In this document: one piece after another, positions 1 to 64,000 of the stretch
Layout: each line of letters begins with the position of its first letter
Position numbering within the stretch: the first letter of the stretch is position 1
Assembly: GCA_963793865.1 (NCBI GenBank)
Contig: CAWCBP010000001.1
Coordinates: forward strand, 463,457 to 527,456
DNA from: an uncultured delta proteobacterium
GTDB taxonomy: Bacteria; Desulfobacterota; WTBG01
DNA length: 64,000 nucleotides
Reading direction: 5' to 3'
Program-made: the position numbers and the translations under genes
Notes under the pieces: generated by a model
The model's database searches: none
Told to the model about the DNA's origin: nothing
What the model saw: only the letters and a program-made list of their open reading frames with translations

Positions 1-459
1 AGGTACCTCTCGGGTGACGCGACGGCACTGAGCGGCGAGGAGCAGAACGGCTTAAAGCTCTTCATGGATAAAGGGTGCGCCGGCTGTCACGGGGGGATCA
101 ATATGGGAGGAACCGGATATTTTCCCTTCGGGGTGGTCGAGAAGCCGAAGGCGGAGATTACCGCGGGGGATATGGGCCGGTTTAAAGTAACCGGGTCCAA
201 AAGCGATGAGTATGTCTTCAAGTCGCCGTCCTTAAGGAACATAGCGCTTACCGCGCCTTACTTTCATTCGGGCAGGGTATGGAGCCTGCGGGGGGCGGTG
301 GCTATCATGGGGTCGGCGCAGCTCGGCATTTCTCTGTCGGATGGTGACACGGACGCCATCGTGTTGTTTTTAAGGACCGCGACCGGGCGACAGCCGCGAA
401 TAGAGTACCCCATATTGCCGGTGAGCACGGAATCGACGCCTAAACCGAAGCTCGACTGA
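1..459 (+). CDS. Dihaem cytochrome c peroxidase (CCP/MauG family), 3' fragment; 5' end lies outside the window
   Basis: The frame is open from nt 1. It has a CxxCH haem motif (CAGCHGG) and the FKSPSLRN motif typical of bacterial CCP C-terminal haem domains. Confidence 0.8.
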   Translation, partial: RYLSGDATALSGEEQNGLKLFMDKGCAGCHGGINMGGTGYFPFGVVEKPKAEITAGDMGRFKVTGSKSDEYVFKSPSLRNIALTAPYFHSGRVWSLRGAVAIMGSAQLGISLSDGDTDAIVLFLRTATGRQPRIEYPILPVSTESTPKPKLD

Positions 460-568
460 TGTGAACTGCCTGTTTGTCTTGCGTCATCTCACGGCACTGC
501 CCGGGCATTAAGCCGGTTTTCAGATGCTGCCTGTTCTCCTCCCATGGCGCTCAGCGAGGGATGACTGT

Positions 569-1225
569 ATGACTGATGCACGATCGTGCACAACGCTGAA
601 TCCCCAAGCCTGGCCGGTCATACGCGACCGCACGGCGTACCTTGCAAAGCTGGCGGCGGGGCTGGATGTGCTGGACATCGGGTGCACGGGAAGAAAAGGC
701 AGCGGACGGCTGCCCGACTGCGCCAGTACCCTGCACCACGAAATCCGGCCTTTCTGCGCCTCTCTGACGGGGCTCGACATTGATGCCGAGGGCGTTGAAG
801 TCATGAGAAAGGCGGGCTACCATGCGGTATGCGGCGATGTTTCCTCAGCCAGCCTGAAACAGCGATTTGATGTCATCATTGCCGCGGAAGTCATTGAACA
901 CCTGCCCAATCCCGCCATGGCCCTGTGCAATCTGAAAGGGCATCTCAAAAACAGCGGTACGCTGGTTTTAACCACCTGCAATCCATTTTACTACCGCCAG
1001 CAATCACGCATCGTGCGGCACGGCGCCGTTCAGGTCAACGCGGCCCATACCTGCTGGTATGACCCTTTGACGCTGGCGCGGATGTTGCGCAGCGCGGGAT
1101 TTACCGTGGTAAAAGGCGCGTGGATTACACCCGGGAAAAGATGGAACCCGATGACCTTTGCGGCACGGTGGAGAAAATACTGGAACCCCAACTTCCTGGT
1201 TGAAGCAAAGCAGGACGATCAGTGA
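569..1225 (+). CDS. Class I SAM-dependent methyltransferase
   Basis: Motif I VLDIGCTGR, a post-I acidic residue and motif II DVIIAAEVIEHL. Alternative upstream start at 524. Confidence 0.7.
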   Translation: MTDARSCTTLNPQAWPVIRDRTAYLAKLAAGLDVLDIGCTGRKGSGRLPDCASTLHHEIRPFCASLTGLDIDAEGVEVMRKAGYHAVCGDVSSASLKQRFDVIIAAEVIEHLPNPAMALCNLKGHLKNSGTLVLTTCNPFYYRQQSRIVRHGAVQVNAAHTCWYDPLTLARMLRSAGFTVVKGAWITPGKRWNPMTFAARWRKYWNPNFLVEAKQDDQ

Positions 1226-1389
1226 CACGCGGAAATAAAAAAGAGGAAAAAGAGATTGCTTTATCGTCCCGCTCTGACGGGACTCCTCGCAACGATGCGC
1301 TTATTTTTTTTCGCATGCGGTTATTTCCGGGCATACAACGAGAAAACCTTTTATGGGGGGATGCGATATGGCGATGCATAGAGGATCAA

Positions 1390-2752
1390 ATGATGCAGGA
1401 CGACAGGGGCCGGTCCGGTTCGGGCGGTACGAGAAGGGATTTTATTAAAATGTTCGGAGCTGCCGCGGCAGGAAGCGTGGCCGGCCTCCTGCTGCCGAGA
1501 GCGGCGGGGGCAGAGGATTCAACAGCAATCATTGAAGAACCTCCTTTTGCAGGATCCCGGTGATGAGCTGTTTTGGGCGCGGGTGCGCAGGCAATTTGTG
1601 ATCAAGCCCGGGTTGACCTACATGAATACCGGCACCGAAGGCTCCATACCCCGCTTTGTACTGTATCGCATGCAGAACTATTTCCGTGAGTTTGCCGAGA
1701 ACCCCTGGGATGCCATTATAGGAAGCAAGGTTTTCGGTCCGGACATGAAGGATACGCGCATCAGGATGGCCGGTTTTGTGGGTGCAGACGAAGGTGAAAT
1801 CCTGCTTACCCACAACACCACCGAAGGCATGTCGTTCACTGCCAATGGCCTGGAGTTGCAGGAAGGAGATGAGGTGCTGACAACCCTGCATGAGCACTCT
1901 GCGGGACTGGTCTGCTGGGAGATTCTCCGGGAGCGGCGAAAGGTGACCCTGACCCAGATTGAACTTCCCACCCCGGCGGCGGACAAGGATGAAATCGTCG
2001 ATGCCTTCGCCCGGGCAATTACGCCACGCACCCGGGTGATGAGCTTCTGCCATGTCAACTATACCACCGGGCTGCGCATGCCGGTGAAGGAATTGTGCCA
2101 GCTGGCCCGGGATAACGGCATCATCTCGGTGGTTGACGGGGCTCATGCCATAGGTATGCTCAATCTGAATCTGCACGACCTGGGATGTGACTTTTATGCC
2201 ACCTCTCCCCATAAGTGGCTCAATGCCCCTCCCGGAACAGGCGTGCTGTATATACGGAATGGCATGCTCGAGCAGCTCTGGCCCACGGTCACCGAAGTCT
2301 CGCCGCATGCCACCAGCATCAGCGTGCTGCAGGGCAGAGGCCAGCAGTGCACACCGGCATTCGCCTGTCTCAATGACCTCGCTGACTTTCAGGAGTACAC
2401 GATCGGTAAGGATCGTATCCAGAGCCGTATACTGGCATTAAGCTCCTATTTAAAGGAACAAATTAAGGAGGCTTGGAATGCCGATAGCCTTTTTTCACCC
2501 ACCGATGAAACGCTCTCATCGGGGATCGTATCCTTTAATCCCTTTGAGGATCATTTTGATATTGCAAAAGCTAAAATTTACATCCAGTTAAAGGAGAAAT
2601 ACAAGATCGTTATACGGCGGGTTGATTTTAAAAACCGGCTTGCCGACAGCAAGAAAACCCAGGCGATGCGGGTTTCAACGCATATCTTTAACAGCTACCG
2701 GGATATAGATAAACTGATCAGCTCGCTGCAGGTACTCATGGCCGAGATGTAG
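1390..2752 (+). CDS. Tat-signal class V PLP-dependent aminotransferase (cysteine desulfurase / isopenicillin-N epimerase-like), interrupted by an apparent +1 frameshift near 1532-1563
   Basis: Frame 1 (1390-1563) encodes a twin-arginine signal (TRRDFIKMFGAAAAGSVAGLL...AGA). Frame 2 (1532-2752) encodes an aminotransferase class V body (ELFWARVRRQFVIKPGLTYMNTGTEG...HKWLNAPPGTG). Removing the t at 1561 joins the two reading frames. Confidence 0.65.
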
Positions 2753-2979
2753 GATAACCGGCAGAGGCACATTTATGTGCGAATTATTCGCGGCTGAAGC
2801 CGCTCCTAACGGTTATAGGGAAGTGCGTGATGGAGGGCCATGCTCTGTCATGGCCGCATAAATATAGGAAGCGACGGAGCTCGTCCCTCCATCAAATTTG
2901 GTAAACAGTCATGGGGGTAGCCGCAAGCTTTAGCTTGCGATTTTGGACGCAACGGAGTGCGTGCCTCCAAGGCAGGTTG

Positions 2980-3813
2980 CTACGGACGCTGCAGTAATTC
3001 CAAGAGCTGTGTATGAACGTGTCCGTTTGAAAACAGGTAATCGCCCCGCTCAGGCTTCCAGGGATTGCCGCTGAAGTCGCTTACCTTTCCGCCGGCCTCC
3101 TCGACCAGGAGAACGCCGGCGGCCACGTCCCAGGGCTCGATGGCGGTGGTGAAATACGCCTCCCCCCGGCCTGAGGCCACCCACGCCGTTTCCAGTCCGG
3201 CTGAACCGAGCTTGCGGATGTCGGTGACATGGGGATAAACGCTGTGCAGGAGACTCCCCGTCCTTTCCCGGTCTTTGGATCCCCCTTCGCAATAGATGAT
3301 ATAGTTTCGATTGAGATCCCCGATGGTTGAAACCTCAAGCTTCACGCCGTTGAGATAAGCTCCCTTGTTCCTTTCCGCCAGGTAAAGCTCGTTGAGGGCG
3401 GGGGCATGTATAACTCCCAGGGTGAGTTTACCCCGGTGCATGAGCGCAATGCAGACCGAAAAAAAAGGATTGTGATTGGAGAAATTGCCGGTCCCGTCCA
3501 GCGAATCAACGATCCAGAGCCATTCATCACCGGCTTGATGATAGCCGCTTTCCTCAGTCAAAAGGCTGTGCCGGGGATAGGCTTTGCTGATTTCTGCAGT
3601 AATGAGACCATCGACCAGTTTATCGTAGCTGCTGGCCGCCTCTTTTGCGGTATTCCTCAAAAAAATAGAAGCGTGATCACGACGAAAACCTTCCAGCAGG
3701 ATATCCCCCGCCTTCCGCGCCACCTGCACCGTAAAGTCCCGCAACCCTTCAGCCATGTATCGCTCCCTATTGGTCATCATGTGTACGCCATCGCCATTTA
3801 TTAACCTGTTCAT
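2980..3813 (-). CDS. Inositol monophosphatase family protein (SuhB/IMPase-like)
   Basis: WIVDSLDGTGNF and EPWDVAAG motifs. Alternative start near 3780. Confidence 0.8.
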   Translation of the reverse strand: MNRLINGDGVHMMTNRERYMAEGLRDFTVQVARKAGDILLEGFRRDHASIFLRNTAKEAASSYDKLVDGLITAEISKAYPRHSLLTEESGYHQAGDEWLWIVDSLDGTGNFSNHNPFFSVCIALMHRGKLTLGVIHAPALNELYLAERNKGAYLNGVKLEVSTIGDLNRNYIIYCEGGSKDRERTGSLLHSVYPHVTDIRKLGSAGLETAWVASGRGEAYFTTAIEPWDVAAGVLLVEEAGGKVSDFSGNPWKPERGDYLFSNGHVHTQLLELLQRP

Positions 3814-3974
3814 CTTAGCACACTCGATTCAGAGGGGGAAGTCTCCCGGGGTCTTTTTTTAATTAAGCAATTACGAGCTGCGTGCCGATACGAATAAAAG
3901 ATTTATTTATATTAGATGGACCGGTTATCGCACGTAGCATTCCCTTGTTGTCTAAGCCGTAAGGAAACGTTCTT

Positions 3975-5165
3975 ATGGATCTGATCAGCATCATTGAGGA
4001 TCAGCAGAAGCAGGCCCTGCCTGATGAGCCCGGATCGTTGTTTGACAGGATTCGCCGCCTGGAGGAATCCAACAGCGCCCTCATTGCCATCCAGAACAAG
4101 CTGGAGCGGTTAAGCCAGTTTCATGCAGAGATGGTGCTGTCCTATGACATTTATGACATCCTGGAGAAGGGGCTGGCCAAGTTTCAGGAGCTGGTCAGGA
4201 CCAAGGTATGCTCCGTCTTCCTGGTGCACGAACACGGCTACCAGTTTGTCAATAAATCCATACCCGCGGAACTCGCGCCGGCCGCTCAAAAGGAGGTGGA
4301 GGCGCAGATACAATCAGGGACATTCGGCAGGATCATGAGCAGCGGCATGCCGGCCTGTGTGCCTGCCGATAACTTCAGAGGTGAGAAAAACCAGCCTCTC
4401 AGCGTTTTAATGGCCCCGCTGATCCACCGGGGGAAAACCATCGGCGTGGTGGTGATTGTCTTTGAGGAGGACCGGGATTTTATACGGCAGCAAACCCTGA
4501 AGCTCCTCTATATTCTGGCGGGTTTTTTTTCCATGGCCATACAAAACGCACACCTGTTCGGCGATCTGAAAAGCAGCTACTTTGATACCATCAGGGGCGT
4601 GGCCAATTCGGTTGAAGCGCGGGATCCCTATACCAAGGGTCACTCGCGCAGGGTGGCGCGCATCGCCAGGTCAATGGCGGAATCGCTTAACTGGACAAAG
4701 GAGGCGCTTGAGTTTATCGACTGGGGCGGCATGCTCCACGATGTGGGGAAAATAGGCATCCACGATAAAATACTCAATAAGAAAGCACGGCTTGAAGATA
4801 ACGAGTTTGAAACCATGAAAATGCATCCGGTCATAGGAGCCCAGATAGTGGAGGGGATCGGCTTTTTGAAACCCGTGGTTCCCTACATTTTAGAGCACCA
4901 CGAGCGGTATAACGGGAACGGTTATCCCCGCGGCCTTGTGGGTGATCAGATTTCGATTGAAGGACGACTGCTGGCGGTGGCCGACGTGTTTGATGCCATG
5001 ACCACCGAAAGGCCCTATCAGAAGGCATTTGAACCTGAAGTGGCTTTCAATAAAATTGTGGCCAATAAAAAAATTCTTTTTGATCCTCTCATCGTCCAGG
5101 CATTTGAACATGTCTGGCAAACGGGAAAAATTCAGGAGATTCTTGATGCCTTCAAAAAGGCCTGA
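3975..5165 (+). CDS. GAF domain-containing HD-GYP phosphodiesterase (cyclic-di-GMP)
   Basis: C-terminal HD motif HDVGKIGI with HHERYNGNGYPRGL (HD-GYP). N-terminal GAF-like region. Confidence 0.8.
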   Translation: MDLISIIEDQQKQALPDEPGSLFDRIRRLEESNSALIAIQNKLERLSQFHAEMVLSYDIYDILEKGLAKFQELVRTKVCSVFLVHEHGYQFVNKSIPAELAPAAQKEVEAQIQSGTFGRIMSSGMPACVPADNFRGEKNQPLSVLMAPLIHRGKTIGVVVIVFEEDRDFIRQQTLKLLYILAGFFSMAIQNAHLFGDLKSSYFDTIRGVANSVEARDPYTKGHSRRVARIARSMAESLNWTKEALEFIDWGGMLHDVGKIGIHDKILNKKARLEDNEFETMKMHPVIGAQIVEGIGFLKPVVPYILEHHERYNGNGYPRGLVGDQISIEGRLLAVADVFDAMTTERPYQKAFEPEVAFNKIVANKKILFDPLIVQAFEHVWQTGKIQEILDAFKKA

Positions 5166-5553
5166 AGCCGGTTGCCGGTAATTCCTTCCCATTCCTTCTG
5201 CTCCATCCCCATCCAAAACTTTTCTCTTTTCTCCCGCCGGGTAATCGAGTATACAAATACAAGGGTACAGGGTTTAGGGTAAGGAGGAGTTGACAGTTGC
5301 CAGTTCACAGTTTGCAGGGTAAAGCTGCGTTGCAATTGTGCTGACCTCCTTCTCATTTCTTCGTATCACCCAAGTGATTTACATTGACATAAAGGTCATT
5401 CTGTGGCTTGACCACAGCATCCAGATGCAATTTTTCATTGGATCCTGCGATCAAGTCGCAGGATGACTTAAAAGGCATTTTGAGACAGTAGTATTAAGAT
5501 AATCCTCTCATCATTTCTCATTTGGAACATTTGATATTTGAATTTTGGGTTTG

Positions 5554-5577
5554 TTTCGGATTTCGTGCTTCGGATTT
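5554..5577. repeat. Copy of the AAATCCGAAGCACGAAATCC repeat (reverse orientation) in the 5' intergenic region of the AlkP-family gene
   Basis: TTTCGGATTTCGTGCTTCGGATTT is the reverse complement of 62100-62119 plus flank. Confidence 0.5.
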
Positions 5578-5631
5578 GATTCACAATCCAGTATCCAGCA
5601 TCATGTTTTTATAATCCCAGGGAATCATCGC

Positions 5632-6957
5632 ATGAACTGCGCAACGTCCCCCACGAAGCTCCTGCTTCTTGCCTTTGACGGCCTTTCATTTCCCCTGCTC
5701 AAACGGCTGGTTGATGCCGGTGACCTGCCGTGCTTCAAGGCGCTGATGGACAGGGGATCCTGGGGGCTGTTCGAACCGTTTGTCCCCTCCAACTCCGCCG
5801 TCATATGGACAAGCGTCATGACCGGCATGCATCCCCGCAAGCACGGAATCGACAGCTTCATCTATTACACGGCAGGGAAAAGGGTCTTCAGGAAATCCTC
5901 GGTAAAAAAGCTGCTGAAGCTCGGCTTCCGGCCGCTCTTCAACCTGCTGAAGCGCAAGGGATACGTGCGCGATCATCCATTCACGCTGAGCATGGTCGGG
6001 GAAAAAATGCTCTGGGAGCTTTTTGCAGAGGGCGGCCGCACGGCAGGAGTCATCAACTGGTGGCACAGCTGGCCCGCTCCCGCGCTTCCCGGCTTTATTG
6101 TATCAGACCGGGTGCATTACTGGAGATCGCGTGAAAGAAGCCATGCGCCGGGTGAATTAGCGGATGCATGCCTCATGTATCCTCCCCGGCTGGCTGACGA
6201 AATCATGAGCAGGCTGGTCAATCCTTATGAGATACCCGATGAGGCCTATCAGCAGATCATGAAGATTGATGCGGCAACCGTCGGGAGCATGAAAGATGCC
6301 CACTATGAGCGCCATCAGCTCATGAGCGAATTCAAGTATCTCTACGCCATGGATGAATCGGTGAAGAGCATGGCGCTCTATTGCATCGATCGTCTGTCCC
6401 AGCCGGATTTGCTGGCCCTGTATTTCAGGGGAATCGACATTATTTCTCACTGCGCTTTGAAATATGCCCCCCACAACAGGGATGACTCGGTCAGCGATGA
6501 AGATGCGTCCCGGTTTGGCGACACGGTCAATGCCTATTACCGTCACACCGATGCGCTGCTCGGGGAAATTGTGCGCGCCGTATCCAGGGATACGGCCGTT
6601 TTGGTTGTGTCCGATCACGGATTTGATAAAGAGCCTGACGGACGCTTCGGTCACAGGAAAACAGCGCCGCCCGGGACATTCATTGCCGCGGGAAAACCAT
6701 TTGCGCGGGGCGCCCTCCCGCGGCAGGTGAAACTCTATGATGTTGCGCCCACCCTGCTGTACCTGTCCGGCCTGCCCTGCTCACGGGATATGGAAGGCAG
6801 GGTGATTACCGAGTGTATCGACCGGGAATTTCAGCGCGACCATCCGGTCTGTTACATCGATAGCTATGGTCCACCCGTCCGGCATCACGCCCCGATTGTT
6901 TCTGAGAGTGAAGAGCTCATCAAGGAGCGCCTCCGAGCCCTCGGCTACATAGATTAA
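5632..6957 (+). CDS. Alkaline phosphatase superfamily / nucleotide pyrophosphatase-phosphodiesterase family protein
   Basis: LLLAFDGLSFPL near the N-terminus, the VVSDHGF metal-site motif, and AlkP-like size. The ORF track starts at 5545; the ATG at 5632 is preferred. Confidence 0.65.
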   Translation: MNCATSPTKLLLLAFDGLSFPLLKRLVDAGDLPCFKALMDRGSWGLFEPFVPSNSAVIWTSVMTGMHPRKHGIDSFIYYTAGKRVFRKSSVKKLLKLGFRPLFNLLKRKGYVRDHPFTLSMVGEKMLWELFAEGGRTAGVINWWHSWPAPALPGFIVSDRVHYWRSRERSHAPGELADACLMYPPRLADEIMSRLVNPYEIPDEAYQQIMKIDAATVGSMKDAHYERHQLMSEFKYLYAMDESVKSMALYCIDRLSQPDLLALYFRGIDIISHCALKYAPHNRDDSVSDEDASRFGDTVNAYYRHTDALLGEIVRAVSRDTAVLVVSDHGFDKEPDGRFGHRKTAPPGTFIAAGKPFARGALPRQVKLYDVAPTLLYLSGLPCSRDMEGRVITECIDREFQRDHPVCYIDSYGPPVRHHAPIVSESEELIKERLRALGYID

Positions 6958-7002
6958 CTCCCCGCAACATCACCTAACCAATAGAAATACTTTAAAATTA
7001 TC

Positions 7003-7034
7003 TTGACACTTCTATATGTGGTGGTGTATTTAAT
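7003..7034 (+). promoter_or_regulatory. Sigma-70-like promoter (TTGACA, 18-nt spacer, TATTTA) upstream of a small ORF
   Basis: A perfect -35 hexamer TTGACA at 7003-7008 with an AT-rich -10 region about 18 nt downstream. Confidence 0.4.
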
Positions 7035-7142
7035 TACTAATGCCATATATTGATTGATGCAGGCAGAGGTTCGACTCAGAGCGGCCGGTTGCATCAATGC
7101 CTGAATGGCGCGCCACTCGGGAAGGGAAGGGGGTGAAAAGTA

Positions 7143-7211
7143 ATGGCAACAAAGAAAAAGGCAGCAAAAAAGAAGGCAACCAAGACAGCTTGTTGTTCAA
7201 AGAAGAAGTAA
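7143..7211 (+). CDS. Candidate small ORF encoding a 22-aa lysine-rich peptide MATKKKAAKKKATKTACCSKKK
   Basis: Strong SD (GGGAAGGGAAGGGGGTGAAAAG) 3-8 nt before the ATG. Upstream promoter. Downstream hairpin with T-run terminator at 7243-7286. Confidence 0.4.
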   Translation: MATKKKAAKKKATKTACCSKKK

Positions 7212-7242
7212 GCTTGTGATCAATCGAATTTGTTGTACGAGG

Positions 7243-7286
7243 TCTCCCAAAGAATGAAGCCAGTTTTTTGGGAGATCGCCTTTTTA
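7243..7286 (+). terminator. Rho-independent terminator (stem TCTCCCAAA/TTTGGGAGA then TCGCCTTTTT)
   Basis: A 9-bp GC-containing stem followed by T5, located 30 nt after the small-ORF stop. Confidence 0.55.
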
Positions 7287-7396
7287 ATGAGTAACCTGCT
7301 ATAAACTATGCAGATTTTTGTTGACAAATAAACTATTTGCAATAGATTAGCCGTAATTCGTTTAGCTCAACTCTCTTTTGTTGCGGGAAACAGCTT

Positions 7397-8056
7397 ATGG
7401 ATGCACTTGCTGCCATTAATGATCGTTCAAGCATTCGGTGCTTTACCGACCAGCCTGTGGGGCGGGAGACCATTGAGCAGTTGCTGGATTGCGCGCGCAA
7501 GGCGCCGTCCGCCTCCAACCAGCAACCCTGGAATTTTGTGGTGGTGAGCGGGCACAGCAGGGACACGTTGGCCGGGGCCCTGCTTGCGGCACAGAAAAAC
7601 CGGGGCAAACATTATGATCCATCCCGGAGCAGGTCCCTGCCTGATGCCTACGTGGAGAGAAGCAGGAAGCTCATCAAGAGCTTACGGTCACATCTCGAGG
7701 CGATCAGCCTGCAGGCTGTGCCGTTCCTGGAGGAGGGGAGCTGCTCGTTTTACGGGGCGCCTGTTCTCATCCTGGTGACCATGGACAAGGCGCATATACC
7801 GTCTCAATTGATAGATATCGGATGCGCGGTGCAAAATCTCTGCCTTGCCGCACACGCCCGGGGACTGGGTACCTGCATTATTGCACTCATACTCATGTTC
7901 GGAGATGTGATACGGGAACAGCTTTCCCTGGGGGAAGAGGTGGAGGCGGTGGTCGGCATCGCCCTCGGGTACCCGGATCGCGGGTCAGCGATCAACCGGT
8001 TCCGGGCCCCGAAAGAAGAGCTGAGTTCCGTGACGCGGTGGATAGGCTTCGATTAG
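7397..8056 (+). CDS. Nitroreductase family protein (NAD(P)H-flavin oxidoreductase)
   Basis: N-terminal SIRCFTDQPV...SASNQQPWNFVVV typical of the nitroreductase fold. Confidence 0.8.
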   Translation: MDALAAINDRSSIRCFTDQPVGRETIEQLLDCARKAPSASNQQPWNFVVVSGHSRDTLAGALLAAQKNRGKHYDPSRSRSLPDAYVERSRKLIKSLRSHLEAISLQAVPFLEEGSCSFYGAPVLILVTMDKAHIPSQLIDIGCAVQNLCLAAHARGLGTCIIALILMFGDVIREQLSLGEEVEAVVGIALGYPDRGSAINRFRAPKEELSSVTRWIGFD

Positions 8057-8187
8057 GGGATGCCCGCGCCCGGATTGGGGCTTGCAGCATCGTGCAACCG
8101 CATGCCATGCCGCGGGTAATGCAATATCGCCGGAGAAGCTGCCGGCTTGATAAACAAAGGGATCTAACCTGATGAGAGGAGGAGGTA

Positions 8188-8466
8188 ATGCTTAAATCAG
8201 ATCTGATTGAAAAAGTTGCCAGGGAAATGAACATGAACAATGACATTGCCCAGCTGGTGATCAACAACGTATTCGATGCCATGACAGAGGCGCTCAGCAG
8301 GGGGGAGAGCATTGAGATACGAGGCTTCGGCAGCTTCAGCGTGAGGACGTATGCTTCCCGGGAGGGCAGAAACCCCAAATCAGGGGCGAAAGTCGCTGTC
8401 CCGCCCCGAAAGAAACCTTTCTTCAAGGTGGGCAAAGAGTTGAAGAACAGGGTTAATACTTTGTAA
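8188..8466 (+). CDS. Integration host factor / HU family DNA-binding protein (IHF subunit-like)
   Basis: GFGSFSVRTYASREGRNPKSG arm motif. 92 aa. Confidence 0.85.
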   Translation: MLKSDLIEKVAREMNMNNDIAQLVINNVFDAMTEALSRGESIEIRGFGSFSVRTYASREGRNPKSGAKVAVPPRKKPFFKVGKELKNRVNTL

Positions 8467-8602
8467 CTTCCCGCCGAAACACATTTTGTGTTACAGTAAT
8501 GGGAGGGGTACCATGAACCTTTTTATTATCCTCCATGCCTTCCGGACATTGTAACTTTCCTGCATCCGCTCCTTACAATACATCCGGACAAAGCTATCTT
8601 TT

Positions 8603-9538
8603 ATGCAGAGTGAAGACATGACCGGGCAGGCCGGCGGTCTGCCATCCGGCTTTGATGCTGCGGCACGGGATGAAGGTAAGCACGGGACAAAGCCCCGCAC
8701 AAAACCCTCCATTGCTGTCAACGTGGTTCTGTTTATCTGTACGGTCGGGACGACCGTTCTGGCCGGCGCGCTCCAGCAGGGAGTCAATCCCTTGGAGGAC
8801 CCGTCGCAGCTGATCAAGGGGCTGCCGTTTTCGGCTGCGCTGTTGTTCATCCTGCTGGCCCATGAAATGGGGCATTTCCTCACCTCAAAATATTACCGCA
8901 TTGATGCCAGCCTTCCCTATTTTATACCGGCGCCCACGTTCATAGGGACCTTCGGCGCGTTCATCAAGATGCGCTCCCCGATGCTGAATAAGCGTGTTCT
9001 GCTTGATGTCGGGGCCAATGGTCCGCTGGCCGGGCTGCTGGTGACCATTCCGGTTCTGGCGGTCGGCCTGAAGCTCTCTGAAGTGAAAGCGCTCACAACC
9101 CCTCTGGAGGGGGGCATGGCGCTGGGATCATCTCTCATCCTTTATTTCATGACCACGGTTATTCTGGGCCCCCTGCCCGATACGCACCAGGTGATTCTCC
9201 ATCCCCTGGGCTTTGCGGGCTGGATCGGATTGCTGGTCACATCCATGAATCTCATACCGGTGGGGCAGCTCGACGGCGGGCACATTGCCTACGCGGTCTT
9301 CGGCAGGAAAACGAGGCACATATCAACGGCAGTCCTCATCTGTCTGCTCGGCCTTGGCATCTGGGCGTCGCAGATGTGGCTGATGTGGGCTCTCATCCTT
9401 TTTGTCCTGCTGGGCATACGGCATCCCGCGCCGCTTGATTATGATGAGCCGCTGGACCGCAGGCGCAGAATGCTGGGCCTGGGCATGCTGGTGATTTTTG
9501 TGCTGACCTTTGTGCCGGTGCCGTTCGGAAATCTGTAA
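8603..9538 (+). CDS. Site-2 protease family (M50) membrane metalloprotease
   Basis: HEMGHF zinc-binding HExxH within hydrophobic segments. Multi-TM. Confidence 0.75.
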   Translation: MQSEDMTGQAGGLPSGFDAAARDEGKHGTKPRTKPSIAVNVVLFICTVGTTVLAGALQQGVNPLEDPSQLIKGLPFSAALLFILLAHEMGHFLTSKYYRIDASLPYFIPAPTFIGTFGAFIKMRSPMLNKRVLLDVGANGPLAGLLVTIPVLAVGLKLSEVKALTTPLEGGMALGSSLILYFMTTVILGPLPDTHQVILHPLGFAGWIGLLVTSMNLIPVGQLDGGHIAYAVFGRKTRHISTAVLICLLGLGIWASQMWLMWALILFVLLGIRHPAPLDYDEPLDRRRRMLGLGMLVIFVLTFVPVPFGNL

Positions 9539-9544
9539 GGCTTG

Positions 9545-11029
9545 ATGCATATGGGCAACAACCGGGGAAAGACAACCGGCATCATCATCAGGACCGTCAT
9601 CATGCTGCTGTGGCTGGGCATGATGGGAATACTGGTGCAAAGAACCTGCTTTGACGGGGGGAGCAGCCATGCCCGGGCGGGCGGCACCGCAAGCCAGCTG
9701 CGGCCGCGGGAAGAGTGGATGGGTATTTACTGGGGCGGGGAAAAGGTCGGCTATTCCGTTTCAAAGATAAAAAAGTCGCGCGACGGATATCAGATGGATG
9801 AGCAGGCGGTCATGGATCTCACGGTCATGGGGACCTCCCAAAGGATAGACACCGAGCTGACCTCCCGGGTGGATAATGCCTTTACCCTGCGGTCATTTGA
9901 CTTCCGGATGATGTCGAACCTTTTCAGCTTTAAGGCGGCGGGGACTGTGGAGGGCAACCGGCTGCAGCTGGAGCTGGAGTCGGGGGCAAGCACGAAGCGC
10001 ACTGCCATCGAGCTGGAAGAGGCGCCCTGCCTTGCCGGCACGATCAAGCCGCTTATGCTTTCCGAGGGACTGGAGGTGGGGAAAAGGCTGCGCTACAGCA
10101 TTTTTGATCCCGCCACCATGGCCAGCGCCCCGGTGGAGATCGTGGTTGAGGGGAAGGAGGACCTGGAAATTCGCGGAAGGACCATTGCGTGCTACCGTCT
10201 CGGGAGCACATTTAAAGGCATCACGCTGCGCTCCTGGATAGATGAGGAGGGCAATACCATGCGCGAAGAGAGTCCGATGGGCCTGATGCTGATCCGGGAA
10301 AGCAAGGTTGACGCCCTGACCGCCAACTGGCGCGGCACAAAAAAGGATTTTCTGACGGCCAGCGCCATCCCGGTGGAAAGGCCCATCACCGCCGACTATC
10401 CGGCCTATCTCAAGGTGCGCCTGCTGAACTGCGACCTGCAGGGATTTGACCTTTCCTCACAACGGCAGGCGCTGCGCGCCGATACGCTGGAAATTACACG
10501 GGAGGATCTTTCGGACCTGCCTCCCTGCATCATCCCCGTCGGCGGAAAGGAAATGCAGGAATATCTCAGCCCCACCCCTTTTATTCAGAGTGCCGACCCC
10601 GCACTTCGCGCGCAGGCCGGTGAAATTATCGGTGATGAGCGCGACGCCCTCAAGGCGGCTGCGCTCCTTCATGGCTGGGTATACCGCACGATTGAAAAGA
10701 GGCCGGCCCTGAGCATTCCCAGCGCGCTGGATGTGTTGCGATTGAAGGTGGGCGACTGTAATGAACATGCCACGCTCTTCGTTGCCCTTTGTCGCGCCGC
10801 GGGCATACCCTGCAAGCTCTGCGCGGGAATCGTGTATAATCAGGGCAGCTTCTATTACCATGCCTGGTCCGAGTTTTACGCGGGGCGCTGGGTGAGCGCG
10901 GACCCGACCCTGGACCAGCTTCCGGCGGACGCGACCCACATCCGGCTGATTGAAGGGGGGCTGGACCGGCAGCTTGAAATCATCCGGCTGATCGGAGCGC
11001 TGAGGGTGGAGGTGGTGGAATACCGATGA
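9545..11029 (+). CDS. Transglutaminase-like domain membrane protein
   Basis: N-terminal TM segment. C-terminal transglutaminase core GDCNEHATLFVALCRAAGIPCKLCAGIVY...HAWSEFY...SADPT (Cys-His-Asp). Confidence 0.75.
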   Translation: MHMGNNRGKTTGIIIRTVIMLLWLGMMGILVQRTCFDGGSSHARAGGTASQLRPREEWMGIYWGGEKVGYSVSKIKKSRDGYQMDEQAVMDLTVMGTSQRIDTELTSRVDNAFTLRSFDFRMMSNLFSFKAAGTVEGNRLQLELESGASTKRTAIELEEAPCLAGTIKPLMLSEGLEVGKRLRYSIFDPATMASAPVEIVVEGKEDLEIRGRTIACYRLGSTFKGITLRSWIDEEGNTMREESPMGLMLIRESKVDALTANWRGTKKDFLTASAIPVERPITADYPAYLKVRLLNCDLQGFDLSSQRQALRADTLEITREDLSDLPPCIIPVGGKEMQEYLSPTPFIQSADPALRAQAGEIIGDERDALKAAALLHGWVYRTIEKRPALSIPSALDVLRLKVGDCNEHATLFVALCRAAGIPCKLCAGIVYNQGSFYYHAWSEFYAGRWVSADPTLDQLPADATHIRLIEGGLDRQLEIIRLIGALRVEVVEYR

Positions 11030-11856
11030 TGCAGCTGCGCGAGCTTTCAAAGCGGTTCGGCAATCTCATGGCTGTCGACGGCGTTTCCCTGGAAGTGAAA
11101 CGGGGGGAGATTTTCGGTTTCCTGGGCCCGAACGGGGCGGGGAAGACCACCACCATCAAAATGCTGGCGGGCCTGATCAAGCCCAGCAGCGGGCGGGTGA
11201 TCATTGACGGGTGGGACCTGGAGGAGCGCCCGCGGGAGGCGAAAAAGGCGGTGGGGTTCATTCCCGACCGGCCGTTTCTCTATGAAAAGCTGACCGCACA
11301 TGAATTCCTCCGTTTTCTTGCAGGGCTTTACGGCTGTCCCGCGGATGGAACCGATGAGCGCATGACATCGCTTTTGCGGCTGTTCGGCATTGAGGAGTGG
11401 AAGGACGAGCTGATTGAAAGTTTTTCTCACGGCATGAAGCAGCGGCTGGTGATGGTATCCGCGTTTTTGCATCAGCCCAAGATAATCATTGTGGATGAGC
11501 CCATGGTGGGGCTGGATCCGGCCGGCGCCCGGCTGGTAAAAGAGGTGTTCCGAAGCTTTGCCTCACGCGGAGGGGCGGTCTTCATGTCCACCCATACCCT
11601 GGAAGTGGCGGAGGAGGTCTGTGACCGCATTGCCATCATTCACGGGGGCCGGATTGTGGCGTCGGGTACGATCGATGAGCTCAGGCAAAAGGCGGGCAGC
11701 GAGGGGGTTAAGCTGGAAACCCTCTTTTTCAAGCTTACCGGGGGAGAGCAAGAGCGCCGCCTGGCGGAGTCGATGCAGTTCAATGACGGGTTGTTGAAAA
11801 AGTGTTTTCTTCAGGCTCTTCAAAAGCCCCTCCCCCTTGAGCCACAAATCAGATGA
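11026..11856 (+). CDS. ABC transporter ATP-binding protein
   Basis: Walker A GPNGAGKTT, signature SHGMKQRL and Walker B IIIVDEP. Its start overlaps the upstream stop. Confidence 0.9.
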   Translation: MMQLRELSKRFGNLMAVDGVSLEVKRGEIFGFLGPNGAGKTTTIKMLAGLIKPSSGRVIIDGWDLEERPREAKKAVGFIPDRPFLYEKLTAHEFLRFLAGLYGCPADGTDERMTSLLRLFGIEEWKDELIESFSHGMKQRLVMVSAFLHQPKIIIVDEPMVGLDPAGARLVKEVFRSFASRGGAVFMSTHTLEVAEEVCDRIAIIHGGRIVASGTIDELRQKAGSEGVKLETLFFKLTGGEQERRLAESMQFNDGLLKKCFLQALQKPLPLEPQIR

Positions 11857-13589
11857 GTGTTTTTCAACAACCTGCTAAGGAGATCACGGGCATGGGTGAG
11901 ACCGTGCTGCTGCTGGCGGCAAAAGTACGTTCATACAGGAACAGCTCAAGGGATGCGGGTAGCAGTAAGCTGGTTCGCCTGATGGTCTTTTCTGCCGCTG
12001 CGCTGCTCTTCTGGGCCGGGACCTTTTACATATTTTACCGCGTGCTGGGCTACTTTGCCGGCATCGAGGTCATCGGGACCCTGCTCGCCGCCAAGCTGCT
12101 TTCCATGGTCTTTCTCACCTGCTTCTCGCTGCTGCTCTTCAGCAATACCATCACCGCGCTTTCCACCTATTTTTTGTCGGACGACCTGCAGCTGCTCAAC
12201 GCGGTGCCTGTTTCCGCCACCGGCCTCTATGCCGGCCGGTTTCTTGAAACCGTGATCAGCAGCTCCTGGACGGTGCTTTTCTTCAGCTCGCCCGTCTTCC
12301 TCGCCTACGGCCTGGTGTACCATGCCTCGTTTGCTTATTATCTTGCCCTGGCAGGGGTGATCATCCCCTTTGTTCTCATCCCTGCCGCGGCAGCAACCGT
12401 GCTCATCCTGCTTCTGGTCTCCCTCGTTCCCGCGCGCCGCCTCAAGGAAATCATCGTGCTTACCTTCATCCTGATTGTGGTGGGGGTGTTTCTCTTCATC
12501 CGCTTCCTTCAGCCCGAGCGGCTGGTGGACCCGGAGAGCTTTTACCTGGTGATGGATTATATCAGCAATTTACGAACACCCGCCTCTCCCTTTTTTCCCA
12601 GCCAGTGGGCTGCAGACGCCCTGGCCCCCTTTCTTTTCGATTCCGCGCGGTGGTCGCAGTTCCCGGTCATGCTGCTCTGGAGCACCGGTCTGGCCTTCGC
12701 GGTCATGGGCGAATGGGTCTTCAAGCGGCGCTACGTTGACGCCTGGTCAAAGGCCCAGGAGGCCAGAAGCGCCCGCTGGTCCCGGTCAACACCGCTCAAC
12801 CGCTCTCTTGATTGGCTGCTGAAGCCCCTATCCCCGGCGGTCCGCGTCATCATTCTGAAGGATCTGAAGCTTTTTCTGCGGGACACCAACCAGTGGACGC
12901 AGCTCTTCCTGATCGGGGCGCTGATCGTTATCTACGTGTATAATTTCAGCGTCCTTCCCATGGAGCGGTCGCCGCTTCCCACATTCTATCTGCAGAACGT
13001 CATTGCCTTTCTTAATCTGGGGCTGGCGGCCTTTGTGATTGCCGCCATAGCCGGGCGGTTTACCTTCCCCGGCGTGAGCATCGAGGGGAAGGCCTTCTGG
13101 ATTCTCAAGTCATCGCCCCTGGAGCTGCGCACGGTGCTCTGGAGCAAGTTCTGGGTCAATTTCCTCTTCCTGCTGGTTCCGGCGGAACTGTTGATCATCA
13201 CCACCAACCTGCTGATGAACGCGGCCCCTTTCATGCAGTGGCTCTCGGTGCTGAGCATTGCGGGAATGACCTTCGGCATTACCAGCCTGGGCATGGGGTG
13301 CGGCGCCCGCTTCCCCCGCTTCAACGCGGAAAACGTATCGCAGGTGGCCACGGGCTTTGGCGGCATGTTTTACATGATCGTGGCGGTGCTGTTTATCGGG
13401 CTGATGGTGGTGCTGGAGGCGCGCCCGGTCTATCTCTTTTTCATGGCGCAATTCAGGGGCCTGCCCCTGACCGGGTGGGAGCTGGCCGAGATTGCCGGGC
13501 TGCTCGCGGCCGCCGTGCTGCTGAATGCGCTTGTGGCCATTCTCCCCATGCGCCTGGGGCTTAAGCAACTCGCAAGCCTGGAAGTGTAG
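11853..13589 (+). CDS. ABC transporter permease (large multi-TM, ABC-2-like)
   Basis: 578 aa with more than 10 hydrophobic segments. Start overlaps the stop of the ATPase. Confidence 0.6.
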   Translation: MSVFQQPAKEITGMGETVLLLAAKVRSYRNSSRDAGSSKLVRLMVFSAAALLFWAGTFYIFYRVLGYFAGIEVIGTLLAAKLLSMVFLTCFSLLLFSNTITALSTYFLSDDLQLLNAVPVSATGLYAGRFLETVISSSWTVLFFSSPVFLAYGLVYHASFAYYLALAGVIIPFVLIPAAAATVLILLLVSLVPARRLKEIIVLTFILIVVGVFLFIRFLQPERLVDPESFYLVMDYISNLRTPASPFFPSQWAADALAPFLFDSARWSQFPVMLLWSTGLAFAVMGEWVFKRRYVDAWSKAQEARSARWSRSTPLNRSLDWLLKPLSPAVRVIILKDLKLFLRDTNQWTQLFLIGALIVIYVYNFSVLPMERSPLPTFYLQNVIAFLNLGLAAFVIAAIAGRFTFPGVSIEGKAFWILKSSPLELRTVLWSKFWVNFLFLLVPAELLIITTNLLMNAAPFMQWLSVLSIAGMTFGITSLGMGCGARFPRFNAENVSQVATGFGGMFYMIVAVLFIGLMVVLEARPVYLFFMAQFRGLPLTGWELAEIAGLLAAAVLLNALVAILPMRLGLKQLASLEV

Positions 13590-13924
13590 CAGGCTGTTGA
13601 AAAACACCCATCCCCTGCGTTACACGCTCCTCCTTCGTCACTGCAGCGTACTTGTATGTACGCCTCATTCCTCAGGATTTCGCGTGCCTTGCATCTGGAT
13701 GTTTTTGATCAGCCTGCTGAAAATACTTTTTCAATAACCTGCTAGGCGGCGGAGACAGCCGTTGTTTAGGCGGCAGGATCGGAACTTTCCGGTTGGCTTT
13801 GCTGCGCCACTGTTTACAATCAAGAAACTATGTGTTACACAGATAGCGGATGCCCCATGAGGAAAAGAGTGCACAAAGCCTGTTGAGCCGCATGAGGGCA
13901 TATGATTGAAAGGAGGTCAGCCGC

Positions 13925-14524
13925 ATGAAAGGTTCCGTGATCAGAAGTAATTGCAGGTTGTTCCTGATACTTTTTTTAAGCACACTTTTTACGGGGGCTA
14001 CGGTTATGGCGGAGGAAGCAAAACAGCGCATACTGCTTGATTTTGAACAATCGGGTGACGCCGCCAACTGGTCCGTCATCAACGATGTGGTCATGGGTGG
14101 GGTTTCAAACAGCAGCTTTACCGTGCAGAAGCCGGGAACCGCTGTTTTCTCCGGTGCGGTCTCATTGGAAAACAATGGCGGCTTTGCCTCGGCAAATATG
14201 AAACCGGCACAATTCGATGTGAGCGGGTTTGACGGCATCAGATTCCGGGTTAAAGGTGATGGGAAAAACTATAAGATTACCCTGAAAAATGACGGCGCCT
14301 TCAATGGCTTTTCCTACCGGTTTGAATTCGGCACTAAAAACGGCGAATGGCTCACCATTGATGCCCCCTTTTCAGCATTCGTTCCCAAATTCATGGGGCA
14401 AACCACCAGCGCACCGCCGGTGGACAGGGCAAAGATAAAAACCTTCGGCTTTTTAATAGCGGACAAGCAGGATGGGCCGTTCCGCCTTGAGATTGACTGG
14501 ATTGGCGCCTATAAGAAGGGGTAA
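13925..14524 (+). CDS. CIA30 (complex I intermediate-associated protein 30) family protein, secreted
   Basis: Signal peptide. A beta-rich region with the pattern VMGGVS...F.G......NGGFAS....FDVSGFDGI.F.VKGDG..YK, as in bacterial CIA30 homologues. Confidence 0.55.
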   Translation: MKGSVIRSNCRLFLILFLSTLFTGATVMAEEAKQRILLDFEQSGDAANWSVINDVVMGGVSNSSFTVQKPGTAVFSGAVSLENNGGFASANMKPAQFDVSGFDGIRFRVKGDGKNYKITLKNDGAFNGFSYRFEFGTKNGEWLTIDAPFSAFVPKFMGQTTSAPPVDRAKIKTFGFLIADKQDGPFRLEIDWIGAYKKG

Positions 14525-14554
14525 TCAGTGCACGTGCACGGGGAGGTATGATTG

Positions 14555-14884
14555 ATGAAAAAGGGTGGAATAGTCGTGATGGCAATGGTTATGGTTTTCT
14601 GCTGTGCAGCTGTTACCCGCGGGCAAAATCCCGCGGCCGTGTCCGAAGGCGAAGTCCTCTTCAAGCAGTACTGCCAGGCGTGCCATCCCGGCGGGAAGAA
14701 CGTGATGAATCCGGCAAAGACACTGTACGCGCAGGATCTGAAAAAAAATAAGATAGAAACCCCGGAAGCGATTGTAAAAATGATCCGCAAGGCGCCGCCG
14801 GGGATGACCGCCTTCGATGAAAAGGTTATATCGGATAAGGATGCGGACGCAATCGCCCTCTATATCCTGCAGACCTTTAAATAG
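14555..14884 (+). CDS. Class I c-type cytochrome (c6/c553-like), secreted
   Basis: Signal peptide, CQACH haem motif and a downstream Met ligand (PGM). About 110 aa. Confidence 0.8.
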   Translation: MKKGGIVVMAMVMVFCCAAVTRGQNPAAVSEGEVLFKQYCQACHPGGKNVMNPAKTLYAQDLKKNKIETPEAIVKMIRKAPPGMTAFDEKVISDKDADAIALYILQTFK

Positions 14885-14892
14885 CTGCAGTG

Positions 14893-15192
14893 TCATTGAG
14901 GCGGGGCGTAACCTTCCACGATCACCGCGCGGGAAGTGGCCGCCTCTTCCCTTAACGGGGCAATCTTACGGTACTCCGGCGAGGCAAAGCAGTCCCTTGC
15001 CTGCTGAACCGTTTCGAACCGGATTATCACCAGCCGTTTCGGAAGCCACTCTCCCGAGAGACGGGTTACCCTGCCTCCCCGCACCAGATACCTTCCCCCT
15101 GCCTTTTCAATAATTGACGTGGCCTGCGCGACATACCGGGCATACAGCTCCTGATTGTGGACGTCGATGTCAAGTATGAGATAGGCGGACAT
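14893..15192 (-). CDS. DUF1330 domain-containing protein
   Basis: MSAYLILDIDVHNQELYARY... matches the DUF1330 N-terminal pattern. 99 aa. Confidence 0.6.
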   Translation of the reverse strand: MSAYLILDIDVHNQELYARYVAQATSIIEKAGGRYLVRGGRVTRLSGEWLPKRLVIIRFETVQQARDCFASPEYRKIAPLREEAATSRAVIVEGYAPPQ

Positions 15193-15290
15193 GGAGCGCT
15201 CCTCGTGACTTTTTTGGATAATCCGTGAAGCCGCTTGGGCGGGCAGGGATTCCTCAGATCTGCCCCGCGTTCAACAGTTGGGCGGAAACA

Positions 15291-16520
15291 TCACGACGCT
15301 TCAGCCGGTCGGGCAACTCTTCCCAGAAAGAGGATGCTTCCCGAAGGTTTGTGCCGGATCAGAAAGATAAAGGGGTGATCAGCCCGGAAGAGGGGCGGGG
15401 AGACGGGTGCGGCGGTAAGGCGCATGGCCACCCCCGTTGCCGCGGCCGCCTCGGTTCCCTCCTCGTTGACATCCACGAAGGCCTTGTGCACCACGGCGCT
15501 GATAAAGAGATCCTTGCCGCCGGTCATGCCGGAAAAGTCAGCCGCCCCGCTGAATGCCTCCGGCATTCCCATGGCACCCAGCGTCTGGGCAAGCTCAAAC
15601 CGGGAGGTCATGGTAAATTTCGGCAGGCACACCCGGACCTCGCGTTTCCTGATGTCGTTGAGCACGGCCGTGAGTGCATCATCCGTCAGGCCGTTTTCAA
15701 GTTCCCTCAGGCCGTCAATCTTCCGGGGCAGGAGAACGATCATGGAGAGACTGTCGCCGGCGTAAGGCAGCTCGAGGGCCTGAAGCATTTCATCCTCCAT
15801 GTATCCAAAATCGTCCTGCCCGTTCATCATGGGCACCATGGTCTCCGTGCCCGGTGCTGTCCGGAACGGTTCGTCCTTCGTCCGATCCTTTATGAATCGG
15901 CTTGACCAGTTGCCTTTAAAGTATATGGCGTTGGTGAGGACCAAGCGCGTTAAGGAATCCAGCACGCCGGGCTTGATCAATTCCTGTATTTTGTTTTTGG
16001 TTTTATCCTCCACCCAGGCGTTGATCTGAAGGCGGGCCTTTTCAGCATCATTTTTAAAGCCGACCCGGTTCAATGACGCCTCGTAATACCGGCCGGTCAG
16101 GTCGGTAAAATTTTTCAGCAATGAAAAACCGCTCTCTACCCACAGCGCATTGGCGATGCTCAGTTCGATCTGCCCTTTTTCCTGCTCCTGCTTCAGCTGC
16201 GACTGAAGTGAGGAAAAGGAGGGGTGCAGCATCTGCCCGTCCGGCATGAAGTGCAGTGTATCGGCCATCTGTTTTTCAGTCGTGCCCCGGGCGCCGGCGC
16301 AGGTCATGGCCAGCGCGGCGGAGATGCTGTAGGGGGAGAAAAAAAGATTTCCCTCCGCTGTCCGCAGCCGGTTGTAGAGGTCAAGCGCAAACCGCGTGTT
16401 TCCCGCGACAACGGCTGCGGTATCGGCCGGGCTCACTGTCTCAACGGGTTTGCCGGGGAATGATGCCGCCGCGGCAGCAAAGAGTGCGAATGGCAGCAAC
16501 AAAAGGTAATGCAGTTTCAT
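15291..16520 (-). CDS. Serpin family serine protease inhibitor, secreted
   Basis: Signal peptide MKLHYLLLLPFALFAAAAAS. Serpin signatures NAIYFKGNW, a hinge/RCL region and the C-terminal FRADHPFIFLI. Confidence 0.85.
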   Translation of the reverse strand: MKLHYLLLLPFALFAAAAASFPGKPVETVSPADTAAVVAGNTRFALDLYNRLRTAEGNLFFSPYSISAALAMTCAGARGTTEKQMADTLHFMPDGQMLHPSFSSLQSQLKQEQEKGQIELSIANALWVESGFSLLKNFTDLTGRYYEASLNRVGFKNDAEKARLQINAWVEDKTKNKIQELIKPGVLDSLTRLVLTNAIYFKGNWSSRFIKDRTKDEPFRTAPGTETMVPMMNGQDDFGYMEDEMLQALELPYAGDSLSMIVLLPRKIDGLRELENGLTDDALTAVLNDIRKREVRVCLPKFTMTSRFELAQTLGAMGMPEAFSGAADFSGMTGGKDLFISAVVHKAFVDVNEEGTEAAAATGVAMRLTAAPVSPPLFRADHPFIFLIRHKPSGSILFLGRVARPAEAS

Positions 16521-16584
16521 GGGCTTTCTCCTCAGGCAGGCTTGTAGGCGCAAATCCGGAATTCGAAGCGAAATTCGAAAAAAT

Positions 16585-16735
16585 GACAAAGTTCAAATAA
16601 CAAAATCCAAATGAAAAGTGACAAAGCTCAAATGACAAAAAGTTCAAAACAAACCCGTTCGCTTGGCTGGTTTGATTATTGGTCATTTGTTTTTTTTCAT
16701 TGTTTTGAACTTTGCATTTTGCACTTTGACATTCA
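16585..16735. repeat. AT-rich imperfect long inverted repeat (about 45-nt arms) between the serpin and the NlpC/P60 gene
   Basis: The left arm ...GTGACAAAGCTCAAATGACAAAAAGTTCAAAACAAA and the right arm TTTGTTTTTTTTCATTGTTTTGAACTTTGCATTTTGCACTTTGAC are near reverse complements. Local GC is about 30%, against about 60% for the window. Confidence 0.5.
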
Positions 16736-16745
16736 CGAGCAGCCA

Positions 16746-17684
16746 TCACTGCTGGCTGCCGTGCGGGTACCACCTGCGGATGACAAACTGCTTCTGTTCG
16801 GGTAACTCCTTGACATTGTAGCTGTTGACCGGTATCCGGTCCTTCAAAATTTCAGTCAGCACCTCCCCGACAGTCCTGATTCTAACGCCGCCCTGGTTGC
16901 CGGCGCGGGTCTTGTCATAATCAAGCCGGCTTTCGATGACCCGGTCCCGGTCGAGAACAATGATCACATGTCCCGGCCAGACAATGATATCCAACGGTTC
17001 GACCGCTTGAATGATCTGAGCGAGGGGTGCATCTGCGATGGGCACCGCCTCTCCGAAGTTTACAAGCTCGCACGTGTTCCGCGGTGTCCAGCCGCCGGTT
17101 GCCTGGTAGAGAAGGCCGGAGCAGTCCAATCCCTGAAGCATCCGCCGGTTGCGTTCCTCCTGAGTGAGGGCGGCGGGTGGAGGGTAGAACGAAAGCATCT
17201 GCGGTATCCCCTCCCTCACGTTGCCGCCCCAGAGATAGGGGCTGCCCTCCGAAGAGATCAGAAAAGCGATGATGGCATTTTTGTCCGGGAGGCGCTTCTC
17301 GCGCCCGGGAGGTTTTTCAACGCTGGCGCGTACGAACCTGCTGTCTATGTAGTATCCGCCCGCCGAGGGATAGGGGTAATCGGCCGTCGTTACCCGGTAT
17401 ACGGTTTCCTCATCCCTGCGGATCACCGCCTCGATGGTAAACACGGTGCCCGGAAGGGCGATAAACTCCAGTTCGCGCAAAAGGCCTGTATCATGCCGGT
17501 CACCCGGTTGGGCGGTCTGCCTGCCGAGGATGGAGGATGCTTCCGCGGTGTTAAGCACCGGTGTAGGCAATATGGATAGTGCGTAGCCGGGGGACGGCCG
17601 TGTCATCTGCTGTCCCGGGATGTCAGCGGTTGCGCAACCGCCAAGAAGAAGGAGAAGGAAAACCGCTTTCAGCTGTGCCGGCAT
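16746..17684 (-). CDS. NlpC/P60 (C40) family peptidase lipoprotein
   Basis: Lipobox LLLGGC. YLWGG...GLDCSGLLYQATG...GHVIIVL matches the NlpC/P60 Cys/His catalytic core. Confidence 0.6.
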   Translation of the reverse strand: MPAQLKAVFLLLLLGGCATADIPGQQMTRPSPGYALSILPTPVLNTAEASSILGRQTAQPGDRHDTGLLRELEFIALPGTVFTIEAVIRRDEETVYRVTTADYPYPSAGGYYIDSRFVRASVEKPPGREKRLPDKNAIIAFLISSEGSPYLWGGNVREGIPQMLSFYPPPAALTQEERNRRMLQGLDCSGLLYQATGGWTPRNTCELVNFGEAVPIADAPLAQIIQAVEPLDIIVWPGHVIIVLDRDRVIESRLDYDKTRAGNQGGVRIRTVGEVLTEILKDRIPVNSYNVKELPEQKQFVIRRWYPHGSQQ

Positions 17685-17707
17685 CGTCGCGCCCCGGCAC
17701 GAACAGG

Positions 17708-18040
17708 CTATATGCCGATATTTGAGAGCATCACGCATATGCGGTTAACCGTGCCTACCAGGGTTGGGTGGGACGTCTCAAATCCCTTTACCGACGAGGC
17801 CAGGCCTTCCAGGGATACCTTTACCAGCTGGGGGTTCTTGTCCTGCCGAAGGGTCTCATGGGTGGAGACGGTGGTGAATCCCAGAATGCTTTCCGCCTCT
17901 TCACGACATGTTTTGGCCAGCTCTTCGATCTCGGTTTTCAGGGTTCCAAGCAGCGTGAGCAGCTCTGCCCGGTTGTCCTGCTTCATCGAATCGAGCTGTT
18001 TGACCTTTTCTTCTATGGCGGAAATAGTTTTTTTAATCAT
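17708..18040 (-). CDS. DUF4404 family protein (coiled-coil)
   Basis: C-terminal ...FETSHPTLVGTVNRICVMLSNIGI matches the DUF4404 C-terminal pattern (HP.L...I..I...L..MGI). Confidence 0.5.
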   Translation of the reverse strand: MIKKTISAIEEKVKQLDSMKQDNRAELLTLLGTLKTEIEELAKTCREEAESILGFTTVSTHETLRQDKNPQLVKVSLEGLASSVKGFETSHPTLVGTVNRICVMLSNIGI

Positions 18041-18108
18041 TTTTCAACTCCCGTCGCGCTTGTCTTAAAAACGGATTTCCGGTATCAGCTGCATTCCCCT
18101 TTATGGTT

Positions 18109-18321
18109 TCAGCCGACACCCCTGAGCCGTGAGATTTTTCCCTCTATCATCAGAATGTGTTTATGTTCTTCATCGCGCAGCTGCTCCAGCAGTTCCTGGA
18201 CCACCGTTACCGTCGAGCTGTTGATGAGCTGATTGTAAAAAGCGTAGGCTTCCCTTTCTTTTCTCAGGGCAGCGGTGAGGATGTCGATCGGTGTGCCCTG
18301 AGGGCGCTGTTTGGGTCGCAT
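18109..18321 (-). CDS. Small ferritin-like / rubrerythrin-like domain protein
   Basis: 70 aa. E...A..FY...L...LEEEHKH pattern of a di-iron half-site. Weak. Confidence 0.35.
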   Translation of the reverse strand: MRPKQRPQGTPIDILTAALRKEREAYAFYNQLINSSTVTVVQELLEQLRDEEHKHILMIEGKISRLRGVG

Positions 18322-18365
18322 AGTGACCGCTCCGAACTGGTAAAGGTTTATGACGCGGGAACAGT

Positions 18366-20016
18366 TTATCCCGCGCTGCGGGATGCGGCGGCGATAAGCG
18401 CCTGCGCCTCCTCCTGGATGAGCCGCAGATGGTCTTCACCCTTGAAGCTTTCCGCGTACATCTTGTACACATCTTCAGTGCCGGACGGCCGTGCCGCGAA
18501 CCAGCCGTTTTCGGTGATTACCTTAAGCCCGCCGATGGAAGCGCCGTTGCCGGGGGCTTCGGTCAGGACGGCAGTGATCTTTTCCCCGGCCATTTCAGAA
18601 GCGGTGATGTGCCGGGGTGAAAGATGCTGCAGTGCCGCCTTAAGCTCGGGGGTTGCCGGCGCGTCGATCCGTTCATACACCGGGTTGCCGAAACGCCCGG
18701 TAAGCTCTGCATACAGTTCGCCGGGGTCGCGGCCGGTTACGGCGGTGATTTCCGCGGCCAGCAAATCCATGATGAAGCCGTCCTTATCGGTGGTCCAGAC
18801 GGTGCCGTCCCTGCGGACAAAGGCCGCGCCGGAACTTTCTTCCCCGCCGAACGCGCATGATCCGTCAAGCAGGCCGCCGACAAACCACTTGAACCCCACG
18901 GGGACCTCACTCAATTTTCTCCGCAGCGCGCGGGCAACCCTGTCGATCATGGAGCTGCTCACCAGGGTTTTCCCGATTGCGGCATCCTCCCGCCATCCCG
19001 GCCGGTTCCGGAAGAGATACCAGATCGCCGCCGAGAGGTAATGGTTGGGGTTCAGAAGCCCCCCGCTCCGGGTGACGATGCCGTGCCGGTCATAATCGGG
19101 ATCGTTGCCGAAGGCGATGTCATACTTGTCCCTGAGCCTGATGAGGCCGGCCATGGCAAAGGGGGACGAGCAATCCATCCTGATTTTTCCGTCCCTGTCC
19201 ACGGTCATGAAGCTGAAGGCAGGATCGGCAAACCCGTTAAACACATCGATGTTTAATTGGTAACGCTCGGCGATGGGCTCCCAGAATGCGATGCCGGACC
19301 CTCCCAGGGCGTCCGCACCTATCTTCAGACCCGGCGGACTGCACGGCATCGAGGTCGATACAATGCCTGAGATCATCCACATAAGGGGTAATGTAGTCAT
19401 ATGCGCGGGTTGTGTCCGCGCGCACCGCCTTCGCGCAGGGGATCCTGCGCACATGCTTATTGTTGCCGGCCAGCAGTTCATTGGCTTCTTTTTCAATCCA
19501 GCCGGTGGTGGCGGTATCGGCAGGGCCTCCGTGCGGAGGATTGTATTTGAAACCTCCGTCATCCGGTCCATTGTGAGAAGGGGTGATGACAATGCCGTCA
19601 GCCGGGTGCGGTTTATTGCCCCGGTTGTAGCCGAGAATGGCGTGCGAAATAACCGGGGTAGGGGTGTAGCCCGAATCCATGTGCACCATCACCTCGATGC
19701 CGTGGGCGGCAAGCACTTCCAGGGCGGTGGAATGGGCCGGCTCGGAGAGCGCATGCGTGTCCTTGCCCAGGAAAAGAGGGCCGGTGATGCGGTGAGCGAC
19801 GCGGTAACGGCAGATGGCCTCGGTGATGGCAAGGATGTGATCTTCGTTGAAGCTGCCTTTAAGCGAGGAGCCGCGGTGTCCGGAGGTGCCGAAGGCCACC
19901 AGCTGGCTTTTGACCTGCGGGTCCGGATGGCGGGTGTAGTATGCGCTCACCAATAGGGGGATATTGGTCAGCAGTGACCGGGGAACCTGTTTGCCTGCGA
20001 GGGGGTGAGGCTGCAT
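18366..20016 (-). CDS. pgm: Phosphoglucomutase (alpha-D-glucose phosphate-specific), split by an apparent single frameshift near 19330
   Basis: The upstream fragment carries GTSGHRG and [23 protein letters not shown]. The downstream fragment carries GGSGIAFWE...[12 protein letters not shown]...[23 protein letters not shown]. The two are colinear with E. coli Pgm and the frames switch exactly at the junction. Confidence 0.85.
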
Positions 20017-20057
20017 GGGCGTCGCCTATGATGTAATGCTGCTGTAGCCGAAAGCAA

Positions 20058-21737
20058 TTATTTCCGTTTCTGCACCTCTTTTTTGATGCGCTGGACATGC
20101 CCGCGCCCCAGCGCCTTTACTTCGCATCCCAGCTCGAAGTAGCGCCGGATGGCCTGGTCGGGCAGGATGCCGAAGCAGTCGATCACCGCCGGCGGGCGCC
20201 CCGCCCAGCGCACCACGTCATCGGGATTGAGCGTGAGATAGGCGGTGTGGGGAACGGCAAAGATCACCGCCTCCACGCCCTGGAGCGCTTCCGGGAGGTC
20301 CTTGAGGACCCGGATGTGCGCCAGGGCTTCCTGGCTTCTGAAAAAGCGCTTCCAGGAATGTGTCGCTGAGGGATAGCTGTCCTGGCTTTCAAGCTCATAC
20401 CAGTGGTCCACGTAGGGATCGTGCACCCGCATGTCGGCGCCCATTTCGGTCAGCTTGCGGACCACCAGCTCGCTTCCGCTGTAACGGGTGTCACCCACGT
20501 CCTGCCGGTAGCTGGCGCCGCAGATGAGCACTTCCGCCCCGGCGATATACCGGTCCATGTTGCGCAGCGCGTCGCGGGTAAGCTCGGCCGCGTGCAGCGC
20601 CCGGGTGTCGTTGATGTCGATCACCGCCGGGGTGATCCTGAAGACGCTCTCCCCGTCTTCGAATCCCAGAATGTGGCGGTAGGCCCAGTAGCCGAGGCCG
20701 CCGTCCTTGGGCAGGCAATAGCCGCCGATGCCGGGCCCGGGAAAGATGATATTGCTGTGCGTGGGGCGCATTTTTATGGCGCTGATGACCTTGATCAGGT
20801 CCACCCCGTTGCGCTCGGCAAAAAGGCTCCATTCGTTGAGAAAGGCAAGGATGGTGGCGCGGTAGGTGTTTTCCACGATCTTGGTGGTTTCCGATTCAAT
20901 CGGCCGGTCCATGATGGTCAGCGGGTAGTCCCTGGTGTTGAGCACCTCGCGGAGAAACTTCTCCACCCGCTCCCGCGCTTCGGGGGTGCATCCGGCGCAG
21001 ACGCGCCAGAAATCGCGTATGCTCGACACGTACTCCCGGCCCGGCATCACCCGCTCGAAGCTGTGGGCGAGCAGCGGCTCCGACTCTATGCCCCGCTGGG
21101 CGAACGACTTCTTGAGAATGGGCCAGGCGACAAATTCGGTTGTCCCCGGCGCGACCGTTGTCTCAATCAGCACCAGGCAGGGCGGCGGAATGCTCCTGCC
21201 GATGGTGCGCATGGTTTCCTCGAGGGCCGCCATTTCAGCCTCGCCGGTTCGCATGTCACCCAGGTCATGCTTGGTGTAGTCGCACTGCACGTCCACCACC
21301 ACGCAGTCGGCAAGGGAGAGACACTGGCTGTTGTAGGTGGCAACCAGGGTTTTTTTATCCACCACGCAGCGCTTGATAATGGCCGGCACCTCCGGGTCCT
21401 CGGCGGTGACCGGGGCCTCGCCCCGGTTGAGCAGGGGGATTTTCCAGTAGCTGCGGGTGCTCGGCCTCTGGCACCCGATGACGAATTTGCTGCTGCGGCC
21501 CTTTTCATCCGTGGTGTCGGCAATAATGGCCGCCATCACCGCGCCGACAAAACCCACGCCCATTACCACCACGATTTCCCTTCCTTCAGCCCGCGCCCGC
21601 TCCGCCAGTTTTTGGATGCGTTCGAACTCGGCAGGGTAATCCTGCGGTCCGGGAATGGTAAACCGCTCACCTGCGGGACTCACTGAACAGGGCATGTCGG
21701 ATTCCTGCTGTGCTGGGATGATCTTTCTGCTTGCCAT
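20058..21737 (-). CDS. Nucleotide-sugar dehydrogenase (UDP-glucose / UDP-N-acetyl-D-mannosamine / GDP-mannose dehydrogenase family)
   Basis: Rossmann motif VVMGVGFVGAVMAA, catalytic GGYCLPKD, central and C-terminal UDPG_MGDP_dh domains. RBS AAAGGAG before the ATG at 21737. Confidence 0.8.
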   Translation of the reverse strand: MASRKIIPAQQESDMPCSVSPAGERFTIPGPQDYPAEFERIQKLAERARAEGREIVVVMGVGFVGAVMAAIIADTTDEKGRSSKFVIGCQRPSTRSYWKIPLLNRGEAPVTAEDPEVPAIIKRCVVDKKTLVATYNSQCLSLADCVVVDVQCDYTKHDLGDMRTGEAEMAALEETMRTIGRSIPPPCLVLIETTVAPGTTEFVAWPILKKSFAQRGIESEPLLAHSFERVMPGREYVSSIRDFWRVCAGCTPEARERVEKFLREVLNTRDYPLTIMDRPIESETTKIVENTYRATILAFLNEWSLFAERNGVDLIKVISAIKMRPTHSNIIFPGPGIGGYCLPKDGGLGYWAYRHILGFEDGESVFRITPAVIDINDTRALHAAELTRDALRNMDRYIAGAEVLICGASYRQDVGDTRYSGSELVVRKLTEMGADMRVHDPYVDHWYELESQDSYPSATHSWKRFFRSQEALAHIRVLKDLPEALQGVEAVIFAVPHTAYLTLNPDDVVRWAGRPPAVIDCFGILPDQAIRRYFELGCEVKALGRGHVQRIKKEVQKRK

Positions 21738-21783
21738 GAGGCCGGTACTCCTTTCGCTGCGTGGCATGAATAAGATGCGGTGA

Positions 21784-22008
21784 CTAAAGCGTCCCTTTGC
21801 CCTTGTTCGTTCCCGCGCGGTAACTGTAGAATGCCGCAAGAATGAAGCCGAAGCCGATTCCCAGAAGCAGGGTTAACCCGATGAGAATGATCTGTGGCAT
21901 GCGCAGTTCCCACAACAAAAGTTTCACCGCCACATCCTGGGTGTTCTGGATCAGGATGATCAGCAAGAGGGTGACCGCCGCCGTGGCAATGATCATTTTT
22001 GGTTTCAT
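21784..22008 (-). CDS. LapA (DUF1049) family small inner-membrane protein
   Basis: About 75 aa with two TM segments: ...IQNTQDV.VKLLLWEL.MPQIILIGLTLLLGIGFGF. Confidence 0.5.
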   Translation of the reverse strand: MKPKMIIATAAVTLLLIILIQNTQDVAVKLLLWELRMPQIILIGLTLLLGIGFGFILAAFYSYRAGTNKGKGTL

Positions 22009-22250
22009 AATAAGCACCCCCTGCCGTTCCGGTTTCCAATTTCTGGTTCAATGATATAAAATTATATACCACAACGGACATTAAATAAAAATCAAAAAAG
22101 AGCGGGCAGCCCCTCTTCCCTGTGCATGAACGCCTGCCCGCAGGGTTTGTGTTTTGCAAACGGCATTTTTATGTTAGGATAGGCTCCATGTGCGGAAGCG
22201 GGGAAAAATGAGCGGGTCGTGTGCGTATCTCTCACCCTGAAGCGAGTGCC

Positions 22251-23639
22251 ATGTTTGCACCGGGAAAGATAAAAAAAACCATACAAAAATACCGGATGCT
22301 TGAGCCGGGAGACAGGGTCGTGGTCGGTGTGTCGGGCGGGCCGGACTCAATTATGCTCTGCCATGTGTTGCACCGGCTCCGCGGCGGCTATAAGCTGGAC
22401 CTGACGGTTGCCCATCTCAATCACGGGGTGCGCGGAGCCGAGGCCGCGCGGGACGCCCGCTTCGTGGAGCGATTTGCCCGCGGGCTCGGACTTCCCTGCG
22501 TGGTGCAGGAAGCAGATGTCCCTGCCTACTGCAGGGAGAACGCGCGCTCCTTCCAGGAGGGGGCACGAGAAGTCCGGTACCGGTTCCTGGAAGAGGTGCG
22601 GAACAGGTGCCGGGCAAATAAAATTGCCCTGGGCCACAATGCTGACGACCAGGCGGAAACGCTCATGCTCTGGCTGCTGCGAGGGTCGGGTCTCAAGGGA
22701 CTGGGCGGCATGCCGCCGGTACGGGACGGCGTCATCATACGGCCCCTGATCGAAACCACCCGGGAGGAGATTGAAGCCTATCTCAGGAACCGGGAAATTG
22801 ACTTTGTGACGGACAGCTCCAACCTGAAAGGTGAGTATGTAAGAAACCGTTTGCGCCGGGAGATTTTCCCCCTTTTAAAAAAGGATTTCAACCCGCAGCT
22901 GGTAAAAGCCCTGGTTACCACCGCATCGATAATAAGCATGGAAAACGAATACCTGGATAAAATAGCTCATAAAAAACTTAAAACAGTTCTGGCATCGCAA
23001 AACGAAAACGGCGCGGTCGTAGACTGTGACCGCTTTGCCGCCTTGCCCCCGGTCATTCAGCTCCGCTGCTTGAGAGCAATCCTGGCGGGCCTCAAGGGAA
23101 ACCTGATGCGCATAAGCGCCACGCACCTGTATGATCTCATGGGGATAATGGCGGGCGTTGAATCGCACAAAAAACTGAAGCTGCCGGACGGGATTCGGGC
23201 TGAAAAGTCGTACCGCTTCCTGACGCTTACCACCGGGCTTGCTGCCGTTACCTCCCCCTTCAGCTATCAGTTTGAGGCAATGCCGGAACAGGTGGTGATC
23301 CCGGAGATAGGGAAGCGGATGACCTTTACTTTGCTGCGGAGACGGGGAATGGCACCGGAAAGGAACCCCGCAGTCGCCTGCCTTGACGCTGACGGGGTGC
23401 GCATGCCGCTTACCGTTCGCAGCGCGAAACCCGGGGATTTCTTTCAGCCGCTGGGCATGGGGGGGAAGAAGAAAATACAGGACCTCTTTACCGATGAAAA
23501 GGTGCCCGGGGCGGAGCGAAGGCGCATTCCCCTGGTCCTGTTCGGTGATGAAGTGGCCTGGGTGGGAGGCATGAGGATCAATCACCGCCTGAGGGTAACC
23601 GCTAAAACAAGGAGGGTGCTGAAAATTGAAATGGAATAG
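22251..23639 (+). CDS. tilS: tRNA(Ile)-lysidine synthetase
   Basis: PP-loop SGGPDS, HLNHGVRG, the typical TilS N-terminal domain and a C-terminal substrate-binding domain. Confidence 0.85.
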   Translation: MFAPGKIKKTIQKYRMLEPGDRVVVGVSGGPDSIMLCHVLHRLRGGYKLDLTVAHLNHGVRGAEAARDARFVERFARGLGLPCVVQEADVPAYCRENARSFQEGAREVRYRFLEEVRNRCRANKIALGHNADDQAETLMLWLLRGSGLKGLGGMPPVRDGVIIRPLIETTREEIEAYLRNREIDFVTDSSNLKGEYVRNRLRREIFPLLKKDFNPQLVKALVTTASIISMENEYLDKIAHKKLKTVLASQNENGAVVDCDRFAALPPVIQLRCLRAILAGLKGNLMRISATHLYDLMGIMAGVESHKKLKLPDGIRAEKSYRFLTLTTGLAAVTSPFSYQFEAMPEQVVIPEIGKRMTFTLLRRRGMAPERNPAVACLDADGVRMPLTVRSAKPGDFFQPLGMGGKKKIQDLFTDEKVPGAERRRIPLVLFGDEVAWVGGMRINHRLRVTAKTRRVLKIEME

Positions 23640-23791
23640 TTGCGGGTTTTCGGATAAAACATTTGATGATCGGGAATGTTTGTGTTAAAATTGCACGAAA
23701 TATGGCTGAAATATTGAGGGGGGCAGGTATGGGTACATGCCCGTATTCCGGTTGTCGGGCATGAACAGGCACAGCAGTTTCTTCCTATCCC

Positions 23792-25634
23792 GTGAGGTGC
23801 GCATTGAACCGTTTCAATAAAAATATTGCCCTGTGGCTCGGCGTGGTGCTGGTTTTTGTTCTGCTGATCAATCTGTTCAGCCAGCCGAGAGTAAAGCGGG
23901 ATGATATTAACTTTTCCGAATTTCTGGATCTGGTGGCGAAAGGCGAGGTGAGTGAGGTTCTCATCCAGGGCAGCGACGTTGAGGGCACGCTCCTGAACAG
24001 CCGGCGCTTTAAGACCTACAACCCCGGCTATGCCAGGCTGGTTGAGGACCTGCGGGAAAAGGGGGTCATGATCACCGGTGAAGCGGAAAAGCAGTCCCCC
24101 TGGACCACCATCCTCATCAGCTGGTTTCCCATGATCATTATCATCGCCATCTGGATCTTTCTCATGCGGCAGATGCAGACGGGCGGCGGCAAGGCGATGT
24201 CTTTCGGCAAAAGCAGGGCCAAGCTGCTGACCGAACAGCAGCAGAAGGTGACCTTCGAGGATGTCGCCGGCATCGACGAGGCCAAGGAAGAGCTGGAGGA
24301 GATTATCGAGTTCCTCAAGGAACCCAAAAAGTTCACCCTGCTGGGGGGCCGGATTCCGAAGGGGGTGATTCTCATGGGCGCGCCGGGGACGGGCAAGACC
24401 CTCCTCGCGCGGGCCATTGCCGGGGAGGCGGGAGTGCCCTTCTTCAGCATCAGCGGATCCGACTTCGTGGAGATGTTTGTGGGCGTGGGTGCGTCGCGGG
24501 TGAGGGATCTTTTCATGCAGGGCAAAAAAAACGCCCCCTGCATCATATTTATTGACGAGATCGACGCCGTGGGAAGGCACCGCGGCGCCGGCCTCGGCGG
24601 CGGGCATGATGAGCGCGAGCAGACGCTGAATCAGCTCCTGGTGGAGATGGACGGGTTTGAATCCAATGAAGGGGTCATCCTGATTGCCGCCACCAACCGG
24701 CCGGATGTGCTTGATCCCGCCCTGCTGCGCCCGGGCAGGTTTGACCGCCGGGTGGTGGTTCCCATTCCCGACATCAAGGGCCGCAGAGGGAATTTTAAAG
24801 GTGCATTCCAAGAACAAGCCGCTGGCGGACGATGTGGATCTGGAGACCATCGCCAAAAGCACGCCGGGCTTCTGCGGCGCCGACTTGTCCAACCTGGTGA
24901 ATGAAGCCGCCTTAATGGCGGCCCGCAAAGAGAAGAAGAAGATTGACCGCTCGGACTTTGAGGTTGCCAAGGACAAGGTGGTGATGGGTGTTGAGCGCAA
25001 GAGCATGATCATCAGCGCCCAGGACAAGGAAAATACGGCATACCATGAAATAGGGCACGTGCTGGTGGCCAAGCTCATACCCGAAACCGATCCCATACAC
25101 AAGGTGACCATCATTCCCCGCGGCTGGTCGCTTGGCCAGACGCACTATCTGCCCGATGAGAAGTACACCAAGCAGAGAAAATTCCTGCTGGCGGAGATCG
25201 CGGTGCTGCTGGGGGGCAGGGCGGCGGAGGAGATTGTCAATAAGGACGTGAGCACCGGCGCGGGCAATGACCTGGAGCGCGCAACCGACCTGGCGCGCAA
25301 GATGGTCTGCGACTGGGGCATGAGCGACAAGCTGGGGCCGCTTACCTTCGGCAAAAAGGAGGAGCAGATCTTTCTGGGCCGGGAGATTGCCCAGCACCGC
25401 GACTACAGCGAGGATACGGCGGAGCGGATCGATGAAGAGGTGAGAAGAATTATTATGGAGAATTATGAGCGGGCCAAGCAGCTGCTGGTTGAGAACACGG
25501 GCCTGCTCCACCGTCTGGCCAGGGAGCTGCTGGAGAAGGAAGTGCTGGATAACAGCGAGATCGAAAAAATAATGAAGGACTATAATCCCCTCGATAACCA
25601 CACGTTTACAACGGTGCGGGAAATGGGCGGATAG
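23792..25634 (+). CDS. ftsH: ATP-dependent zinc metalloprotease FtsH, with an apparent 1-nt deletion frameshift at about 24785
   Basis: Walker [12 protein letters not shown] and HEIGH zinc site. Reading switches from ...PIPDIKGR to [21 protein letters not shown] within GGCCGCAGAGGG. Likely start TTG 23804 or GTG 23792. Confidence 0.85.
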
Positions 25635-25791
25635 CATCTCTTCACCGGCTCGCGCGGGCATGATCCGCGGCCCCGAGCGTCCTTCCAGACAGGTGCCTGT
25701 CATATTCCCCCGGAAACGGGGATGCAGTGGCGTATCCTCCCGGTGACGGTCCCAGTGATCGCCGGTTTCCACATTTCATGAGAAGCATGCA

Positions 25792-26683
25792 GTGGGTTCC
25801 TTAAACCCTTCCACTCATGGCAATTCCGCGGCGGAATGCCGGCTGCGGCTGGAGTGCGGGAGCTACCGCCTCGACTTCAGCAGGCGAACCCATATCATGG
25901 GCATCCTCAATGTGACGCCCGATTCGTTTTCCGACGGCGGCAGATTTTTTGACCAGGGGCGTGCCGTGGATCACGCCCTGCGCATGGCGGACGAGGGTGC
26001 CGACGTCATCGACATCGGCGGGGAGTCCACCCGGCCGGGCGCCCGGCCTGTTTCCCTTGAGGAGGAGCGGCGAAGGGTGCTGCCGGTGATTGAGCGGCTT
26101 GCCGCCCGGATCCGGATACCCCTTTCGGTCGACACGGCCAAGGCGGCACTTGCGGCTGATGCCGTCAACGCAGGCGCCGTCATCATCAACGATGTCAGCG
26201 CGCTTCGCTCGGATCCGGAAATGGCGCCGCTGGCCGCCCAATGCGGTGCTGCGGTGGTGCTGATGCACATGCGGGGGACGCCGCAGGACCATGCAGCGGC
26301 AGGTCCTGTACCATGATGTGATCGCTGAGATCCATGCCTTCTTCCGGGAGCGCATCAGCGCCGCCCTGGCAGCAGGGATCGGTGAGCGGAGGATCATGAT
26401 CGACCCCGGCATCGGTTTCGGCAAATCGGTGCCCGAGGGGAATCTCTCCCTGCTGAAGCACCTCGGCTGCTTTACAGCGCTCGAAAAGCCCCTTCTGGTC
26501 GGCCCCTCGCGGAAGGCCTTCATCGGTGAGGTGCTCGGCCTTGGCCCGGGCGAGAGGGAGGAGGGGACCGCCGCTGCGGTTGCCATCGCCATCGCCAACG
26601 GCGCCGCCATGGTGAGGGTGCATGATGTCAAGGTGATGAAGCGGGTGGCCGCCATGGCCGACGCCATCATGGCCGCCGGCTGA
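25792..26683 (+). CDS. folP: Dihydropteroate synthase, with an apparent 1-nt insertion frameshift at about 26287
   Basis: GILNVTPDSFSDGG...LMHMRGTPQ then (shifted) TMQRQVLYHDVIAEI...DPGIGFGK...GPSRKAFIG. The start codon is uncertain. Confidence 0.8.
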
Positions 26684-26739
26684 ATCAATCCCCCTGCGCG
26701 GCGCATGCGGGCGCGCATCTGTTTCCCGGGAGACGGGCT

Positions 26740-27519
26740 GTGCTGGAAATAATTCAAAATCTTCGCCTCTGGGATATCATTGATATCCTCATTGTCACCT
26801 ATGTCATTTATCGCATCATCCTGCTCATCAAGGGAACCCGCGCGGTCCAGATGCTCATCGGGCTGGTGGTGGTGATCGGGCTCTACGGCATATCCTATCG
26901 CATGGGGCTGTTTACCCTCCACTGGATCCTCAATAATTTTCTCGCTTCCATCATTCTGGTGGTGGTGGTCATCTTCCAGGAGGATATCAGACGGGCGCTG
27001 AGCCGCGTGGGCAGAAATCCCTTCATCGGCGGCAGCGGCGGCAGGCTGCAGGAAGTGGAGATGGTTGAGGAAGTGGTGCGGGCCAGCGCGGAGCTGGTGG
27101 AGCGGAAGGTGGGCGCGCTGATCGTGCTGGAGCGGAAAACCGGCCTCAATGATTACATTGAAAAGGGCGTGCGCATTGACGCCGTCGTGCAGCAGGAAAC
27201 CCTGGTCAGCATATTTGTGCCCGAGTCGCCCCTCCATGACGGGGCGGTGATCATCCAGGAGGGACGGATCGCCGCGGCAGGATGCCTCCTGCCCCTGGAT
27301 GCGTCCATAGAAATAAGCGGCACCTTCGGGACGCGGCACCGCTGCGGCTTGAGCCTCTGCAAGGAGACCGACGCGGTGGTGATTATCATTTCGGAGGAGC
27401 GGAACACCATTGCCCTGGCCTTTGACGGTACCATCAGGCTGAACCTGAGCGAGCAGGTGCTCCGGGACACCCTGCTGAAACTGCTTCCCGCCGGGAAAGT
27501 GATGCTGAAACGGGCGTAG
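26740..27519 (+). CDS. cdaA: Diadenylate cyclase (c-di-AMP synthase) CdaA
   Basis: N-terminal TM segments and DAC domain with LHDGAVII...GTRHRCGL...DAVVIIISEE. GTG start. Confidence 0.85.
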   Translation: MLEIIQNLRLWDIIDILIVTYVIYRIILLIKGTRAVQMLIGLVVVIGLYGISYRMGLFTLHWILNNFLASIILVVVVIFQEDIRRALSRVGRNPFIGGSGGRLQEVEMVEEVVRASAELVERKVGALIVLERKTGLNDYIEKGVRIDAVVQQETLVSIFVPESPLHDGAVIIQEGRIAAAGCLLPLDASIEISGTFGTRHRCGLSLCKETDAVVIIISEERNTIALAFDGTIRLNLSEQVLRDTLLKLLPAGKVMLKRA

Positions 27520-27528
27520 GTAAAAATC

Positions 27529-28470
27529 ATGCAGCTGAGCGTGCTTGTACGGGATTCACTGACCAGGAACCGGGCGATAAAGTTTTTTTCGCTCCTGCTG
27601 GCGCTCACCCTCTGGTTTTTCGTGATGGGGGAGAAGAAGGCGGAGTTCTCCTTCGCCGATGTTCCCGTGGAGTTTATCAATAAACCGCCCGACATGGTGG
27701 TGACCCGGCAGTCGCCCCGCAGCGTGAATTTGCGGGTCAGCGGCTCGCGGAGCCTGCTGGCAACCATGTCTTCCAGCAGCCTCAAAGCGGTGGTGGACCT
27801 TGAAGGGGCAAAGCCGGGCAAAATGGTTTTCAGTGATTTGAGCGAGGCCGTCACGCTGCCCAACGGCACCAGGATTACCAGCATCAGCCCCGCCGAAGTG
27901 GAGCTGACCGTGGAGGCGCTGACTTCGAAGCGGGTCCCGGTGACCGTTGATCTTGCGGGAGAGCCCGCTTCGGGATATGTGGTGCAGGGGGTCTCTGTTG
28001 ACCCGCCCGTGGTTGACGTTACCGTGGCTGAAAGCGAGGCTGAATCGTTTCAGAAAGTGCTTACCCGGCCGGTGGACATCTCCGGAGAGACACGATCGGT
28101 CACGCGGGAGGTCCCCCTGGCCACGACCAATTTGGATCCCCCGCGGTCGGCCGGCAGGAAGAAGGTGCAGGTGGCGGTCACGATTAATTCGCGGATTCGC
28201 GAGAAGGTGCTGTCCGGCATACCGGTGATAGTGGTCGACAGCCGTTACAAGGCGAGCATCGTGCCCGATACCATCCAGGTGCGCATACAGTATCCCTACC
28301 AGCTGGAGGAGACAGTTGCCGCCGGCGGGATTATTGCCACCATCGATATGAAGGATGGCAGGCCGGGGACCTACAGCCGGAAGTCGGTGGTTAAGCTGCC
28401 CGAGGGGGTCTCTCTGCTGGAGTCCATACCGGACAGCTGTGAGGTGGTGCTGAGCAAGGAACCGGCTTGA
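27529..28470 (+). CDS. cdaR: CdaR / YbbR-like domain protein (regulator of CdaA)
   Basis: N-terminal TM segment followed by repeated YbbR-like beta-rich units. Conserved position directly after cdaA. Confidence 0.7.
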   Translation: MQLSVLVRDSLTRNRAIKFFSLLLALTLWFFVMGEKKAEFSFADVPVEFINKPPDMVVTRQSPRSVNLRVSGSRSLLATMSSSSLKAVVDLEGAKPGKMVFSDLSEAVTLPNGTRITSISPAEVELTVEALTSKRVPVTVDLAGEPASGYVVQGVSVDPPVVDVTVAESEAESFQKVLTRPVDISGETRSVTREVPLATTNLDPPRSAGRKKVQVAVTINSRIREKVLSGIPVIVVDSRYKASIVPDTIQVRIQYPYQLEETVAAGGIIATIDMKDGRPGTYSRKSVVKLPEGVSLLESIPDSCEVVLSKEPA

Positions 28471-28654
28471 AATTTGTAATTGTGCAAGCACCCGATAGCC
28501 GGAGGATGCTTCACTGTTGTGAAAGGTCATTGCGAGCGACCACAGGGAGCGCGGCAATCTCCATATTTTTTATTAGTCATGGGATTGCTTCGGTCGTTCC
28601 TCTCCCTCGCAATGACACTGCAACATAGTCTTCATTGAATGGGAAAGGGGTTTC

Positions 28655-29404
28655 ATGGCAGGACTGATGGTGAATGTTGACCATATCGCAACCGTAAGGC
28701 AGGCCAGGAAAGGTGACGAGCCCGACCCGGTGGTGGCTGCAGCGCTGGCGGAGCTGGGGGGCTGTGACGGCATCATCGTGCACCTGCGCGAGGACAGAAG
28801 GCACATTCAGGACAGGGACCTGGAGCTGCTGCGCGAAACGGTCAGGACCAGGCTGAACCTGGAGATGGCGGCGGTGCCGGAGATGGTGAGCAAGGCCCGG
28901 CGGATCAAGCCGGAGATGGCCACCCTGGTGCCGGAAAAGCGTCAGGAGCTGACCACGGAGGGCGGCCTTGATATAATCACCCACCGAAAATCGGTGCGGC
29001 CGGCGGTAAAGGCATTGCAGCAGGCCGGTATCGCGGTGAGCCTGTTTGTCGATCCGGACCCGCGCCAGGTAAAGGCGGCGAAGGAGAAGGCGGGGGCTGA
29101 TTACATCGAGATACATACCGGCAGCTTCGCTGAGGCAAAAACTCCCCTCCGGCAGAAGCAGGAGCTGGAGAGAATTCGGCGGGCCGCGGCACTCGCCTCC
29201 AGGCTGGGGCTGGGTGTCAATGCCGGCCACGGATTAAATTACACCAATATTAAAAAGCTGCTGGGCGTCGCTGAGATCGAGGAATTCAGCATCGGGCACA
29301 GTATCGTTGCGCGGGCGCTCATGGTAGGGATGCGGCAGGCAGTGAAGGATATGGTTGAGGTTATACAAACGCCTCCGGGCAAGGCCGAGCGGCAGCGAGG
29401 CTGA
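28655..29404 (+). CDS. pdxJ: Pyridoxine 5'-phosphate synthase
   Basis: VNVDHIATVRQAR...EPDPV, LFVDPD and IEIHTG motifs. 249 aa. Confidence 0.9.
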   Translation: MAGLMVNVDHIATVRQARKGDEPDPVVAAALAELGGCDGIIVHLREDRRHIQDRDLELLRETVRTRLNLEMAAVPEMVSKARRIKPEMATLVPEKRQELTTEGGLDIITHRKSVRPAVKALQQAGIAVSLFVDPDPRQVKAAKEKAGADYIEIHTGSFAEAKTPLRQKQELERIRRAAALASRLGLGVNAGHGLNYTNIKKLLGVAEIEEFSIGHSIVARALMVGMRQAVKDMVEVIQTPPGKAERQRG

Positions 29405-29443
29405 GGCTTTTTCTAACCCGGGTCACCTTTCTGCGGAGGAAGG

Positions 29444-31048
29444 ATGAAGGTTGTCACTGCGGAGATCATGCGACGGCTGGACCGCAAAACCATCGAAGAG
29501 GCCGGCATCCCCGGCATGGTGCTGATGGAAAATGCCGGCCGGGGCGTTGCGGGCGAGATATTCCGGGAATATCCCCGCATTCCCGGGGACAGGGTGGCAG
29601 TTGTGGCGGGAAGGGGGAACAACGGCGGCGACGGCTTTGTCATCGCCCGGTATCTCATCAACCGCGGGCTCGAGGTGCGGGTGTTTCTTCTCGCATCACC
29701 CGAAGCGCTGAAGGGTGACGCCGGGATGAACCTGGACATTCTCCGGCGGATGAAGGCGGACATCCGGGAAGTCACCGGTCAGGATGCCTGGAGGGCGGCG
29801 CGGCCGGAGCTTTCAGCCTGCGGGCTGATCGTCGACGCCATCCTGGGAACAGGGCTTTCCAGTGAGGTCGGCGGGCTGACCGCGGAAGTCATCAACCACA
29901 TCAACCGGACGGGAATACCTGTCGTGTCGGTTGACCTGCCCTCGGGGCTGCACGCCGATACCGGCGAGGTGCTGGGCACCTGCGTGAAGGCCGCTTGTAC
30001 CGTCACCTTCGGTCTGCCCAAGACAGGACTGTGCGTCCATCCCGGGGCGGACTATGCCGGACGGGTGAGGGTGATCGACATCGGCATTCCTGCCGCTCTG
30101 GTTGAAGCCGAAGGGATAAGGGACCGGGTGCTGACCTTTGACGATGCCTGCCGGATGCTCAGGCCGCGCGAGGCTGCGGCCCACAAGGGCGATTGCGGGC
30201 ACGTGCTGGTGGTGGCCGGCTCACCCGGTAAAACAGGGGCGGCCGCACTCTGCTGCGGGGGCGCTGCCGGCGCGGGCGCGGGTCTGGTAACCCTGGCCGT
30301 TCCGGAAAGCCTGAACGGCATCATGGAGGTGAAGCTGACCGAGGTGATGACGGAGCCAGTTCCCGGGGAAGTAGCCGGTTACTTCGGAGCCGGCAGTCTT
30401 GAAGCGGTGATGAAACTGATGGCGGGCAAGACGGTGCTGGCGCTGGGACCGGGCATTTCCACCCGGGCCGGGGCTGCACAGCTGGTCCATGGCCTTGTTG
30501 AGCGAAGCACCATCCCCCTGGTCATCGATGCCGACGGGCTGAATGCGCTGAGCGGCAGCCTGGAGGTGCTCAGCCGGGCAAAGGCACCGGTGGTGCTGAC
30601 CCCCCATCCCGGCGAGATGGCGCGTTTGGCGGGATCGGGCGCGCGTGAGGTGCAGCGTGACCGGGCCGGGGCGGCACGGGATTTCGCCAGGCGCTACGGG
30701 TGCTGCCTGGTGCTCAAGGGGGCGCGCACGCTGGTTGCGGAACCTGACGGGTCCGTTGCCGTCAATCTTACCGGCAATGCGGGCATGGCCTCCGGCGGTA
30801 TGGGAGACGTGCTCACCGGAATGATCGCGGGGTTCATGGCGCAGGGGTATGATGCCGCCCTCAGCGCGCGCGCGGCGGTTTTCTGCCACGGCATGGCCGG
30901 GGATCTGCTGGCATGCGAAGAGGGCCCGCAGGGGTTCCCGGCCGGCGATCTGATCCGGGTGCTGCCCCGCGTGCTTAAGTCCTTGCTGGAGCGCAGGCTT
31001 CCCGCATCCCTCGGCGCCGGGTATGCTTCGATGGATGCACGTTTGTAG
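29444..31048 (+). CDS. nnr: Bifunctional NAD(P)H-hydrate repair enzyme Nnr (epimerase + ADP-dependent dehydratase)
   Basis: YjeF-N (GNNGGDGFV) and a C-terminal carbohydrate-kinase-like domain (GPG...GGMGDVLTG). Confidence 0.85.
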   Translation: MKVVTAEIMRRLDRKTIEEAGIPGMVLMENAGRGVAGEIFREYPRIPGDRVAVVAGRGNNGGDGFVIARYLINRGLEVRVFLLASPEALKGDAGMNLDILRRMKADIREVTGQDAWRAARPELSACGLIVDAILGTGLSSEVGGLTAEVINHINRTGIPVVSVDLPSGLHADTGEVLGTCVKAACTVTFGLPKTGLCVHPGADYAGRVRVIDIGIPAALVEAEGIRDRVLTFDDACRMLRPREAAAHKGDCGHVLVVAGSPGKTGAAALCCGGAAGAGAGLVTLAVPESLNGIMEVKLTEVMTEPVPGEVAGYFGAGSLEAVMKLMAGKTVLALGPGISTRAGAAQLVHGLVERSTIPLVIDADGLNALSGSLEVLSRAKAPVVLTPHPGEMARLAGSGAREVQRDRAGAARDFARRYGCCLVLKGARTLVAEPDGSVAVNLTGNAGMASGGMGDVLTGMIAGFMAQGYDAALSARAAVFCHGMAGDLLACEEGPQGFPAGDLIRVLPRVLKSLLERRLPASLGAGYASMDARL

Positions 31049-31056
31049 GGCGTGAT

Positions 31057-31551
31057 ATGGGATGTCAGATCAGCATTGTATCGCACAGCCCCGATGAGAC
31101 GGCCGCCTGGGGCAGGAAGCTGGGGACGCTGCTTGAGGCCGGCGACGTCGTGGCATTGATCGGCGAGCTGGGCGCGGGCAAGACCACCCTGGCGCAGGGT
31201 ATCGCGCGGGGTGCAGGCATACCCGAGGAGAGCTATATTGCCAGCCCCACCTTCACCCTGATCAACGAGTACCGGGGAAGGGTGCCGCTCTACCATCTTG
31301 ACTTTTACCGCATTGAGGGCCCTTCCGATTGTGCGGGCCTCGGATTGGAGGAGTACCTGGGAGGAGCGGGCGTTGCCCTGATCGAGTGGGCCGATAAACA
31401 TGAGGCGCTGCTTCCCCGTGACCGCCTGACGGTCCGGCTGGCATACCTGGATGAAACCACGCGGAGGGCGGCGGTATCGGCAACGGGCGATCGTTCCGCC
31501 CGGCTGGTGCGGGCACTCCAAAAGATGCTGCCGGGCATGGAAGGTCATTGA
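31057..31551 (+). CDS. tsaE: tRNA threonylcarbamoyladenosine biosynthesis protein TsaE
   Basis: P-loop GELGAGKTT, SPTFTLINEY. About 160 aa. Confidence 0.85.
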   Translation: MGCQISIVSHSPDETAAWGRKLGTLLEAGDVVALIGELGAGKTTLAQGIARGAGIPEESYIASPTFTLINEYRGRVPLYHLDFYRIEGPSDCAGLGLEEYLGGAGVALIEWADKHEALLPRDRLTVRLAYLDETTRRAAVSATGDRSARLVRALQKMLPGMEGH

Positions 31552-31643
31552 GACCGTGCCCGGCCTGCGGAAGACTGATGGGCGGAGGCTGGCGTACGGC
31601 CCCGGCCCCGATGAAGCGATAGAAAGATAAGGAGGATATCACA

Positions 31644-32879
31644 GTGGCGCTGATTGTTCAAAAGTTCGGGGGTACATCGGTTGGTTCCATCGAGCGGATA
31701 CGGAACGTGGCCGGTAAGGTCGTGGGGACGAGAAAGGCGGGCCATGACTTGGTGGTGGTGGTTTCCGCCATGGCGGGAGAAACGGACCGCCTGATCAGGC
31801 TGGCAAAGGAGATGGCGGATAAACCGGACGGGCGGGAATATGACGTGATGGTTTCCACCGGCGAGCAGATTTCCGTTGCCCTGCTGGCCATGGCCATACA
31901 GTCCCTCGGCTATCACGCCGTCTCCCTGCTGGGCTTTCAGGTGAGGATTATCACCGACAGCGATTTTACCAAGGCGCGCATCGAGAGCATTGACACCGGG
32001 GCGATAGCCGGGGCGCTGAAAAAGGGAAGCATCGTGGTGGTCGCGGGGTTTCAGGGGATTGATGAGGGGGGCAACATTACCACCCTGGGCAGGGGGGGAT
32101 CCGATACCACGGCGGTGGCGCTGGCCGGCGTGCTCAAGGCCGATGTGTGCGAGATCTATACCGACGTGGAGGGGGTGTATACCACCGATCCTTCCATATG
32201 TCCGCACGCCCGAAAGCTGGAGCGCATATCCTATGATGAAATGCTGGAGATGGCCAGCCTGGGCGCGAAGGTGCTGCACACCCGCTCGGTGGAGTTTGCC
32301 AAGAAATATTCCATTCCCATACATGTCCGGTCCAGCTTTACTGAAAATGACGGAACCCTAGTCACCAAGGAGGATGCAATCATGGAAAAAGTTCTTGTGT
32401 CGGGTGTCACCTATGACAGGAATGAGGCCAAAATTACCATCGTGAAGGTGCCCGACACGCCCGGGACCGCCTCAAGGATTTTTACGCCCATCTCCCGGGC
32501 CTCCATCAACGTGGACATGATCATCCAGAACGTGAGCGAGGACGGGTGTACCGATCTCACCTTCACCGTTCCCGAAACCGAGGTGAACCGGGCCCTGGAG
32601 GTGGTCAGGAAGGTCGCCAGGGATATAGGCGCCGCCGACGTGCAGTGCAACAAGGATATTGCCAAGGTTTCCATCGTGGGCGTGGGCATGCGCAGCCACG
32701 CGGGCGTTGCCGCCAGGATGTTCGAGGTGCTGGCAGGGGAGGGGATCAATATCATGATGATCAGCACCTCGGAGATTAAGATTTCCTGCGTGGTGGACGC
32801 AAAGTATACCGAGCTGGCGGTGCGGGTGCTCCATGATGCCTTCGGCCTGGGCGGGAAGCCGGAAACTGCGGCAGGGTAG
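31644..32879 (+). CDS. lysC: Aspartate kinase
   Basis: KFGGTSV N-terminus, amino-acid kinase domain and two C-terminal ACT domains. GTG start with an AAGGAGG RBS. Confidence 0.9.
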
Positions 32880-32909
32880 TGCGTCACCTCATCCGATCGG
32901 AGAAATCAC

Positions 32910-34481
32910 ATGCGGGACGTAACACTGTACGACACAACCTTGCGGGACGGCTCTCAGGCCGAGGATATCGCCTTTACCGTCGAGGACAAGCTGCGCATTG
33001 CCAGGAAGATTGATGAGCTGGGCATCCATTACATCGAAGGAGGATGGCCGGGGTCCAATCCCAAGGATGCAGAGTTCTTCAAGCAGGCGCGCGACCTTTC
33101 CCTCAAGCACGCCACCATCGTCGCCTTCGGCAGCACCGCAAAGGCCGGCACCCCGCCGGAGGAAGACCACAACCTGAAGGCGCTGGTCAAGGCCCGCACC
33201 GGAGCGGTGACCGTGTTCGGGAAAAGCTGGGACATTCATGTAAAGGACGCCCTGCACATCAGCCTCGCGGAAAACCTGCGCCTCATAACCGATACCGTCG
33301 CCTACCTCAAGCGGCAGTGCGCCACGGTATTTTTTGACGCGGAGCACTTCTTTGACGGCTTTGCCGCGAATCGCGCATACGCCCTCAAGACCGCCCAGGC
33401 GGCGGCCGCGGCCGGGGCGGATTGCGTTGTCCTCTGCGATACCAACGGGGGCACGCTGCCGGACAGCCTGCGGGACATCATCGGCGGGGTGCAGGGCCAT
33501 CTCAAGGGGACCCCGCTCGGCATCCATACCCACAATGACTCGGAAGTGGCGGTGGCCAACAGCATCATCGCCGTGCAGCTGGGCATCAGCCAGGTCCAGG
33601 GAACCATCAACGGCATGGGCGAGCGCTGCGGCAACGCCAATTTATGCTCCATCATACCCAACCTGGTGCTGAAGCTCAAGCTGCCCTGCATCACCGCCAG
33701 GCAGCTCGCCGGGCTGCAGGAGGTGTCACGCTTTGTCTATGAACTGGCCAACCTGCAGCCGCTCAGCCGCCAGCCCTATGTGGGAAGAAGCGCCTTTGCC
33801 CACAAGGGCGGCGTCCACGTCAGCGCCATCACCAGAAAGCCCCGGACCTATGAGCATATCGTTCCCGGCCTGGTGGGCAACGTGCAGCGGGTTTTAATCT
33901 CCGACCTCTCGGGCAAAAGCAGCATTTTGCAGAAGGCCAGGGAGTTCAAGATCAACATTTCAAGCAAGGACCCGGTGGTGCAGGAGATCATGGAGCGCCT
34001 GAAGCACCTCGAAAACCAGGGGTATCAGTTTGAAGGCGCCGAGGCATCCTTTGAGCTGCTGATGATGGAGGCGCTGGGCACCCGTCGGAAGTATTTCGAG
34101 CTGGTGGGCTTCCGGATCATCAACGAGCGCCGGCCCGGCGATGAGAGCCTCTGCGAGGCGACCATCATGGTCAGGGTCGGCGGCAGAACCGAGCACACCG
34201 CCGCGCTGGGAAACGGGCCGGTGAACGCGCTCGACAACGCCCTGCGCAAGGCGCTGGAAAAATTTTATCCCCAGCTCAAGCAGACATCGCTTATCGATTA
34301 CAAGGTGCGGGTGCTCTCCTCGGGTCAGGGCACGGGCTCCCGCGTGCGGGTGCTGGTGGAATCGGGAGACGGCGCCCACACCTGGGGCACCGTCGGCGTG
34401 TCTGAAAACATCATTGAGGCAAGCTGGCAGGCGCTGGCCGACAGCGTCAACTACAAGCTCTATAAGGATGAACGCAGATAA
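32910..34481 (+). CDS. cimA: (R)-citramalate synthase (LeuA family, type 2)
   Basis: [11 protein letters not shown], the HxH metal site (GIHTHND) and a C-terminal regulatory domain. About 520 aa, next to lysC as in Geobacter. Confidence 0.8.
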
Positions 34482-35049
34482 GATCCGTTTCAGCCGGGAG
34501 CAGTGCCGGATCATGTTCGGCATGGCGGTTGCGGTGCTGGTCCTGTTTTTGTGCCGCTTCGGTCTGCCGGTCGGCGGCGCCGCGTCAGTTACTCCCGCGA
34601 CGAAGGCGGGGCACAAGCGCCCGCCCTTTGTCATCGAGCTGGCCGGAGGGGTGGCCCGGCCGGGAGTGTACAGCTTTTTCAATCAAACGGGCTTTGCCGC
34701 GGCGATACGCGAAGCGGGCGGACTGGAGAGCGGGGCCTTCGTGCCGGAAGATGTGCTGCGTGCGGCGCCGGTGAACGGCTCGCTGCTTTCCATCGGAACC
34801 GGTCCCGGGTCAACCGCGGTAACGCTGATGGATCCCCACAAGCGTTTCCTCTATTGTGTACCTTTTTCGATCAATCTGGCCGGTGCTGAGGAGCTGGCGC
34901 TGGTGCCGGGCATCGGAGAAAAAACCGCCCGCGCCATTGTGAGCTACCGGGAGCGGTACGGTGCCTTCCCGCGGCTCCAATCGCTGCTTGAGGTTCCGGG
35001 CATCGGGCGGCACACCTTCGAGCGGATGAAAGCGTTCCTTGAGGTCTGA
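34468..35049 (+). CDS. ComEA-like helix-hairpin-helix DNA-binding protein
   Basis: Signal/TM segment, then [28 protein letters not shown]...LLEVPGIG tandem HhH. Confidence 0.75.
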
Positions 35050-35052
35050 CCC

Positions 35053-35922
35053 TCACCCGGGCGGTGACAGGAAGGAGCGGGCATTCTCCCGCAAAATCCG
35101 CCGCTTCATTTCCTCTTCCACGGCAAGCTCGCTGAAATAGCGCGCGTAGGAGAGGATTTCTTCTACGGGGTTTGAGACCAGGACGGCATCCGATCCTGAC
35201 AGGATGCGGGTATGAAAGGCTTGAATAAAGGAGCAGTAGCGGGGGTTGTTTTTCCTGAGCACCGCGATGAGGTACGAAGGGTCGGTATAGGCGTTCCGGA
35301 AGCGTTCAAGCAGCTCCGTAATCCTGCGCAGGCTGTATCCCAGGTGGGGAATGCAGATCCTGAGACGGGGGTAGGCGGTGAGCATCTCGCGCAGCCAGTC
35401 GAAATGCTCCGCAAGGTTGACGTGGTAGAGGAGGGGCAGGTTGCGCTCCTGGGCGCAGCTGAAAATGTCCCCCTGGACGCGTCGGTAGCGCTCCTGTGAT
35501 ATGCCCAGTGCCTGGGGGATGCCCTGGATGGCGAGCACCCTGTCCGCTTCGGGGATATACGCGCCCTTGATGCCCGCCCACCCCGAGACCCCGGGAGCGT
35601 CCAGCAGCGGCCCGGGGTGTTCGGTCACAAACCGCACATCCAGGAAAGGCGCGATTGTTTCCTCAAAGCCGTATTCCCGCGTCCAGGCATTGAGCAGCTC
35701 GGTTTCATCGCTGTTGGCGGCGCTGATGATGGGGCGGATGTGGTCGGGCGCCAGGCTGATCTTGAGCTCGTAGCTGAAGTTGTGGAGGGGGAGCGCGGTG
35801 ATGACGATTTTCTCAAGACCGCGGGCGGTGAGGGCGGTGATGGTGCGCTTGAAGAGGGCGCCGTCTGCCGGCCTGAGAAAGCCGTGCACGTGCGCATCAA
35901 TAAACGGTTCAGGCTGCGTCAT
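35053..35922 (-). CDS. Amidohydrolase family (TIM-barrel metal-dependent hydrolase, amidohydro_2-like)
   Basis: N-terminal IDAHVHGF metal-binding HxH and later HLGY / SGSD motifs. Confidence 0.6.
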   Translation of the reverse strand: MTQPEPFIDAHVHGFLRPADGALFKRTITALTARGLEKIVITALPLHNFSYELKISLAPDHIRPIISAANSDETELLNAWTREYGFEETIAPFLDVRFVTEHPGPLLDAPGVSGWAGIKGAYIPEADRVLAIQGIPQALGISQERYRRVQGDIFSCAQERNLPLLYHVNLAEHFDWLREMLTAYPRLRICIPHLGYSLRRITELLERFRNAYTDPSYLIAVLRKNNPRYCSFIQAFHTRILSGSDAVLVSNPVEEILSYARYFSELAVEEEMKRRILRENARSFLSPPG

Positions 35923-36123
35923 CAGCGGTGCCTTCCAACAAAAGATTGACAAAGGAAAACGCACTGTGTACAGTTAGCATCTGCCGGCAGGCTTGCTGCC
36001 CCGGGGGCGTTGCGGACCGGGAAGGAGGTCGGATGCCGGCTCCTGCCCGGCGGTGCGGAAGTGCGGTGAAGCGGGGCAGCATGATCCGAAAGATATGTAA
36101 ACGCATGTGCGAGAGAGGAGTCC

Positions 36124-36828
36124 ATGCCCAGAAAAATAAAAGTGCAGCGCAAAGACGTCAATGAACCCGATGAATTCATCTCCACCTCAAGCCAGGTCGT
36201 GGCTTATGTTAAGACGCGCTACCGGTTGCTGGCGCCCGCCGCAGGTGCGGTGCTGCTGCTGGTGCTGATCGCCGTCGTCTGGTACTACTACCGGGCGGGA
36301 AGAGAGCAGGATGCCCGGGCATCGTTTAATCAGGCGGTTGCGCTCTATCAGGCACCGGGCCCGGCGGAAACCGACAGGCCTTCAGACCGGAAGTACCGCG
36401 ATGCACTTACGCAGTTCAGCGCCATTGAGGAAAAGTATCCGGGCACCGACTCGGGGGTGCATGCCCTGTTCTACCTGGGTGAGAGCTCCTACCACCTGAA
36501 GGAATACGACAAGGCAATTGACTTCTATACCCGCTTCATCAAACGCTCCCGCCCGGGCAATTACCTGCGATCGTATGCGTACGAGGGATTGGGATACTGC
36601 CATGAAGAGAAGCAGGACTACGCCACGGCCGTCGAATTCTACGGGCGGTCACTGCAGGAGCAATCCAATGCGCTGCCGGACCTGCTGTACGTTGCCATGG
36701 CGCGATGTTATGAAGCCCTGAATGACAAGACGAAAGCACTTGATTACTACAGGAAGGTGACCGGCGAAAAAGACGGATCGGTGCTGTTGACCATTGCCGC
36801 CGACAGGATTGCCTCCCTCGCGCCCTGA
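36124..36828 (+). CDS. Tetratricopeptide-repeat protein with N-terminal membrane anchor
   Basis: TM segment LLAPAAGAVLLLVLIAVVWYYY followed by TPR-like repeats (ALFYLGESSYHLKEYDKAIDFY...). Confidence 0.65.
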   Translation: MPRKIKVQRKDVNEPDEFISTSSQVVAYVKTRYRLLAPAAGAVLLLVLIAVVWYYYRAGREQDARASFNQAVALYQAPGPAETDRPSDRKYRDALTQFSAIEEKYPGTDSGVHALFYLGESSYHLKEYDKAIDFYTRFIKRSRPGNYLRSYAYEGLGYCHEEKQDYATAVEFYGRSLQEQSNALPDLLYVAMARCYEALNDKTKALDYYRKVTGEKDGSVLLTIAADRIASLAP

Positions 36829-37276
36829 CTCAGGCCGTTGCTTCCCGGGACGGTTTTGACGCCGCGGCGCGATCGCGAACCTTTCTTTGCTTCAGTTTCA
36901 GATCGCATTTATGCCTTTTTCTTTTGTGCTTGAACTTTGATCGGGCCATTACTGAATCCTTCTCCCTTCCGTTAAATCGTGGTAAATGATGTAAGCCCCT
37001 GTAGATTCCTTCCCCATCCTGCCGTGCCTTCTATATTGCACGCATGCAGACCGTACAATTAAGCATGAAAGGCGCCCCATTGTCAATACCTAATCGCCCT
37101 TGCCGCCCTCGCGGACAAGGACCCTGGAATTATTTGCGGCCGGGAGACAAGTGTGTTATTATTCTTTTAATAGAAATTTAATTATTTTTCATGCTTCATG
37201 CTGATCTGCACAGGCAGGTTGCATTAACAAAGAAATGCGGTCTCTGAACGTAAGAGGCTCCCTGGAAAGGATGCGT

Positions 37277-39025
37277 ATGGCGGTTGGAACACTTCCCGAC
37301 CCGAAAGAACTGGAAAAAGAGCTGAACGAGTACCTCACCAAGAAGTACGGCGACCGGATCAAATTGGCCACGCCGGTGGCCATGCCGCTGAAGGAAGAAG
37401 GGGTGCTTGATGGAGAGGGGGAAGCGCCCTCGCGGTCAAGGAAAATAGCCTTTGATTTAAAGCCGGAAGAGCTGGAAGCCTATCTTGACCAGTTCGTGGT
37501 CAGACAGGGCGATGCCAAGGAGGTGCTGGCCACCAAAATTTGCACCCACTTTAAACGAATACAGTACCGGGAGGCATGCCGGGGCCGGGACAATTCCGAC
37601 CGGGTGGGAATGATCAAGAACAACATCATCATGATCGGTCCCACGGGTGTGGGGAAAACCTACCTCATCAGGCTCATCGCCAAAAAGATCGGCGTACCCT
37701 TCGTGAAGGGGGATGCCACCAAGTTCAGCGAAACCGGGTACGTGGGCGGCGACGTGGAGGACCTGGTGAGAGACCTGGTGCGCGAAGCGGACGGCGACAT
37801 TGAGCTCGCCCAGTGCGGGATCATTTACATCGATGAAATAGATAAAATAGCCTCGGGCGGCACGGTCATCGGCATCGACGTATCACGCACCGGGGTGCAG
37901 AGGTGCCTGCTGAAGCCCATGGAGGAAACCGAGGTTGACCTTAAGGTTCCCCACGACCTGGTGTCGCAGATGGAGGCCATGGAGCAGTTTCGCAAAACGG
38001 GCAAGAAGGAGAAGCGGGTCATCAACACCAGGGACATCCTGTTTATCGTGAGCGGGGCCTTCAACGGCCTGAGCGAGACCATCAGAAAGCGTGTGGCCAG
38101 ACAGGGGATCGGATTCGGCGCGGAGCTTAGGAAGAGCGATAATGACGCGGACTATCTGAAAATGGTGACCCCGGAGGACCTGATCAATTACGGGTTTGAA
38201 TCGGAATTCGTGGGCAGGCTGCCGGTGGCCACCGTGTTTGACAGGCTGGAAGTGGATGACCTGTTTCACATACTCAGGCACCGCAACAGCACGGTGATTA
38301 ACGCCAAAAAACGGGATTTCCGGTCCTACGGCATCGATCTGCGCTTCGAGGAGGATGCCCTCTACACCCTTGCGGAGCGCGCCTGCGGACACAATACCGG
38401 TGCCCGGGGCCTGGTCAGCGCGGTGGAAGGCGTGCTGATGAAGTTTGAGAAGAAACTTCCCTCGACCTCCATCAAACGACTGCTGGTGACCAGGGCGCTG
38501 GTGGACGATCCCGCCGGATCACTGCAGGCGCTGTTGGAGCAGGGGGAGAGCAGCGTCGACAGGAAGCGGTACCGGAGGGCGGTTCTCAAGGAAAAGAAGG
38601 AATTGCGGGAGCACATTGTCAGGCAGAAGAACAGCTTTCCCCGGGAGCAGCGGGATCTGCTGAAGGGTGCACGGCTTTCGCTCCTGATCGACCGGGTGGT
38701 GATGAAGGGCTCCGAGGTGACCGCCGTGCTCGAAAAGATCCATTCGCTGATTGAGGAGGTCAGGCAGTACGAGGAGCTCTTTTTTGAGGAATGCGGAATT
38801 AAGATCGTGTTTGAAGACCGGGCGGTAGACAGCCTGATAAAGCGCTCTTTGGAGGAGGGAACCGCCGTGGAGGAGCTTTTAAGCGCGCTGCTGAAGAATT
38901 ATCAGCGCGGGCTCACGCTGATCCAGGAGAAGAACGGCATTCACCAGTTTGCCCTCAGCCGCGAGGCATTGCGGGATCCGGAGGGGTACCTGGACCGCCT
39001 CATTAAACAATCTTACTCACACTGA
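37277..39025 (+). CDS. ClpX-family AAA+ ATPase lacking the N-terminal zinc-finger, with a C-terminal extension of about 180 aa
   Basis: [48 protein letters not shown] (ClpX/HslU-type Walker A region) and [11 protein letters not shown] (Walker B). No CxxC pairs at the N-terminus. Confidence 0.7.
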
Positions 39026-39035
39026 ACGGAAGGCC

Positions 39036-40010
39036 ATGGCTGCAAAAAGAGATTACTACGACATTCTGGGGGTAAAAAAAACCGCCTCGGAGGAAGAGAT
39101 CAAGAAGGCCTATCGCAAGCAGGCCCTCAAGTATCATCCGGACAGGAATCAGGGCAACAAGGAGTCGGAGGAGCGGTTCAAGGAGGTGAGCGAGGCCTAC
39201 GCGGTGCTCAGCGATAAGAAAAAGAAGCAGGAATATGATGCCGTGGGATACTCGGGATTTCACCGCCGCTACAGCCAGGAGGACATTTTCAGAGGCTTTG
39301 ATATCGGCGACCTGTTCAAGGATTCCGGCTTGGGGACGGAGGACATTTTCAGCACCCTCTTCGGCGGAGGCAGGAGAACGTCGAAAACGGTCAACTTCCA
39401 GGATTTCTTCAATGCATACGGCCGTGACGCGGGCGGGGGCCCCTTTTCGGGAGCTGCGGGAGGCCGCTACTACAGTCCGCCCCAGAAGGGTGCGGACGCC
39501 ATCTACGACCTGTCCATAACCCTGGAGGAGGCCGCCGCCGGCACCTCCAAGCAGATCGCCTTCCGGGACGAAGACGAAACCCTGAACAGGGTGAACATCA
39601 AGATTCCCCCCGGCATCAGCACCGGGAAAAAGCTGAGAATCGCGGGTAAGGGACAGCGCGGATCGGAGGGGGGCCAGCACGGCGATTTGTATATCAGGAT
39701 AACCGTGCTCGATCATCCCCTCTTCAAGCGGGAGGGGAGCGATCTCTATTGTGACAAGGAGATTCAGTTCACCCAGGCGGCACTGGGGTCCACCATAGAG
39801 GTGCCCACCCTGGAAGGCGCGACGCGGAAGGTGAAAGTCCCGGCAGGCACGCAAAGCCACAGCAGGATCAGGTTGCGGGGATACGGTCTTCCCCACTTTC
39901 AGGGAAAGGGAAAGGGCGATCTCTACGTGCGGATGGTGGTGAAGGTCCCCGCCAGGTTCGACAGGCATCAGCGCGGCCTGCTTGAGGAGCTGGCGAAGGA
40001 AGGCATCTGA
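39036..40010 (+). CDS. J-domain chaperone, CbpA/DnaJ class II type (no zinc-finger CxxCxGxG repeats)
   Basis: DYYDILGV...[15 protein letters not shown] (HPD), a G/F-rich linker and the DnaJ C-terminal substrate-binding domains. Confidence 0.85.
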
Positions 40011-40072
40011 GAAGACTTCGCGGTGATGGAAGATGATGGGATATGCAGACGGGGGCAGCCGCGGGCCGCCCC

Positions 40073-40414
40073 TTATTTTTTCATGAAGCCGAATTTGACC
40101 TTCTGCTCCTCGCCGTTCTGGCCTCCATTGCCGGGCATTCCCCCGTCCATCTGCTTCTTGAGCCGGTGAACGGTGAGGGTCAATTCCTGCATCGATTTTT
40201 CCCTTTCCTTAATGGTGGCCTCGTATGTGCCCGCCTGCTCAAGCAGCTGCTTGAGCGCCTGGTCCCGGGCCTGCAGCTCCTCTTTCAGACCGCTGATGAT
40301 GTTTTCCAGCTCCGCCACTTTGGACTGGTGGCTTTTCATGGCCTCATCGTAATATCGTTTCTGGTCAAGGTATTTCTGAATGATTGAGAAGTCAGCGTAG
40401 GATTCCTGTGCCAT
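40073..40414 (-). CDS. Coiled-coil hypothetical protein
   Basis: 113 aa with heptad-rich KVAELENIISGLKEELQARDQALKQLLEQ. No family assigned. Confidence 0.4.
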   Translation of the reverse strand: MAQESYADFSIIQKYLDQKRYYDEAMKSHQSKVAELENIISGLKEELQARDQALKQLLEQAGTYEATIKEREKSMQELTLTVHRLKKQMDGGMPGNGGQNGEEQKVKFGFMKK

Positions 40415-40450
40415 GGTTTTTCTCCGTACCGCGGTGATCTCGCAATACCG

Positions 40451-41548
40451 TTAATTGGCGGAGCGGATGCCGCCCAGTTCGTCGATGCCCAGCTGCTCGC
40501 GCATGAGGTCGAACTCGCTCTGCCGCAGGGTGGAGCTGAGCGCCTCGTCAAGATTGATCATCTTGTTGGCAAGCAGCGCCAGCAGGGACTGCTCAAGCGA
40601 CTGCATGCCGTAGTGGACCACCGATTTTTCAATCTGCTCCAGTATTTCCTTGTACTGGTTGTGGGCGATCATTTTTTTTATGGCGGCGGTGGCGATGAGT
40701 ATCTCCACCGCGGGGATTCTTCCCGCCGCGTCCACCCGGTTAATCAGCCTCTGGGAGATGGCGCCGATGAGCACGCTGGCCAGCTGAAGCTTGACCTGGT
40801 TTTGCTGATCGTTGGGGAATATGTCGATGATGCGGGAAACCGCCTCATAGGTGTTGTTGGCGTGCATGGTGCTGAAGATGAGATGCCCGGTTTCCGCGGC
40901 ATTCATGGCGATGGAGGTGGTTTCAATGTCCCGCATCTCCCCGATGAGGATGACATCGGGGTCCTGCCTGAGCGCGTCCTTGAGGGCGTGGGCAAAGCTC
41001 GGGGTGTCGATTCCCACTTCCCGCTGGCTGATGATGGAGTTCTCGTTTTTAAAGAGGTACTCGATGGGATCTTCGATGGTGACGATGTGCAGGCTGTTGG
41101 TTTGATTGATAAGCTGGACCATGGCGGCCAGGGTTGATGATTTTCCGCAGCCGGTCGGCCCGGTGACGATCACCAGCCCCTGGGGCTTGGTGCAGAAGTT
41201 TTTTATTACCTGGGGAAGATTGAGGGACTCGATGGTCGGGATATCAAAGGGTATATTCCTGAAGACCAGCGAGGTGGTGCCGCGCTGGCGGAAGATGTTC
41301 ACCCTGAACCTGCCCACGCCCGGAACGGAATACGCCGTGTCGATGGAAAATTTTTGCTGAAATTTCTTTTTCAGGTTGTCATTCAAAATGGTTTCCGCCA
41401 TGGCATCAATTTCTTCGCTGGACAACGGGGAATGGTCGCCCCGGCAGAGGTTGCCGTCGATGCGCATGATGGGAGGCAGCATGGAACGGATGTGCAGGTC
41501 CGATGCGTTTTTTTGCTTTATCTCGGTCAGAAGCGTGGTTAAGAGCAT
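40451..41548 (-). CDS. pilT: Type IV pilus twitching-motility ATPase PilT
   Basis: N-terminal ASDLHI, Walker A GPTGCGKSST, Asp/His boxes and GEMRD. The start at 41548 gives the typical length of about 365 aa. Confidence 0.85.
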   Translation of the reverse strand: MLLTTLLTEIKQKNASDLHIRSMLPPIMRIDGNLCRGDHSPLSSEEIDAMAETILNDNLKKKFQQKFSIDTAYSVPGVGRFRVNIFRQRGTTSLVFRNIPFDIPTIESLNLPQVIKNFCTKPQGLVIVTGPTGCGKSSTLAAMVQLINQTNSLHIVTIEDPIEYLFKNENSIISQREVGIDTPSFAHALKDALRQDPDVILIGEMRDIETTSIAMNAAETGHLIFSTMHANNTYEAVSRIIDIFPNDQQNQVKLQLASVLIGAISQRLINRVDAAGRIPAVEILIATAAIKKMIAHNQYKEILEQIEKSVVHYGMQSLEQSLLALLANKMINLDEALSSTLRQSEFDLMREQLGIDELGGIRSAN

Positions 41549-41719
41549 AGGCAGTTTCTTACAGATGGTCTGTGCAAATGGCCTCTTGTATGGTTCGCGG
41601 CCGGACGCCGGTACACTTTCATGGGCCGGTTCCGGCATGCATGCTACCTAATTGTATCGGAGACTCCATAAATAACTTTAGCAAAACCGGCTGTTTTAAT
41701 ACGAAAATAAGGTCTGCGT

Positions 41720-41749
41720 TGTAGGGGCGACCGGCCGGTCGCCCCTACA
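41720..41749. repeat. Perfect 30-nt palindrome TGTAGGGGCGACCGGCCGGTCGCCCCTACA (REP-like); a second, truncated copy lies at 46439-46464
   Basis: An exact 15+15 palindrome. It recurs with a 24/24 core identity 4.7 kb away in another intergenic region. Confidence 0.7.
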
Positions 41750-42017
41750 TTCGAATCCCATACCGGATCCCCGCTTTCGCGGGGATGCCGGTCGGTGAAA
41801 GGGAATTCAGTCCTTCCCACACCCCCCATCCGGTTCTAATAAAGTGCACACCCCGAAAGCATTAAAGTATTAACCCCATGCTGTCGATAACAGTGAGTGC
41901 ACAATATAATACCATTTCCTGACCATGCATACGCCGCCTTACCCGGTTACTTCTTTAATCAAACGGCTGCAGTTGACGTCCTGACCTCAGGCTTTGGAAG
42001 CTTGCCAAGGGGAGCAC

Positions 42018-43520
42018 ATGAAAGGGAAGAACAAGTTTAACGATCCCAGGCTGCAATTTATTTCCAATATTTCATCCCTGGTGACCTCGGTTTTTGACCT
42101 GGACCACCTGCTGGGAATGATCATTGAATCCGCCACCGAGGTGATGAAAGCCCGGGCCAGTTCGCTGCTGCTGCTTGATAAAAAAACCGATACGCTCTAC
42201 TTCCAGGTCGCCACCGGGGAAAAGAGCGATGACGTGAAGAAATTTGAAGTCGGCCTGGGTGAAGGCATCGCGGGATACGTGGCAAAAACGGGCAAGCCGC
42301 TGCTGGTGGAGGATGTCAGCACGGATGCCCTGTGGGATAAGAAGATAAGCGAGTCCATCGGCTTTGATACCACATCCATTGCCTGCGTCCCCATGAAGAT
42401 CGGTGAGGAAGTGATCGGCGTGGTTGAAATTATTGACCGGGAGGACGGCAATCCCATCCGGCGGGAGGACATGGAAATGCTGGAGGCCTTTGCCAACCTG
42501 GCGGCGCTGGCCATCGTCAAGGCAAAGGAGTATCGCAAGGTCATTGATGAAAATGCAGGCCTCAAAAATCAGCTGGAGATGAAATACCGGATTGTGGGAG
42601 AGAGCAAGGAGATACAGAAGGTGATTACCGACGCCCTCAAGGTGGCCAATTCCAAGACCACCGTCTTGATTGAAGGGGAGAGCGGGACGGGCAAGGAGCT
42701 GCTGGCGCGCCTGATCCACCGGTCCGGGCAGCGCCGGGACCAGCCCTTCGTGATTGTCAACTGCGGCGCCCTTCCCGAAACCCTTTTGGAGGCCGAGCTC
42801 TTCGGCCATGAAAAGGGTTCCTTCACCGGCGCGCTCTACAAGAAGATCGGGCTGTTTGAGACCGCCGACGGCGGCACCATATTCCTCGACGAAATCGGCG
42901 AGATGAGCCAGACCATGCAGGTGAAGCTGCTGCGGGTCCTCCAGGAAGGCAGCTTCAACCGCATCGGCAGCTCCGTGCCCATAACCGTTGATGTCAGGGT
43001 TGTCTCCGCGACCAACAAGCAGTTAAATAAGATGACCAGGGAAGGCAAGTTCCGCGAGGACCTGTTTTACCGGCTCAACGTGATCCAGTTGAAGATTCCT
43101 CCGCTCCGGGAGCGCCGGGAGGACATTGGCGTGCTGGCGCACTACTTCCTGCGCAAGTATACCAGCGAGCGGGGCCTGCGCAAGCTGGAGTTCTCATCGG
43201 AAGCCATGAAGGCAATTTTGAGCTACGACTGGCCGGGGAATGTGCGCGAGCTTGAAAATGCCATCGAGCGGGCGGTGGTGATGGGCGACGGGGAAAAGAT
43301 CGGCGTTGCGGACCTGCCCATCGGCAAAACCGATTCAGGACTGCAGAGCGGGGTGGAGGTGGGGATGACCCTGAAAGAGGCTCAGGATATTTTCAAAAAG
43401 GAGTTTTTGACCAAGACCCTGGCCTACACCCACGGCAACCGGAAAAAGGCTGCCGATATCATGGGGATTCAGCGCACCTATCTCTCCCGGTTGATCAGTG
43501 AATTCAATTTGCGGCTGTGA
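42018..43520 (+). CDS. Sigma-54-dependent transcriptional activator with N-terminal GAF domain and C-terminal Fis-type HTH
   Basis: GESGTGKE, the GAFTGA-loop region (GSFTGA) and [13 protein letters not shown]-terminal ...[22 protein letters not shown] before the ATG at 42018. Confidence 0.9.
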
Positions 43521-43547
43521 CGACAGGCAGCGGCGGGCACCCGTCAA

Positions 43548-43826
43548 TCATTCGTCAATGGAAAACGCGCAGATGGATAAAGCGATGACGATCAGGGCAT
43601 TGATCGCCCCGGTGATGAAAAAAAACAATGCCGCGTAGTTGAACTGGAATGACTGGTGGACGAACTTATCATAGTTGTACACGTATCCCCAGTACATGGC
43701 AAAAAGTATGGCGGCTAACAGCCCGGCGGCATATTTTTTAAAGCCCAGGCAGGATATCATAATAATGATCAGTACCACCATCTGCCACAGCGGGATTTCG
43801 AGTACGATATCGGTAGTGAGTTCCAT
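43548..43826 (-). CDS. Small hypothetical membrane protein
   Basis: Three hydrophobic segments. No recognisable family. Confidence 0.35.
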   Translation of the reverse strand: MELTTDIVLEIPLWQMVVLIIIMISCLGFKKYAAGLLAAILFAMYWGYVYNYDKFVHQSFQFNYAALFFFITGAINALIVIALSICAFSIDE

Positions 43827-44140
43827 GACAATGCCCCTCCCTGACCTATACACAGCCTAAGCCTCAGCATGGTGCCCGCCGGCCGTGCGCAGTCTCTTTC
43901 ACCGCTTACGATCCAGACATATCCCGAACAATGATGCATAAATATATTTGCAAGCTCTGTGCCAGGCGGCACGCGGCTGCCGGAAGCATAATCCTCGTGC
44001 GCATCAATGATACGCCCCGATAGTATGGCTACCTGGTATATAAAAGTGCAATGAATGAAAAAAATGAGTATACAACCGTGAGCCGGTCCGGTGAGACGAT
44101 AAGGATTGAGTGCCCCGGGGAGAAAAGATTGGCGGGAGGT

Positions 44141-45060
44141 TTATTGCCGACTCTTGAAAAAATCAACCGTGTGCCTGAGCCCTTCGGTGAGTGGCATGGT
44201 CGGCGCCCAGCCCAGAACGGCACGGGCCTTTTGTAGGAGAGGACGCTGCGCAGCTGCTCGCCGGGCATGGCCGGTCCGTGCACCTCGGGGGTGCCGGGAG
44301 CCACTAATGATCTGATCTCATTGAAAATGGTATTGATGGATGTCTCTACGCCGGTGCCGATATTTATTTCACCGGTCACCTCATGCTGTAATGCCAGCAG
44401 ATTGGCCCGGGCAACATCACCCACGTAGACAAAATCCCTGGTCTGATTGCCGTCTCCATTAATGACCGGCTGATCGCCCTTCAGCATGCGCTGACAGAAT
44501 ATGGCCACAACCCCGGCCTCGCCGAAGGGATCCTGCCGCGGGCCATAGACATTGGCATAGCGGAGTACCGTGTAGGGAAGACGGTGGGTGGAAAAATAAA
44601 AGAAAAGGTATTTCTCCACGCTCAGCTTGGCGATGGCGTAAGGGCTGAGCGGACGGGTGGGGTGATTTTCATCCGCGGGGAAATAGTCCTGTTCCCCGTA
44701 CAGCGCCCCGCCGGTGGATGAAAAAATAATCTTTTTAACCTGATAGTCCTTACAGTGCTCAAGCAGCATGAGGGAACCTTTAATATTTATTTCCATATCG
44801 CGCAGGGGATCTTTGACTGAATCTCTCACCGAGATCTGGGCCGCGTGGTGGATCACCACTTCGGGTTTTTCTTCCCTGATGATGCCGACAAGCGCTTGGT
44901 CGAGGATGCTTACATGGTAGAAGGCGGCACGGGGATTTATATTTTCCCTCTTGCCGTTAGAAAGGTCGTCGACGATGACTACGGCATGACCGTTTTCTAT
45001 CAGCAGATCTGCAACGTGGGAGGCGATAAAGCCCGCCCCGCCGGTAATGACAATTTTCAT
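44141..45060 (-). CDS. NAD-dependent epimerase/dehydratase (UDP-glucose 4-epimerase-like), with an apparent homopolymer frameshift near 44230
   Basis: MKIVITGGAGFIASH Rossmann motif, YxxxK (YAIAK). The canonical C-terminus ...ARAVLGWAPTMPLTEGLRHTVDFF is present only after a frame switch at the run CAAAAGG. Confidence 0.8.
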
Positions 45061-45480
45061 GCTTAACTCCTTGAAGTATTGCGGGCCTGGCGACAGCACA
45101 TCCCCAAACGCCATGGTATTACATGGACTTCTTCTATCATAGATGCGGCGGGAATAAAAGCAGTTTTTATTTTAACAGCAGCCCCGTCTTGTTTTCCGTG
45201 AAAATCATTCTCATTCCCCCGCGACGAGTCTTAAGGCGATCATACACCCTGCGCCCGGCCATAAGCAGGTTAAAGTTTTCATGTTATTCTTCCGAAGAAC
45301 AGGTGCAGGTGGAGTCCTTTTGACCGGGATGCACCGGTGATGAGACGCTTCGCGGATCCTGCCCTGCGGGCAAACGAAGGGCTCCGAATGACATGCGAAG
45401 GGCATGGAAGGACAATCGCAGGAGTGGGGCACCTTTCATGTCACGCAACGCAATTAACACTATAGGTGAGGTGAGGAACA

Positions 45481-46299
45481 GTGGGTAAAAGCCATGGTGG
45501 CGTAGTTGTGAGCGCTCTGTTCATTGTACTGCTTTTTATGAATTCCGTTCACGCGCAGTCTCCCAATCCAAGTTATCCTACGCCTGAGGATGGAGCTTCG
45601 GATCAGTCCCTCTTTGCCACACTTGCGTGGTGGGAAAGTGAATCCCGGGAGCGCGTGGAGGGGATCATTCGTCAGAGCGTCTATTTTTCCCAGGATCCTG
45701 CGCAGGTTGAGGAGGAAAGCTTCAGCGCGCTCGTCTGCGACAATCTGCGTGTTCCCTACTGTGACCCGAACCGGGGAAGCGGCCAGCTCAGCCCCGACAC
45801 GACCTATTACTGGAAGGTGCGTGTGGTCGATGAATACAGCCAAAGCACGCCAGTCCACAGTGACATCTGGAGCTTTACCACCGCAACGGCCGAGCCGCCA
45901 TTTCCCTGTTTTACTTCCCTTGCGCTGCCGTTGACGGGGGCGGATATGGGTGCCTTGCGAAGGGTTCGGGACGAGGTGCTCGCCGCGACTCCTGAGGGGA
46001 GACAGTTGATCGATATTTATTATTCTCCCCATGCCGTTGAAGCGCTGGTGATCTCCTTCTTCAACCCGCGGGCGAGGGTAGCAGCGTACAGCCTGGTTAA
46101 AGAAGCACTGCCCGCAATACAGTCCCGGCTCAGGGGAGAACGGGCCGTCATCGAAAGCGGTACGCGTGCCCATGCTGATGCGATGCTGGCATTGTTTGAA
46201 CGGGAAGCCTCGCCTGAGTTTAAGAAGATCATTGCAGGCCTGCGGGAAAGTTTCATGCAGGGATCGCTGATTGAGAAATTAGGATTTTCGCAGAAGTAG
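45481..46299 (+). CDS. Secreted hypothetical protein (signal peptide, beta-sandwich-like N-terminal domain)
   Basis: GTG start with a GGTGAGGTGAGG RBS. Signal peptide VVSALFIVLLFMNSVHA. YYWKVRVVDE...SDIWSFTT resembles an FN3/PKD-like strand pattern. Confidence 0.45.
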   Translation: MGKSHGGVVVSALFIVLLFMNSVHAQSPNPSYPTPEDGASDQSLFATLAWWESESRERVEGIIRQSVYFSQDPAQVEEESFSALVCDNLRVPYCDPNRGSGQLSPDTTYYWKVRVVDEYSQSTPVHSDIWSFTTATAEPPFPCFTSLALPLTGADMGALRRVRDEVLAATPEGRQLIDIYYSPHAVEALVISFFNPRARVAAYSLVKEALPAIQSRLRGERAVIESGTRAHADAMLALFEREASPEFKKIIAGLRESFMQGSLIEKLGFSQK

Positions 46300-46438
46300 T
46301 AATTTCGGTTAGAAAATAGCTTATTGGGGGACGCGCTCACCGTAACCCCTCCCCCGGTCGGGAGCGGGCAATTGACAATTTTCATGCATGGTGGTGCCCC
46401 CCAAGGCCATGGGGGTTTACATGAAAATAAAGATTGTT

Positions 46439-46464
46439 TGTAGGGGCGACCGGCCGGTCGCCTT
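46439..46464. repeat. Second (truncated) copy of the REP-like palindrome TGTAGGGGCGACCGGCCGGTCGCC
   Basis: Identical to 41720-41743. The 3' arm is diverged (TTTAATAT). Confidence 0.65.
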
Positions 46465-47615
46465 TAATATTTGAAAAAATATTCATGTCCCTGCGTGAGC
46501 ATCTCAGCCCCTTGCCGGGTCAATTCCCGTAAGGCCTTCATCATGTCCTCCCGGTCCGGGGGACATCCGCCGACCCGGGGTTCAGTCTCCGCGCTGTTTG
46601 ACGCGCACTCTCCGATGGTGATCATCGCTCCGCCTGCGGTGACCGGGGTTGTACCCAGCGCAACGGTAAGGGGATGTTTGAACACCCGGTTTTCCTGAGC
46701 CAGCTGGCGGAGGGCTGAAAACAGGGGAATGATGCATCCGCTGCAGGCTGTATCCTCCCCCCGGATTGTAAGATCGGGGAATGTCTTCCCGAGCCACTCT
46801 GAGGGAAGCTCATAATGCATCTTCAGTCCCTTGATATCATCCCCTCTGATATCGATCTCCGCAAGACGCATCTCTCCCAATCCCGCGTGGAATGCCAGCC
46901 GGACCGTTTTTATCTCCCCGGGGCTTAAACCCATGAGCGCGGTGCTGACGCTGTCCGCGGCCACGATATCTCTTCCTGCCAGGACAAAGGATGCCTTCTG
47001 CCCGGGCTGGGTGGTAAAGTCCACCACGTTCATGAACGGCCTGATGATGGTGTTGAGGGCGACGACCGCGCCGTCGAGGCCAACGCGATGAAACAGCGGC
47101 TTGTCCTCCCGCTTCACAAATCCTTTGAGGTTCTTCATGGCGATGGATACGGTGGTCAGGTAGTGCGTTTTTGGGACGGGAAGGTTAATGATCCGGTCAT
47201 GCAGGAAGGCATGCTCTGAAATTTTGAATTCGGCAGGCAGGTCGGGGGAAGCGTCCTTGAAGGTACGGTAGGGGTGTTCATCAAAAAGCACCCAGGAGGC
47301 GCTGCTGCGTTCGCAGACCTCCGAGATGCCTGTTGTGGTAAAGCATTCCCTGAGCGCATGGTCAGCGGTAAAGTAGCTTGGCCCTTCTCCCACCGTTACC
47401 GCACGCGCCCCCCGCCGATGGCAGCAGTGTATCACCGCCTCTACCAGGAGAGGGCTGGTAGTCTGCCCGGTGGTGTAGGCAAGGGGCTCAAACAGGTTGG
47501 GCTTGAGCAGAATTGACTCACCGCTCAGGCTGTCAGGAAGGCCTGCACGACTCAGCAGCAGCTCCACGGCGGCAGACAGGGACTGATTTATTTTTTCTAT
47601 GCAGACAAGGGACAT
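46464..47615 (-). CDS. DUF362 domain-containing protein
   Basis: ILLKPNLFEP...GQTTSPLLVEAV... matches the DUF362 N-terminal pattern. About 380 aa. Confidence 0.5.
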   Translation of the reverse strand: MSLVCIEKINQSLSAAVELLLSRAGLPDSLSGESILLKPNLFEPLAYTTGQTTSPLLVEAVIHCCHRRGARAVTVGEGPSYFTADHALRECFTTTGISEVCERSSASWVLFDEHPYRTFKDASPDLPAEFKISEHAFLHDRIINLPVPKTHYLTTVSIAMKNLKGFVKREDKPLFHRVGLDGAVVALNTIIRPFMNVVDFTTQPGQKASFVLAGRDIVAADSVSTALMGLSPGEIKTVRLAFHAGLGEMRLAEIDIRGDDIKGLKMHYELPSEWLGKTFPDLTIRGEDTACSGCIIPLFSALRQLAQENRVFKHPLTVALGTTPVTAGGAMITIGECASNSAETEPRVGGCPPDREDMMKALRELTRQGAEMLTQGHEYFFKY

Positions 47616-47773
47616 GCTGGTTGGACCGCCGGCGTTGGGCGTGCGCATCCGCGCGCGGGCTGTTTTTTATTGACAATTGCAAGGCGATATAATAATAAAA
47701 AATTATTGGCGCAATGTAAACAATTAAACAAAGCACCCGTAGCGTGCTCCTGAGCGTAAGGAGCGTTTTATTT

Positions 47774-48646
47774 ATGAAAGCATCTTCTTGTGCCCTTCTC
47801 TTGTGCTTAAGCGCTGCCCTCTGCGGAAGGGCGATGCCCCTGCATGCCGGGCAGAAGCCGCAGCAAAAGATAGCCATTCTTCCCCTGACCACCGGCGGGC
47901 AGGAGAATATAGGTTATATTGCCGAAGGCCTGAGGGACATGATAGCCTCGCGTGTCGCTTCCGGCTCCGGCCTGGCGGTTATTGAGCAGGCCGCGGTACA
48001 AGCAAAATATGCCGGTGCCGGCCGGGAAACCCCGTCGCTGGAAAAGGTGCGGGGGGTGGGAAAGTCGCTCGGGGCTGATTACGTGCTTTTCGGCAGCGCA
48101 GCGACGATGGGGAACGACCTGATCATCGCTGTCAACATGCTTGCCGTCTCGGGTACGGGGCCCCCCGTGCCGGTATTTTCGCAAACCCTGGGGCAGGACG
48201 AGGTGATACCCCGTCTGCAGCTCATCGCCCAGGAGGTGAGGGATGCGGCGGCTGACGGTCTGATGGACCGGGAAGAAGACAGCCCCCCGCTGTCGCCCGC
48301 GGAAGAGCCGAAGGTGTCAGAGGGGGAGGGGAAGGCAGGCCCTGCGCCAGAGTCGGCGGCAGGCCCCGAACCCCCGATGGAAAGCTCCGATGCGGTCAAA
48401 CCTGATGAACCGGGGGAAGCAGCCGCCGGCAGTGACCATGAGGGGGAGGCCGGGCAGGAAGCGGGCAGCGGCGAAGCTGTTGGTGAGAAGGGAGAACGGG
48501 AGGGAAGAATAAGGGACCTTCTGTTTAAGAAGAAGGGCGACATTAAAGCCCCCCCTGAAAACCCGGCTTATGATAAGTCAGTTGATGATCTTCAGGACGC
48601 CGCCGAACCGCAACCGAAGACGAATGAACCGTCTGCCGGGGATTGA
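47774..48646 (+). CDS. Secreted protein with an acidic Pro/Glu/Gly/Ala-rich low-complexity C-terminal tail
   Basis: AAGGAG RBS and signal peptide MKASSCALLLCLSAALCGRA. A structured N-terminal domain (KIAILPLTTGG...YVLFGS) is followed by about 120 aa of low complexity. Confidence 0.5.
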   Translation: MKASSCALLLCLSAALCGRAMPLHAGQKPQQKIAILPLTTGGQENIGYIAEGLRDMIASRVASGSGLAVIEQAAVQAKYAGAGRETPSLEKVRGVGKSLGADYVLFGSAATMGNDLIIAVNMLAVSGTGPPVPVFSQTLGQDEVIPRLQLIAQEVRDAAADGLMDREEDSPPLSPAEEPKVSEGEGKAGPAPESAAGPEPPMESSDAVKPDEPGEAAAGSDHEGEAGQEAGSGEAVGEKGEREGRIRDLLFKKKGDIKAPPENPAYDKSVDDLQDAAEPQPKTNEPSAGD

Positions 48647-48700
48647 GCACGTCTGCGGGAGCGGAGAGGCGTGAGGTATCATGGCAATTCGTTGAAATAC

Positions 48701-48777
48701 GGCGGTGTAGCTCAGGTGGTTAGAGCATGCGGCTCATATCCGCAGTGTCCGGGGTTCAAGTCCCTGCACCGCCACCA
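48701..48777 (+). tRNA. tRNA-Met (anticodon CAT); could alternatively be tRNA-Ile2 (lysidine-modified CAT)
   Basis: Cloverleaf with 7-bp acceptor stem GGCGGTG/CACCGCC, D-arm TAGCTCAGGTGGTTAGAGC, anticodon loop CTCATAT, T-arm GGGGTTCAAGTCCCT and 3' CCA. 77 nt. Confidence 0.85.
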
Positions 48778-48902
48778 CTTTTTTCTGCTGAGCCACATGA
48801 GGGTAGGGGGGGCTGTTTTGCTTATGCGAAACGGCCTTTTTCGTCTCACCCGGGTGCGTGATCCGCGGCGGTATGCAGCTGCAGCAAAAAAGTGAAAAAA
48901 GC

Positions 48903-48933
48903 TTGACAGCCGCGGAACAAAAATATTATAGAT
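48903..48933 (+). promoter_or_regulatory. Sigma-70-like promoter (TTGACA, 17-nt spacer, TTATAG/TATTAT) upstream of the redox gene cluster
   Basis: Perfect -35 hexamer at 48903-48908 and an AT-rich -10. About 100 nt upstream of the first ferredoxin gene. Confidence 0.4.
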
Positions 48934-49033
48934 ACCATCTTAGTTTTTTTTTGCGCCCGGGAGCGGGCGCATAACCGGATTGCAGTGCCGAAACCTGATG
49001 AAAAGCAGGCACGGCGCTTAAAGGAGACACAGG

Positions 49034-49204
49034 GTGATTCGCATTGACAGGGAAAAGTGTGTTGGGTGCGGCGGGTGCGTGGATCTCTGCCCCCGGACGG
49101 CCATCTGTTTTGTCAAGGACCGCGCATTCGTGGATGTGCAGCTCTGCCTGGAGTGCCGGACATGCGTGAAAGTCTGCCCGGTGAAGGCGCCGTCAGAGGT
49201 GTAG
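49034..49204 (+). CDS. Small 2x[4Fe-4S] ferredoxin (56 aa)
   Basis: GTG start with an AAGGAG RBS. CVGCGGCVDLCP and CLECRTCVKVCP motifs. Too short to be in the ORF track. Confidence 0.65.
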   Translation: MIRIDREKCVGCGGCVDLCPRTAICFVKDRAFVDVQLCLECRTCVKVCPVKAPSEV

Positions 49205-49271
49205 GTTTGCGGTCACGGCGATTATGAACATGGTTCATGGTTAGTGCAGGTAAACTTTTTGCAAAGGAGAT

Positions 49272-49559
49272 GTGATTTTGGAATCGACTGCGGGATTTCA
49301 GAAAAAGATGATCAGCTGCTCGTTGCTTGATCAGGGCCGGGGCATGCCATTTCGGCCGGGAGACGCGCGGGAGTGGACGCCGGAGTGGGACAAGGACAAG
49401 TGCATCCGCTGCGGGCTCTGTTTTGTGTACTGTCCCGACGGCGCGGTGTTCCGCAATCAGGAGGGTTATTTTGAAGCTGATACCGACAAGTGCAAGGGCT
49501 GCGGCATATGCCACCGGGAATGCTGGTTCGGGGCCATCAGCATGTTCAAGGAGGAATGA
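49272..49559 (+). CDS. 2-oxoacid:ferredoxin oxidoreductase delta-subunit-like ferredoxin (PorD-like)
   Basis: N-terminal extension followed by CIRCGLCFVYCPDGAV and CKGCGICHRECWFGAI. About 95 aa. Confidence 0.6.
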   Translation: MILESTAGFQKKMISCSLLDQGRGMPFRPGDAREWTPEWDKDKCIRCGLCFVYCPDGAVFRNQEGYFEADTDKCKGCGICHRECWFGAISMFKEE

Positions 49560-49561
49560 CA

Positions 49562-50287
49562 ATGGATAAGTACAGTCTCTATGTTTCTAATTTCCTGCCT
49601 TGCAAGGAATACTTCAGCCCTGAGCTGAACCAGGCATGCCCGGGCTGCGGGCTGGCGCTGGCCATCCGCCAGACATACAAGGCCCTGGGCATGAGCATTG
49701 AAAAGGGGGCCTGGGCGTCAGCAGAGCATGGAAAGGCCGGCGCTGCCGGTTCCGGGCTCTTTGGAACGGGCGCAACCGATGTCACCTTTTTGACCATTCC
49801 CAAGGCCCGGGGGAAGCTGGTGATCTGCTGCGATAACGAAGCGGGCGGATCTCTCGCCGACCTGCTTGAGAAACCCATGCCCCAGCTCGCCGCGTCACAG
49901 GGTTTCAGCTATGTGGCCACGGCCTGTCCCAGCTATCCCTTTGACCTGTACGACAAGATGAAGCGGGCCTTCAAAAGCACTGCCGACGCCTATGTGCACG
50001 TGCTCTGTCCCTGCCCGCCGGGCTGGAAGTTTGACGCGGATTTCACGGTGAAACTGGGGCGGCTGGCGGTGGAAAGCCGGGCATTCCCCCTGTATGAAGC
50101 GGGCGCGGGCGCGTACGGCCTCACGGTGAAGACGGGGAAGCCCAGGCCGCTTGCCGACTATCTCAAGGCGCAGGGGCGGTTTGAAAAGCTGAGCGAGGGG
50201 GAAATGGCCGAGGCGCAGGCATCGGTTGACCGTGCGTATAAACATCTGGAAGGCATGATACAGCAGTATCTCGACGCGGTTGCGTAA
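49562..50287 (+). CDS. 2-oxoacid:ferredoxin oxidoreductase beta-subunit-like (TPP-binding, PorB-like), divergent
   Basis: N-terminal ACPGCG and C-terminal LCPCPPGWK....RLAVESRAFPLYE match PorB. The canonical GDG TPP motif is degenerate (GTGATD...DNEAGGS). No alpha or gamma subunit nearby. Confidence 0.5.
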   Translation: MDKYSLYVSNFLPCKEYFSPELNQACPGCGLALAIRQTYKALGMSIEKGAWASAEHGKAGAAGSGLFGTGATDVTFLTIPKARGKLVICCDNEAGGSLADLLEKPMPQLAASQGFSYVATACPSYPFDLYDKMKRAFKSTADAYVHVLCPCPPGWKFDADFTVKLGRLAVESRAFPLYEAGAGAYGLTVKTGKPRPLADYLKAQGRFEKLSEGEMAEAQASVDRAYKHLEGMIQQYLDAVA

Positions 50288-50330
50288 GATGAGTGTCCCG
50301 GCTTCGGGATATCGTTGAAAGGAGCAGGTA

Positions 50331-51080
50331 ATGTCTAAGAGTACGAGGATGAAACCAGGCGCAAAGAAGAGCTCACAAAAAAAGGCTTCGTCTCCTGCGA
50401 CTGCTCAAGCGCCCCAGGCTGCGGCCCCGGGCTCATGGGCGGGCAGCAGCAAGGCCATGTTTGAGCTCATGATCAAGGAGGTGCCGGAATCGCTGCAGGA
50501 TGTGTTCCGGGTGAAACTGATGGATATACTCGGGCAGAAGGCGAAGGGCGGTGCCTACCAGGAAGCCCAGGTTGTGGAGATCGTCAATGAAATCGTGCCC
50601 GAGCCGTTCAAGTCCAACATCCTCAAGGGTTTCGCCACCATGGGGGGTGTTGACATAAGCCTGGTTGAAGGCATCGTGGCTTCATATCCCGGCGGCCAGG
50701 AATCCGTCCCCGCCATACTTCACGCCCTGAAGGCCAAGTTCGGCCATGTGCCGGAAGAGGCGCTGCGGGTGGTGAGCCAGAAGAAAAATGTGTTCATGAG
50801 CACCCTCTACCGGCTGGTGACCTCATTCACGGCGTTCCCAACCGATTTGCCCAGGAAATACACGGTGAGCGTCTGTGACGGCACGGGGTGCCACCTCAAG
50901 GGCAGCGCTTCAATGCTGAAAAAGCTTGAGGAGAAAGCGGCCTCGCCGGACGCGGACATTAACTTGGAAAAGGTGAGATGCCTGGGCTGCTGCGACCTTT
51001 CGCCCGCGGTGCTGGTGAACGGTGAAATGTACAGCGGTGATGATGCCCATGCCAAGATTTCAGAAATGTTAGGTGAATGA
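50331..51080 (+). CDS. NuoE/HoxF-N-like [2Fe-2S] thioredoxin-fold electron-transfer subunit with N-terminal extension
   Basis: VSVCDGTGCHLKGS and RCLGCCDLSPAV cysteine pattern. About 100 extra N-terminal residues with a Lys-rich start. Confidence 0.7.
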   Translation: MSKSTRMKPGAKKSSQKKASSPATAQAPQAAAPGSWAGSSKAMFELMIKEVPESLQDVFRVKLMDILGQKAKGGAYQEAQVVEIVNEIVPEPFKSNILKGFATMGGVDISLVEGIVASYPGGQESVPAILHALKAKFGHVPEEALRVVSQKKNVFMSTLYRLVTSFTAFPTDLPRKYTVSVCDGTGCHLKGSASMLKKLEEKAASPDADINLEKVRCLGCCDLSPAVLVNGEMYSGDDAHAKISEMLGE

Positions 51081-51093
51081 TAAAGGGGAGTCT

Positions 51094-52804
51094 ATGAAAC
51101 AGGATAAACCGCTTGACCTGAACGCGATACAAAAGAAGGGGCTCAGCATGCTGGCGCCGGCGCGTGCCCGGATTACCGTCGGCATGGCAACCTGCGGATT
51201 GGCCAAGGGCGCGGGGAAGATTTTTGAAGCCCTGAAGTATGAGATCAAGAAGCAGAAAGCCAAGGCTGACCTGGTGGTGGTGGGGTGCAACGGCCTTTGC
51301 TATGCCGAACCCATTGTTGAAGTGATCTGCCCGGGAAAGCCGCGCATCACCTATGGCCGGGTGAGCGTGGAACGGGTTCCTGACCTGGTGGCCTCGGTGG
51401 CAAAGGGAGGCGTGGTCAAGGATCTGGCCCTGATGAGGATGGACCGGTTAACCGCGGAAGGCGGTGCATCGATCAAATATGCCGGGGCGAAGGTCCCCAA
51501 GGACGCGGCCGCGCTCAAAGAATGCGGGAAGCTTGATTTTTTCAAAAAGCAGATGAAGCTCATCAGCAAAAACGCCGGAACGGTCAGCCCGGAGCAGGTT
51601 GAGGAATACTGCGCGCTGGGCGGCTACCAGGCGCTGCTGAAAGCCGTTACCTCCATGAGCCCGGATGAGGTCATCAGGGAAGTAACCGTGTCCAAGCTCC
51701 GCGGCCGGGGCGGCGCCGGATTCCCGGCGGGCATTAAGCTGCAGGCATGCCGTCAGGCGGCCGGGGATGCCAAGTACATTGTCGCCAACGGCAGCGAAGG
51801 CGATCCCGAAATCGGCATGCACCGGAGCTTTCTGGAATCGGATCCCCACGCGGTCATAGAGGGGATGGCCATCGCCGGCTACGCGGTGGGTGCATCGGAA
51901 GGCTACATTTATTTGAATGACCGGTACCAGGTGGCCCACGAGCGGCTCACCCGGGCCATCGAGGGGGCGGAAGCCCTGGGACTTATCGGGAGCAATATAG
52001 CGGGTTCGGGATTTTCTTTCTCCCTGCGGGTGAAGCGGGGAGGAGGCGCGTACGTGTGCGGCGAGGAAACGGCGCTGCTCAACGCGCTGGAAGGCTCGTT
52101 CGGCGAGCCGAGACCGCGGCCCCCGTATCCCGCGGAGAGCGGGCTTTTCAACAAGCCCACCGTGGTCAACAATCTCGAGACCCTGGCAACCATTCCCGCC
52201 ATTATCGCCGGGGGCGGGGAAGCGGTACGCGGGCATCGGCACGCCGGGCAGCACCGGCACGAAAATCGTGGCCCTGTCCGGGCATGTGGCCAGGAGCTGC
52301 TGGGTGGAGGTCCCGCTGGGCATGGAGATCGGGGAGATCATTGAAACCTTCGGCGGCGGCGCCGCCAACGGAAAGAAGATAAAAGGTTTCCAGGCGGGAG
52401 GCCCGTCAGGCGGCATTCTGCCGGCCAAACTGCTGAAGATCAAGCTTGACTACGATCGCCTGGCCAAGGAAGGAAGCCTGCTGGGTTCGGGCGGGCTGGT
52501 GGTCATGGATGAGGATACTGACCTGCTGGAGATGGCAAAATTTTTCACCGACTTTTTTGCCGACGAGTCCTGTGGAAAGTGCAGCATCTGCAGGGAAGGC
52601 ACCAAGCGGCTCCAGCAGATCATCACTGATGTGATGGAAGGGCAGGGAACAAGCGAGCACATCGCCCTGGTCAAGCGCCTGGCATCAGCACTGTCGGATA
52701 CCGGCGCCTGCGCCCTGGGCAAAACCGCAGCGGTGCCCTTTATATCGGTGCTCAACCATTTCCCGCAGGTGATCGAAGGCAAACTGCTCAGGAAGAAAGC
52801 GTAA
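51094..52804 (+). CDS. NuoF-like NAD(H)-binding FMN/[4Fe-4S] flavoprotein subunit with N-terminal thioredoxin-like domain, carrying an apparent frameshift at about 52225
   Basis: GRGGAGFPAGIKL, then after the frame switch GTKIVALSGHVARSCWVEVPLG and the 4Fe-4S motif ESCGKCSICREG. Confidence 0.8.
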
Positions 52805-52844
52805 GGTCATAAACGGCGTAGCGATACGAGAGAGGATGATATTT

Positions 52845-53783
52845 ATGGTGAGCTTAAAGATAAATGGAAGGAAGATAAAGGCAGCGGAGGGCATGACCAT
52901 CCTTCAGGCGGCGCGGGTCAATGACATTGAGATACCCACGCTGTGTTCGAATGACGCGCTCAAGCCCTATGGCGCCTGCCGCCTCTGCGTGGTGGAGATC
53001 GGGAAAAACGGGAGGGTGACGGTGGACACATCCTGCACCTACCCGGTGAGCGACGGGCTGGAGGTGCAAACCAACACCCCCCGCATCAGGGAAGCGCGCA
53101 AGATGATTCTCGAGCTCCATCTGGCGCGCTGCCCCAACGTGCAGATTGTCCAGGAGCTGGCCGCGGAGTACGGGGTGACCGAAAGCGCCCAGCAGATGGG
53201 AAAGGATAATGAGTACTGCATACTCTGCGGGCTGTGCGTCCGCGCCTGCAACGACGTGGTCAAGGCGGGCGCCATCCAGTTTGCGGGACGCGGCCCGGGC
53301 AAGATGGTGGACTCGCCCTTCAGCAAGACCGCGGATGACTGCATTGCCTGCGGCTCATGCGCCTTTATCTGTCCCACCGGCATCATCAAGAAAAATGACC
53401 TGTTTTCCACCGCGCTCTGCACGCCGGACGGATGCGATCAAACCGGCCCGCAGCGCGAGATCCTGAACTGGAAGGTGGAGCACAAACTGAAGTGCTGCAA
53501 AAAGTGCGGCAATCCCTACGCGCCGGAGCCGCATCTGGAAAAGGTGAAGCGGGAAAAGAATCTGCCCAATGAATTTTTTGACATCTGCCCCTCGTGCCGG
53601 CAGTATCCGGTGGTTGACCCGGACAAGTGCCTGGGCTGCGGCGGCTGCATGGAGAACTGCCCCTGCGGCGCGCTGGAGCTCGAGGACAAGGGCGGTTATG
53701 ATAAAAAGGCGCAGCTCTATCCGCAGAACTGCACCGCCTGCCACAGCTGCGAGCTCATCTGTCCCATGCAGGCCATCAGCTAG
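52845..53783 (+). CDS. NuoG-N-terminal-like [2Fe-2S]/[4Fe-4S] iron-sulfur subunit (ferredoxin-type and His-ligated cluster domains only; no molybdopterin or H-cluster domain)
   Basis: I.INGRKI......TILQAA...IEIPTLC....L.PYGACRLCVVEI, CILCGLCVRAC, CIACGSCAFICP and CLGCGGCMENCP. Confidence 0.7.
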   Translation: MVSLKINGRKIKAAEGMTILQAARVNDIEIPTLCSNDALKPYGACRLCVVEIGKNGRVTVDTSCTYPVSDGLEVQTNTPRIREARKMILELHLARCPNVQIVQELAAEYGVTESAQQMGKDNEYCILCGLCVRACNDVVKAGAIQFAGRGPGKMVDSPFSKTADDCIACGSCAFICPTGIIKKNDLFSTALCTPDGCDQTGPQREILNWKVEHKLKCCKKCGNPYAPEPHLEKVKREKNLPNEFFDICPSCRQYPVVDPDKCLGCGGCMENCPCGALELEDKGGYDKKAQLYPQNCTACHSCELICPMQAIS

Positions 53784-53832
53784 AGAGTTGCCCCAATTCT
53801 GAATGACTATGTAAGCATCCAAGGAGGAAGTA

Positions 53833-55131
53833 ATGACGGTTTACGATCTTGCCATTGTGGGCGCCGGTCCCGGAGGTGTGCATGCTGCCAAGTGGGCGGC
53901 CAAGAAGGGGCTCAAGACGATTCTCATTGAGAAGCGCAAAGACATCTCCAAAATCACCCGTTACTGCAGCGAGCATTTGATACTCGATGAAGGCTATAAC
54001 GGGGATACGGTTTTGGTGGATCCTAAAAAAGGCACCATCACCTCGACGGCGAACGGGTGGGTGGTTGACTATAAAGGCGGTTTGTTCCCCTGCATTGATA
54101 AATGGTACTACTCTCCCAAGGGCAGGGCCATCCACTTCGCCTGGCCTGACCGGCGGCCGTATGCCTACAAGTACGACAAGGGCTTTCTGCTGGGGAGCCT
54201 GCTCGAGGAATGCCTGGCGCTGGGGGTCACCTTCCAAAATGAAACCAGCGGCTATGACGCGGTCGACAGCGCCCAGGGGGTCGAGATCAAGTGCGTGAGC
54301 AGGGGAAAGAAGGAGAAGGTGAAGGCGAAAAAGCTCATCATCGCCGACGGGTGCAACACCCGCCTGGGGCAGGCAATGGGTTTCAACGCCAGCCGCGGTT
54401 ACATGGGCTTTGCCCTGTGCATGGCCAGCTACATGTCCGGCGTGAAGAAATACAACCCTGAAGAATGGGTGCTCTGGTACGGCAGGTGCTACGGCTCAAA
54501 TCTCGCCCCCATCATCGGCACCGGGCCGGCCGGCCATTTTGAGGACTGGGCGGATGTGATCAACCTCGGCAGCCCCCGGGACCTGCCGGTGGAGGCATTT
54601 GGCCGGTTCACCAAAAACAGTCCCATAGCCGACCGGTTTGCAAACGCCAAGGTTGAAGAGCGGTACTGCTGTTCGGTCAAGGCCTTTACCCCCATTGCCC
54701 GTCCCTATAAAAGTAATACTATAATTATAGGAGATTCTGCCGCGTTTGTTGAAGTGCAGGGTCAGGGGGCTCTGAGCTGCGGTTATAAGGCCGCGGAGGC
54801 GGTTGCCAGGGAACTCAAGGGTGAAAAGGGGTTCGAGGAATACGCCGACTGGTGGCTTAAATCGTTTGAGTTCAATGACAAGGGGATGATGCAGGTGCAG
54901 CAGGGATATGCCTTTGTGCCCACCTATACCGATGACGAGCTTGACTACCTTTTCGGCCTGTGTGAGGACGTGCTCCTGGACGGGAGCTTCAGCCAGTACA
55001 AGTCATCCCGGATGATATGGGACGCAATCCTGCGCGACCCGAAGAAAATTGAGCGGGAACACCCCGCCACCTATGCAAAAATCAAGAGCGTCCGCAGCAG
55101 CACCCTTGAAAGCAGCCTCAAGGACGGCTAA
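53833..55131 (+). CDS. FAD-dependent oxidoreductase, geranylgeranyl-reductase-like fold
   Basis: YDLAIVGAGPGGVHAAKWAAKKGLKTILIEKR dinucleotide-binding motif. About 430 aa. AAGGAGGAAG RBS. Confidence 0.65.
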   Translation: MTVYDLAIVGAGPGGVHAAKWAAKKGLKTILIEKRKDISKITRYCSEHLILDEGYNGDTVLVDPKKGTITSTANGWVVDYKGGLFPCIDKWYYSPKGRAIHFAWPDRRPYAYKYDKGFLLGSLLEECLALGVTFQNETSGYDAVDSAQGVEIKCVSRGKKEKVKAKKLIIADGCNTRLGQAMGFNASRGYMGFALCMASYMSGVKKYNPEEWVLWYGRCYGSNLAPIIGTGPAGHFEDWADVINLGSPRDLPVEAFGRFTKNSPIADRFANAKVEERYCCSVKAFTPIARPYKSNTIIIGDSAAFVEVQGQGALSCGYKAAEAVARELKGEKGFEEYADWWLKSFEFNDKGMMQVQQGYAFVPTYTDDELDYLFGLCEDVLLDGSFSQYKSSRMIWDAILRDPKKIEREHPATYAKIKSVRSSTLESSLKDG

Positions 55132-55154
55132 GACGCGGGCGTTTGCTGAATCAA

Positions 55155-55190
55155 ACAAAAGCCGGGGATTTGCTTCCCCGGCTTTTGTTC
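55155..55190. terminator. Bidirectional rho-independent terminator (AAAAGCCGGGGA-loop-TCCCCGGCTTTT) between convergent genes
   Basis: A 12-bp stem flanked by an A-run and a T-run, between the FAD oxidoreductase (+) and the outer-membrane protein gene (-). Confidence 0.7.
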
Positions 55191-55206
55191 TTTCTTATGC
55201 CGTCCT

Positions 55207-56388
55207 CTAGAAGCGGTACATCACGGTGGGGGCGATGGCGAAAAGACCGGAAAAATTTGATCCCATGTCCAGCACCAGCTGAAATGACGGCGACAGTTCG
55301 ATGTTGGTTCCAATGTGCGTGCTCCACGGTTTCGAGGTCTTCTCCCGCACCCTGAACTTGACCGTACCCAAAACCGGAACGCGGGGGTCCCCCTTTATGG
55401 TGTTGGTGGTATCCCAGTAGGTTTCCCCCAGCCAGAGGTTGAGCTTACAGTCAGCCGCCTGCGTTCTCCAGCCGAGGCGGACGGAGTTCAGCATCGCCTT
55501 CACATCAGGGCTCAGGCTGTTGCCCAGGGGAATATTTCCCTGCAGCGCGCTGATGGTGTAATTCCAATCGTATGAGGCAAAGAATTTTTTATATCCCCCG
55601 ACGAGGGTGTAACCCACGCCGTAGGTGACGCCGGTCAGGTCAATGTGTATGTCAAGATCCCGGGGGTGTTTGCCAAACCGCTTGCGCAGGCGATCGTAGG
55701 GGGCAAGGCCTACTGAAGCATCGGCATCCTCGCGGGTGTACCCGAACAGCCCATAGACGTTCAAAAAGGGGAACAGCCAGGCGTCAAGGCGCAGCGCCCA
55801 GTTCAGCTCCCTGCTCTTCACCTTGATGTCGGTCAGCCCGTCCACGGCAATGGCCCGGCCCTTGATGGAAACCTGCGCGTCGCTCACGCTGATGTGCCGC
55901 CTGCCGTGATAGAAACTCGGCATTACTCCGAAGGCAAGGGGAAGGGTATGCCCCTTTGCTTCAGCCTCCTCTCCTAAAATCGGTAAAATCGTTTGCCATT
56001 TATGTGACGGGTTTGACCCCCCGGTGCCGGCGTCGTCAGCGGCAGCATCAGGTGCAGCGGCCTGCCGGTGCGCATCACCGTTCTCCGCGTTCTGTGCAAT
56101 CATGCTGCTCAGCCGCAGCTGCAACGGGTCTGAAGTTTCTGTTTCGTCAAAGAGAGGAAGCCGTGAGTGCGGTTTAATAACGCCATTCTCCTGTAATGGC
56201 GTATCCTCGATTATTGCTGCATGATTGGACAGCACCGGTTCATTTTCTGCCGACACGATAAGAGGCCGGATGATAATCATGGATAAAATAAAAATGGCGC
56301 ACCTGCACAGACTGCACAACGTCTCAAAGCGCGCGCCTGAATGAGTCCCGGATGTTTTTATCGGAGGGTATGGAAAGCACATTATCAT
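55207..56388 (-). CDS. Putative outer-membrane beta-barrel protein (porin-like)
   Basis: C-terminal ...TVMYRF with a terminal Phe and alternating amphipathic beta-strand patterns. Hydrophobic signal-like segment near the N-terminus. The start is uncertain. Confidence 0.5.
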   Translation of the reverse strand: MIMCFPYPPIKTSGTHSGARFETLCSLCRCAIFILSMIIIRPLIVSAENEPVLSNHAAIIEDTPLQENGVIKPHSRLPLFDETETSDPLQLRLSSMIAQNAENGDAHRQAAAPDAAADDAGTGGSNPSHKWQTILPILGEEAEAKGHTLPLAFGVMPSFYHGRRHISVSDAQVSIKGRAIAVDGLTDIKVKSRELNWALRLDAWLFPFLNVYGLFGYTREDADASVGLAPYDRLRKRFGKHPRDLDIHIDLTGVTYGVGYTLVGGYKKFFASYDWNYTISALQGNIPLGNSLSPDVKAMLNSVRLGWRTQAADCKLNLWLGETYWDTTNTIKGDPRVPVLGTVKFRVREKTSKPWSTHIGTNIELSPSFQLVLDMGSNFSGLFAIAPTVMYRF

Positions 56389-56694
56389 ATCTATGGTCTG
56401 TTGCTATAATCAAACAGAAAGAAGAATTCGATTTACGGAAAGTTGTATTTATCGGTTGACAGAGGCTCAGGCGGATGATAGTTAATTTCGAACCATAGCG
56501 CAGCCCTTATGAATAAAGAAAGCGGATGTAAGATATGGTAGCAGAATCCGAATGGGCAGTCAAATTTTTATGGAACTATTGTAGTGAATGCCGTTGCATT
56601 TGAGGGGCCGGCCCCGGTCCGTTGCGTAACGGCAGCGTGAGGAAATGAAGGCGAGGCCGGACAGGAATACCCACCGTGCGAGAGGAGTTTGGTT

Positions 56695-57462
56695 ATGGCA
56701 AAGGTAGCATGGAATGAGATGACTGCGTTCGCAAAAGTTATTGTGGAGGATTACAAGCTGTTTGAAGGACTGGAGCTGGTGCCGCTTGAGACCTACCAGG
56801 GCATGGACACCAGGCCGGCCTGGGAGTTTAAAACCCCCATGGCCACCGGCTTCTACAAGCCGTACCTCATCAAGGGAAGCGACCGGATCGAGAAGATCAC
56901 CATCGGGGAGCTGCATTACATGGGACGGGCCAAGTACTGCGCCCTGAACATGACCGCGAGCAACGATTACGACCTGCCCATCTATGCCTGCGAGTTTGAC
57001 GAGACGGCGCCGCGGGTGGGCGTGACCATGGATTTAATGCCCACGGTGGACATCGCCCGGCACGAGGAGTACCTGCAAAAATACTACCGGGAGATAGCGC
57101 CGCTGTGGCGGAAGTACCGAACCATACCCGGATTTACCCTTGAAGGCCGCTGTCTGGTGCAGAGAAGGTACGCGCCCTGGCCCTGGGCGCGCGAGTCGCT
57201 CTCTCCCTTCAGCCTTGACGGGCGGGTGGAGGAGAAGGAGGACCGGGTGAAGCTGATGGAGGCGGTGGTGGCCTATGCCCGGGTGTGGCTTAACCTGCTG
57301 AAGAAGGCGGAGCCCATCCGGGATGAGGGGTACCGGCAGGAGATGCTGCGCAGAAAAAGCAAAACCCAGAAATATTACCGCGATCTTGACCCGGGCGGAG
57401 AGGTGATGAAAAAGATTTTCGGCGCGGAAAAAAGCCACCTCTTCGTGAGCCTTGTCTTTTAA
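56695..57462 (+). CDS. Hypothetical protein, paralogue A; weak resemblance to ferredoxin-dependent bilin reductase (FDBR/HY2) family
   Basis: RBS GAGAGGAG. YDLPIYACEFDE...VGVTMDLMP resembles the FDBR motif LP.FG.D.V....AI.DLSP. Paralogous to the next gene. Confidence 0.35.
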   Translation: MAKVAWNEMTAFAKVIVEDYKLFEGLELVPLETYQGMDTRPAWEFKTPMATGFYKPYLIKGSDRIEKITIGELHYMGRAKYCALNMTASNDYDLPIYACEFDETAPRVGVTMDLMPTVDIARHEEYLQKYYREIAPLWRKYRTIPGFTLEGRCLVQRRYAPWPWARESLSPFSLDGRVEEKEDRVKLMEAVVAYARVWLNLLKKAEPIRDEGYRQEMLRRKSKTQKYYRDLDPGGEVMKKIFGAEKSHLFVSLVF

Positions 57463-57475
57463 AGGAGGTAGAGAA

Positions 57476-58204
57476 ATGGATGCAGGCGTAAAATGGACAC
57501 CCTATCTGGAAAAAATGAAGGGATTGATTGATTCGCTGCAGCCCACCGCGCTTCAGGAGTGGAAGGGGCAGAATCTTGCGCCCGCCCTGGAGTTTGCCAG
57601 GGGCCAAGCGCGGGGAGGGTTCAGCGCATACCGCGCTGACAAGCTGGAAAAAATAGGCATCGGCTCATTTGTCCATGCCGGCAACAGGCACTTTGCCTTC
57701 TGCAGCATCATGCCCGGGGAAGCCTATGACCTGCCCCTGTTTCTCTCGCGTCTCGATGAGGGGCCGGAGGAGGTCATTTTCCTGGTTGATATCATCCCCG
57801 CGGTGGACAGCCTGGTGGATGAGGAATACCGCAAGAAGTATATCGAGTCGGTGCAGCCCCTCTGGGACCGGTTTGCCGCCCTGCCCGGCATCTGTCCCGA
57901 GGAAAGCGATGTCATCCGCTCACTCGCCTCCATCATTTACACCGCGGCCCGGGTTCCCATCGAGAAGGAGGGGATGCGCCTGGCGGCCCTTGCCCCGCAC
58001 ACTGAATATCTCAAGAGCTACCTCGCGTTTCTTCCCGAGGCGGTGCCGGTTACCGATGAGGCGAAGAAAAAGGAGCTGGCGGCAAAACGCGCGGCGCTGC
58101 GCGCAACCCTGCGTGCCCATTTTTTCAAGGAAATGCTGCCGGGTCCGGCACGGGAAGAACTGGGTGATGGCATGATCGAACTGCTTAATGCTGTCTATTT
58201 TTAG
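57476..58204 (+). CDS. Hypothetical protein, paralogue B of the preceding gene (FDBR-like?)
   Basis: RBS AAAGGAGG. YDLPLFLSRLDE...IFLVDIIPAVD...PLWDRF parallels paralogue A (YDLPIY..EFDE...TMDLMP...PLWRKY). Confidence 0.35.
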   Translation: MDAGVKWTPYLEKMKGLIDSLQPTALQEWKGQNLAPALEFARGQARGGFSAYRADKLEKIGIGSFVHAGNRHFAFCSIMPGEAYDLPLFLSRLDEGPEEVIFLVDIIPAVDSLVDEEYRKKYIESVQPLWDRFAALPGICPEESDVIRSLASIIYTAARVPIEKEGMRLAALAPHTEYLKSYLAFLPEAVPVTDEAKKKELAAKRAALRATLRAHFFKEMLPGPAREELGDGMIELLNAVYF

Positions 58205-58217
58205 GGAGGGATGAGAC

Positions 58218-58628
58218 ATGTCGGTTATGGAAATGCTTGCGGCAGGAGCCGATTTTACCAACGCGGATGAAACGGCGCAGGGGATGATGGCTGATTTCAG
58301 CGACCACAAGGTGGGCATGAAGCTTGACGCGGACGAGTTCACCCAGGTGGTAAAAGACGGCAAGCTCTATCTGGAGCAGGGGATCCGCGAGGACTGCCAC
58401 GTGGTGCTGAAGCTGAAAACGGCCGATCTCTGCAGCGCCATCGACAACACCTTCGATCTCATGGAAATCAAGGACAAGGGGGAGCTGTTGAAGGGCGATA
58501 TGACCGATCCCAACGTTCCCGTCCACCTCATGGCCACCTTTCCCTTTTTCGATGCCATGGTCCGGCTGTATGAATCCGATCCCCGCTTTAAAAAAATGGT
58601 TGATGAGGTTAAGTCTACTTTGGGATGA
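58218..58628 (+). CDS. Small protein, possibly SCP2 sterol-carrier-like lipid-binding fold
   Basis: 136 aa with the pattern ...HVVLKLKTADLCSAIDNTFDLMEIKDKGELLKGDM.... A weak call. Confidence 0.3.
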   Translation: MSVMEMLAAGADFTNADETAQGMMADFSDHKVGMKLDADEFTQVVKDGKLYLEQGIREDCHVVLKLKTADLCSAIDNTFDLMEIKDKGELLKGDMTDPNVPVHLMATFPFFDAMVRLYESDPRFKKMVDEVKSTLG

Positions 58629-58640
58629 GGTGCCCTGCAT

Positions 58641-58847
58641 ATGGTGAAACATCTGGTCGATCTGGAAAAGTGCCGCGGCTGCGGGCAGTGCCTTGAGCAG
58701 TGCGGACTGGAACTGTGGGTTCTGGTGGAAACACCGGACGGAAAGAAAAAAGCCAAGGCAATCGAAGAGGCGGGCATGATCTGCCACTGCTGTCTTTCCT
58801 GCCAGGACGCCTGCCCGGAAAAAGCGATCACCATTCTTGACGAGTAA
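58641..58847 (+). CDS. 2x[4Fe-4S] ferredoxin (68 aa)
   Basis: CRGCGQCLEQC and CHCCLSCQDACP motifs. Confidence 0.65.
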   Translation: MVKHLVDLEKCRGCGQCLEQCGLELWVLVETPDGKKKAKAIEEAGMICHCCLSCQDACPEKAITILDE

Positions 58848-58924
58848 CGGGCCGGTGGCCGCTCATGAGCGTGTGAGCATCGGCGCAACCTGATTGTAAT
58901 GATGAATGATGAGAAGGAGTAAAG

Positions 58925-60273
58925 ATGCCCAGGGAATATGATCTGGTGGTGGTCGGCGCGGGGCCTGCCGGTTTGATGGCCGCCAAAACAGCAGCCGAAC
59001 ACGGGCTGAGCGTGGCCCTGATCGAGCGGAAAGAGCACATTACTGATATCAACCGTGCCTGCAGCATGATGGTGGTGACCCTGACCGGGAAATATCTGGA
59101 GGAGCGGGTACGCTTAAACAGCCGGGACAGGAAGCTTTGCTTCCCGGGATACGGTTTTACCGTCAACTATGACGGCCCCCACCGTGACTTTTACACCTGG
59201 GCCATATACTCCCACCGGGGCAACAAAATTCAGCTCGGCAACTATGAAGAGAACGAGCGCAAGGGCGAGAGCGGCAGGGTGAGCGCGACGTACGATAAGG
59301 GGGCGCTGCTGCGCTGCCTCCTGGAGGAGGCCCGCGCCCTGAAGGTTGATGTCTACAACCCGTATAATGTAATCCGGACCGATCTGCAGGGAGGCAGGGT
59401 GACGGTTTTCACCCGCGAGGGAAGATCCTTCAGGGGCACCTTCGTCATCGCCGCCGACGGTCGCGCCTCCAGAATAGCCCACACCCTGGGCTGCAACCGG
59501 GATCGGAAGTATTTCGGCACTGCGGTGACCCTGGGGTATGAAATGGTGGGGGTAAAGCCGCCGGAAAAATTTGCCCTCTTCCAGATATTTCTCGACGAGA
59601 CACCTTCCAAGCGGGTGTGGATGACGCCGCGGACGACGAAGGACACCTACTTCGTCATGACCACCTCGCTCACCCCCGGCGCAGACCTCGCGGGCGCCTT
59701 TGAGCGGTTTTCGAAAAAGGGTTTTTTCGCGCTCCTGGTTCGAAAAGGCAGAGATAAAGCGCACCCTGACTTCCGCGGGCAACGCGCTCTCACACATAGT
59801 CGATCCCTACAAGGACCAGGTGCTGCTTGTCTCCGACGCGGTGTGGTGCCAGGAGGCGGAGATGACCGGGGCGGTCATCAGCGGCTGGAAGGCGGCCAGC
59901 TGCCGTCAGCTTCGCCCTGGCCGATGGAAAGATATCGCGGGAAGGGGTTTCATCCTACCTCCGCTGGTGGAAAGAAGAGGTGCTGGATAAATACGATTAC
60001 CGGAGCATGATGCGCAATGCCGTGCTTCCCCTCCGGCTCACCCCTGACGAGATTGACTTCGTGCTGAGCCTGGTTAAAAAATCACTGCCCAGCATCCTTG
60101 ATCCTTATGAGACCCCCAAGCTGGTCGGCGGCGCCCTGGCGGAGATAATGCCGGCCGTTGCCAAACAGCGGCCCGCCATTCATCAGAAGCTTGCAGGGAT
60201 GCGCAATGTGCCGCTGGCCGCCGTTTTTGACGGATGCATCAGGGCGGGCTTCCCCATGCAGGCCCGCGGCTAG
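58925..60273 (+). CDS. FAD-dependent oxidoreductase (geranylgeranyl-reductase-like), paralogue of 53833-55131, with two apparent frameshifts (about 59722-59727 and about 59895-59905)
   Basis: YDLVVVGAGPAGLMAAKTAAEHGLSVALIERK. The C-terminal half is recovered in three frames colinear with paralogue 1 (AFERFSKK / SRSWFEKAEIKR...PYKDQVLLVSDA...GWKAA / SYLRWWKEEV...). The first shift is at a T6 run. Confidence 0.7.
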
Positions 60274-60369
60274 CCGCCCCACTGCGGCGATAATCCGGGA
60301 CGAGCAGTCAGCGGGGTGCAGCACAATGCCTGCCACACCCCGCCTTTCATTTTCCCCGCCCTTTCCACA

Positions 60370-62101
60370 ATGATGCGCAATGAGCATGACTCCTCCGCTG
60401 AAAAGAAAAAAATAATTCCGGCACGGCTGCCGGAGGGAATGTACCAGGCATTGGAAGCATGTCGTTGGCAAGGAGTGGATTTCCCGCGACCGGGCGGTTC
60501 TGGAAACCTACAGCAAGCTCTCGCTCGACGCGGAAGGGTTTTTAAAGAAGCACGCCCGGAACGGCTCAAGCATTCCCGCCTGCGTGGTGCTGCCGGGCGG
60601 CACCGATGAAGTGCGGTCCGTGGTGAGGATCGCCCGGCGATACCGGGTTCCCGTCATACCCTTCACCAACGGCCAGATGATGAGCGCCCCCACCTTTCCC
60701 GTTCCCATGCTCTGCATTCACCTGAGCCGGATGAACCGGGTGCTGGCCATCGATGAGCAGCTCATGACGGCCACGCTTGAACCCTATGCGGACTACGGGC
60801 AGCTTCTGGCCGAGGCTGCAAAAGTGGGGCTCTGGAATGGAGGGACGCCGCTGGCAACCACCCTGTGCAAGCTTTCGTCCCAGGTGGCCTTTGCGGGCAT
60901 CTGGCAGACCAGCAAGAAATACGGCCTGCTGGACAGAAACATCGTGGACATAAAGCTGGTGCTGCCCACGGGTGAAATCATGAGCACCGGTTCCCCCGCG
61001 GTTGCGGGCGTTGACCGCGTATGGGAGAGCGGACCGGGCCCTGACCTCACCGGGGTGGTGCGCGCCAGCGCCGGGACCACCGGCATCATTACCGAGGTGA
61101 CCGTCAAGCTGCACACCTGGGTCGGCGGGGAGCTGATGCCGGAACCGCGGGCGGGAAGGCCCTGCATTCCCTGCTATGCCGATGAGCGCTACGACCATGC
61201 CCCCGCGCCGCCCCGGCACCGCATCCACTGGATAGAGTTTCCCGACTGCGAATCCGAAATCAGGGCATACCGGGCCATCGCCCACGCGGGCATCGGCATC
61301 GGGCTCAATGCCTCGGGGGTGTATTCCTCCTATTACTGCTCCCCAACCCAGAAAATGACCGAGGAGCGGGCGACGGGCAATTTTTTCCCCGCCTTCAACC
61401 TCTATGTCATCTGCGCGGGCATCGTATCAGAGGGCCAGCTGGCCTATGAGGAAAAGGTGCTCAGGGAGATAGCGGAAGAGCAGGGCGGCAGGTTTCTCTC
61501 CCGCGACCATAAGCCGGAGGTGCTGCAGGCGCTCGCCCCGTGGAACCTGGACTGCATCAGGAATGTCTGCGGCTATCGCATGAACCGGCGCATGTACGCG
61601 GGCGGGAGCCTTCCCGCGGGTCCGCCCGAGGTGGCCCTCTATCACAGCCGGCTCTGGCGTGAAGTGCTCGAGCGCTTCGGTGAGACGCACGTCACCGACC
61701 GCGGAGGGGCGGAAACGACCCCCTTTGTGTACGGCATAGAGCCGGCGGGGCGCTACACCCTCTCGGAGACGGATATCTACCCGGATCCGATGGACCCTCA
61801 TTCGCTGGAACAATGCGTCGCCATTACCATGTACAGCGCGGTTAAAAATGGCGCCGAGCGGCACTGCGCGCCCTTCGGCTTCGGCGGTCCGGCTGAACCA
61901 TTGGTCACCTTTTTCCCCGAGCAGGGTCCCAATGTCCATCTCCTGCTGAGAAAATTAAGAAAGGTCTTTGACCCACAGGGCATCTGCAGCCCCGGCAGGC
62001 AGGTGCTTACCGAGGAAGAGCTCAAGGAATATCCGGCGGAGGCGGTTGCCAGACTGAATGAACTGCGGAAGTTTTTTAACATGGGCACGATTGAAAGGTA
62101 A
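60370..62101 (+). CDS. FAD-linked oxidase (FAD-binding PCMH/GlcD-type fold), paralogue 1 of 3; N-terminus carries an apparent frameshift at about 60458
   Basis: The N-terminus MMRNEHDSSAEKKKIIPARLPEGMYQALE continues, after a shift, as DVVGKEWISRDRAVLETYS...CVVLPGGTDEVRSVVRIA. This is colinear with paralogue 3 (KAKVIPNRVSREVFQALQDVVGPEWISEDRAV). The start codon is uncertain (60316 or 60370). Confidence 0.6.
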
Positions 62102-62243
62102 ATCCGAAGCACGAAATCCCTGAGATATGGGATATGCGATTTGTGATATGGGCTGAAAAATATTTTTTAATCCCAAATCACAGATCTCACATCACACATC
62201 AGTATGTAGTTTCGGATTTCGATATTCGGATTTCGGATTTGAG
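62100..62243. repeat. MITE-like intergenic element with terminal inverted repeats (AAATCCGAAGCACGAAATCC ... GGATTTCGGATTTCG...)
   Basis: A 20-nt arm identical (as reverse complement) to 5554-5577. Internal partial palindromes. Lies between two paralogous oxidase genes. Confidence 0.5.
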
Positions 62244-62326
62244 TATCGGGGGTTGCCCAGCCTGCTGTTGAATTACGTGTTACGGGACTCACATGACCAA
62301 GCCTGAAAACTGCCTCCTATTAGTGC

Positions 62327-62355
62327 TTGACTAATGAGGGCTGATTCACTATAGA
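62327..62355 (+). promoter_or_regulatory. Sigma-70-like promoter (TTGACT, 17-nt spacer, TATAGA) for FAD oxidase paralogue 2
   Basis: Consensus-like hexamers with 17-nt spacing, about 35 nt upstream of the ATG at 62389. Confidence 0.4.
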
Positions 62356-62388
62356 TACCCAATCGGAATACATCAAGGAGAACCGTAT

Positions 62389-63861
62389 ATGGCGCTGACA
62401 CGGAAACAGCTGGTGGATATTTTTGGCGATAAGCGGGTTATGGACGATGCCGCAACGCTTGAGGCATATTCCCATGATCAGTCCTTTGCGCCGAAACGCA
62501 TGCCTGATTTTGTGGTGTTCCCCGGGACGGTCGAGGAAGTGCAGCGGGTGGTGAGGCTGGCCAATGAGACCCGGACCCCGCTCATTCCCTACAGCTCGGG
62601 ATTGAATTTTCATGGCGCGGCCCTCCCCGACCACGGCGGGATAATCGTCAACCTTTCGCGCATGAACAGGATCATTCAGATCGATGAAGAGAACTGGTCC
62701 GCGGTAATTGAACCGGGGGTTACCTATGCGCAGCTCCAGGCCGCCCTGATGGAAAAGGGATTCCGGGTGATGATTCCATTCGGCGTGCCCCCCGGGCGTT
62801 CCGTGCTTACCAGCTTCCTGGAACGGGATCCGGTCATGGCGGCGCCCAGCTTTGAATCGGGCAATTTTCTCATCATGGACACCGAGATGGTGCTTCCCGA
62901 CGGCGAGCTGTTTAAAACCGGCACATGGTGCGCGGGGGGCGCTCCGGGAGGACCGCTGGGCCCGGTGAGAAACGTCATCTTCCGCCTCTGGACCGGCGCT
63001 CAGGGCACACTCGGCATCATGACCAAGATGAATGTCAAGATTGAGCCTTTTATCAAGGAACGGAAGATGTATTTCTTAAGCTTCAACGCGCTGGCTGATG
63101 CACGTGAGCCTTTGAAAAGGATACAGCGGAGGGAAATCGGCCTGGAGTGCTTTCTCCTGAACCGGTTTAACCTGGCTTCCCTCGTGAGCCATGAGTGGGC
63201 GGTGCCGGATACATTCCCCGCCGCACCCAAACCTTCCGAGAGCTTTGAACGATACCGGGGCATTCTCCCGGCCTGGGTGCTGGCACTCTGTATTATCGGT
63301 GCGCCCAGACATCCCGAGGAAAAGATTGCCTATGAGACAGAGGCATTACAAGAGGTGTGTCACGGTCTTAATGTCGAAGTTAAAGAAACCATTCCCCAGG
63401 TGAGCGGGTTGAGCCGGCTGATGCTCAACGAGATTCTTTATCCCTGGGGTATTCTCAAGAAATTCAATTACCGGGGATCGGTGCACAGCCTGAGCTTTAA
63501 ATGCTCGCTGGGGTCGCTGGCGGAGATGGAAGAGATTGTGCGGAACGAGTGCGAAGCGGCCGGTTACAGCGTATCTGCTTTCGGCGGTTACCTGCTCCCG
63601 CTGGAACGGGGCAGGGCGGTGCACTGTGAGTTTGACCTCCACTGTGACCTGAAGAATGATCCGGAAGCCCGGAACGTTAAGAACCTCTGGACCGGGACCG
63701 CGCAGACACTGATCAACCACGGGGCATATTTTGACCGTCCTTACGGGCCGTGGGCGGAAATGATCTATGGGCGGGCGGGTGAGTATACCACCAAGCTTCG
63801 GCAGATCAAGCAGGAGCTTGATCCCAACGGCATTCTCAACCCCGGAAAATTGTGCTTCTAA
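62389..63861 (+). CDS. FAD-linked oxidase (FAD-binding PCMH/GlcD-type fold), paralogue 2 of 3
   Basis: VVFPGTVEEVQRVVRLANETRTPLIPYSSGLNFHGAALP...LSRMNRIIQIDEENWSAVIEPGVTYAQL (FAD_binding_4-like). The C-terminal ...LDPNGILNPGKL is typical of this superfamily. Confidence 0.7.
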   Translation: MALTRKQLVDIFGDKRVMDDAATLEAYSHDQSFAPKRMPDFVVFPGTVEEVQRVVRLANETRTPLIPYSSGLNFHGAALPDHGGIIVNLSRMNRIIQIDEENWSAVIEPGVTYAQLQAALMEKGFRVMIPFGVPPGRSVLTSFLERDPVMAAPSFESGNFLIMDTEMVLPDGELFKTGTWCAGGAPGGPLGPVRNVIFRLWTGAQGTLGIMTKMNVKIEPFIKERKMYFLSFNALADAREPLKRIQRREIGLECFLLNRFNLASLVSHEWAVPDTFPAAPKPSESFERYRGILPAWVLALCIIGAPRHPEEKIAYETEALQEVCHGLNVEVKETIPQVSGLSRLMLNEILYPWGILKKFNYRGSVHSLSFKCSLGSLAEMEEIVRNECEAAGYSVSAFGGYLLPLERGRAVHCEFDLHCDLKNDPEARNVKNLWTGTAQTLINHGAYFDRPYGPWAEMIYGRAGEYTTKLRQIKQELDPNGILNPGKLCF

Positions 63862-63891
63862 ATTCTGAAGGCTTGTAAGAAAGGATGATCT

Positions 63892-64000
63892 ATGTCAGAG
63901 CCCAAAGCAAAGGTAATCCCCAACAGGGTTTCACGGGAAGTCTTCCAGGCGCTGCAGGATGTGGTGGGCCCCGAGTGGATTTCGGAAGACCGTGCGGTTA
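63892..64000 (+). CDS. FAD-linked oxidase paralogue 3 of 3, 5' fragment (continues beyond the window)
   Basis: MSEPKAKVIPNRVSREVFQALQDVVGPEWISEDRAV parallels the N-termini of paralogues 1 and 2. RBS AAGGATGA. Confidence 0.55.
   Translation, partial: MSEPKAKVIPNRVSREVFQALQDVVGPEWISEDRAV

What the first reader, a model, noticed from the sequence alone, without database searches (positions are those of the whole stretch)
1390..60460. Pervasive single-nucleotide frameshifts in conserved genes: the sequence is likely an uncorrected draft with homopolymer/GC-run indel errors
At least ten places need a frame switch to restore a conserved protein. They are the Tat-aminotransferase (about 1561), pgm (about 19330), ftsH (about 24785, in GGCCGCAGAGGG), folP (about 26287, in CAGGACC), the epimerase (about 44230, A4 versus A5 run), the NuoF-like gene (about 52225), FAD reductase 2 (T6 run 59722-59727 and about 59900) and FAD oxidase 1 (about 60458). 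ftsH and folP are normally essential, and the switch points are homopolymers or GC-rich runs. That pattern is the signature of 454, IonTorrent or uncorrected long-read indels, about 1 per 6-7 kb here, rather than pseudogenisation. Any truncated-gene or novel small-ORF call in this window must be read with this in mind.
Basis: seen in the sequence. Interest (0 to 1): 0.6.

Follow-up and report, generated by a model that had tools for sequence, protein, structure and literature searches.

The report
Assembly indel errors, not pseudogenes
Eleven single-base insertions or deletions break eight otherwise well-conserved genes in this window, and they are almost certainly consensus errors of a long-read metagenome assembly, so this is a data-quality warning and not biology.

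Summary
I found two more (1381 and 60394-60397), giving 11 single-base indels in 8 of about 55 genes. Removing or adding one base at each site restores an ORF with no stops and the same length as intact orthologues. dN/dS is as low downstream of each shift as upstream.

The frameshifts are private to this assembly. Short-read relatives at 80-99% nucleotide identity are in frame at every site they cover. These include a 99.35%-identical contig at 1381 and a 95.7%-identical contig whose only two gaps over 3.8 kb are the two FAD-reductase frameshifts. Two other long-read-style assemblies of sister strains carry their own frameshifts at different positions.

The window's proteins lie on a 1.27-Mb contig, so it is a long-read assembly.

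The stated signature is not: only 2 of 11 indels lie in runs of 4 or more bases, 111 runs of 6 or more show no frameshift, and 9 of 11 are insertions. This argues against 454 or IonTorrent. Three insertions look like merges of two co-occurring haplotypes, which hints at collapsed strain diversity.

The finding is ordinary and of low interest.

The parts
1381..1381 (+). +1 insertion (ATA[G]AGG) in codon 5 of the Tat-signal class-V aminotransferase (gene 1368-2752).
   Evidence: Private to the window against L079, L080 and L081. It is also absent from the Logan contig L084 (99.35% identical), which reads in frame as MTMQENQRMQDDRGRSGSGGTRRDF. With both aminotransferase repairs the protein is 460 aa, the same as P0121 and P0122.
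1526..1526 (+). +1 insertion (CAG[C]AAT) between the Tat signal and the Aminotran_5 domain.
   Evidence: The homologues read AEDSPESLKNLL, and the window switches frame within ACAGCAA at 1522-1528. Three window-private substitutions lie within 5 nt upstream.
19330..19333 (-). +1 insertion in CCCG/GCCGGG of pgm (gene 18366-20016, minus strand).
   Evidence: tblastn switches frame at residue 229. An MSA with L001 and L002 shows the extra base. The repaired protein is 549 aa, the same as the orthologues, and dN/dS is 0.19 upstream and 0.14 downstream.
24786..24786 (+). +1 insertion (CGCA[G]AGGG) in ftsH (gene 23804-25634).
   Evidence: Absent from L024 (94.4% identical), L001, L002 and L025. The repaired protein is 609 aa, the same as P0001-P0005 at 96-98% identity. 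dN/dS is 0.04 upstream and 0.11 downstream.
26285..26285 (+). +1 insertion (CCGC[A]GGACC) in folP (gene 25792-26683).
   Evidence: The 98%-identical sister-strain contig L082 reads CCGC-GGACC, in frame as TPRTMQ. L001, L002 and L025 also lack the base. The repaired protein is 296 aa, the same as L001.
44229..44232 (-). -1 deletion in an A run (A5 to A4 on the coding strand) of the NAD-dependent epimerase (gene 44141-45060, minus strand).
   Evidence: L003 and L005 have one more base. tblastn switches frame at residue 283. Repair restores the conserved C-terminus, and dN/dS downstream is 0.10-0.16.
52216..52219 (+). +1 insertion in a G run (GGC GGG[G] AAG) of the NuoF-like gene (51094-52804). 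A conserved TGG reads CGG a few bases downstream.
   Evidence: Private against L003, L004, L005, L028 and L030. The repaired protein is 569 aa, the same as the orthologues. dN/dS is 0.09 upstream and 0.02 downstream.
59731..59733 (+). +1 insertion in GCGCTCC of FAD reductase 2 (gene 58925-60273). It is not in the T6 run.
   Evidence: One of only two gaps over 3788 nt against L026, which is 95.7% identical. The window sequence is one deletion away from each of two observed haplotypes: L031 (GCC TCC) and L026/L027/L003 (GCG CCC).
59898..59901 (+). +1 insertion in CCAGCTGCC of FAD reductase 2.
   Evidence: Private against 7 relatives. With both repairs the protein is 448 aa, the same as P0331, L003 and L004, and P0331 reads KAASAVSF like the repaired version.
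60394..60397 (+). -1 deletion (CCTCCCGC to CCTCCGC) in codon 4 of FAD oxidase 1 (gene 60386-62101).
   Evidence: All of L003, L004, L027, L028 and L031 have the extra C. The short-read contig L004 defines the start as ATG AAT CCT CCC.
60455..60458 (+). +1 insertion in GGAAGCATG of FAD oxidase 1.
   Evidence: Private against 5 relatives. The window sequence is one deletion away from L031 (GAA GAT) and from L027 (GAG CAT). With both FAD oxidase 1 repairs the protein is 571 aa, the same as the orthologues.
46513..46513 (-). Ambiguous -1 in the last four codons of the DUF362 gene (46464-47648). Not counted.
   Evidence: Seen only against L003, which is itself a Nanopore MAG and carries its own -2 frameshift in this gene at window position 47477. 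The short-read contig L005 agrees with the window at 47477.

Best explanation
The window is a piece of a 1.27-Mb contig from a long-read metagenome assembly of an uncultured Thermodesulfobacteriota bacterium. The assembly is most likely Nanopore with Flye and Medaka, and was never polished with accurate reads. Consensus calling left about one wrong single-base indel per 5-6 kb. Each indel that falls in a gene splits it into two or three ORFs. The genes themselves are intact and under normal purifying selection in the living organism.

Shown: the indels exist, they are private to this assembly, a one-base repair restores full-length orthologue-sized proteins, selection is not relaxed downstream, and other long-read-style assemblies of sister strains have different private frameshifts.

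Inferred: the sequencing platform, and that reads would contradict the consensus at these sites.
For: (1) All 8 genes are restored by one-base edits to ORFs with no stops and exactly the orthologue length: 460, 549, 609, 296, 569, 448 and 571 aa, plus the epimerase C-terminus.

(2) dN/dS downstream of each shift is 0.02-0.23, the same range as upstream.

(3) Every relative is in frame at every site it covers. L026 is 95.7% identical, and its only 2 gaps in 3788 nt are the two FAD-reductase frameshifts. L024, L027 and L031 are 93-94% identical. L082 is 98% identical at folP. The Logan contig L084 is 99.35% identical at 1381.

(4) The reciprocal pattern holds. L082 (ENA ERZ25039527 contig_89694, Flye-style name) has 7 frameshifting indels in aspartate kinase, LeuA, HHH and PdxJ where the window is intact. 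The Nanopore MAG L003 has its own -2 in DUF362. P0448 is another truncated FAD reductase, shifted at a different codon. Fourteen short-read loci show 1 frame switch in about 107 gene matches.

(5) There are no nonsense mutations or larger lesions in any of about 55 genes, only plus or minus 1 indels.

(6) Exact window proteins are recorded on a single 1,270,997-bp contig from NCBI and ENA. The nearest GTDB genome is a Microflora Danica Nanopore-only MAG. [quoted passage not shown]

(7) Long-read consensus indels that cause frameshifts are well documented (PMC9262707; proovframe preprint abstract).

(8) ftsH and folP are normally indispensable (established knowledge).
Against: No reads could be inspected, and the window's own record and platform could not be retrieved.

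The error profile is not the textbook Nanopore one. It is insertion-biased (9 of 11, P=0.065), and only 2 of 11 indels lie in runs of 4 or more bases.

None of the repaired proteins exists verbatim in the 15-billion-protein collection, so no identical-strain intact copy was found.

The closest accurate contigs cover only 1 of the 11 sites directly, namely 1381.
Confidence: 0.9

Rival explanations
1. This is a more specific version of the best explanation. Many of the indels arise because reads from two or more co-existing strains were collapsed into one consensus. Where the haplotypes differ by adjacent substitutions, the pile-up or partial-order alignment opens gap columns, and the consensus keeps bases from both haplotypes, which adds one base.
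For: At 3 of 9 insertion sites the window is exactly one deletion away from each of two different haplotypes that are both observed in independent contigs. At 1381 they are L079 (CATAAGG) and L084 (CAAGAGA). At 59731-59733 they are L031 (GCCTCC) and L026 (GCGCCC). At 60455-60458 they are L031 (GAAGAT) and L027 (GAGCAT). Simulated random insertions scored against the same relatives give 0.6 such sites (P=0.017). For the four sites with at least two close relatives, 3 of 4 were observed against 0.32 expected (P=0.0015). The insertion bias fits this model. Related strains at 92-99% identity do co-occur in public metagenomes.
Against: A simpler test found no enrichment of indels at positions that are polymorphic among relatives: 4 of 11 observed against about 5 expected. 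Six insertion sites show no union pattern, although most of them lack close relatives. The union test was devised after the pattern had been seen. The two deletions and the G-run insertion look like ordinary run-length errors.
Confidence: 0.35
2. One reading: errors from a homopolymer-limited chemistry (454, IonTorrent or early Nanopore R9), in which run lengths are miscounted.
For: Two sites fit: A5 to A4 at 44229-44232 and G3 to G4 at 52216-52219. For comparison, L066 shows what such a profile looks like, with about 17 single-base losses in short runs within 2.7 kb.
Against: Seven of 11 indels lie in no run of three or more bases. Two of 11 lie in runs of 4 or more, which make up 8.1% of bases (P=0.22). 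All other 111 runs of 6 or more nt cause no frameshift, including an A7 at 60407-60413 that matches the relatives. A 1.27-Mb metagenomic contig is not achievable with 454 or IonTorrent.
Confidence: 0.05
3. The frameshifts are real mutations: very recent pseudogenisation, or a defective or dying sub-population.
For: The bases are in the deposited sequence, and no reads were available to contradict them. A few of the lesions could be tolerated: 1381, 60394 and 46513 sit within the first or last few codons, where alternative starts exist.
Against: ftsH and folP are hit. There is no relaxation of selection downstream. There are no nonsense mutations or deletions. No relative shares any lesion, including strains at 98-99.4% identity. 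Other long-read-style assemblies show equally dense but different frameshifts, while short-read ones show almost none. Eleven independent, secondary-lesion-free frameshifts in 64 kb would imply about 700 in a 4-Mb genome.
Confidence: 0.04
4. Programmed ribosomal frameshifting or transcriptional slippage restores the frames.
For: None beyond the existence of the frame switches.
Against: Orthologues in all relatives are encoded in a single frame at the same positions. The sites share no slippery heptamer and no prfB-like stop-plus-SD context, and they have different sequences. Nine would need +1 and two would need -1 events.
Confidence: 0.005

Closest known systems
Frameshift-causing consensus indels in long-read (Nanopore or PacBio CLR) assemblies and MAGs, as described in PMC9262707 and the proovframe preprint. 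[quoted passage not shown]
   Same: The lesions are single-base indels at roughly 1 per 5-6 kb. They split conserved genes, are private to one assembly, sit on a megabase-scale contig, and can be corrected by reference-guided one-base edits. The nearest genome is itself such a MAG.
   Different: The published emphasis is on homopolymer deletions. Here most errors are insertions outside homopolymers, and three look like merges of two haplotypes.
454 or IonTorrent homopolymer-length errors
   Same: Single-base indels that break reading frames.
   Different: The location test fails: only 2 of 11 indels are in runs of 4 or more bases, and long runs are unaffected. The contig length is also incompatible with these platforms.
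Pseudogene-rich genomes undergoing reductive evolution, for example Mycobacterium leprae or recent insect symbionts (own knowledge)
   Same: Many frameshifted genes per unit length.
   Different: Those genomes also show nonsense mutations, deletions, relaxed dN/dS and lesions shared among strains. They keep core genes such as ftsH intact. None of that pattern is seen here.
Programmed frameshifting (prfB +1, dnaX -1; own knowledge)
   Same: Two frames are needed for one protein.
   Different: Programmed sites are conserved in orthologues and have defined slippery or stimulatory motifs. These sites are neither conserved nor similar to each other.

Membership tests
Long-read assembly consensus indel artefact | Lesions are single-base indels, and a one-base edit restores a full-length, orthologue-sized ORF | tested here: met
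   All 8 genes are restored with 0 internal stops. Lengths are 460, 549, 609, 296, 569, 448 and 571 aa, equal to the orthologues.
Long-read assembly consensus indel artefact | Lesions are private to the assembly and absent from independent assemblies of close relatives | tested here: met
   All 11 are absent from every relative that covers them. These include contigs at 95.7% (L026), 98% (L082) and 99.35% identity (L084).
Long-read assembly consensus indel artefact | Other long-read assemblies of the lineage carry different private frameshifts, and short-read ones carry almost none | tested here: met
   L082 has 7 indels where the window is intact, L003 has 1, and P0448 is shifted at a different codon. 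Short-read loci show 1 frame switch in about 107 gene matches.
Long-read assembly consensus indel artefact | The sequence comes from a long-read assembly | tested here: inconclusive
   Exact window proteins map to one 1,270,997-bp contig from NCBI and ENA, which implies long reads. The record and platform could not be retrieved.
Long-read assembly consensus indel artefact | Accurate reads disagree with the consensus at the sites | not testable with these tools
   There is no read access. The only proxies are Logan contigs of run ERR10755943, which cover 1 site (1381) and are in frame there.
Homopolymer-limited chemistry errors (454, IonTorrent, Nanopore R9) | Indels are concentrated in homopolymer runs, and long runs are affected first | tested here: not met
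   2 of 11 indels are in runs of 4 or more bases against an 8.1% base fraction (P=0.22). 111 runs of 6 or more bases cause no frameshift.
Genuine pseudogenes or genome decay | Relaxed selection (dN/dS approaching 1) downstream of the lesion, with secondary lesions | tested here: not met
   Downstream dN/dS is 0.02-0.23, similar to upstream, with no extra stops.
Genuine pseudogenes or genome decay | A mixed lesion spectrum (nonsense, deletions, IS elements), with essential genes spared | tested here: not met
   Only plus or minus 1 indels occur, and ftsH and folP are among the hits.
Programmed frameshifting or slippage | The frameshift is conserved in orthologues and a slippery motif is present | tested here: not met
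   Orthologues are encoded in a single frame at every site, and the sites share no motif.
Strain-collapse ('both alleles kept') consensus artefact | The inserted site equals a gapped merge of two haplotypes that really occur | tested here: inconclusive
   3 of 9 insertion sites fit against 0.6 expected (P=0.017). The test was post hoc, and a polymorphism co-localisation test was negative.

The most novel reading that the evidence does not exclude
The frameshifts are real. The assembled population would then be a lineage, or a sub-population, carrying hundreds of very recent inactivating single-base insertions, including in ftsH and folP. This might reflect a hypermutating or non-viable population, or one that survives by complementation within a consortium. 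A milder novel reading is methodological: a distinct, recognisable long-read consensus failure mode at adjacent-SNP haplotype differences, which inserts one base and could be detected and corrected from the sequence alone.
Probability: 0.04. Interest if true: 0.6.

Novelty: not a real feature. Interest (0 to 1): 0.1.

Why it matters
The value is practical. About 15% of genes in this window are mis-split, so any claim of truncated genes, novel small ORFs, missing essential functions or pseudogene load from this contig is unsafe until it is polished. By extension the same applies to the rest of the genome it comes from.

The corrected coordinates let downstream readers repair eight proteins. These include several members of a conserved NuoEF-like, FAD-enzyme and bilin-reductase-like cluster that might otherwise be misannotated.

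The result also shows that masking homopolymers would not catch these errors, because most are non-homopolymer insertions.

Tried and rejected
(1) I looked for the window's own record. Exact look-ups of YbbR, LeuA, TsaE and the 130-aa FolP fragment found no gene position. Cluster look-ups did show that the proteins sit on a 1,270,997-bp NCBI/ENA contig, but gave no accession.

(2) I looked for verbatim intact copies. Ten repaired protein variants were not in the collection. This is uninformative, not negative.

(3) I tested whether indels sit at polymorphic sites. They are not enriched: 4 of 11 observed against about 5 expected. I therefore dropped this as a general claim and kept only the stricter union test.

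(4) I tested whether window-private substitutions cluster around the indels. Over all genes this is not significant (P=0.07-0.4). In genes with close relatives it is enriched (5-7 observed against about 1 expected, P about 0.001-0.005), but site 1526 drives the result and the restriction was post hoc. I treat it as weak support for local consensus errors.

(5) I tested homopolymer enrichment and rejected it.

(6) A possible GCAG/CAGC methylation-motif association was noticed by eye at four sites. I did not pursue it, because the motif is too short to be meaningful with 11 sites.

(7) I checked suspect ORF pairs elsewhere. These were the AAA_2 and DnaJ pair at 37235-40010, the nitroreductase and HU region at 7397-8466, 13925-15113 and 45460-46385. 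Pfam shows complete domains or non-coding-looking ORFs, so no further frameshifts were called. Regions 2.8-15 kb and 36.9-44 kb have no close relative, so silent indels there cannot be excluded.
Full report
**What is in the sequence**

The window has 54-65% GC and about 55 genes.
- pgm: PGM_PMM_I lies in 19237-20016(-), and domains II-IV lie in 18366-19592(-).
- ftsH: FtsH_ext and AAA lie in 23792-24904, and AAA_lid_3 and Peptidase_M41 lie in 24684-25634.
- folP: Pterin_bind positions 1-132 and 134-244 are in two ORFs.
- NuoF-like: Complex1_51K is in one frame, and SLBB and NADH_4Fe-4S are in another.

The epimerase ORF has a junk C-terminus. FAD reductase 2 and FAD oxidase 1 needed orthologues before they could be resolved.

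**Relatives**

A repaired FtsH finds intact 609-aa proteins at 96-98% identity. Their contigs and other scans gave the following syntenic loci:

| Locus | Source | Nucleotide identity to window |
|---|---|---|
| L001, L028 | GCA_016294905 | about 81-85% |
| L002, L004 | SPAdes contigs of one MAG | about 80-85% |
| L005 | SPAdes contig of another MAG | about 82-88% |
| L025, L030 | JGI | about 79-88% |
| L003 | Microflora Danica Nanopore MAG MFD02979.bin.2.54 | 92.8% over 17.3 kb |
| L024 | JGI | 94.4% |
| L026 | JGI | 95.7% |
| L027 | JGI | 93.8% |
| L031 | JGI | 93.1% |
| L079 | JGI | 87.7% |
| L080, L081 | JGI; ENA (k141-named contig) | about 93% |
| L082 | ENA ERZ25039527 contig_89694 | 95-98% |
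| L083, L084 | Logan contigs of run ERR10755943 | 99.84% and 99.35% |

The lineage is an uncultured Thermodesulfobacteriota ('delta proteobacterium') known only from MAGs.

**Site-by-site result**

Alignments were made.

| Position | Change | Context | Gene |
|---|---|---|---|
| 1381 | +1 | ATA[G]AGG | aminotransferase |
| 1526 | +1 | CAG[C]AAT | aminotransferase |
| 19330-19333 | +1 | — | pgm |
| 24786 | +1 | — | ftsH |
| 26285 | +1 | CGC[A]GG | folP |
| 52216-52219 | +1 | G run | NuoF-like |
| 59731-59733 | +1 | GCGCTCC | FAD reductase 2 |
| 59898-59901 | +1 | CCAGCTGCC | FAD reductase 2 |
| 60455-60458 | +1 | GGAAGCATG | FAD oxidase 1 |
| 44229-44232 | -1 | A5 to A4 | epimerase |
| 60394-60397 | -1 | CCC to CC | FAD oxidase 1 |

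Two positions need correcting:
- The aminotransferase indel is 35 nt upstream of 1561. Position 1561 is merely the stop codon of the first ORF. Homologues read AEDSPESLKNLL.
- The first FAD-reductase indel is not in the T6 run. The T6 run reflects a synonymous GGA to GGT change.

Two indels are new: 1381 and 60394-60397. A -1 at 46513, in the last codons of DUF362, is seen only against L003 and is left open.

**Are they biological?**

*Repair.* One-base repairs give ORFs without stops, with exactly the orthologue lengths of 460, 549, 609, 296, 569, 448 and 571 aa, and they restore the conserved epimerase C-terminus.

*Selection.* dN/dS downstream of each shift is 0.02-0.23, indistinguishable from upstream.

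*Other lesions.* No gene has a nonsense codon or a larger lesion.

*Privacy.* Every indel is private to the window:
- Against L026 the only two gaps in 3788 nt are the two FAD-reductase frameshifts.
- L082, at 98% identity, is in frame at folP.
- L084, at 99.35% identity and assembled from a different run, is in frame at 1381.

*Reciprocal pattern.* L082 has seven frameshifting indels in aspartate kinase, LeuA, the HHH protein and PdxJ, where the window and all other relatives are intact. Its indels have the same character as the window's, for example CGC[T]GC and CGC[A]TGA. L003 has its own -2 in DUF362, where the short-read contig L005 agrees with the window. P0448 is another truncated FAD reductase, shifted at a different codon. 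Across fourteen short-read loci, the same tblastn test finds one frame switch in about 107 gene matches.

Frameshifts therefore track the assembly and not the organism.

**Source**

Exact window proteins are recorded on a single contig of 1,270,997 bp with sources NCBI and ENA. A metagenomic contig of that size implies long reads. The accession could not be retrieved.

The nearest GTDB genome is a Microflora Danica long-read MAG. [quoted passage not shown] Frameshifts from consensus indels in such assemblies are a known problem (PMC9262707; proovframe abstract).

**Error signature**

- Only two indels lie in runs of 4 or more bases. Such runs hold 8.1% of bases, giving P=0.22.
- Two more touch runs of 3.
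- Seven lie in no run of three or more bases.
- The window has 382 runs of 5 or more bases and 111 of 6 or more, and none of the others produces a frameshift. An A7 at 60407-60413 matches the relatives.
- Nine of 11 indels are insertions (P=0.065).

For contrast, L066 shows a true run-length error profile, with about 17 single-base losses in short runs in 2.7 kb. This rules out 454 or IonTorrent and is atypical for older Nanopore chemistry.

**A possible sub-mechanism**

At 1381, 59731-59733 and 60455-60458 the window is exactly one deletion away from each of two different haplotypes, and both haplotypes exist in independent contigs. The pairs are L079 and L084, L031 and L026, and L031 and L027. 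It looks as if a consensus built from mixed strains kept a base from each.

Random insertions simulated in the same genes, scored against the same relatives, give 0.6 such sites where 3 were observed (P=0.017). For the four sites with at least two close relatives the observed count is 3 of 4 (P=0.0015).

The test was designed after I saw the pattern. A simpler co-localisation test with polymorphic columns was negative. I therefore hold this at about 35%.

Window-private substitutions are enriched near the indels in well-sampled genes: 5-7 observed against about 1 expected. Site 1526 drives this result.

**Verdict**

The interpretation 'draft-quality indel errors, not pseudogenes' is supported at about 0.9. 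The specific homopolymer or 454/IonTorrent attribution is not supported. Genuine pseudogenisation stays at a few percent until reads are inspected, and programmed frameshifting is excluded by the in-frame orthologues.

This is an artefact of a known kind. Its value is as a caution, and as a list of corrected coordinates for the eight genes.

Noticed in passing
window 49490-63861: A conserved redox gene cluster is shared with many uncultured Thermodesulfobacteriota MAGs. It holds a NuoE-like 2Fe-2S protein, a NuoF-like protein, a 2Fe-2S/4Fe-4S protein, an FAD reductase and two adjacent PF05996 ferredoxin-dependent-bilin-reductase-like proteins (56689-57462 and 57476-58204). It also holds a 136-aa protein, a geranylgeranyl-reductase-like FAD enzyme and two FAD_binding_4 oxidases. 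Bilin-reductase-family proteins next to a NuoEF-like module in a non-phototroph are unusual and may be worth a separate look.
   Followed up: partly
window 13585-13750 and 62099-62240: There are two intergenic elements of about 150 nt. Each is single-copy in the window but recurs at different intergenic positions in relatives. The first has inverted ends (AGCAGGCTGTTGAAAAACA...TGTTTTTGATCAGCCTGCT) and recurs at L024 3083-3239 and L082 9868-10029. The second occurs twice in L001. They look like small dispersed repeats or MITE-like elements of this lineage.
   Followed up: partly
L082 1-4598 (ENA ERZ25039527 contig_89694): The first 4.6 kb of this contig is a noisy reverse-complement copy (81-87% identity, dozens of indels) of the sequence that follows it (window 26282-30514). 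This is a fold-back chimera typical of long-read artefacts. Its gene calls there are fragments.
   Followed up: partly
L066 (JGI Ga0124853_1338589), window 59114-61788: This public contig lacks one base at about 17 positions, nearly all in short homopolymer runs, relative to the window and other relatives. It is itself an error-rich sequence with a genuine run-length error profile.
   Followed up: no
window about 52224: In the NuoF-like gene, a Trp codon (TGG) conserved in all aligned relatives reads CGG (Arg), 5-8 nt downstream of the inserted G. It is probably a substitution error linked to the indel.
   Followed up: no
window 21706-21810: A 174-aa gene of unknown function lies between UDP-glucose dehydrogenase and the LapA-domain gene in L001 and L002, and L025 carries a partial (155-aa) gene at the same position. 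The gene is absent from the window, where only about 100 nt separate the flanking genes.
   Followed up: no
window 48701-48774: This is a tRNA gene and the only Rfam match in the window. A 1-nt length difference from L003 lies just upstream, at 48697.
   Followed up: no
window 1312, 1361, 23722, 58914: These are single-base length differences from close relatives in intergenic DNA. At 1312 there is an extra C after a T8 run relative to the 99.35%-identical L084. At 23722 there is a G6 run against G5. They may be further consensus errors but cannot be told apart from natural variation.
   Followed up: partly
L002 about 14293 (PdxJ): This is the one frame switch seen in a short-read relative. 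PdxJ in this SPAdes MAG is called as 223 aa against 248 aa elsewhere.
   Followed up: no

Follow-up and report, generated by a model that had tools for sequence, protein, structure and literature searches.

A self-contained unit with a poly-lysine reading frame

Positions 7003-7286 of the window, by which we mean the whole 64,000-nucleotide stretch of DNA that was analysed, hold a self-contained unit on the forward strand that is comprised of a -35 box, a structured leader of ~100 nt, a Shine-Dalgarno (SD) sequence, a 22-codon open reading frame and an intrinsic terminator. The short open reading frame (sORF), MATKKKAAKKKATKTACCSKKK, runs from 7143 to 7211 and consists of 22 codons followed by TAA; a preliminary description of the locus had found the ORF, although its count of 23 codons took in the stop. 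The unit occurs at 13 loci from independent assemblies, with the frame conserved in all 13, and these provide 10 distinct unit sequences and eight distinct ORF sequences, all of them in one Thermodesulfobacteriota clade (uncultured relatives of sulfate reducers). Because the unit recurs across independent assemblies, and because one Logan contig is 100% identical to the unit of the window, the earlier concern that a draft-quality indel might have created or destroyed the ORF is removed. The comparative evidence supports the initial proposal of a stand-alone small gene for a poly-lysine peptide with its own start signals and terminator, and every element sits where it had been placed.

The encoded peptides form a family of 20-23 residues with the pattern MATKKKA-x-KKK-x-x-K-K-[A/G]-C-C-[S/A]-K(KK) and a net charge of ~+10 to +11, without acidic, aromatic or arginine residues. 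Lysine accounts for 10 of the 22 residues in the window peptide (45%) and for 11-12 residues in its relatives (50-55%), and the strictly conserved residues are chiefly lysine and cysteine. Cys17 and Cys18 are invariant in every family member and have small residues on either side. The CC motif, thought at first to end the peptide, is indeed present, but it occupies residues 17-18, with SKKK after it.

Promoter block

The -35 box TTGACA (7003-7008) was read directly in the sequence, and CTTGAC is invariant in all 10 aligned relatives. It is followed, after 18 nt, by a candidate -10 box, TATTTA (7027-7032), of which TAT is invariant and the rest variable; the relatives carry TATAAG, TATAAA or TATATA, and T is never present at position 6. 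Since the -10 box lacks this T, a promoter scan called no promoter at the unit in the window, L002 or L003. The preliminary description's -35 box thus stands, whereas with a non-canonical -10 box its promoter call was too confident. Transcription would start near 7039-7041, and the conserved promoter-like block would drive a monocistronic mRNA of ~245 nt ending at the strong intrinsic terminator. A sigma-54 reading of the leader TGGCAC was dropped by eye for want of a -12 GC element.

The promoter spacer contains an imperfect dyad, ACACTTCTATATGTGGTGGTGT (7006-7027), with an identity of ~0.9 across species. Its consensus, ACACTTCTATATATGGTAGTGT, is palindromic at 18/22 positions and the window copy at 13/22 (counted by hand). 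The motif occurs once within the 64-kb window and is a possible operator.

Leader RNA and ribosome-binding site

The leader begins with a 5'-terminal box (7041-7051, within GCCATATATTGATTG, 7042-7056) that has an alignment identity of 0.96. Next comes a hairpin, P1 (7053-7098), which combines a 10-bp basal stem (7053-7062/7089-7098) with an apex whose sequence and length vary between species, and which appears in most minimum-energy folds with the exception of L082 and L005. Two pairs of the basal stem show compensatory changes (AU<->CG, in 5 vs 4 sequences, and GC<->UG); the 8-bp stem recognised earlier (7054-7061/7090-7097) was therefore correct and extends to 10 bp. A mini-hairpin, GCC-TGAAT-GGC, occupies 7099-7109, and in one sequence compensatory changes affect two of its three pairs. 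Leader pairing is kept in 89% of cells, whereas slid controls give 35-58%, and both P1 and P2 contain compensatory changes. Identity reaches 0.8-0.98 in the 3' half, so that the leader is conserved as well as the ORF.

Two further predicted helices involve the translation start. In the consensus fold an anti-SD-like segment, CGCCACTC (7111-7118), is predicted to pair with the SD (7129-7135); 93.5% of its cells are paired, and its positions are invariant or G-U tolerant, without covariation. The 5'-terminal box is predicted to pair with 7139-7148, covering the start codon, a helix that appears in the minimum-energy folds for the window, L002 and L003; 88.8% of its cells are paired, again with no covariation. 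Both masking helices are absent in the most distant relative, L005. The leader fold would hide the SD through the anti-SD-like segment and the AUG through the 5' end, and because this conserved predicted fold covers both, translation is probably gated, either in response to some condition or through binding of the peptide to its own mRNA.

The SD itself, GGGGGTGA (7129-7136), preceded by the purine tract GGGAAGGGAAG, is invariant in all 10 sequences and lies 6 nt upstream of the ATG. The duplex predicted between it and the 3' tail of 16S rRNA (-17.3 kcal/mol) ranks 2nd among the 2327 ATG triplets of the 64-kb window, and the sole stronger context belongs to an internal Met of an FtsH-like gene. 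The starts of long ORFs in the window have a best value of -16.1 and a median of -7.65 kcal/mol, and none beats the SD of the sORF. What had been noted as an exceptionally strong SD is, by duplex energy, the strongest genuine one in the window. Several features argue for high expression: an SD close to perfect, an AUG-GCA start, early codons rich in A, and a hairpin at either end of the mRNA. Within the window and 43 loci, searches for further copies of the promoter dyad, of the SD tract, and of the leader by covariance model, returned known instances only.

Coding selection on the reading frame

The sORF frame is the only one open in all relatives. A 40-aa ORF at 7097-7219 was rejected on this ground, as were an antisense 56-aa ORF and the alternative frames, which are closed in some relatives. 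Variable columns fall at codon positions 1, 2 and 3 in the proportion 6/4/19 (binomial P = 4e-4), and pairwise codon differences comprise 154 synonymous and 63 non-synonymous changes; L094 and L126, for example, differ by 11 synonymous and 1 non-synonymous changes. All codons that start with AA, the lysine codons, are AAA or AAG (85/85), and the Ala, Thr, Ser and Cys codons also vary synonymously. Identity is ~0.9 in the ORF and falls to 0.26-0.59 just past the stop codon, the position of which is preserved.

The substitution pattern indicates that the reading frame is under purifying selection at the amino-acid level. The preliminary description had asked whether conservation follows the reading frame or the RNA; the frame is kept in all unit-carrying relatives with a synonymous substitution pattern. 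This coding-type selection contradicts the suggestion that the transcript acts as a small RNA alone, and a dual role for peptide and RNA may apply. We estimate a probability of roughly 0.85-0.9 that the locus is a real protein-coding gene. We read it as an independently transcribed micro-protein gene that had so far escaped annotation, and genes this short fall under the length cut-off of gene callers.

Terminator and downstream genes

Between the stop codon and the terminator lies a spacer (7212-7240) that tolerates indels and shows the lowest conservation within the unit, with a length of 29-45 nt among unit carriers. A scan tool called the intrinsic terminator that follows (7241-7285), a stem-loop of 15 pairs (7241-7277) with a T5 run at 7281-7285, and called it in L002 as well. 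In the consensus fold every relative retains the stem, and three of the pairs show compensatory changes, which bears out the rho-independent terminator seen earlier. For the ORF and 3' region together, this fold contains the terminator only, with no conserved antiterminator or alternative pairing.

The downstream nitroreductase gene has its own promoter, TTGACA-16-TAGATT (7321-7348), which the window shares with L002 and L003, and the same promoter was seen by reading in L004 and L006, both of which are without the sORF. A role of the sORF as leader of the nitroreductase gene was therefore rejected, and with it the leader-peptide candidate of the preliminary description, which is contradicted both by this promoter in sORF-less genomes and by the missing antiterminator.

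The syntenic slot of the unit reads phosphodiesterase-[sORF]-nitroreductase-HU-M50-transglutaminase; the HU-family gene lies 1 kb downstream of the sORF in the window, and the nitroreductase matches the general PF00881 family. Carriers of the sORF reach as far as L005, where nitroreductase identity is 61%. Because L004 and L006, which are related species, keep the gene block without the sORF at this slot, the sORF appears to be dispensable or relocated there, a pattern that one would not usually expect of a core part of the ribosome or nucleoid. The block that is conserved with or without the sORF includes the ABC genes (11026-13589). Among the 16 flanking genes scanned (64 to 17738), no metal-resistance, regulator or sulfur-transfer gene was found, Pfam scans of the same genes detected no YcaO/cyclodehydratase, radical-SAM, MNIO or dedicated exporter, and none of the downstream genes belongs to Lys or Cys metabolism.

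Database and literature searches

Against Rfam 15, the region 6800-7500 gave nothing relevant at E <= 10, with only a chance Entero_CRE match, and the whole window gave one tRNA only at gathering thresholds. The peptide had no match at E <= 10 in Pfam or NCBIfam, nor among PDB chains when searched as a single sequence and as a profile. Ten peptide variants were looked up exactly among ~15 billion predicted proteins, and none was present. Full-text literature searches for peptide strings, lysine-rich small proteins, protamine-like bacterial peptides and lysine-codon leaders returned no description of such genes.

Proposed function and alternatives

We tentatively favor nucleic-acid binding by a polycation as the function of the peptide, a reading that rests on analogy and that we hold at somewhat below even odds. 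Points in its favor are the like motif in the tails of HU-family, SWIB and uS11 proteins, the micro-ORFs that adjoin rpmB in other lineages, the known small basic ribosomal peptides and the HU-family gene 1 kb downstream. The peptide would probably work in trans, binding nucleic acid as a soluble polycation, and possible targets are the nucleoid, as for H1-like or HU tails, or ribosomal RNA, as for bS22, eL41 and Thx. The invariant vicinal Cys pair would add a thiol function, possibly disulfide- or metal-mediated dimerisation, through which a binder with one site would become a bridge, much like the effect of cysteines in protamines; this role of the Cys pair is pure inference. Of the candidates in the preliminary description, the small nucleic-acid-binding peptide remains the best fit, again by analogy, while the toxin-like or membrane-active peptide is unsupported, as the sequence has no hydrophobic segment.

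A different weighting of the same features would make Cys-Cys the business end of a thiol or metal peptide, for instance a metallochaperone or a buffer of soft metals such as Cu(I), Hg, As(III) or Cd, a persulfide carrier or a redox sensor, with the lysine tract serving only for solubility, to lower the thiol pKa or as a tether to anionic surfaces. Vicinal Cys pairs are soft-metal ligands in MerA, MerT and ArsD, and regulators that respond to metals or stress typically have their operator dyad within the promoter spacer, as in MerR-type promoters. The invariance of C17/C18 between small residues throughout the family, possible distant analogues with longer Cys runs (CSCC, CCSCC, CCCCC and CCCCCC) and the dyad in the conserved 18-nt spacer would fit such a role, but two cysteines alone form a weak site, the spacer is below the usual 19-20 nt of MerR-type promoters, the flanking genes listed above offer no metal-resistance, regulatory or sulfur-transfer partner, and many related micro-ORFs elsewhere are Cys-free, so that what these peptides share functionally would seem to be the lysine tract. 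We consider a primarily thiol- or metal-directed peptide unlikely. Less probable still is a regulatory RNA, acting as a trans sRNA, a protein sponge or a dual-function transcript, in which the leader and an A-rich ARN-like tract would matter and the peptide would be secondary. The leader is as conserved as the ORF, the predicted transcript is short and, as in many sRNAs, ends in a terminator with a U-tail, and the whole unit folds better than its shuffles (z = -3.5). The Hfq distal face binds the ARN motif, which the AAR repeats fit; an ARN constraint would, however, permit AGN and AAY in addition to the AAA and AAG found at every lysine codon. The synonymous variation of the other codons, the preserved stop with the collapse of conservation beyond it, and the lack of any Rfam match or further leader copy in the searches above likewise argue against an RNA of this kind.

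The position of the terminator 30 nt past the stop codon raises the possibility of a ribosome-dependent attenuator, in which a ribosome that stalls on the 10 Lys or 2 Cys codons would sense the supply of Lys-tRNA and/or Cys-tRNA and control read-through into nitroreductase-HU. The predominance of Lys and Cys among the strictly conserved residues would suit such a sensor, as would the runs of codon families (blocks of three among the ten Lys codons, plus a pair of Cys codons side by side), although such runs are expected of any polybasic peptide, and a sORF attenuator with Cys codons has a precedent (bioRxiv 10.1101/834739). An attenuator is nevertheless quite improbable here, as the terminator stands alone in the consensus fold behind a poorly conserved spacer of varying length, the nitroreductase promoter is kept in both species without the sORF, the downstream genes are unlinked to lysine or cysteine metabolism, and the Cys codons number only two. 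An exported or membrane-active cationic peptide, or a RiPP precursor that nitroreductase-family, M50 or transglutaminase-like enzymes encoded next to it would process, was also considered, as genes for all three enzymes adjoin the unit. Short poly-cationic peptides can be antimicrobial, and in TOMM pathways azolines formed from Cys are substrates of dehydrogenases with the nitroreductase fold. We regard this reading as very improbable, given that the peptide has no signal peptide, hydrophobic or amphipathic segment or leader/core architecture, that the nearby genes include none of the modification enzymes or exporters sought, and that the nitroreductase is of a general family with its own promoter. 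The link of the sORF to the nitroreductase through a RiPP/TOMM pathway was rejected, since partner enzymes are missing and the same neighbors persist in L004 and L006 without the sORF.

Relation to known systems and a possible wider class

For a nucleic-acid-binding polycation, the closest functional parallels are small basic ribosomal proteins and the lysine-rich tails of nucleoid proteins. The proteins bS22, bL37, Thx and eL41 have 24-35 residues, are 50-60% basic and highly expressed, and derive from tiny genes missed by annotation (PMC10618245); bS22 and eL41 set a precedent for unannotated basic ribosomal peptides of 25-35 residues (PMC10618245). The sORF shares with this group its tiny size, high Lys content and missed annotation, but its peptide has no Arg, carries a vicinal Cys pair and has no match in NCBIfam, Pfam or PDB. 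Unlike the small ribosomal proteins, it is missing from its slot in two related species, and ribosome association is only a candidate role.

The composition and spacing of the peptide are the same as those of H1-like and HU tails, Hc1/Hc2 and AlgP-type repeats, with KKK blocks split by A, T or V. Its spacing is KKK-A-x-KKK-A-T-K, and in L064, L065 and L122 an identical N-terminal motif, MAxKKKxAKKK, stands ahead of the HU fold. In contrast to the HU tails, the sORF product is free-standing, with 22 residues, two cysteines and its own promoter, leader and terminator. The similarity to HU tails is one of low-complexity sequence, for which common descent cannot be claimed, and the Pfam search gave no match to HC2, Hc1 or Bac_DNA_binding. 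Protamines are sperm nuclear basic proteins of eukaryotes with cysteine cross-links; both they and the sORF peptide are short polycations whose cysteines could cross-link intermolecularly, which for the latter is a hypothesis by analogy, whereas protamines are arginine-rich, longer and eukaryotic, with no homology to the peptide. With attenuator leader peptides (his, trp and phe; the mycobacterial polycysteine sORFs, bioRxiv 10.1101/834739) the unit has in common a very short ORF, one or two dominant codon families and a terminator close behind, but it has no antiterminator or dependent biosynthetic genes and is followed by a gene with its own promoter. The hydrophobic run of type I toxins and membrane small proteins is not found in the peptide sequence.

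If the product is an abundant nucleic-acid-binding polycation, it adds a nucleoid or ribosome component in an uncultured anaerobic lineage, and, as a minimal and chemically tractable 22-mer with vicinal thiols, it would lend itself to tests of compaction under redox or metal control. Related genes elsewhere may matter more broadly. A broad pattern, KKK-x2-KKK-x5-CC, gave 48 matches among viral contigs, and because nearly all were poly-A noise the pattern was tightened before metagenomes were scanned. The metagenome scan returned Cys-free poly-lysine micro-ORFs in other lineages, with ~24 loci adjoining rpmB, often in tandem. The micro-ORFs beside rpmB hint at a wider overlooked class, and Cys-free micro-ORFs elsewhere suggest a systematic annotation blind spot and not a single oddity. 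More speculatively, and with a good deal less confidence than in nucleic-acid binding itself, poly-lysine micro-peptides of 12-23 residues might be widespread, unrecognised bacterial polycations, encoded by mini-genes with near-perfect SDs that are often in tandem and in some phyla fixed beside rpmB. The Thermodesulfobacteriota member would then be a thiol-switchable variant that oxidation or metal converts into a cross-linker, compacting the nucleoid or silencing ribosomes, with its leader as a feedback or condition sensor. The N-terminal motif of the peptide, MAxKKKxxKKK, forms the tail of several proteins in metagenomes, of which three belong to the HU family, one is a SWIB protein and one a uS11.

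Layout of the small gene

The intergenic gap flanked by genes that Pfam assigns to the type-I phosphodiesterase/nucleotide-pyrophosphatase family (5545-6957) and the nitroreductase family (7397-8056) holds the stand-alone unit of promoter, leader, ORF and terminator that the preliminary description placed at 7003-7286, and its layout was borne out by reading 6400-7900 and listing the ORFs. Reading of the sequence locates a TTGACA (-35) inside the gap at 7003-7008 and a 10-bp leader hairpin at 7053-7062/7089-7098, within which the 8-bp hairpin described earlier falls. A purine tract terminating in the Shine-Dalgarno (SD) sequence GGGGGTGA (7129-7136) precedes the small ORF (sORF), which comprises an ATG at 7143, 22 sense codons (MATKKKAAKKKATKTACCSKKK) and a TAA at 7209-7211. 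The proposed terminator was also called by the scan tool, as a 15-pair stem-loop (7241-7277) followed by TTTTT. The SD is as strong as had been claimed: its pairing with the 16S 3' tail is predicted at -17.3 kcal/mol, which puts it second of the window's 2327 ATG triplets, behind only an internal methionine in an FtsH-like gene and ahead of the best candidate start of any long ORF (best -16.1, median -7.65).

Distribution among relatives

The Logan contig L001 is identical to the window sequence; therefore the ORF is no assembly indel, and the earlier worry about draft quality is dispelled. A nitroreductase query against GTDB species genomes returned five orthologous loci, all from uncultured Thermodesulfobacteriota, and three carry the sORF at the matching position: L002 (nitroreductase identity 90%, peptide MATKKKAAKKKATKKACCSKKK), L003 (75%, MATKKKATKKKATKKACCSKKK) and L005 (61%, MATKKKATKKKVQKKGCCSK). 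A degenerate DNA pattern (MA-x-KKK-x2-KKK plus TGYTGY within 12-18 nt) applied to JGI metagenomes added L082, L084, L089, L093, L094, L112, L121, L126 and L127, with ...ACCAKKK and MATKKKATKKKAATKKGCCAKKK as extra peptide variants. Every relative compared is metagenome-derived, and the scans of genomes and metagenomes were each run a single time and with a bias set by their patterns, which the counts of this family and of the Cys-free class described below reflect. All sORF loci share, by tblastn with the window flanking proteins, the gene order HD-GYP, phosphodiesterase, sORF, nitroreductase, HU, M50 peptidase and transglutaminase-like.

The remaining GTDB loci, L004 and L006 (nitroreductase identity 62% and 59%), keep the gene block; no sORF was found in their syntenic gaps, with about 12 kb around each orthologue inspected, and a leader covariance model had no match in either locus. 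The L006 gap (2660-2770) contains two GC-rich hairpin-type repeats, ggatccctgctttcgcagggat and tcattcccgcgcaagcgggaatcc, that resemble REP or MITE elements, and the L004 gap (3857-6000) contains a 2.1-kb insertion with another gene.

Coding selection

We aligned ten distinct units from the window and its relatives. Identity is about 0.9 in the promoter block, 0.96 in the 5' box, 0.8-0.98 over the 3' half of the leader and the SD, and about 0.9 in the ORF; it falls to 0.26-0.59 directly past the stop and rises again at the terminator stem. Within the ORF, variable columns number 6, 4 and 19 of 23 at codon positions 1, 2 and 3, a third-position excess with a binomial P of 4e-4. The comparison of synonymous with non-synonymous changes, previously proposed as a check, indicates a conserved frame: when eight distinct ORFs are compared in all pairs, 154 of the codon differences are synonymous and 63 non-synonymous, and over the 22 codons of L094 and L126 the corresponding counts are 11 and 1. 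All 85 codons starting with AA are AAA or AAG, which speaks against an RNA motif of the A-R-N kind alone, as this would also permit AGN and AAY. No alternative open frame, sense or antisense, is common to all relatives. From these substitution patterns we conclude that the sORF is in all probability translated and its product under selection. The invariant residues are M1, A2, T3, K4-6, A7, K9-11, K14, C17, C18 and K20. Residue 15 is Thr in the window peptide and Lys in all other members.

Promoters and leader structure

The promoter is the weakest element of the unit. Its TTGACA stands as first described; the -10 candidate (7027-7032, 18 nt after the -35) reads TATTTA in the window and TATAAG, TATAAA or TATATA in relatives, and because T at position 6 is missing throughout, the scan tool calls no sORF promoter in the window, L002 or L003. 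The window hexamer differs from the TATAAG/TATAAA of the closest relatives (L121, L002, L093) and, together with Thr15, marks the window copy as a slightly atypical family member. The spacer of the sORF promoter is conserved to the same degree as the hexamers, and its consensus, ACACTTCTATATATGGTAGTGT, matches its own reverse complement at 18 of 22 positions (13 of 22 in the window copy, counted by hand); this dyad, of which the window has no further copy, could be an operator. The nitroreductase promoter, TTGACA-16-TAGATT (TTGACAAATAAACTATTTGCAATAGATTA), was called by the scan tool in the window (7321-7348), L002 (5925-5952) and L003 (2677-2704) and recognized by eye in L004 (about 5771-5798) and L006 (about 2937-2964). 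It is near-identical across relatives, including those without the sORF, and its conserved spacer hints at a site bound by a regulator.

All relatives retain the terminator stem, in which three pairs show compensatory changes, and the consensus fold of the ORF and 3' region contains no helix competing with it. The leader hairpin (7053-7098) has a conserved base, in which two pairs covary (AU to CG, 5 versus 4 sequences), and a species-specific apex; the adjoining mini-hairpin GCC-N5-GGC (7099-7109) covaries at two pairs. The leader pairing is satisfied in 89% of alignment cells, versus 35-58% when it is slid by 1-3 columns. Two further helices are predicted to mask the start region: CGCC-A-CUC (7111-7118) with the SD (7129-7135), and the conserved 5' end (7041-7051) with 7139-7148, including the AUG, in the minimum-energy structures predicted for the window, L002 and L003. 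Since neither masking helix covaries, both being invariant, and L005 lacks them, gating of translation by the leader is only plausible.

Poly-lysine micro-ORFs in other lineages

About 24 soil-metagenome loci carry Cys-free poly-lysine micro-ORFs such as the 13-residue MAKKKKAAKKKKK, with a near-perfect SD, GGAAAGGAGGTGA (L066, L069, L071, L075, L076, L078, L080, L081, L085, L087, L088, L092, L098, L100-L102, L106, L107, L113, L115, L117, L123, L130, L131 and L133; for example, L069 at about 2035-2085, minus strand). Most have a second tiny basic ORF directly upstream, MPKRKKAVKKGGKKKATKKGKRK (23 aa) or MAKKKAAKKKKK (12 aa), and in all of them the micro-ORF and a gene bearing an L28-like C-terminal motif are arranged tail-to-tail; the L28 identity of that gene is Pfam-confirmed in L069 only (PF00830, E = 1.7e-19). 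These loci look like an unannotated class of poly-lysine mini-genes. In L069, RelA/SpoT is found farther upstream.

More Cys-free micro-ORFs occur in other lineages (L104, L105, L110, L119, L124; L068, L096, L072; L067, L097, L108, L128), where the same peptide recurs although GC content and flanking sequence differ widely, and its codons differ synonymously. They include MAKKKKAAKKKKR, without an SD and with a terminator immediately behind, MAAKKKAAKKKVAKKKAAAKKK and MAAKKKAAKKKATKKKGAAKKKK of 22-23 aa, and the shorter MATKKKAKKKKH, MAAKKKAKKKKKK and MAKKKKGKKKK.

Four distant sORFs on AT-rich contigs, MAKKKKTTKKKSSCSCCR, MAKKKKANKKKKRRCCSCC, MAKKKKSVKKKEECCCCCGH and MAKKKKTVKKKSRCCCCCCK, join a MAKKKK-x2-KKK head to the runs CSCC, CCSCC, CCCCC and CCCCCC (L095 1480-1536, plus strand; L086 1011-1070, plus; L091, minus, adjoining a tRNA-Ile gene; L134 4947-5009, plus). 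Judged from their ORFs, L095, L086 and L134 looked archaeal. Found once each, these sORFs may be analogues of the window peptide or chance (TGY)n repeats. A 7-codon MAKKKKK mini-ORF lies immediately upstream of that in L095. Among viral contigs, the sole non-poly-A match of a broad pattern was the lysine-rich MKKKSYSWAVKKSKKKKMGKKKGSKKKCCG, ending in KKKCCG (L047 6059-6103, plus strand; IMGVR_UViG_3300009678_000896).

Possible function of the peptide

The family peptide is a 20-23-residue polycation of K, A, T, S, G, V, Q and C only, with an invariant vicinal Cys pair, and its gene bears signals associated with high expression. The unit has no Rfam match, and the peptide matches no Pfam or NCBIfam family and no PDB chain; none of ten variants is present among about 15 billion predicted proteins, and full-text literature searches with peptide strings and related concepts found no description of such a peptide.

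We favor, at a probability of roughly 0.4, a soluble polycation that would bind DNA or rRNA, with the Cys pair dimerizing through disulfide or metal and the leader gating, or feeding back on, translation. Nucleic-acid binding is proposed because of the Cys-free micro-ORFs beside L28-like genes, the MAxKKKxxKKK tails of longer proteins and the precedent of unannotated 25-35-residue peptides, about 60% basic, that proved ribosomal, namely bS22 with its analogues eL41 and mS38 (PMC10618245). In the metagenome scan, all classifiable longer proteins opening with this motif have a nucleic-acid-binding fold to which it is attached as a tail: the HU family (L064 1551-1943; L065 1209-1577, minus; L122 5668-6135, minus), a SWIB-domain protein (L079 567-878, minus) and ribosomal protein uS11 (L132 761-1156, minus); L103 has a weak HC2 match. 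The main rival, which we consider unlikely, takes the thiol pair as the functional centre of a metal, persulfide or redox peptide; the pair is invariant.

A role centred on the transcript itself has the AAA/AAG codon pattern against it, and is improbable. Attenuation is less probable still: mycobacterial polycysteine sORF attenuators (bioRxiv 10.1101/834739) are a formal analogue only, and an attenuator of the nitroreductase gene was rejected, as an antiterminator is lacking, the nitroreductase has its own promoter, which sORF-less genomes keep, and no Lys or Cys metabolism genes lie downstream. We give very little credence to a peptide that is exported or modified. A RiPP precursor served by enzymes encoded nearby was rejected, the 16 flanking genes scanned (64-17738) being of housekeeping type (methyltransferase, aminotransferase, inositol monophosphatase, HD-GYP, ABC transporter, CIA30, serpin), and so was a hydrophobic toxin.

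In function the favored polycation recalls both the small basic ribosomal proteins and the tails of H1-like or HU type; it is filed under neither because the sequence-membership tests failed. At a distance of 1 kb downstream of the sORF there is an HU-family gene, a proximity that may be either meaningful or incidental. The peptide is best described as belonging among small basic bacterial proteins, from which it is set apart by its lysine-only charge, its vicinal Cys pair, a mini-operon of its own with a structured leader, and a distribution confined to one clade.

Follow-up and report, generated by a model that had tools for sequence, protein, structure and literature searches.

What does a gene cluster do that sets ferredoxins, NADH-type flavin and Fe–S subunits and several families of FAD enzyme side by side, and do its genes belong together at all? 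The window analysed here, a 64,000-nucleotide stretch of DNA, ends inside a conserved redox locus of uncultured Thermodesulfobacteriota, relatives of sulfate reducers; the locus is at least 20 kb long, its first 15.3 kb fall within the window, and its genes are lettered A to O below. An initial annotation made from the sequence alone had described a single cluster of ferredoxin/NADH-linked genes that fits no known pathway. The genes that it listed are present where it placed them or nearby, its domain calls stand up to profile and fold searches with few exceptions, and the cluster indeed matches no described pathway. Direct observation, made on uncultured metagenome-assembled genomes (MAGs), covers the genes present, the folds and conserved residues of their products, and the synteny and distribution of the cluster.

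Landmarks of the locus

A tRNA-Met(CAT) gene (48701–48777, + strand; ARAGORN; Rfam RF00005, 64 bits) precedes the cluster and also lies 5′ of it in the related loci L001, L004 and L005. The cluster had been called tRNA-Met-flanked, which holds for the position of the tRNA and for nothing further: the gene is a conserved upstream neighbour, functionally outside the cluster, and a role as island boundary was rejected. The sigma-70-like promoter proposed for the first operon can be read from the sequence as a candidate at 48903–48932 (+ strand), with a perfect −35 hexamer (TTGACA, 48903–48908) and two −10 candidates, TATTAT (15 nt on) and TATAGA (18 nt on); the promoter scan left this site out, as its spacing and position rules exclude such a site. 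The first unit (A–G) is closed by a bidirectional terminator-like hairpin, likewise anticipated, at 55154–55189 (15-bp stem with eight G–C pairs, set between an A-run and a T-run).

Beyond the hairpin lies the convergent gene H (55207–56388, − strand), which encodes a secreted protein ending in MYRF, has no family match in Pfam or NCBIfam and is restricted to close relatives (L001, L004, L005 and L010). It is possibly an outer-membrane barrel and an accessory gene. Three genes of the window (E, M and O′) are broken by single-base homopolymer indels; relatives have each of them intact, so long-read errors are the probable cause.

An invariant core and a narrow lineage of bilin-reductase-like proteins

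Four adjacent genes, encoding two FDBR-like proteins (I and J), an SCP2-fold carrier (K) and a ferredoxin (L), are invariant in 26 independent loci, nearly all in MAGs of uncultured Thermodesulfobacteriota, at 55–97 per cent identity of I and with intergenic gaps of 12–14 nt inside the core. The full 16-gene order is retained in L001, L004 and L010. The components are thus unscattered in relatives, as the description of one cluster implied; juxtaposition by chance is excluded and the cluster is conserved. It is also modular, and only I-J-K-L is invariant: a GGR-superfamily flavoprotein, VAO-type flavoproteins and an AmeABCD-like RND export set are found in about half of the 26 loci. Two paralogous loci occur per MAG in at least seven MAGs. 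Chemoreceptor genes adjoin L003 and L036.

The signature gene I (56695–57462, + strand) encodes a 255-aa FDBR/RCCR-fold reductase that matches PF05996 at 52.3 bits (cut-off 31). The profile of its family finds HY2 (6kmd, E 5.7e-13) and PebB (1e-8), and its AF2 model (pLDDT 88.8) aligns in Foldseek with RCCR, HY2, PebA, PebB and PcyA at TM 0.68–0.75; I genuinely belongs to the FDBR superfamily. Its paralogue J (57476–58204, + strand; I/J BLAST E 3e-18) matches PF05996 at 23.6 bits, below the cut-off, and the NCBIfam PebB model at E 2e-8, and the two ∼250-aa paralogues stand as the FDBR-like pair they had been taken for. One catalytic-type aspartate, D113 of a DLxP motif, never varies across I, J and the wider clade; a second, D232 of a DPGG motif, is present in I only and absent from J. 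Alignment also reveals an insertion unique to I (GRCLVQRRYxPWPWAR). Among 1.84 billion representatives, I forms one 50%-identity cluster with only 128 relatives at E<1e-3, about equidistant from RCCR and the FDBRs, and I and J together are a separate, very narrow lineage. Mean column identity within the I family is 70 per cent.

Almost all PDB neighbours of I at TM >0.5 (RCCR, HY2, PebA/B, PcyA, PebS and CPO) are tetrapyrrole enzymes, and in a second locus type of the same MAGs two PF01218 coproporphyrinogen-oxidase-like genes are followed by an I paralogue and an MFS transporter. These neighbours, in predicted structure and in gene order, strengthen the earlier hint of a tetrapyrrole-like substrate, and tetrapyrrole binding is common to all characterised proteins of the FDBR/RCCR/CPO fold (PMC13193486).

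Gene K (58218–58628, + strand) encodes a 136-aa protein whose sequence similarity to Pfam SCP2 is undetectable in Pfam and NCBIfam profile searches. The SCP2-like label nonetheless proves apt at the level of fold: the AF2 model (pLDDT 90) matches SCP2, UbiJ-SCP2 and alkylsulfatase SCP2 domains in Foldseek (probability 1.0, TM up to 0.58). Mean column identity in the K family is 84 per cent. Ferredoxin L (58641–58847, + strand; 68 aa, small 2×[4Fe-4S] type, weak matches to Pfam Fer4 families) always follows K directly, and natural fusions of a ferredoxin to an FDBR-like protein exist (P0232 and P0240), a pattern from which the core would appear to be ferredoxin-dependent.

Flavoproteins and an export set downstream

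The core is followed by a second GGR-superfamily FAD enzyme, M (58925–60273, + strand; TIGR02032 72 bits, PF01494; weak matches to the UbiH/UbiF family in NCBIfam). Its frame is broken in the window by five indels at 59681–59733, the first two of which compensate each other, and by one more at 59901; in L001 and L004 it is intact at 448 aa. M is a paralogue of G, the last gene of the first unit (27 per cent identity over 428 aa, E 8e-32). Both match solved GGR in the Rossmann region only, and in both the Rossmann motif is closely followed by a cysteine (position 45/46), at a place where archaeal GGRs presumably have a conserved cysteine as well.

Three VAO/PCMH-type genes on the + strand complete the window. 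O′ (∼60370–62101; PF01565 (FAD_binding_4), 68.8 bits) is frameshifted near its 5′ end, at about 60455, and is a paralogue of O (58 per cent identity to the L001 copy). N (62389–63861; 490 aa; PF01565, 89.8 bits) finds D-lactate dehydrogenase, eugenol oxidase and PCMH in the PDB at E 1e-20 to 1e-26. O begins at 63892 and is cut by the window end at 64000; it is 570 aa long in relatives, and its visible start is 92 per cent identical to residues 1–36 of L001 O (tblastn). With N and O related at E 1e-19, the internal paralogy noted earlier is borne out for all three pairs (G/M, I/J and N/O). M is absent from the complete loci L031 and L033, and VAO-type genes are likewise missing from some complete loci.

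The cluster runs past 64000, as had been supposed. In L004, O is followed by a BNR lipoprotein gene and then MMPL; in L001 the BNR and MMPL genes come after O with one regulator gene between; and in the nearest relative the export set starts just beyond the position matching the window end. Eleven loci have BNR, MMPL, DUF1302 and DUF1329 genes downstream of I-J-K-L. The same four parts make up AmeABCD, an apolar monoterpene efflux system (PMC6394551). Together with the predicted SCP2 fold of K, this gene content in relatives strengthens the hint of a lipophilic substrate.

A separable NADH module upstream

The first unit holds the ferredoxin/NADH-linked gene set that had been recognised, with ferredoxin, PorD-like, NuoE-, NuoF- and NuoG-N-like proteins all assigned by Pfam or NCBIfam and all on the + strand. 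The count of two ferredoxins beside the PorD-like protein was in error: there is one free ferredoxin, A (49034–49204; 56 aa, 2×[4Fe-4S], Pfam Fer4 families), and the PorD-like B (49272–49559; 2×[4Fe-4S]; Fer4_6, Fer4 and Fer4_21), which is kept in L001, L004, L008, L035 and L042. In L023/L035 the NuoF-like protein is 622 aa long, and A aligns with its C-terminal end, which identifies A as the counterpart of the ferredoxin domain at the C-terminus of HydB/BfuB-type NuoF; the domain is part of E in L035 and a separate gene in the window.

Gene C (49562–50287) is PorB-like and divergent, as described. It reaches 133 bits against NCBIfam PorB/VorB (cut-off 405) over profile positions 160–297 of 300 only, that is, the C-terminal half; the TPP-binding region is missing, and neither PorA nor PorG lies beside it in the window. 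Its four invariant cysteines are C26, C29, C89 and C151, and its product is probably an Fe–S adaptor. D (50331–51080) is a NuoE/HydC-like [2Fe-2S] protein with a long N-terminal extension (PF01257, 90 bits). E (51094–52804) is the NuoF/HydB-like FMN/NADH subunit (PF01512, PF10531 and PF10589), split in the window by an extra G that indel mapping places at about 52216; it has no fused ferredoxin domain here, and the intact L001 copy scores 448 bits against TIGR01959. F (52836–53783) resembles the NuoG N-terminus and BfuA, with a [2Fe-2S] and four Fer4 motifs (PF13510 and Fer4 families). The statement that it has no catalytic domain holds in Pfam and NCBIfam, where its matches to hydrogenase A6, HoxU and NuoG are limited to their N-termini. 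G (53833–55131; 432 aa) closes the module; it matches TIGR02032 at 64 bits (cut-off 158.8) over profile positions 1–295 of 297 and directly follows F in every case, including L035, L042 and L044.

The genes B to G lie upstream of I in two lineages, the window type and L023/L035, whose proteins share 27–45 per cent identity with it, and most I-J-K-L loci are without this set. A Myxococcota MAG (L042) has B-C-D-E-F-G but no FDBR-like gene, and a Spirochaetota MAG (L044, whose contig begins inside D) likewise has D-E-F-G with no such gene. The module is an autonomous complex, and because it exists without FDBR genes in these two MAGs its coupling to the core may be loose.

Relation to known systems

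With the FDBRs (PF05996) and RCCR, I shares an alpha/beta/alpha fold and significant sequence homology; the DLxP aspartate is common to I and J, the DPGG aspartate to I only. The genes pebA and pebB are adjacent in the pebAB operon, and the adjacent paralogues I and J, with a ferredoxin encoded alongside, recall them. Unlike FDBRs and RCCR, however, I and J are found in anaerobes and in loci lacking heme oxygenase or a bilin acceptor: in some ten Pfam-annotated loci there was no heme oxygenase, radical-SAM ring opener, phytochrome, globin or V4R protein. FDBR-family genes of heterotrophic, non-photosynthetic bacteria, some delta-proteobacterial, are known from the pre-PcyA clusters (PMC10151467; PMC13446030), which likewise join them to an Fe–S protein in conserved clusters. 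There, heme oxygenase, V4R proteins and BBAG globins are encoded as well (Rockwell et al. 2023, PMC10151467); the annotated loci of the present type have none of these, and the partners are instead an SCP2 carrier, GGR-like and VAO-like flavoproteins, a Bfu-like module and an RND pump.

The A–G module has the NuoE-, NuoF- and NuoG-N-like subunits of the BfuABC/HydABC electron-bifurcating family, to which Bam-Bfu and Por-Bfu belong (Schut et al. 2022, PMC9304861), and the ‘Type 2’ logic of extra subunits in place of a catalytic domain on BfuA (PMC9304861). The third-substrate module would be a new one: a PorD-like protein, a TPP-less PorB-like protein and a GGR-superfamily flavoprotein. Bifurcation is putative here; the N-terminal [2Fe-2S] ligands needed for the Bfu type are variably kept in E homologues. 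The export parts of the relatives (a DUF1302 outer-membrane protein, a DUF1329 LolA-like periplasmic protein, a Ycf48/BNR-like protein and an RND/MMPL pump) are those of AmeABCD in Castellaniella defragrans and of Pseudomonas DUF1302/DUF1329/BNR/RND genes. The present set differs in lying outside the window, with its first two genes only seen in L001 and L004, and in being linked to FDBR-like rather than terpene-degradation genes. The SCP2 carriers UbiJ and UbiT assist Ubi hydroxylases in a flavoenzyme metabolon, and here too the genes for PHBH/GGR-fold flavoenzymes are accompanied by one for a free-standing SCP2-fold protein; in contrast, Ubi and Men biosynthetic genes are absent, and K departs in sequence from Pfam SCP2.

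Competing explanations

There is little reason to see ordinary pathways in the locus. That it combines pyruvate:ferredoxin oxidoreductase with a glycolate/lactate oxidase operon, or makes a bilin chromophore in the canonical way (heme oxygenase and an FDBR feeding a phytochrome or phycobiliprotein-type acceptor), might be argued from the resemblance of C and B to PorB and PorD, the match of N to GlcD (E 1.5e-27) and the membership of I in PF05996. Profiles fail to resolve the genes in this way, however: only the C-terminal half of PorB is present in C, PorA and PorG are missing, and N reaches 96.5 bits against a GlcD cut-off of 567.9 with no GlcE or GlcF beside it. Heme oxygenase requires O2, at odds with anaerobic hosts, and the annotated loci, unlike pre-PcyA clusters (PMC10151467), hold no heme oxygenase, BBAG globin, V4R protein or phytochrome. 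We regard this explanation as scarcely credible. Much less far-fetched, if still improbable, is the idea that A–G and I–O are independent units that merely adjoin. The module occurs without FDBR-like genes in L042 and L044 and is missing from most core loci, and a terminator and the convergent H stand between the two; yet the adjacency is repeated in two lineages whose module proteins have diverged to 27–45 per cent identity, G is a paralogue of M, and ferredoxin-linked flavoproteins of the C=C-reductase type are central to both.

The cluster might also hydrogenate or remodel a menaquinone side chain, a carotenoid-type polyene, a terpenoid or a phytol-type chain, with the GGR-superfamily flavoproteins as main catalysts and the FDBR-fold proteins recruited to a conjugated substrate other than a tetrapyrrole. 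This is possible, if on the unlikely side. G and M match TIGR02032 over nearly its full length and carry a cysteine at the place of a presumably conserved one in archaeal GGRs, M weakly matches UbiH/UbiF, UbiJ-SCP2 (a carrier of prenylated quinone intermediates) is a structural neighbour of K, and the downstream transporter parts are those of a terpene efflux system. However, G and M fall far under the GGR cut-off (158.8 bits) and resemble solved GGR in the Rossmann region only; characterised proteins of the FDBR/RCCR/CPO fold all bind tetrapyrroles (PMC13193486), I retains the catalytic-type aspartates, CPO-like genes accompany I paralogues, and it is I-J-K-L, not the GGR-like genes, that is invariant. 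Alternatively, the locus might make a compound and not transform one: it might complete an endogenous apolar pigment, cofactor or lipid that the MMPL/DUF1302/DUF1329 system takes to the outer membrane, as HpnN does in exporting hopanoids. RND/MMPL pumps export. The very strong conservation of the I and K families would suit such a role, as would the activity of SCP2 carriers (UbiJ among the fold matches of K) in biosynthetic metabolons, and no genes for downstream catabolism (beta-oxidation, CoA ligases) were found in the loci. We nevertheless think it unlikely: no locus has genes that would build a scaffold (prenyltransferase, PKS, radical SAM, tetrapyrrole synthesis), and the NADH/ferredoxin energy-coupling module, the paralogous locus pairs in at least seven MAGs, and the chemoreceptor genes at L003 and L036 with the variable accessory content are more typical of catabolic or respiratory islands.

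A tentative model

The reading that we favour, and hold only tentatively, is ferredoxin/NADH-driven C=C reduction, probably oxygen-independent, in an apolar, probably tetrapyrrole-derived compound. No gene that defines the substrate is present, which counts against the tetrapyrrole part, and for the GGR-superfamily enzymes, the SCP2 carrier and the Ame-type pump an isoprenoid would fit equally well. The class of substrate and the path of electrons are inferred, as are any bifurcation and the source of the compound, be it external uptake or the cell's own synthesis.

In this proposed reduction, the core would saturate C=C bonds stepwise, with ferredoxin as donor, in an apolar, conjugated and most likely tetrapyrrole-derived molecule that K would hold in solution. 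The A–G module, a HydABC/Bfu-like NADH/ferredoxin flavin–Fe–S assembly without a catalytic domain, would be wired through its PorD-like and TPP-less PorB-like Fe–S proteins to the GGR-like flavoprotein G; it would supply or balance reducing power for the core, and may couple exergonic NADH-dependent C=C reduction to the reduction of ferredoxin. The VAO/PCMH-type flavoproteins would dehydrogenate or hydroxylate the same scaffold, and the AmeABCD-like RND set (BNR lipoprotein, MMPL, DUF1302 and DUF1329) would carry the apolar compound across the envelope.

Layout and sequence quality of the cluster

The gene cluster proposed in the initial annotation is real, and the tRNA, open reading frame series and hairpin were all found as described there. 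The tRNA-Met(CAT) (48701–48777), identified also by Rfam, is followed on its 3' side by a perfect −35 element, TTGACA (48903–48908), beyond which each candidate −10 element is either imperfect or at an unusual distance, and the promoter scan did not list the site. A first series of plus-strand genes (A–G, 49034–55131, gaps of 2–67 nt) is closed by a 15-bp hairpin with A-run and T-run flanks (55154–55189). The convergent gene H, encoding a 393-aa protein that matches no family, lies at 55207–56388 (−), and a second plus-strand series starts at 56695 and runs off the window, with 12–14 nt between its four leading genes. The base composition of the cluster is that of the rest of the window. The tRNA was considered as the boundary of a genomic island and rejected, given that there is no integrase, the GC content is unchanged and the tRNA is kept in place in relatives.

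An Rfam scan for a riboswitch or other RNA clue to the ligand returned only the tRNA above threshold, and the window genes at 35–48.6 kb are housekeeping or unrelated and give no hint of a substrate. The 287 nt that separate the first VAO-type gene from the second contain an ∼80-nt palindromic hairpin (62123–62201), which weakly matches the microRNA model 'mir-988' on both strands and probably represents a terminator or attenuator inside the operon, or else a repeat element. No sigma-54 promoter precedes either operon in the cluster at 0–1 mismatch, and sigma-54 matches in the window overall are fewer than expected by chance. The sole perfect −24/−12 match in the window, TGGCACAGAGCTTGCA at 43949–43964 (−), sits between a GAF-domain sigma-54 activator gene (41994–43520, +) and an epimerase gene (44029–45114, −) and is directed at the 3' end of the activator gene. 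Just 5' of the tRNA is a gene for a 300-aa protein (47744–48646, +) with a signal peptide, a long Glu/Pro/Gly/Ala-rich low-complexity tail and no family match; a DUF362 protein gene (46464–47648) is divergent from it.

Over 48518–64000 the window is 93.8% identical in nucleotide sequence to L004, a locus of the long-read MAG 'uncultured delta proteobacterium MFD02979.bin.2.54' that was used to see beyond the window end, an exact-sequence query with the 490-aa VAO-type protein of the window having matched no record. Relative to L004 and to the short-read relatives L001, L005 and L010, the window has isolated 1-base indels (52216; 59681–59733; 59901; 60395; 60455), several of them in short base runs, which split the NuoF-like gene E, the second geranylgeranyl reductase (GGR)-like gene M and, at its 5' end, the VAO-type gene O', the first of its kind in the cluster. 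All three are intact in other loci (575, 448 and about 560 aa). From these alignments the indels are probably sequencing errors; real pseudogenisation is a possible alternative, with one assembly only for the window. In L008, also a long-read MAG, the NuoF-like gene is split at the same place, about residue 381. Other open reading frame calls in the window may be affected by similar indels.

A conserved four-gene core

The family of protein I comprises 99 close homologues, nearly all of 255 aa, and those that are named are called 'hypothetical protein'. A profile scan for this family in one genome per GTDB species yielded 31 loci, all from MAGs and none cultured, the label being Thermodesulfobacteriota or delta proteobacterium in nearly every case; two loci are present in each of at least seven MAGs. 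When 27 reference proteins were mapped onto the full set of loci, the order I-J-K-L (two paralogues resembling ferredoxin-dependent bilin reductases (FDBRs), an SCP2-fold carrier and a ferredoxin) was recovered in 26 independent loci, wherever the contig reaches far enough. The neighbourhood search that the initial annotation had put forward as a check therefore finds the gene set co-occurring in synteny, not scattered, and Pfam and NCBIfam searches on the cluster proteins indicate that its domain calls were essentially right.

Around this core the composition varies. Gene M lies directly downstream or divergently upstream of the core in about half of the 26 loci, and VAO-type genes are present in about half of the loci, directly upstream of I in L012, L013 and L029. 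The A-to-O order of the window is kept in full in L001, L004 and L010, and B-C-D-E-F-G is found again upstream of I in L023/L035 at only 27–45% identity, a recurrence that is better explained by a functional link than by descent from a recent common ancestor. Paralogous proteins of 210 and 222 aa, with twin-arginine-type signal peptides and conserved Cys but no family match, are encoded between the GGR-like and FDBR-like genes of L035 (8371–9688). As had been noted, the cluster runs off the window, and in L004 it continues with O, a BNR lipoprotein and MMPL.

The FDBR-like pair

Protein I matches the FDBR family PF05996 at 52.3 bits, above the 31-bit gathering cut-off, and J at 23.6 bits, below it, so that J is not a member by the Pfam criterion; J is a clear paralogue of I (E 3e-18). 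Against solved structures the I-family profile finds tomato HY2 (E 5.7e-13) and PebB (E 1e-8). The AF2 model of I (pLDDT 88.8, pTM 0.89) has the FDBR alpha/beta/alpha sandwich, which Foldseek matches to red chlorophyll catabolite reductase (RCCR), HY2, PebB, PebA and PcyA (TM 0.68–0.75) and more weakly to PebS and HemF-type coproporphyrinogen oxidase (CPO).

The aspartate of the DLxP motif (D113) does not vary within I, J or the wider clade and aligns with the LDLNP of HY2; we take it to be the equivalent of PcyA D105, the catalytic Asp of the central sheet. D232 of I (DPGG) aligns with the EKDPG of HY2, and this Asp is missing from the J family; a second, C-terminal catalytic Asp in a DP motif is a feature of HY2, PebB and PebS. 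Residues 150–165 of I form an invariant, family-specific Arg/Trp-rich insertion (GRCLVQRRYxPWPWAR), found neither in J nor in other FDBR-like clades, which is modelled with low confidence (pLDDT about 57) and at which ferredoxin or another partner could dock.

An exhaustive HMMER search of 1.84 billion representatives found 128 proteins at E<1e-3, among which the entire I family is a single 50%-identity cluster, and J with about 25 more I/J-like clades makes up a small divergent branch. Two of these clades (P0232 and P0240) are natural fusions of an N-terminal 2x[4Fe-4S] ferredoxin with an I/J-like FDBR-fold domain, and in L040 (1123–2826) another FDBR-like gene comes after the P0232 fusion, which supports both ferredoxin dependence and the paired arrangement. 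A putative ferredoxin-dependent reduction of a bilin has indirect support only, from the fusions and from the adjacent gene for the small ferredoxin L (58641–58847, +). The P0232 fusion gene is preceded by one for a 127-aa hydrophobic protein, apparently membrane-spanning, which was considered as a homologue of K and rejected because its sequence looks membrane-type.

The gene clusters described around pre-PcyA enzymes encode a heme oxygenase together with V4R proteins and BBAG globins (PMC10151467). In contrast, no Pfam-annotated locus here has a heme oxygenase, globin, V4R protein or phytochrome, and with them a link to a source of biliverdin or to an acceptor for bilins is missing.

Carrier, export set and the nature of the substrate

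Protein K has no sequence match to Pfam SCP2 and cannot be placed in a family by sequence. As modelled by AF2 (pLDDT 90), it has an SCP2 alpha/beta fold that matches SCP2, UbiJ-SCP2 and alkylsulfatase SCP2 domains, with Foldseek probability 1.0 and TM 0.5–0.58 to several SCP2 proteins. Downstream of the core, 11 loci (L003 and ten others) encode a BNR/Ycf48-like lipoprotein, an MMPL/RND pump, DUF1302 and DUF1329; in L001 and L004 the BNR and MMPL genes come after O, and the whole set lies beyond the window. The same parts make up AmeABCD, through which Castellaniella defragrans expels apolar monoterpenes (PMC6394551), and also the co-fit Pseudomonas genes needed on fatty esters. Taken together, the SCP2 carrier and the Ame-like composition of the set point, by analogy, to an apolar substrate. 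No signal peptide can be read from the N-terminus of G or of any of I to O, namely I, J, K, L, M, N and O, and the chemistry is therefore taken to be cytoplasmic.

An NADH-linked module upstream

The first operon begins with a 56-aa 2x[4Fe-4S] ferredoxin (A, 49034–49204, +) and a PorD-like ferredoxin (B, 49272–49559, +), both assigned by Pfam and NCBIfam. Protein C matches the PorB/VorB model over its C-terminal half only (profile positions 160–297 of 300; 133 bits, cut-off 405). It keeps an N-terminal CxGCG motif, an ICxDNE and a PCPxGW motif and four invariant Cys, and is without the stretch expected to hold the TPP GDG motif of pyruvate:ferredoxin oxidoreductases (PFOR). C is thus a partial match to PorB/VorB, and with no PorA or PorG open reading frame in the cluster the initial description of a PorB-like subunit lacking both partners is accurate. 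A pyruvate/2-oxoacid:ferredoxin oxidoreductase (PorABDG) was rejected on these two grounds, the want of a full-length match to the TPP-binding beta subunit and the missing PorA and PorG.

The next three proteins resemble the HydABC-type bifurcating (Bfu) family. D is NuoE-like (PF01257 at 90 bits) and E is NuoF-like, with FMN/NADH, SLBB and NADH_4Fe-4S domains (PF01512, PF10531, PF10589), a match of its intact copy to TIGR01959 at 448 bits and an N-terminal extension of about 165 aa; the two carry the domains that define BfuC and BfuB of the BfuABC family. F resembles the NuoG N-terminus, and its PF13510 [2Fe-2S] domain with four Fer4 stretches is the composition that defines BfuA; it has no hydrogenase, Fdh or Mo domain, in keeping with its first description as a NuoG-like protein without a catalytic domain. 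On the scheme of Schut et al. (PMC9304861), D, E and F can be likened to BfuC, BfuB and BfuA accompanied by further subunits, which is the 'Type 2' logic. The BfuB clusters B2–B5 (the C-terminal 2x[4Fe-4S] ferredoxin and N-terminal [2Fe-2S] domains) are missing from non-bifurcating homologues (PMC9304861). In the window E stops at the NADH_4Fe-4S domain, and in L035 a HydB-type C-terminal ferredoxin domain that aligns with the free gene A of the window is fused to E (622 aa). The thioredoxin-like match at the N-terminus of E is a weak one (E 0.0076), with Cys residues that L042 and L044 do not conserve. Since the N-terminal [2Fe-2S] ligands are not kept in all E homologues, electron bifurcation by the A–G module is no more than a possibility.

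The module was traced further from the loci of G homologues (285 matches). A Myxococcota MAG (L042, 4191–11177) has all six genes B-C-D-E-F-G, and a Spirochaetota MAG (L044, 1–5561) has D-E-F-G on a contig truncated upstream of D. Neither module is accompanied by an FDBR-like gene, and each is followed by a conserved protein, of 253 or 283 aa; these two are 43% identical, have no Pfam match and were rejected as I/J homologues, not being I/J-like. Because the B–G module also occurs without FDBR genes in other phyla, it is taken to be an autonomous and apparently undescribed NADH-linked flavoprotein complex, of which G is likely the catalytic end. The combination of NuoEFG-, PorD- and TPP-less PorB-like subunits with a flavoprotein, present in at least three phyla, is a candidate for a new functional type of the Bfu family.

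GGR-like and VAO-type flavoproteins

Proteins G and M score 64 and 72 bits against TIGR02032 (cut-off 158.8) in alignments that cover nearly the entire model, and match the PDB GGR 3oz2 in the Rossmann region only; they are paralogues with 27% identity over 428 aa. The assignment of two GGR-like enzymes therefore holds for the superfamily and fails for the TIGR02032 subfamily. N, O' and the O of L001 match FAD_binding_4 (PF01565) above the cut-off (89.8, 68.8 and 73 bits). Their likeness to structures of D-lactate dehydrogenase, eugenol oxidase, PCMH and AGPS lies mostly in the FAD domain, and the cap domains are divergent, so that no VAO/PCMH subfamily is assignable. An ether-lipid role (alkyl-DHAP synthase) was rejected, as AGPS is one of many equally distant matches, confined to the FAD domain.

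Other settings of the I family

In six loci (L024–L026, L032, L034 and L037) two 250-aa proteins are followed by an I paralogue and then an MFS transporter (L032:8165–12113; L034:8052–12077; L037:6618–12122). Some of these loci are in MAGs or lineages that also have the main cluster. Where the contig reaches far enough in the upstream direction, in L032 and L037, a ParA-like ATPase is also encoded there. In L025 and L032, for which open reading frames were called, the I-paralogue gene overlaps at its end with the MFS gene. The 250-aa proteins pass the CPO model PF01218 (38–40 bits, cut-off 31.8). To our knowledge no sequence link between CPO and FDBR has been described, and a profile–profile comparison of the I family with the neighbouring CPO-like proteins was not significant (probability 0.4%), although the DLxP-type motif does line up. 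CPO has the same fold as FDBR and likewise binds a tetrapyrrole (PMC13193486).

A further I paralogue, in L036, stands directly downstream of a gene for a 647-aa Old-Yellow-Enzyme and Pyr_redox_2 protein of 2,4-dienoyl-CoA-reductase-type architecture (7943–9886). That gene is in turn preceded by genes for a chemoreceptor and for a hybrid kinase/sigma-54 activator, and the contig stops after I.

Proposed function and alternatives

The gene content is observed, as are the folds, the conserved residues, the synteny and the restricted phyletic range, and the reading of them that we tentatively favor is a ferredoxin/NADH-driven C=C reduction of a tetrapyrrole-like molecule that involves the full A–O set and the RND pump. 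The ferredoxin L would give single electrons to I and J, which would reduce conjugated C=C bonds of the molecule stepwise, as PebA and PebB do. The apolar ligand would be shuttled by K, and further double bonds would be reduced by M and G, with the A–G complex coupling NADH and ferredoxin to G. The VAO-type enzymes would dehydrogenate or hydroxylate the compound, and the RND set would move it.

Several alternatives may be weighed against this scheme. The GGR-like enzymes and the composition shared with a monoterpene efflux system would also suit an isoprenoid substrate, with the FDBR-fold proteins re-purposed, a reading that we consider rather unlikely beside the FDBR-type aspartates retained in I. 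A biosynthetic role, instead of a transforming one, has a somewhat smaller chance of being correct. That the two operons are independent of each other is improbable: modules without FDBR genes in other phyla speak for it, and the distant recurrence of B–G upstream of I speaks against it. Ordinary PFOR with glycolate oxidase, or canonical bilin synthesis, can hardly be right; the parts that prompt such names are present as partial PorB, FAD-domain and FDBR-fold matches, and there is no PorA or PorG in the cluster and no heme oxygenase in the annotated loci.

The favored scheme of tetrapyrrole reduction has a more specific form, which is a long shot: that anaerobic Thermodesulfobacteriota of soil and sediment hydrogenate apolar chlorophyll- or heme-derived tetrapyrroles without oxygen, at vinyl and bridge or ring bonds, and saturate the isoprenoid tail, with a deep-branching FDBR/RCCR lineage responsible for the vinyl and bridge or ring reductions, an NADH/ferredoxin-coupled flavoprotein complex as the source of electrons and the pigment as electron sink. 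If true, this would provide an enzymatic basis for pigment reductions now put down to early diagenesis, and would supply the 'pre-FDBR' stage sought in work on FDBR evolution.

Significance

FDBRs have been described in oxygenic phototrophs and the phages of these and, since 2023, in a number of heterotrophs, in which they usually occur beside heme oxygenase. Judged by sequence, I and J are a tightly conserved, previously undescribed lineage of the FDBR/RCCR fold in anaerobes whose loci have no oxygen-dependent ring opener. The SCP2 carrier, GGR- and VAO-like flavoproteins, Bfu-like module and terpene-type RND pump are new partners for this fold. We found no description in the literature of FDBR-like genes in Desulfobacterota or of the gene combination I–O/A–G, and the initial statement that no described pathway matches is sustained, although every part belongs to a known superfamily.

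Early FDBR evolution has been raised as a question (PMC13446030), for which the I paralogues beside CPO-like genes are a concrete test case. The cluster offers a direct experimental handle on that evolution and possibly on anaerobic pigment transformation; if the substrate turns out to be a pigment, it would bear on the transformation of residual chlorophyll, heme and bilins in soils and sediments free of oxygen.
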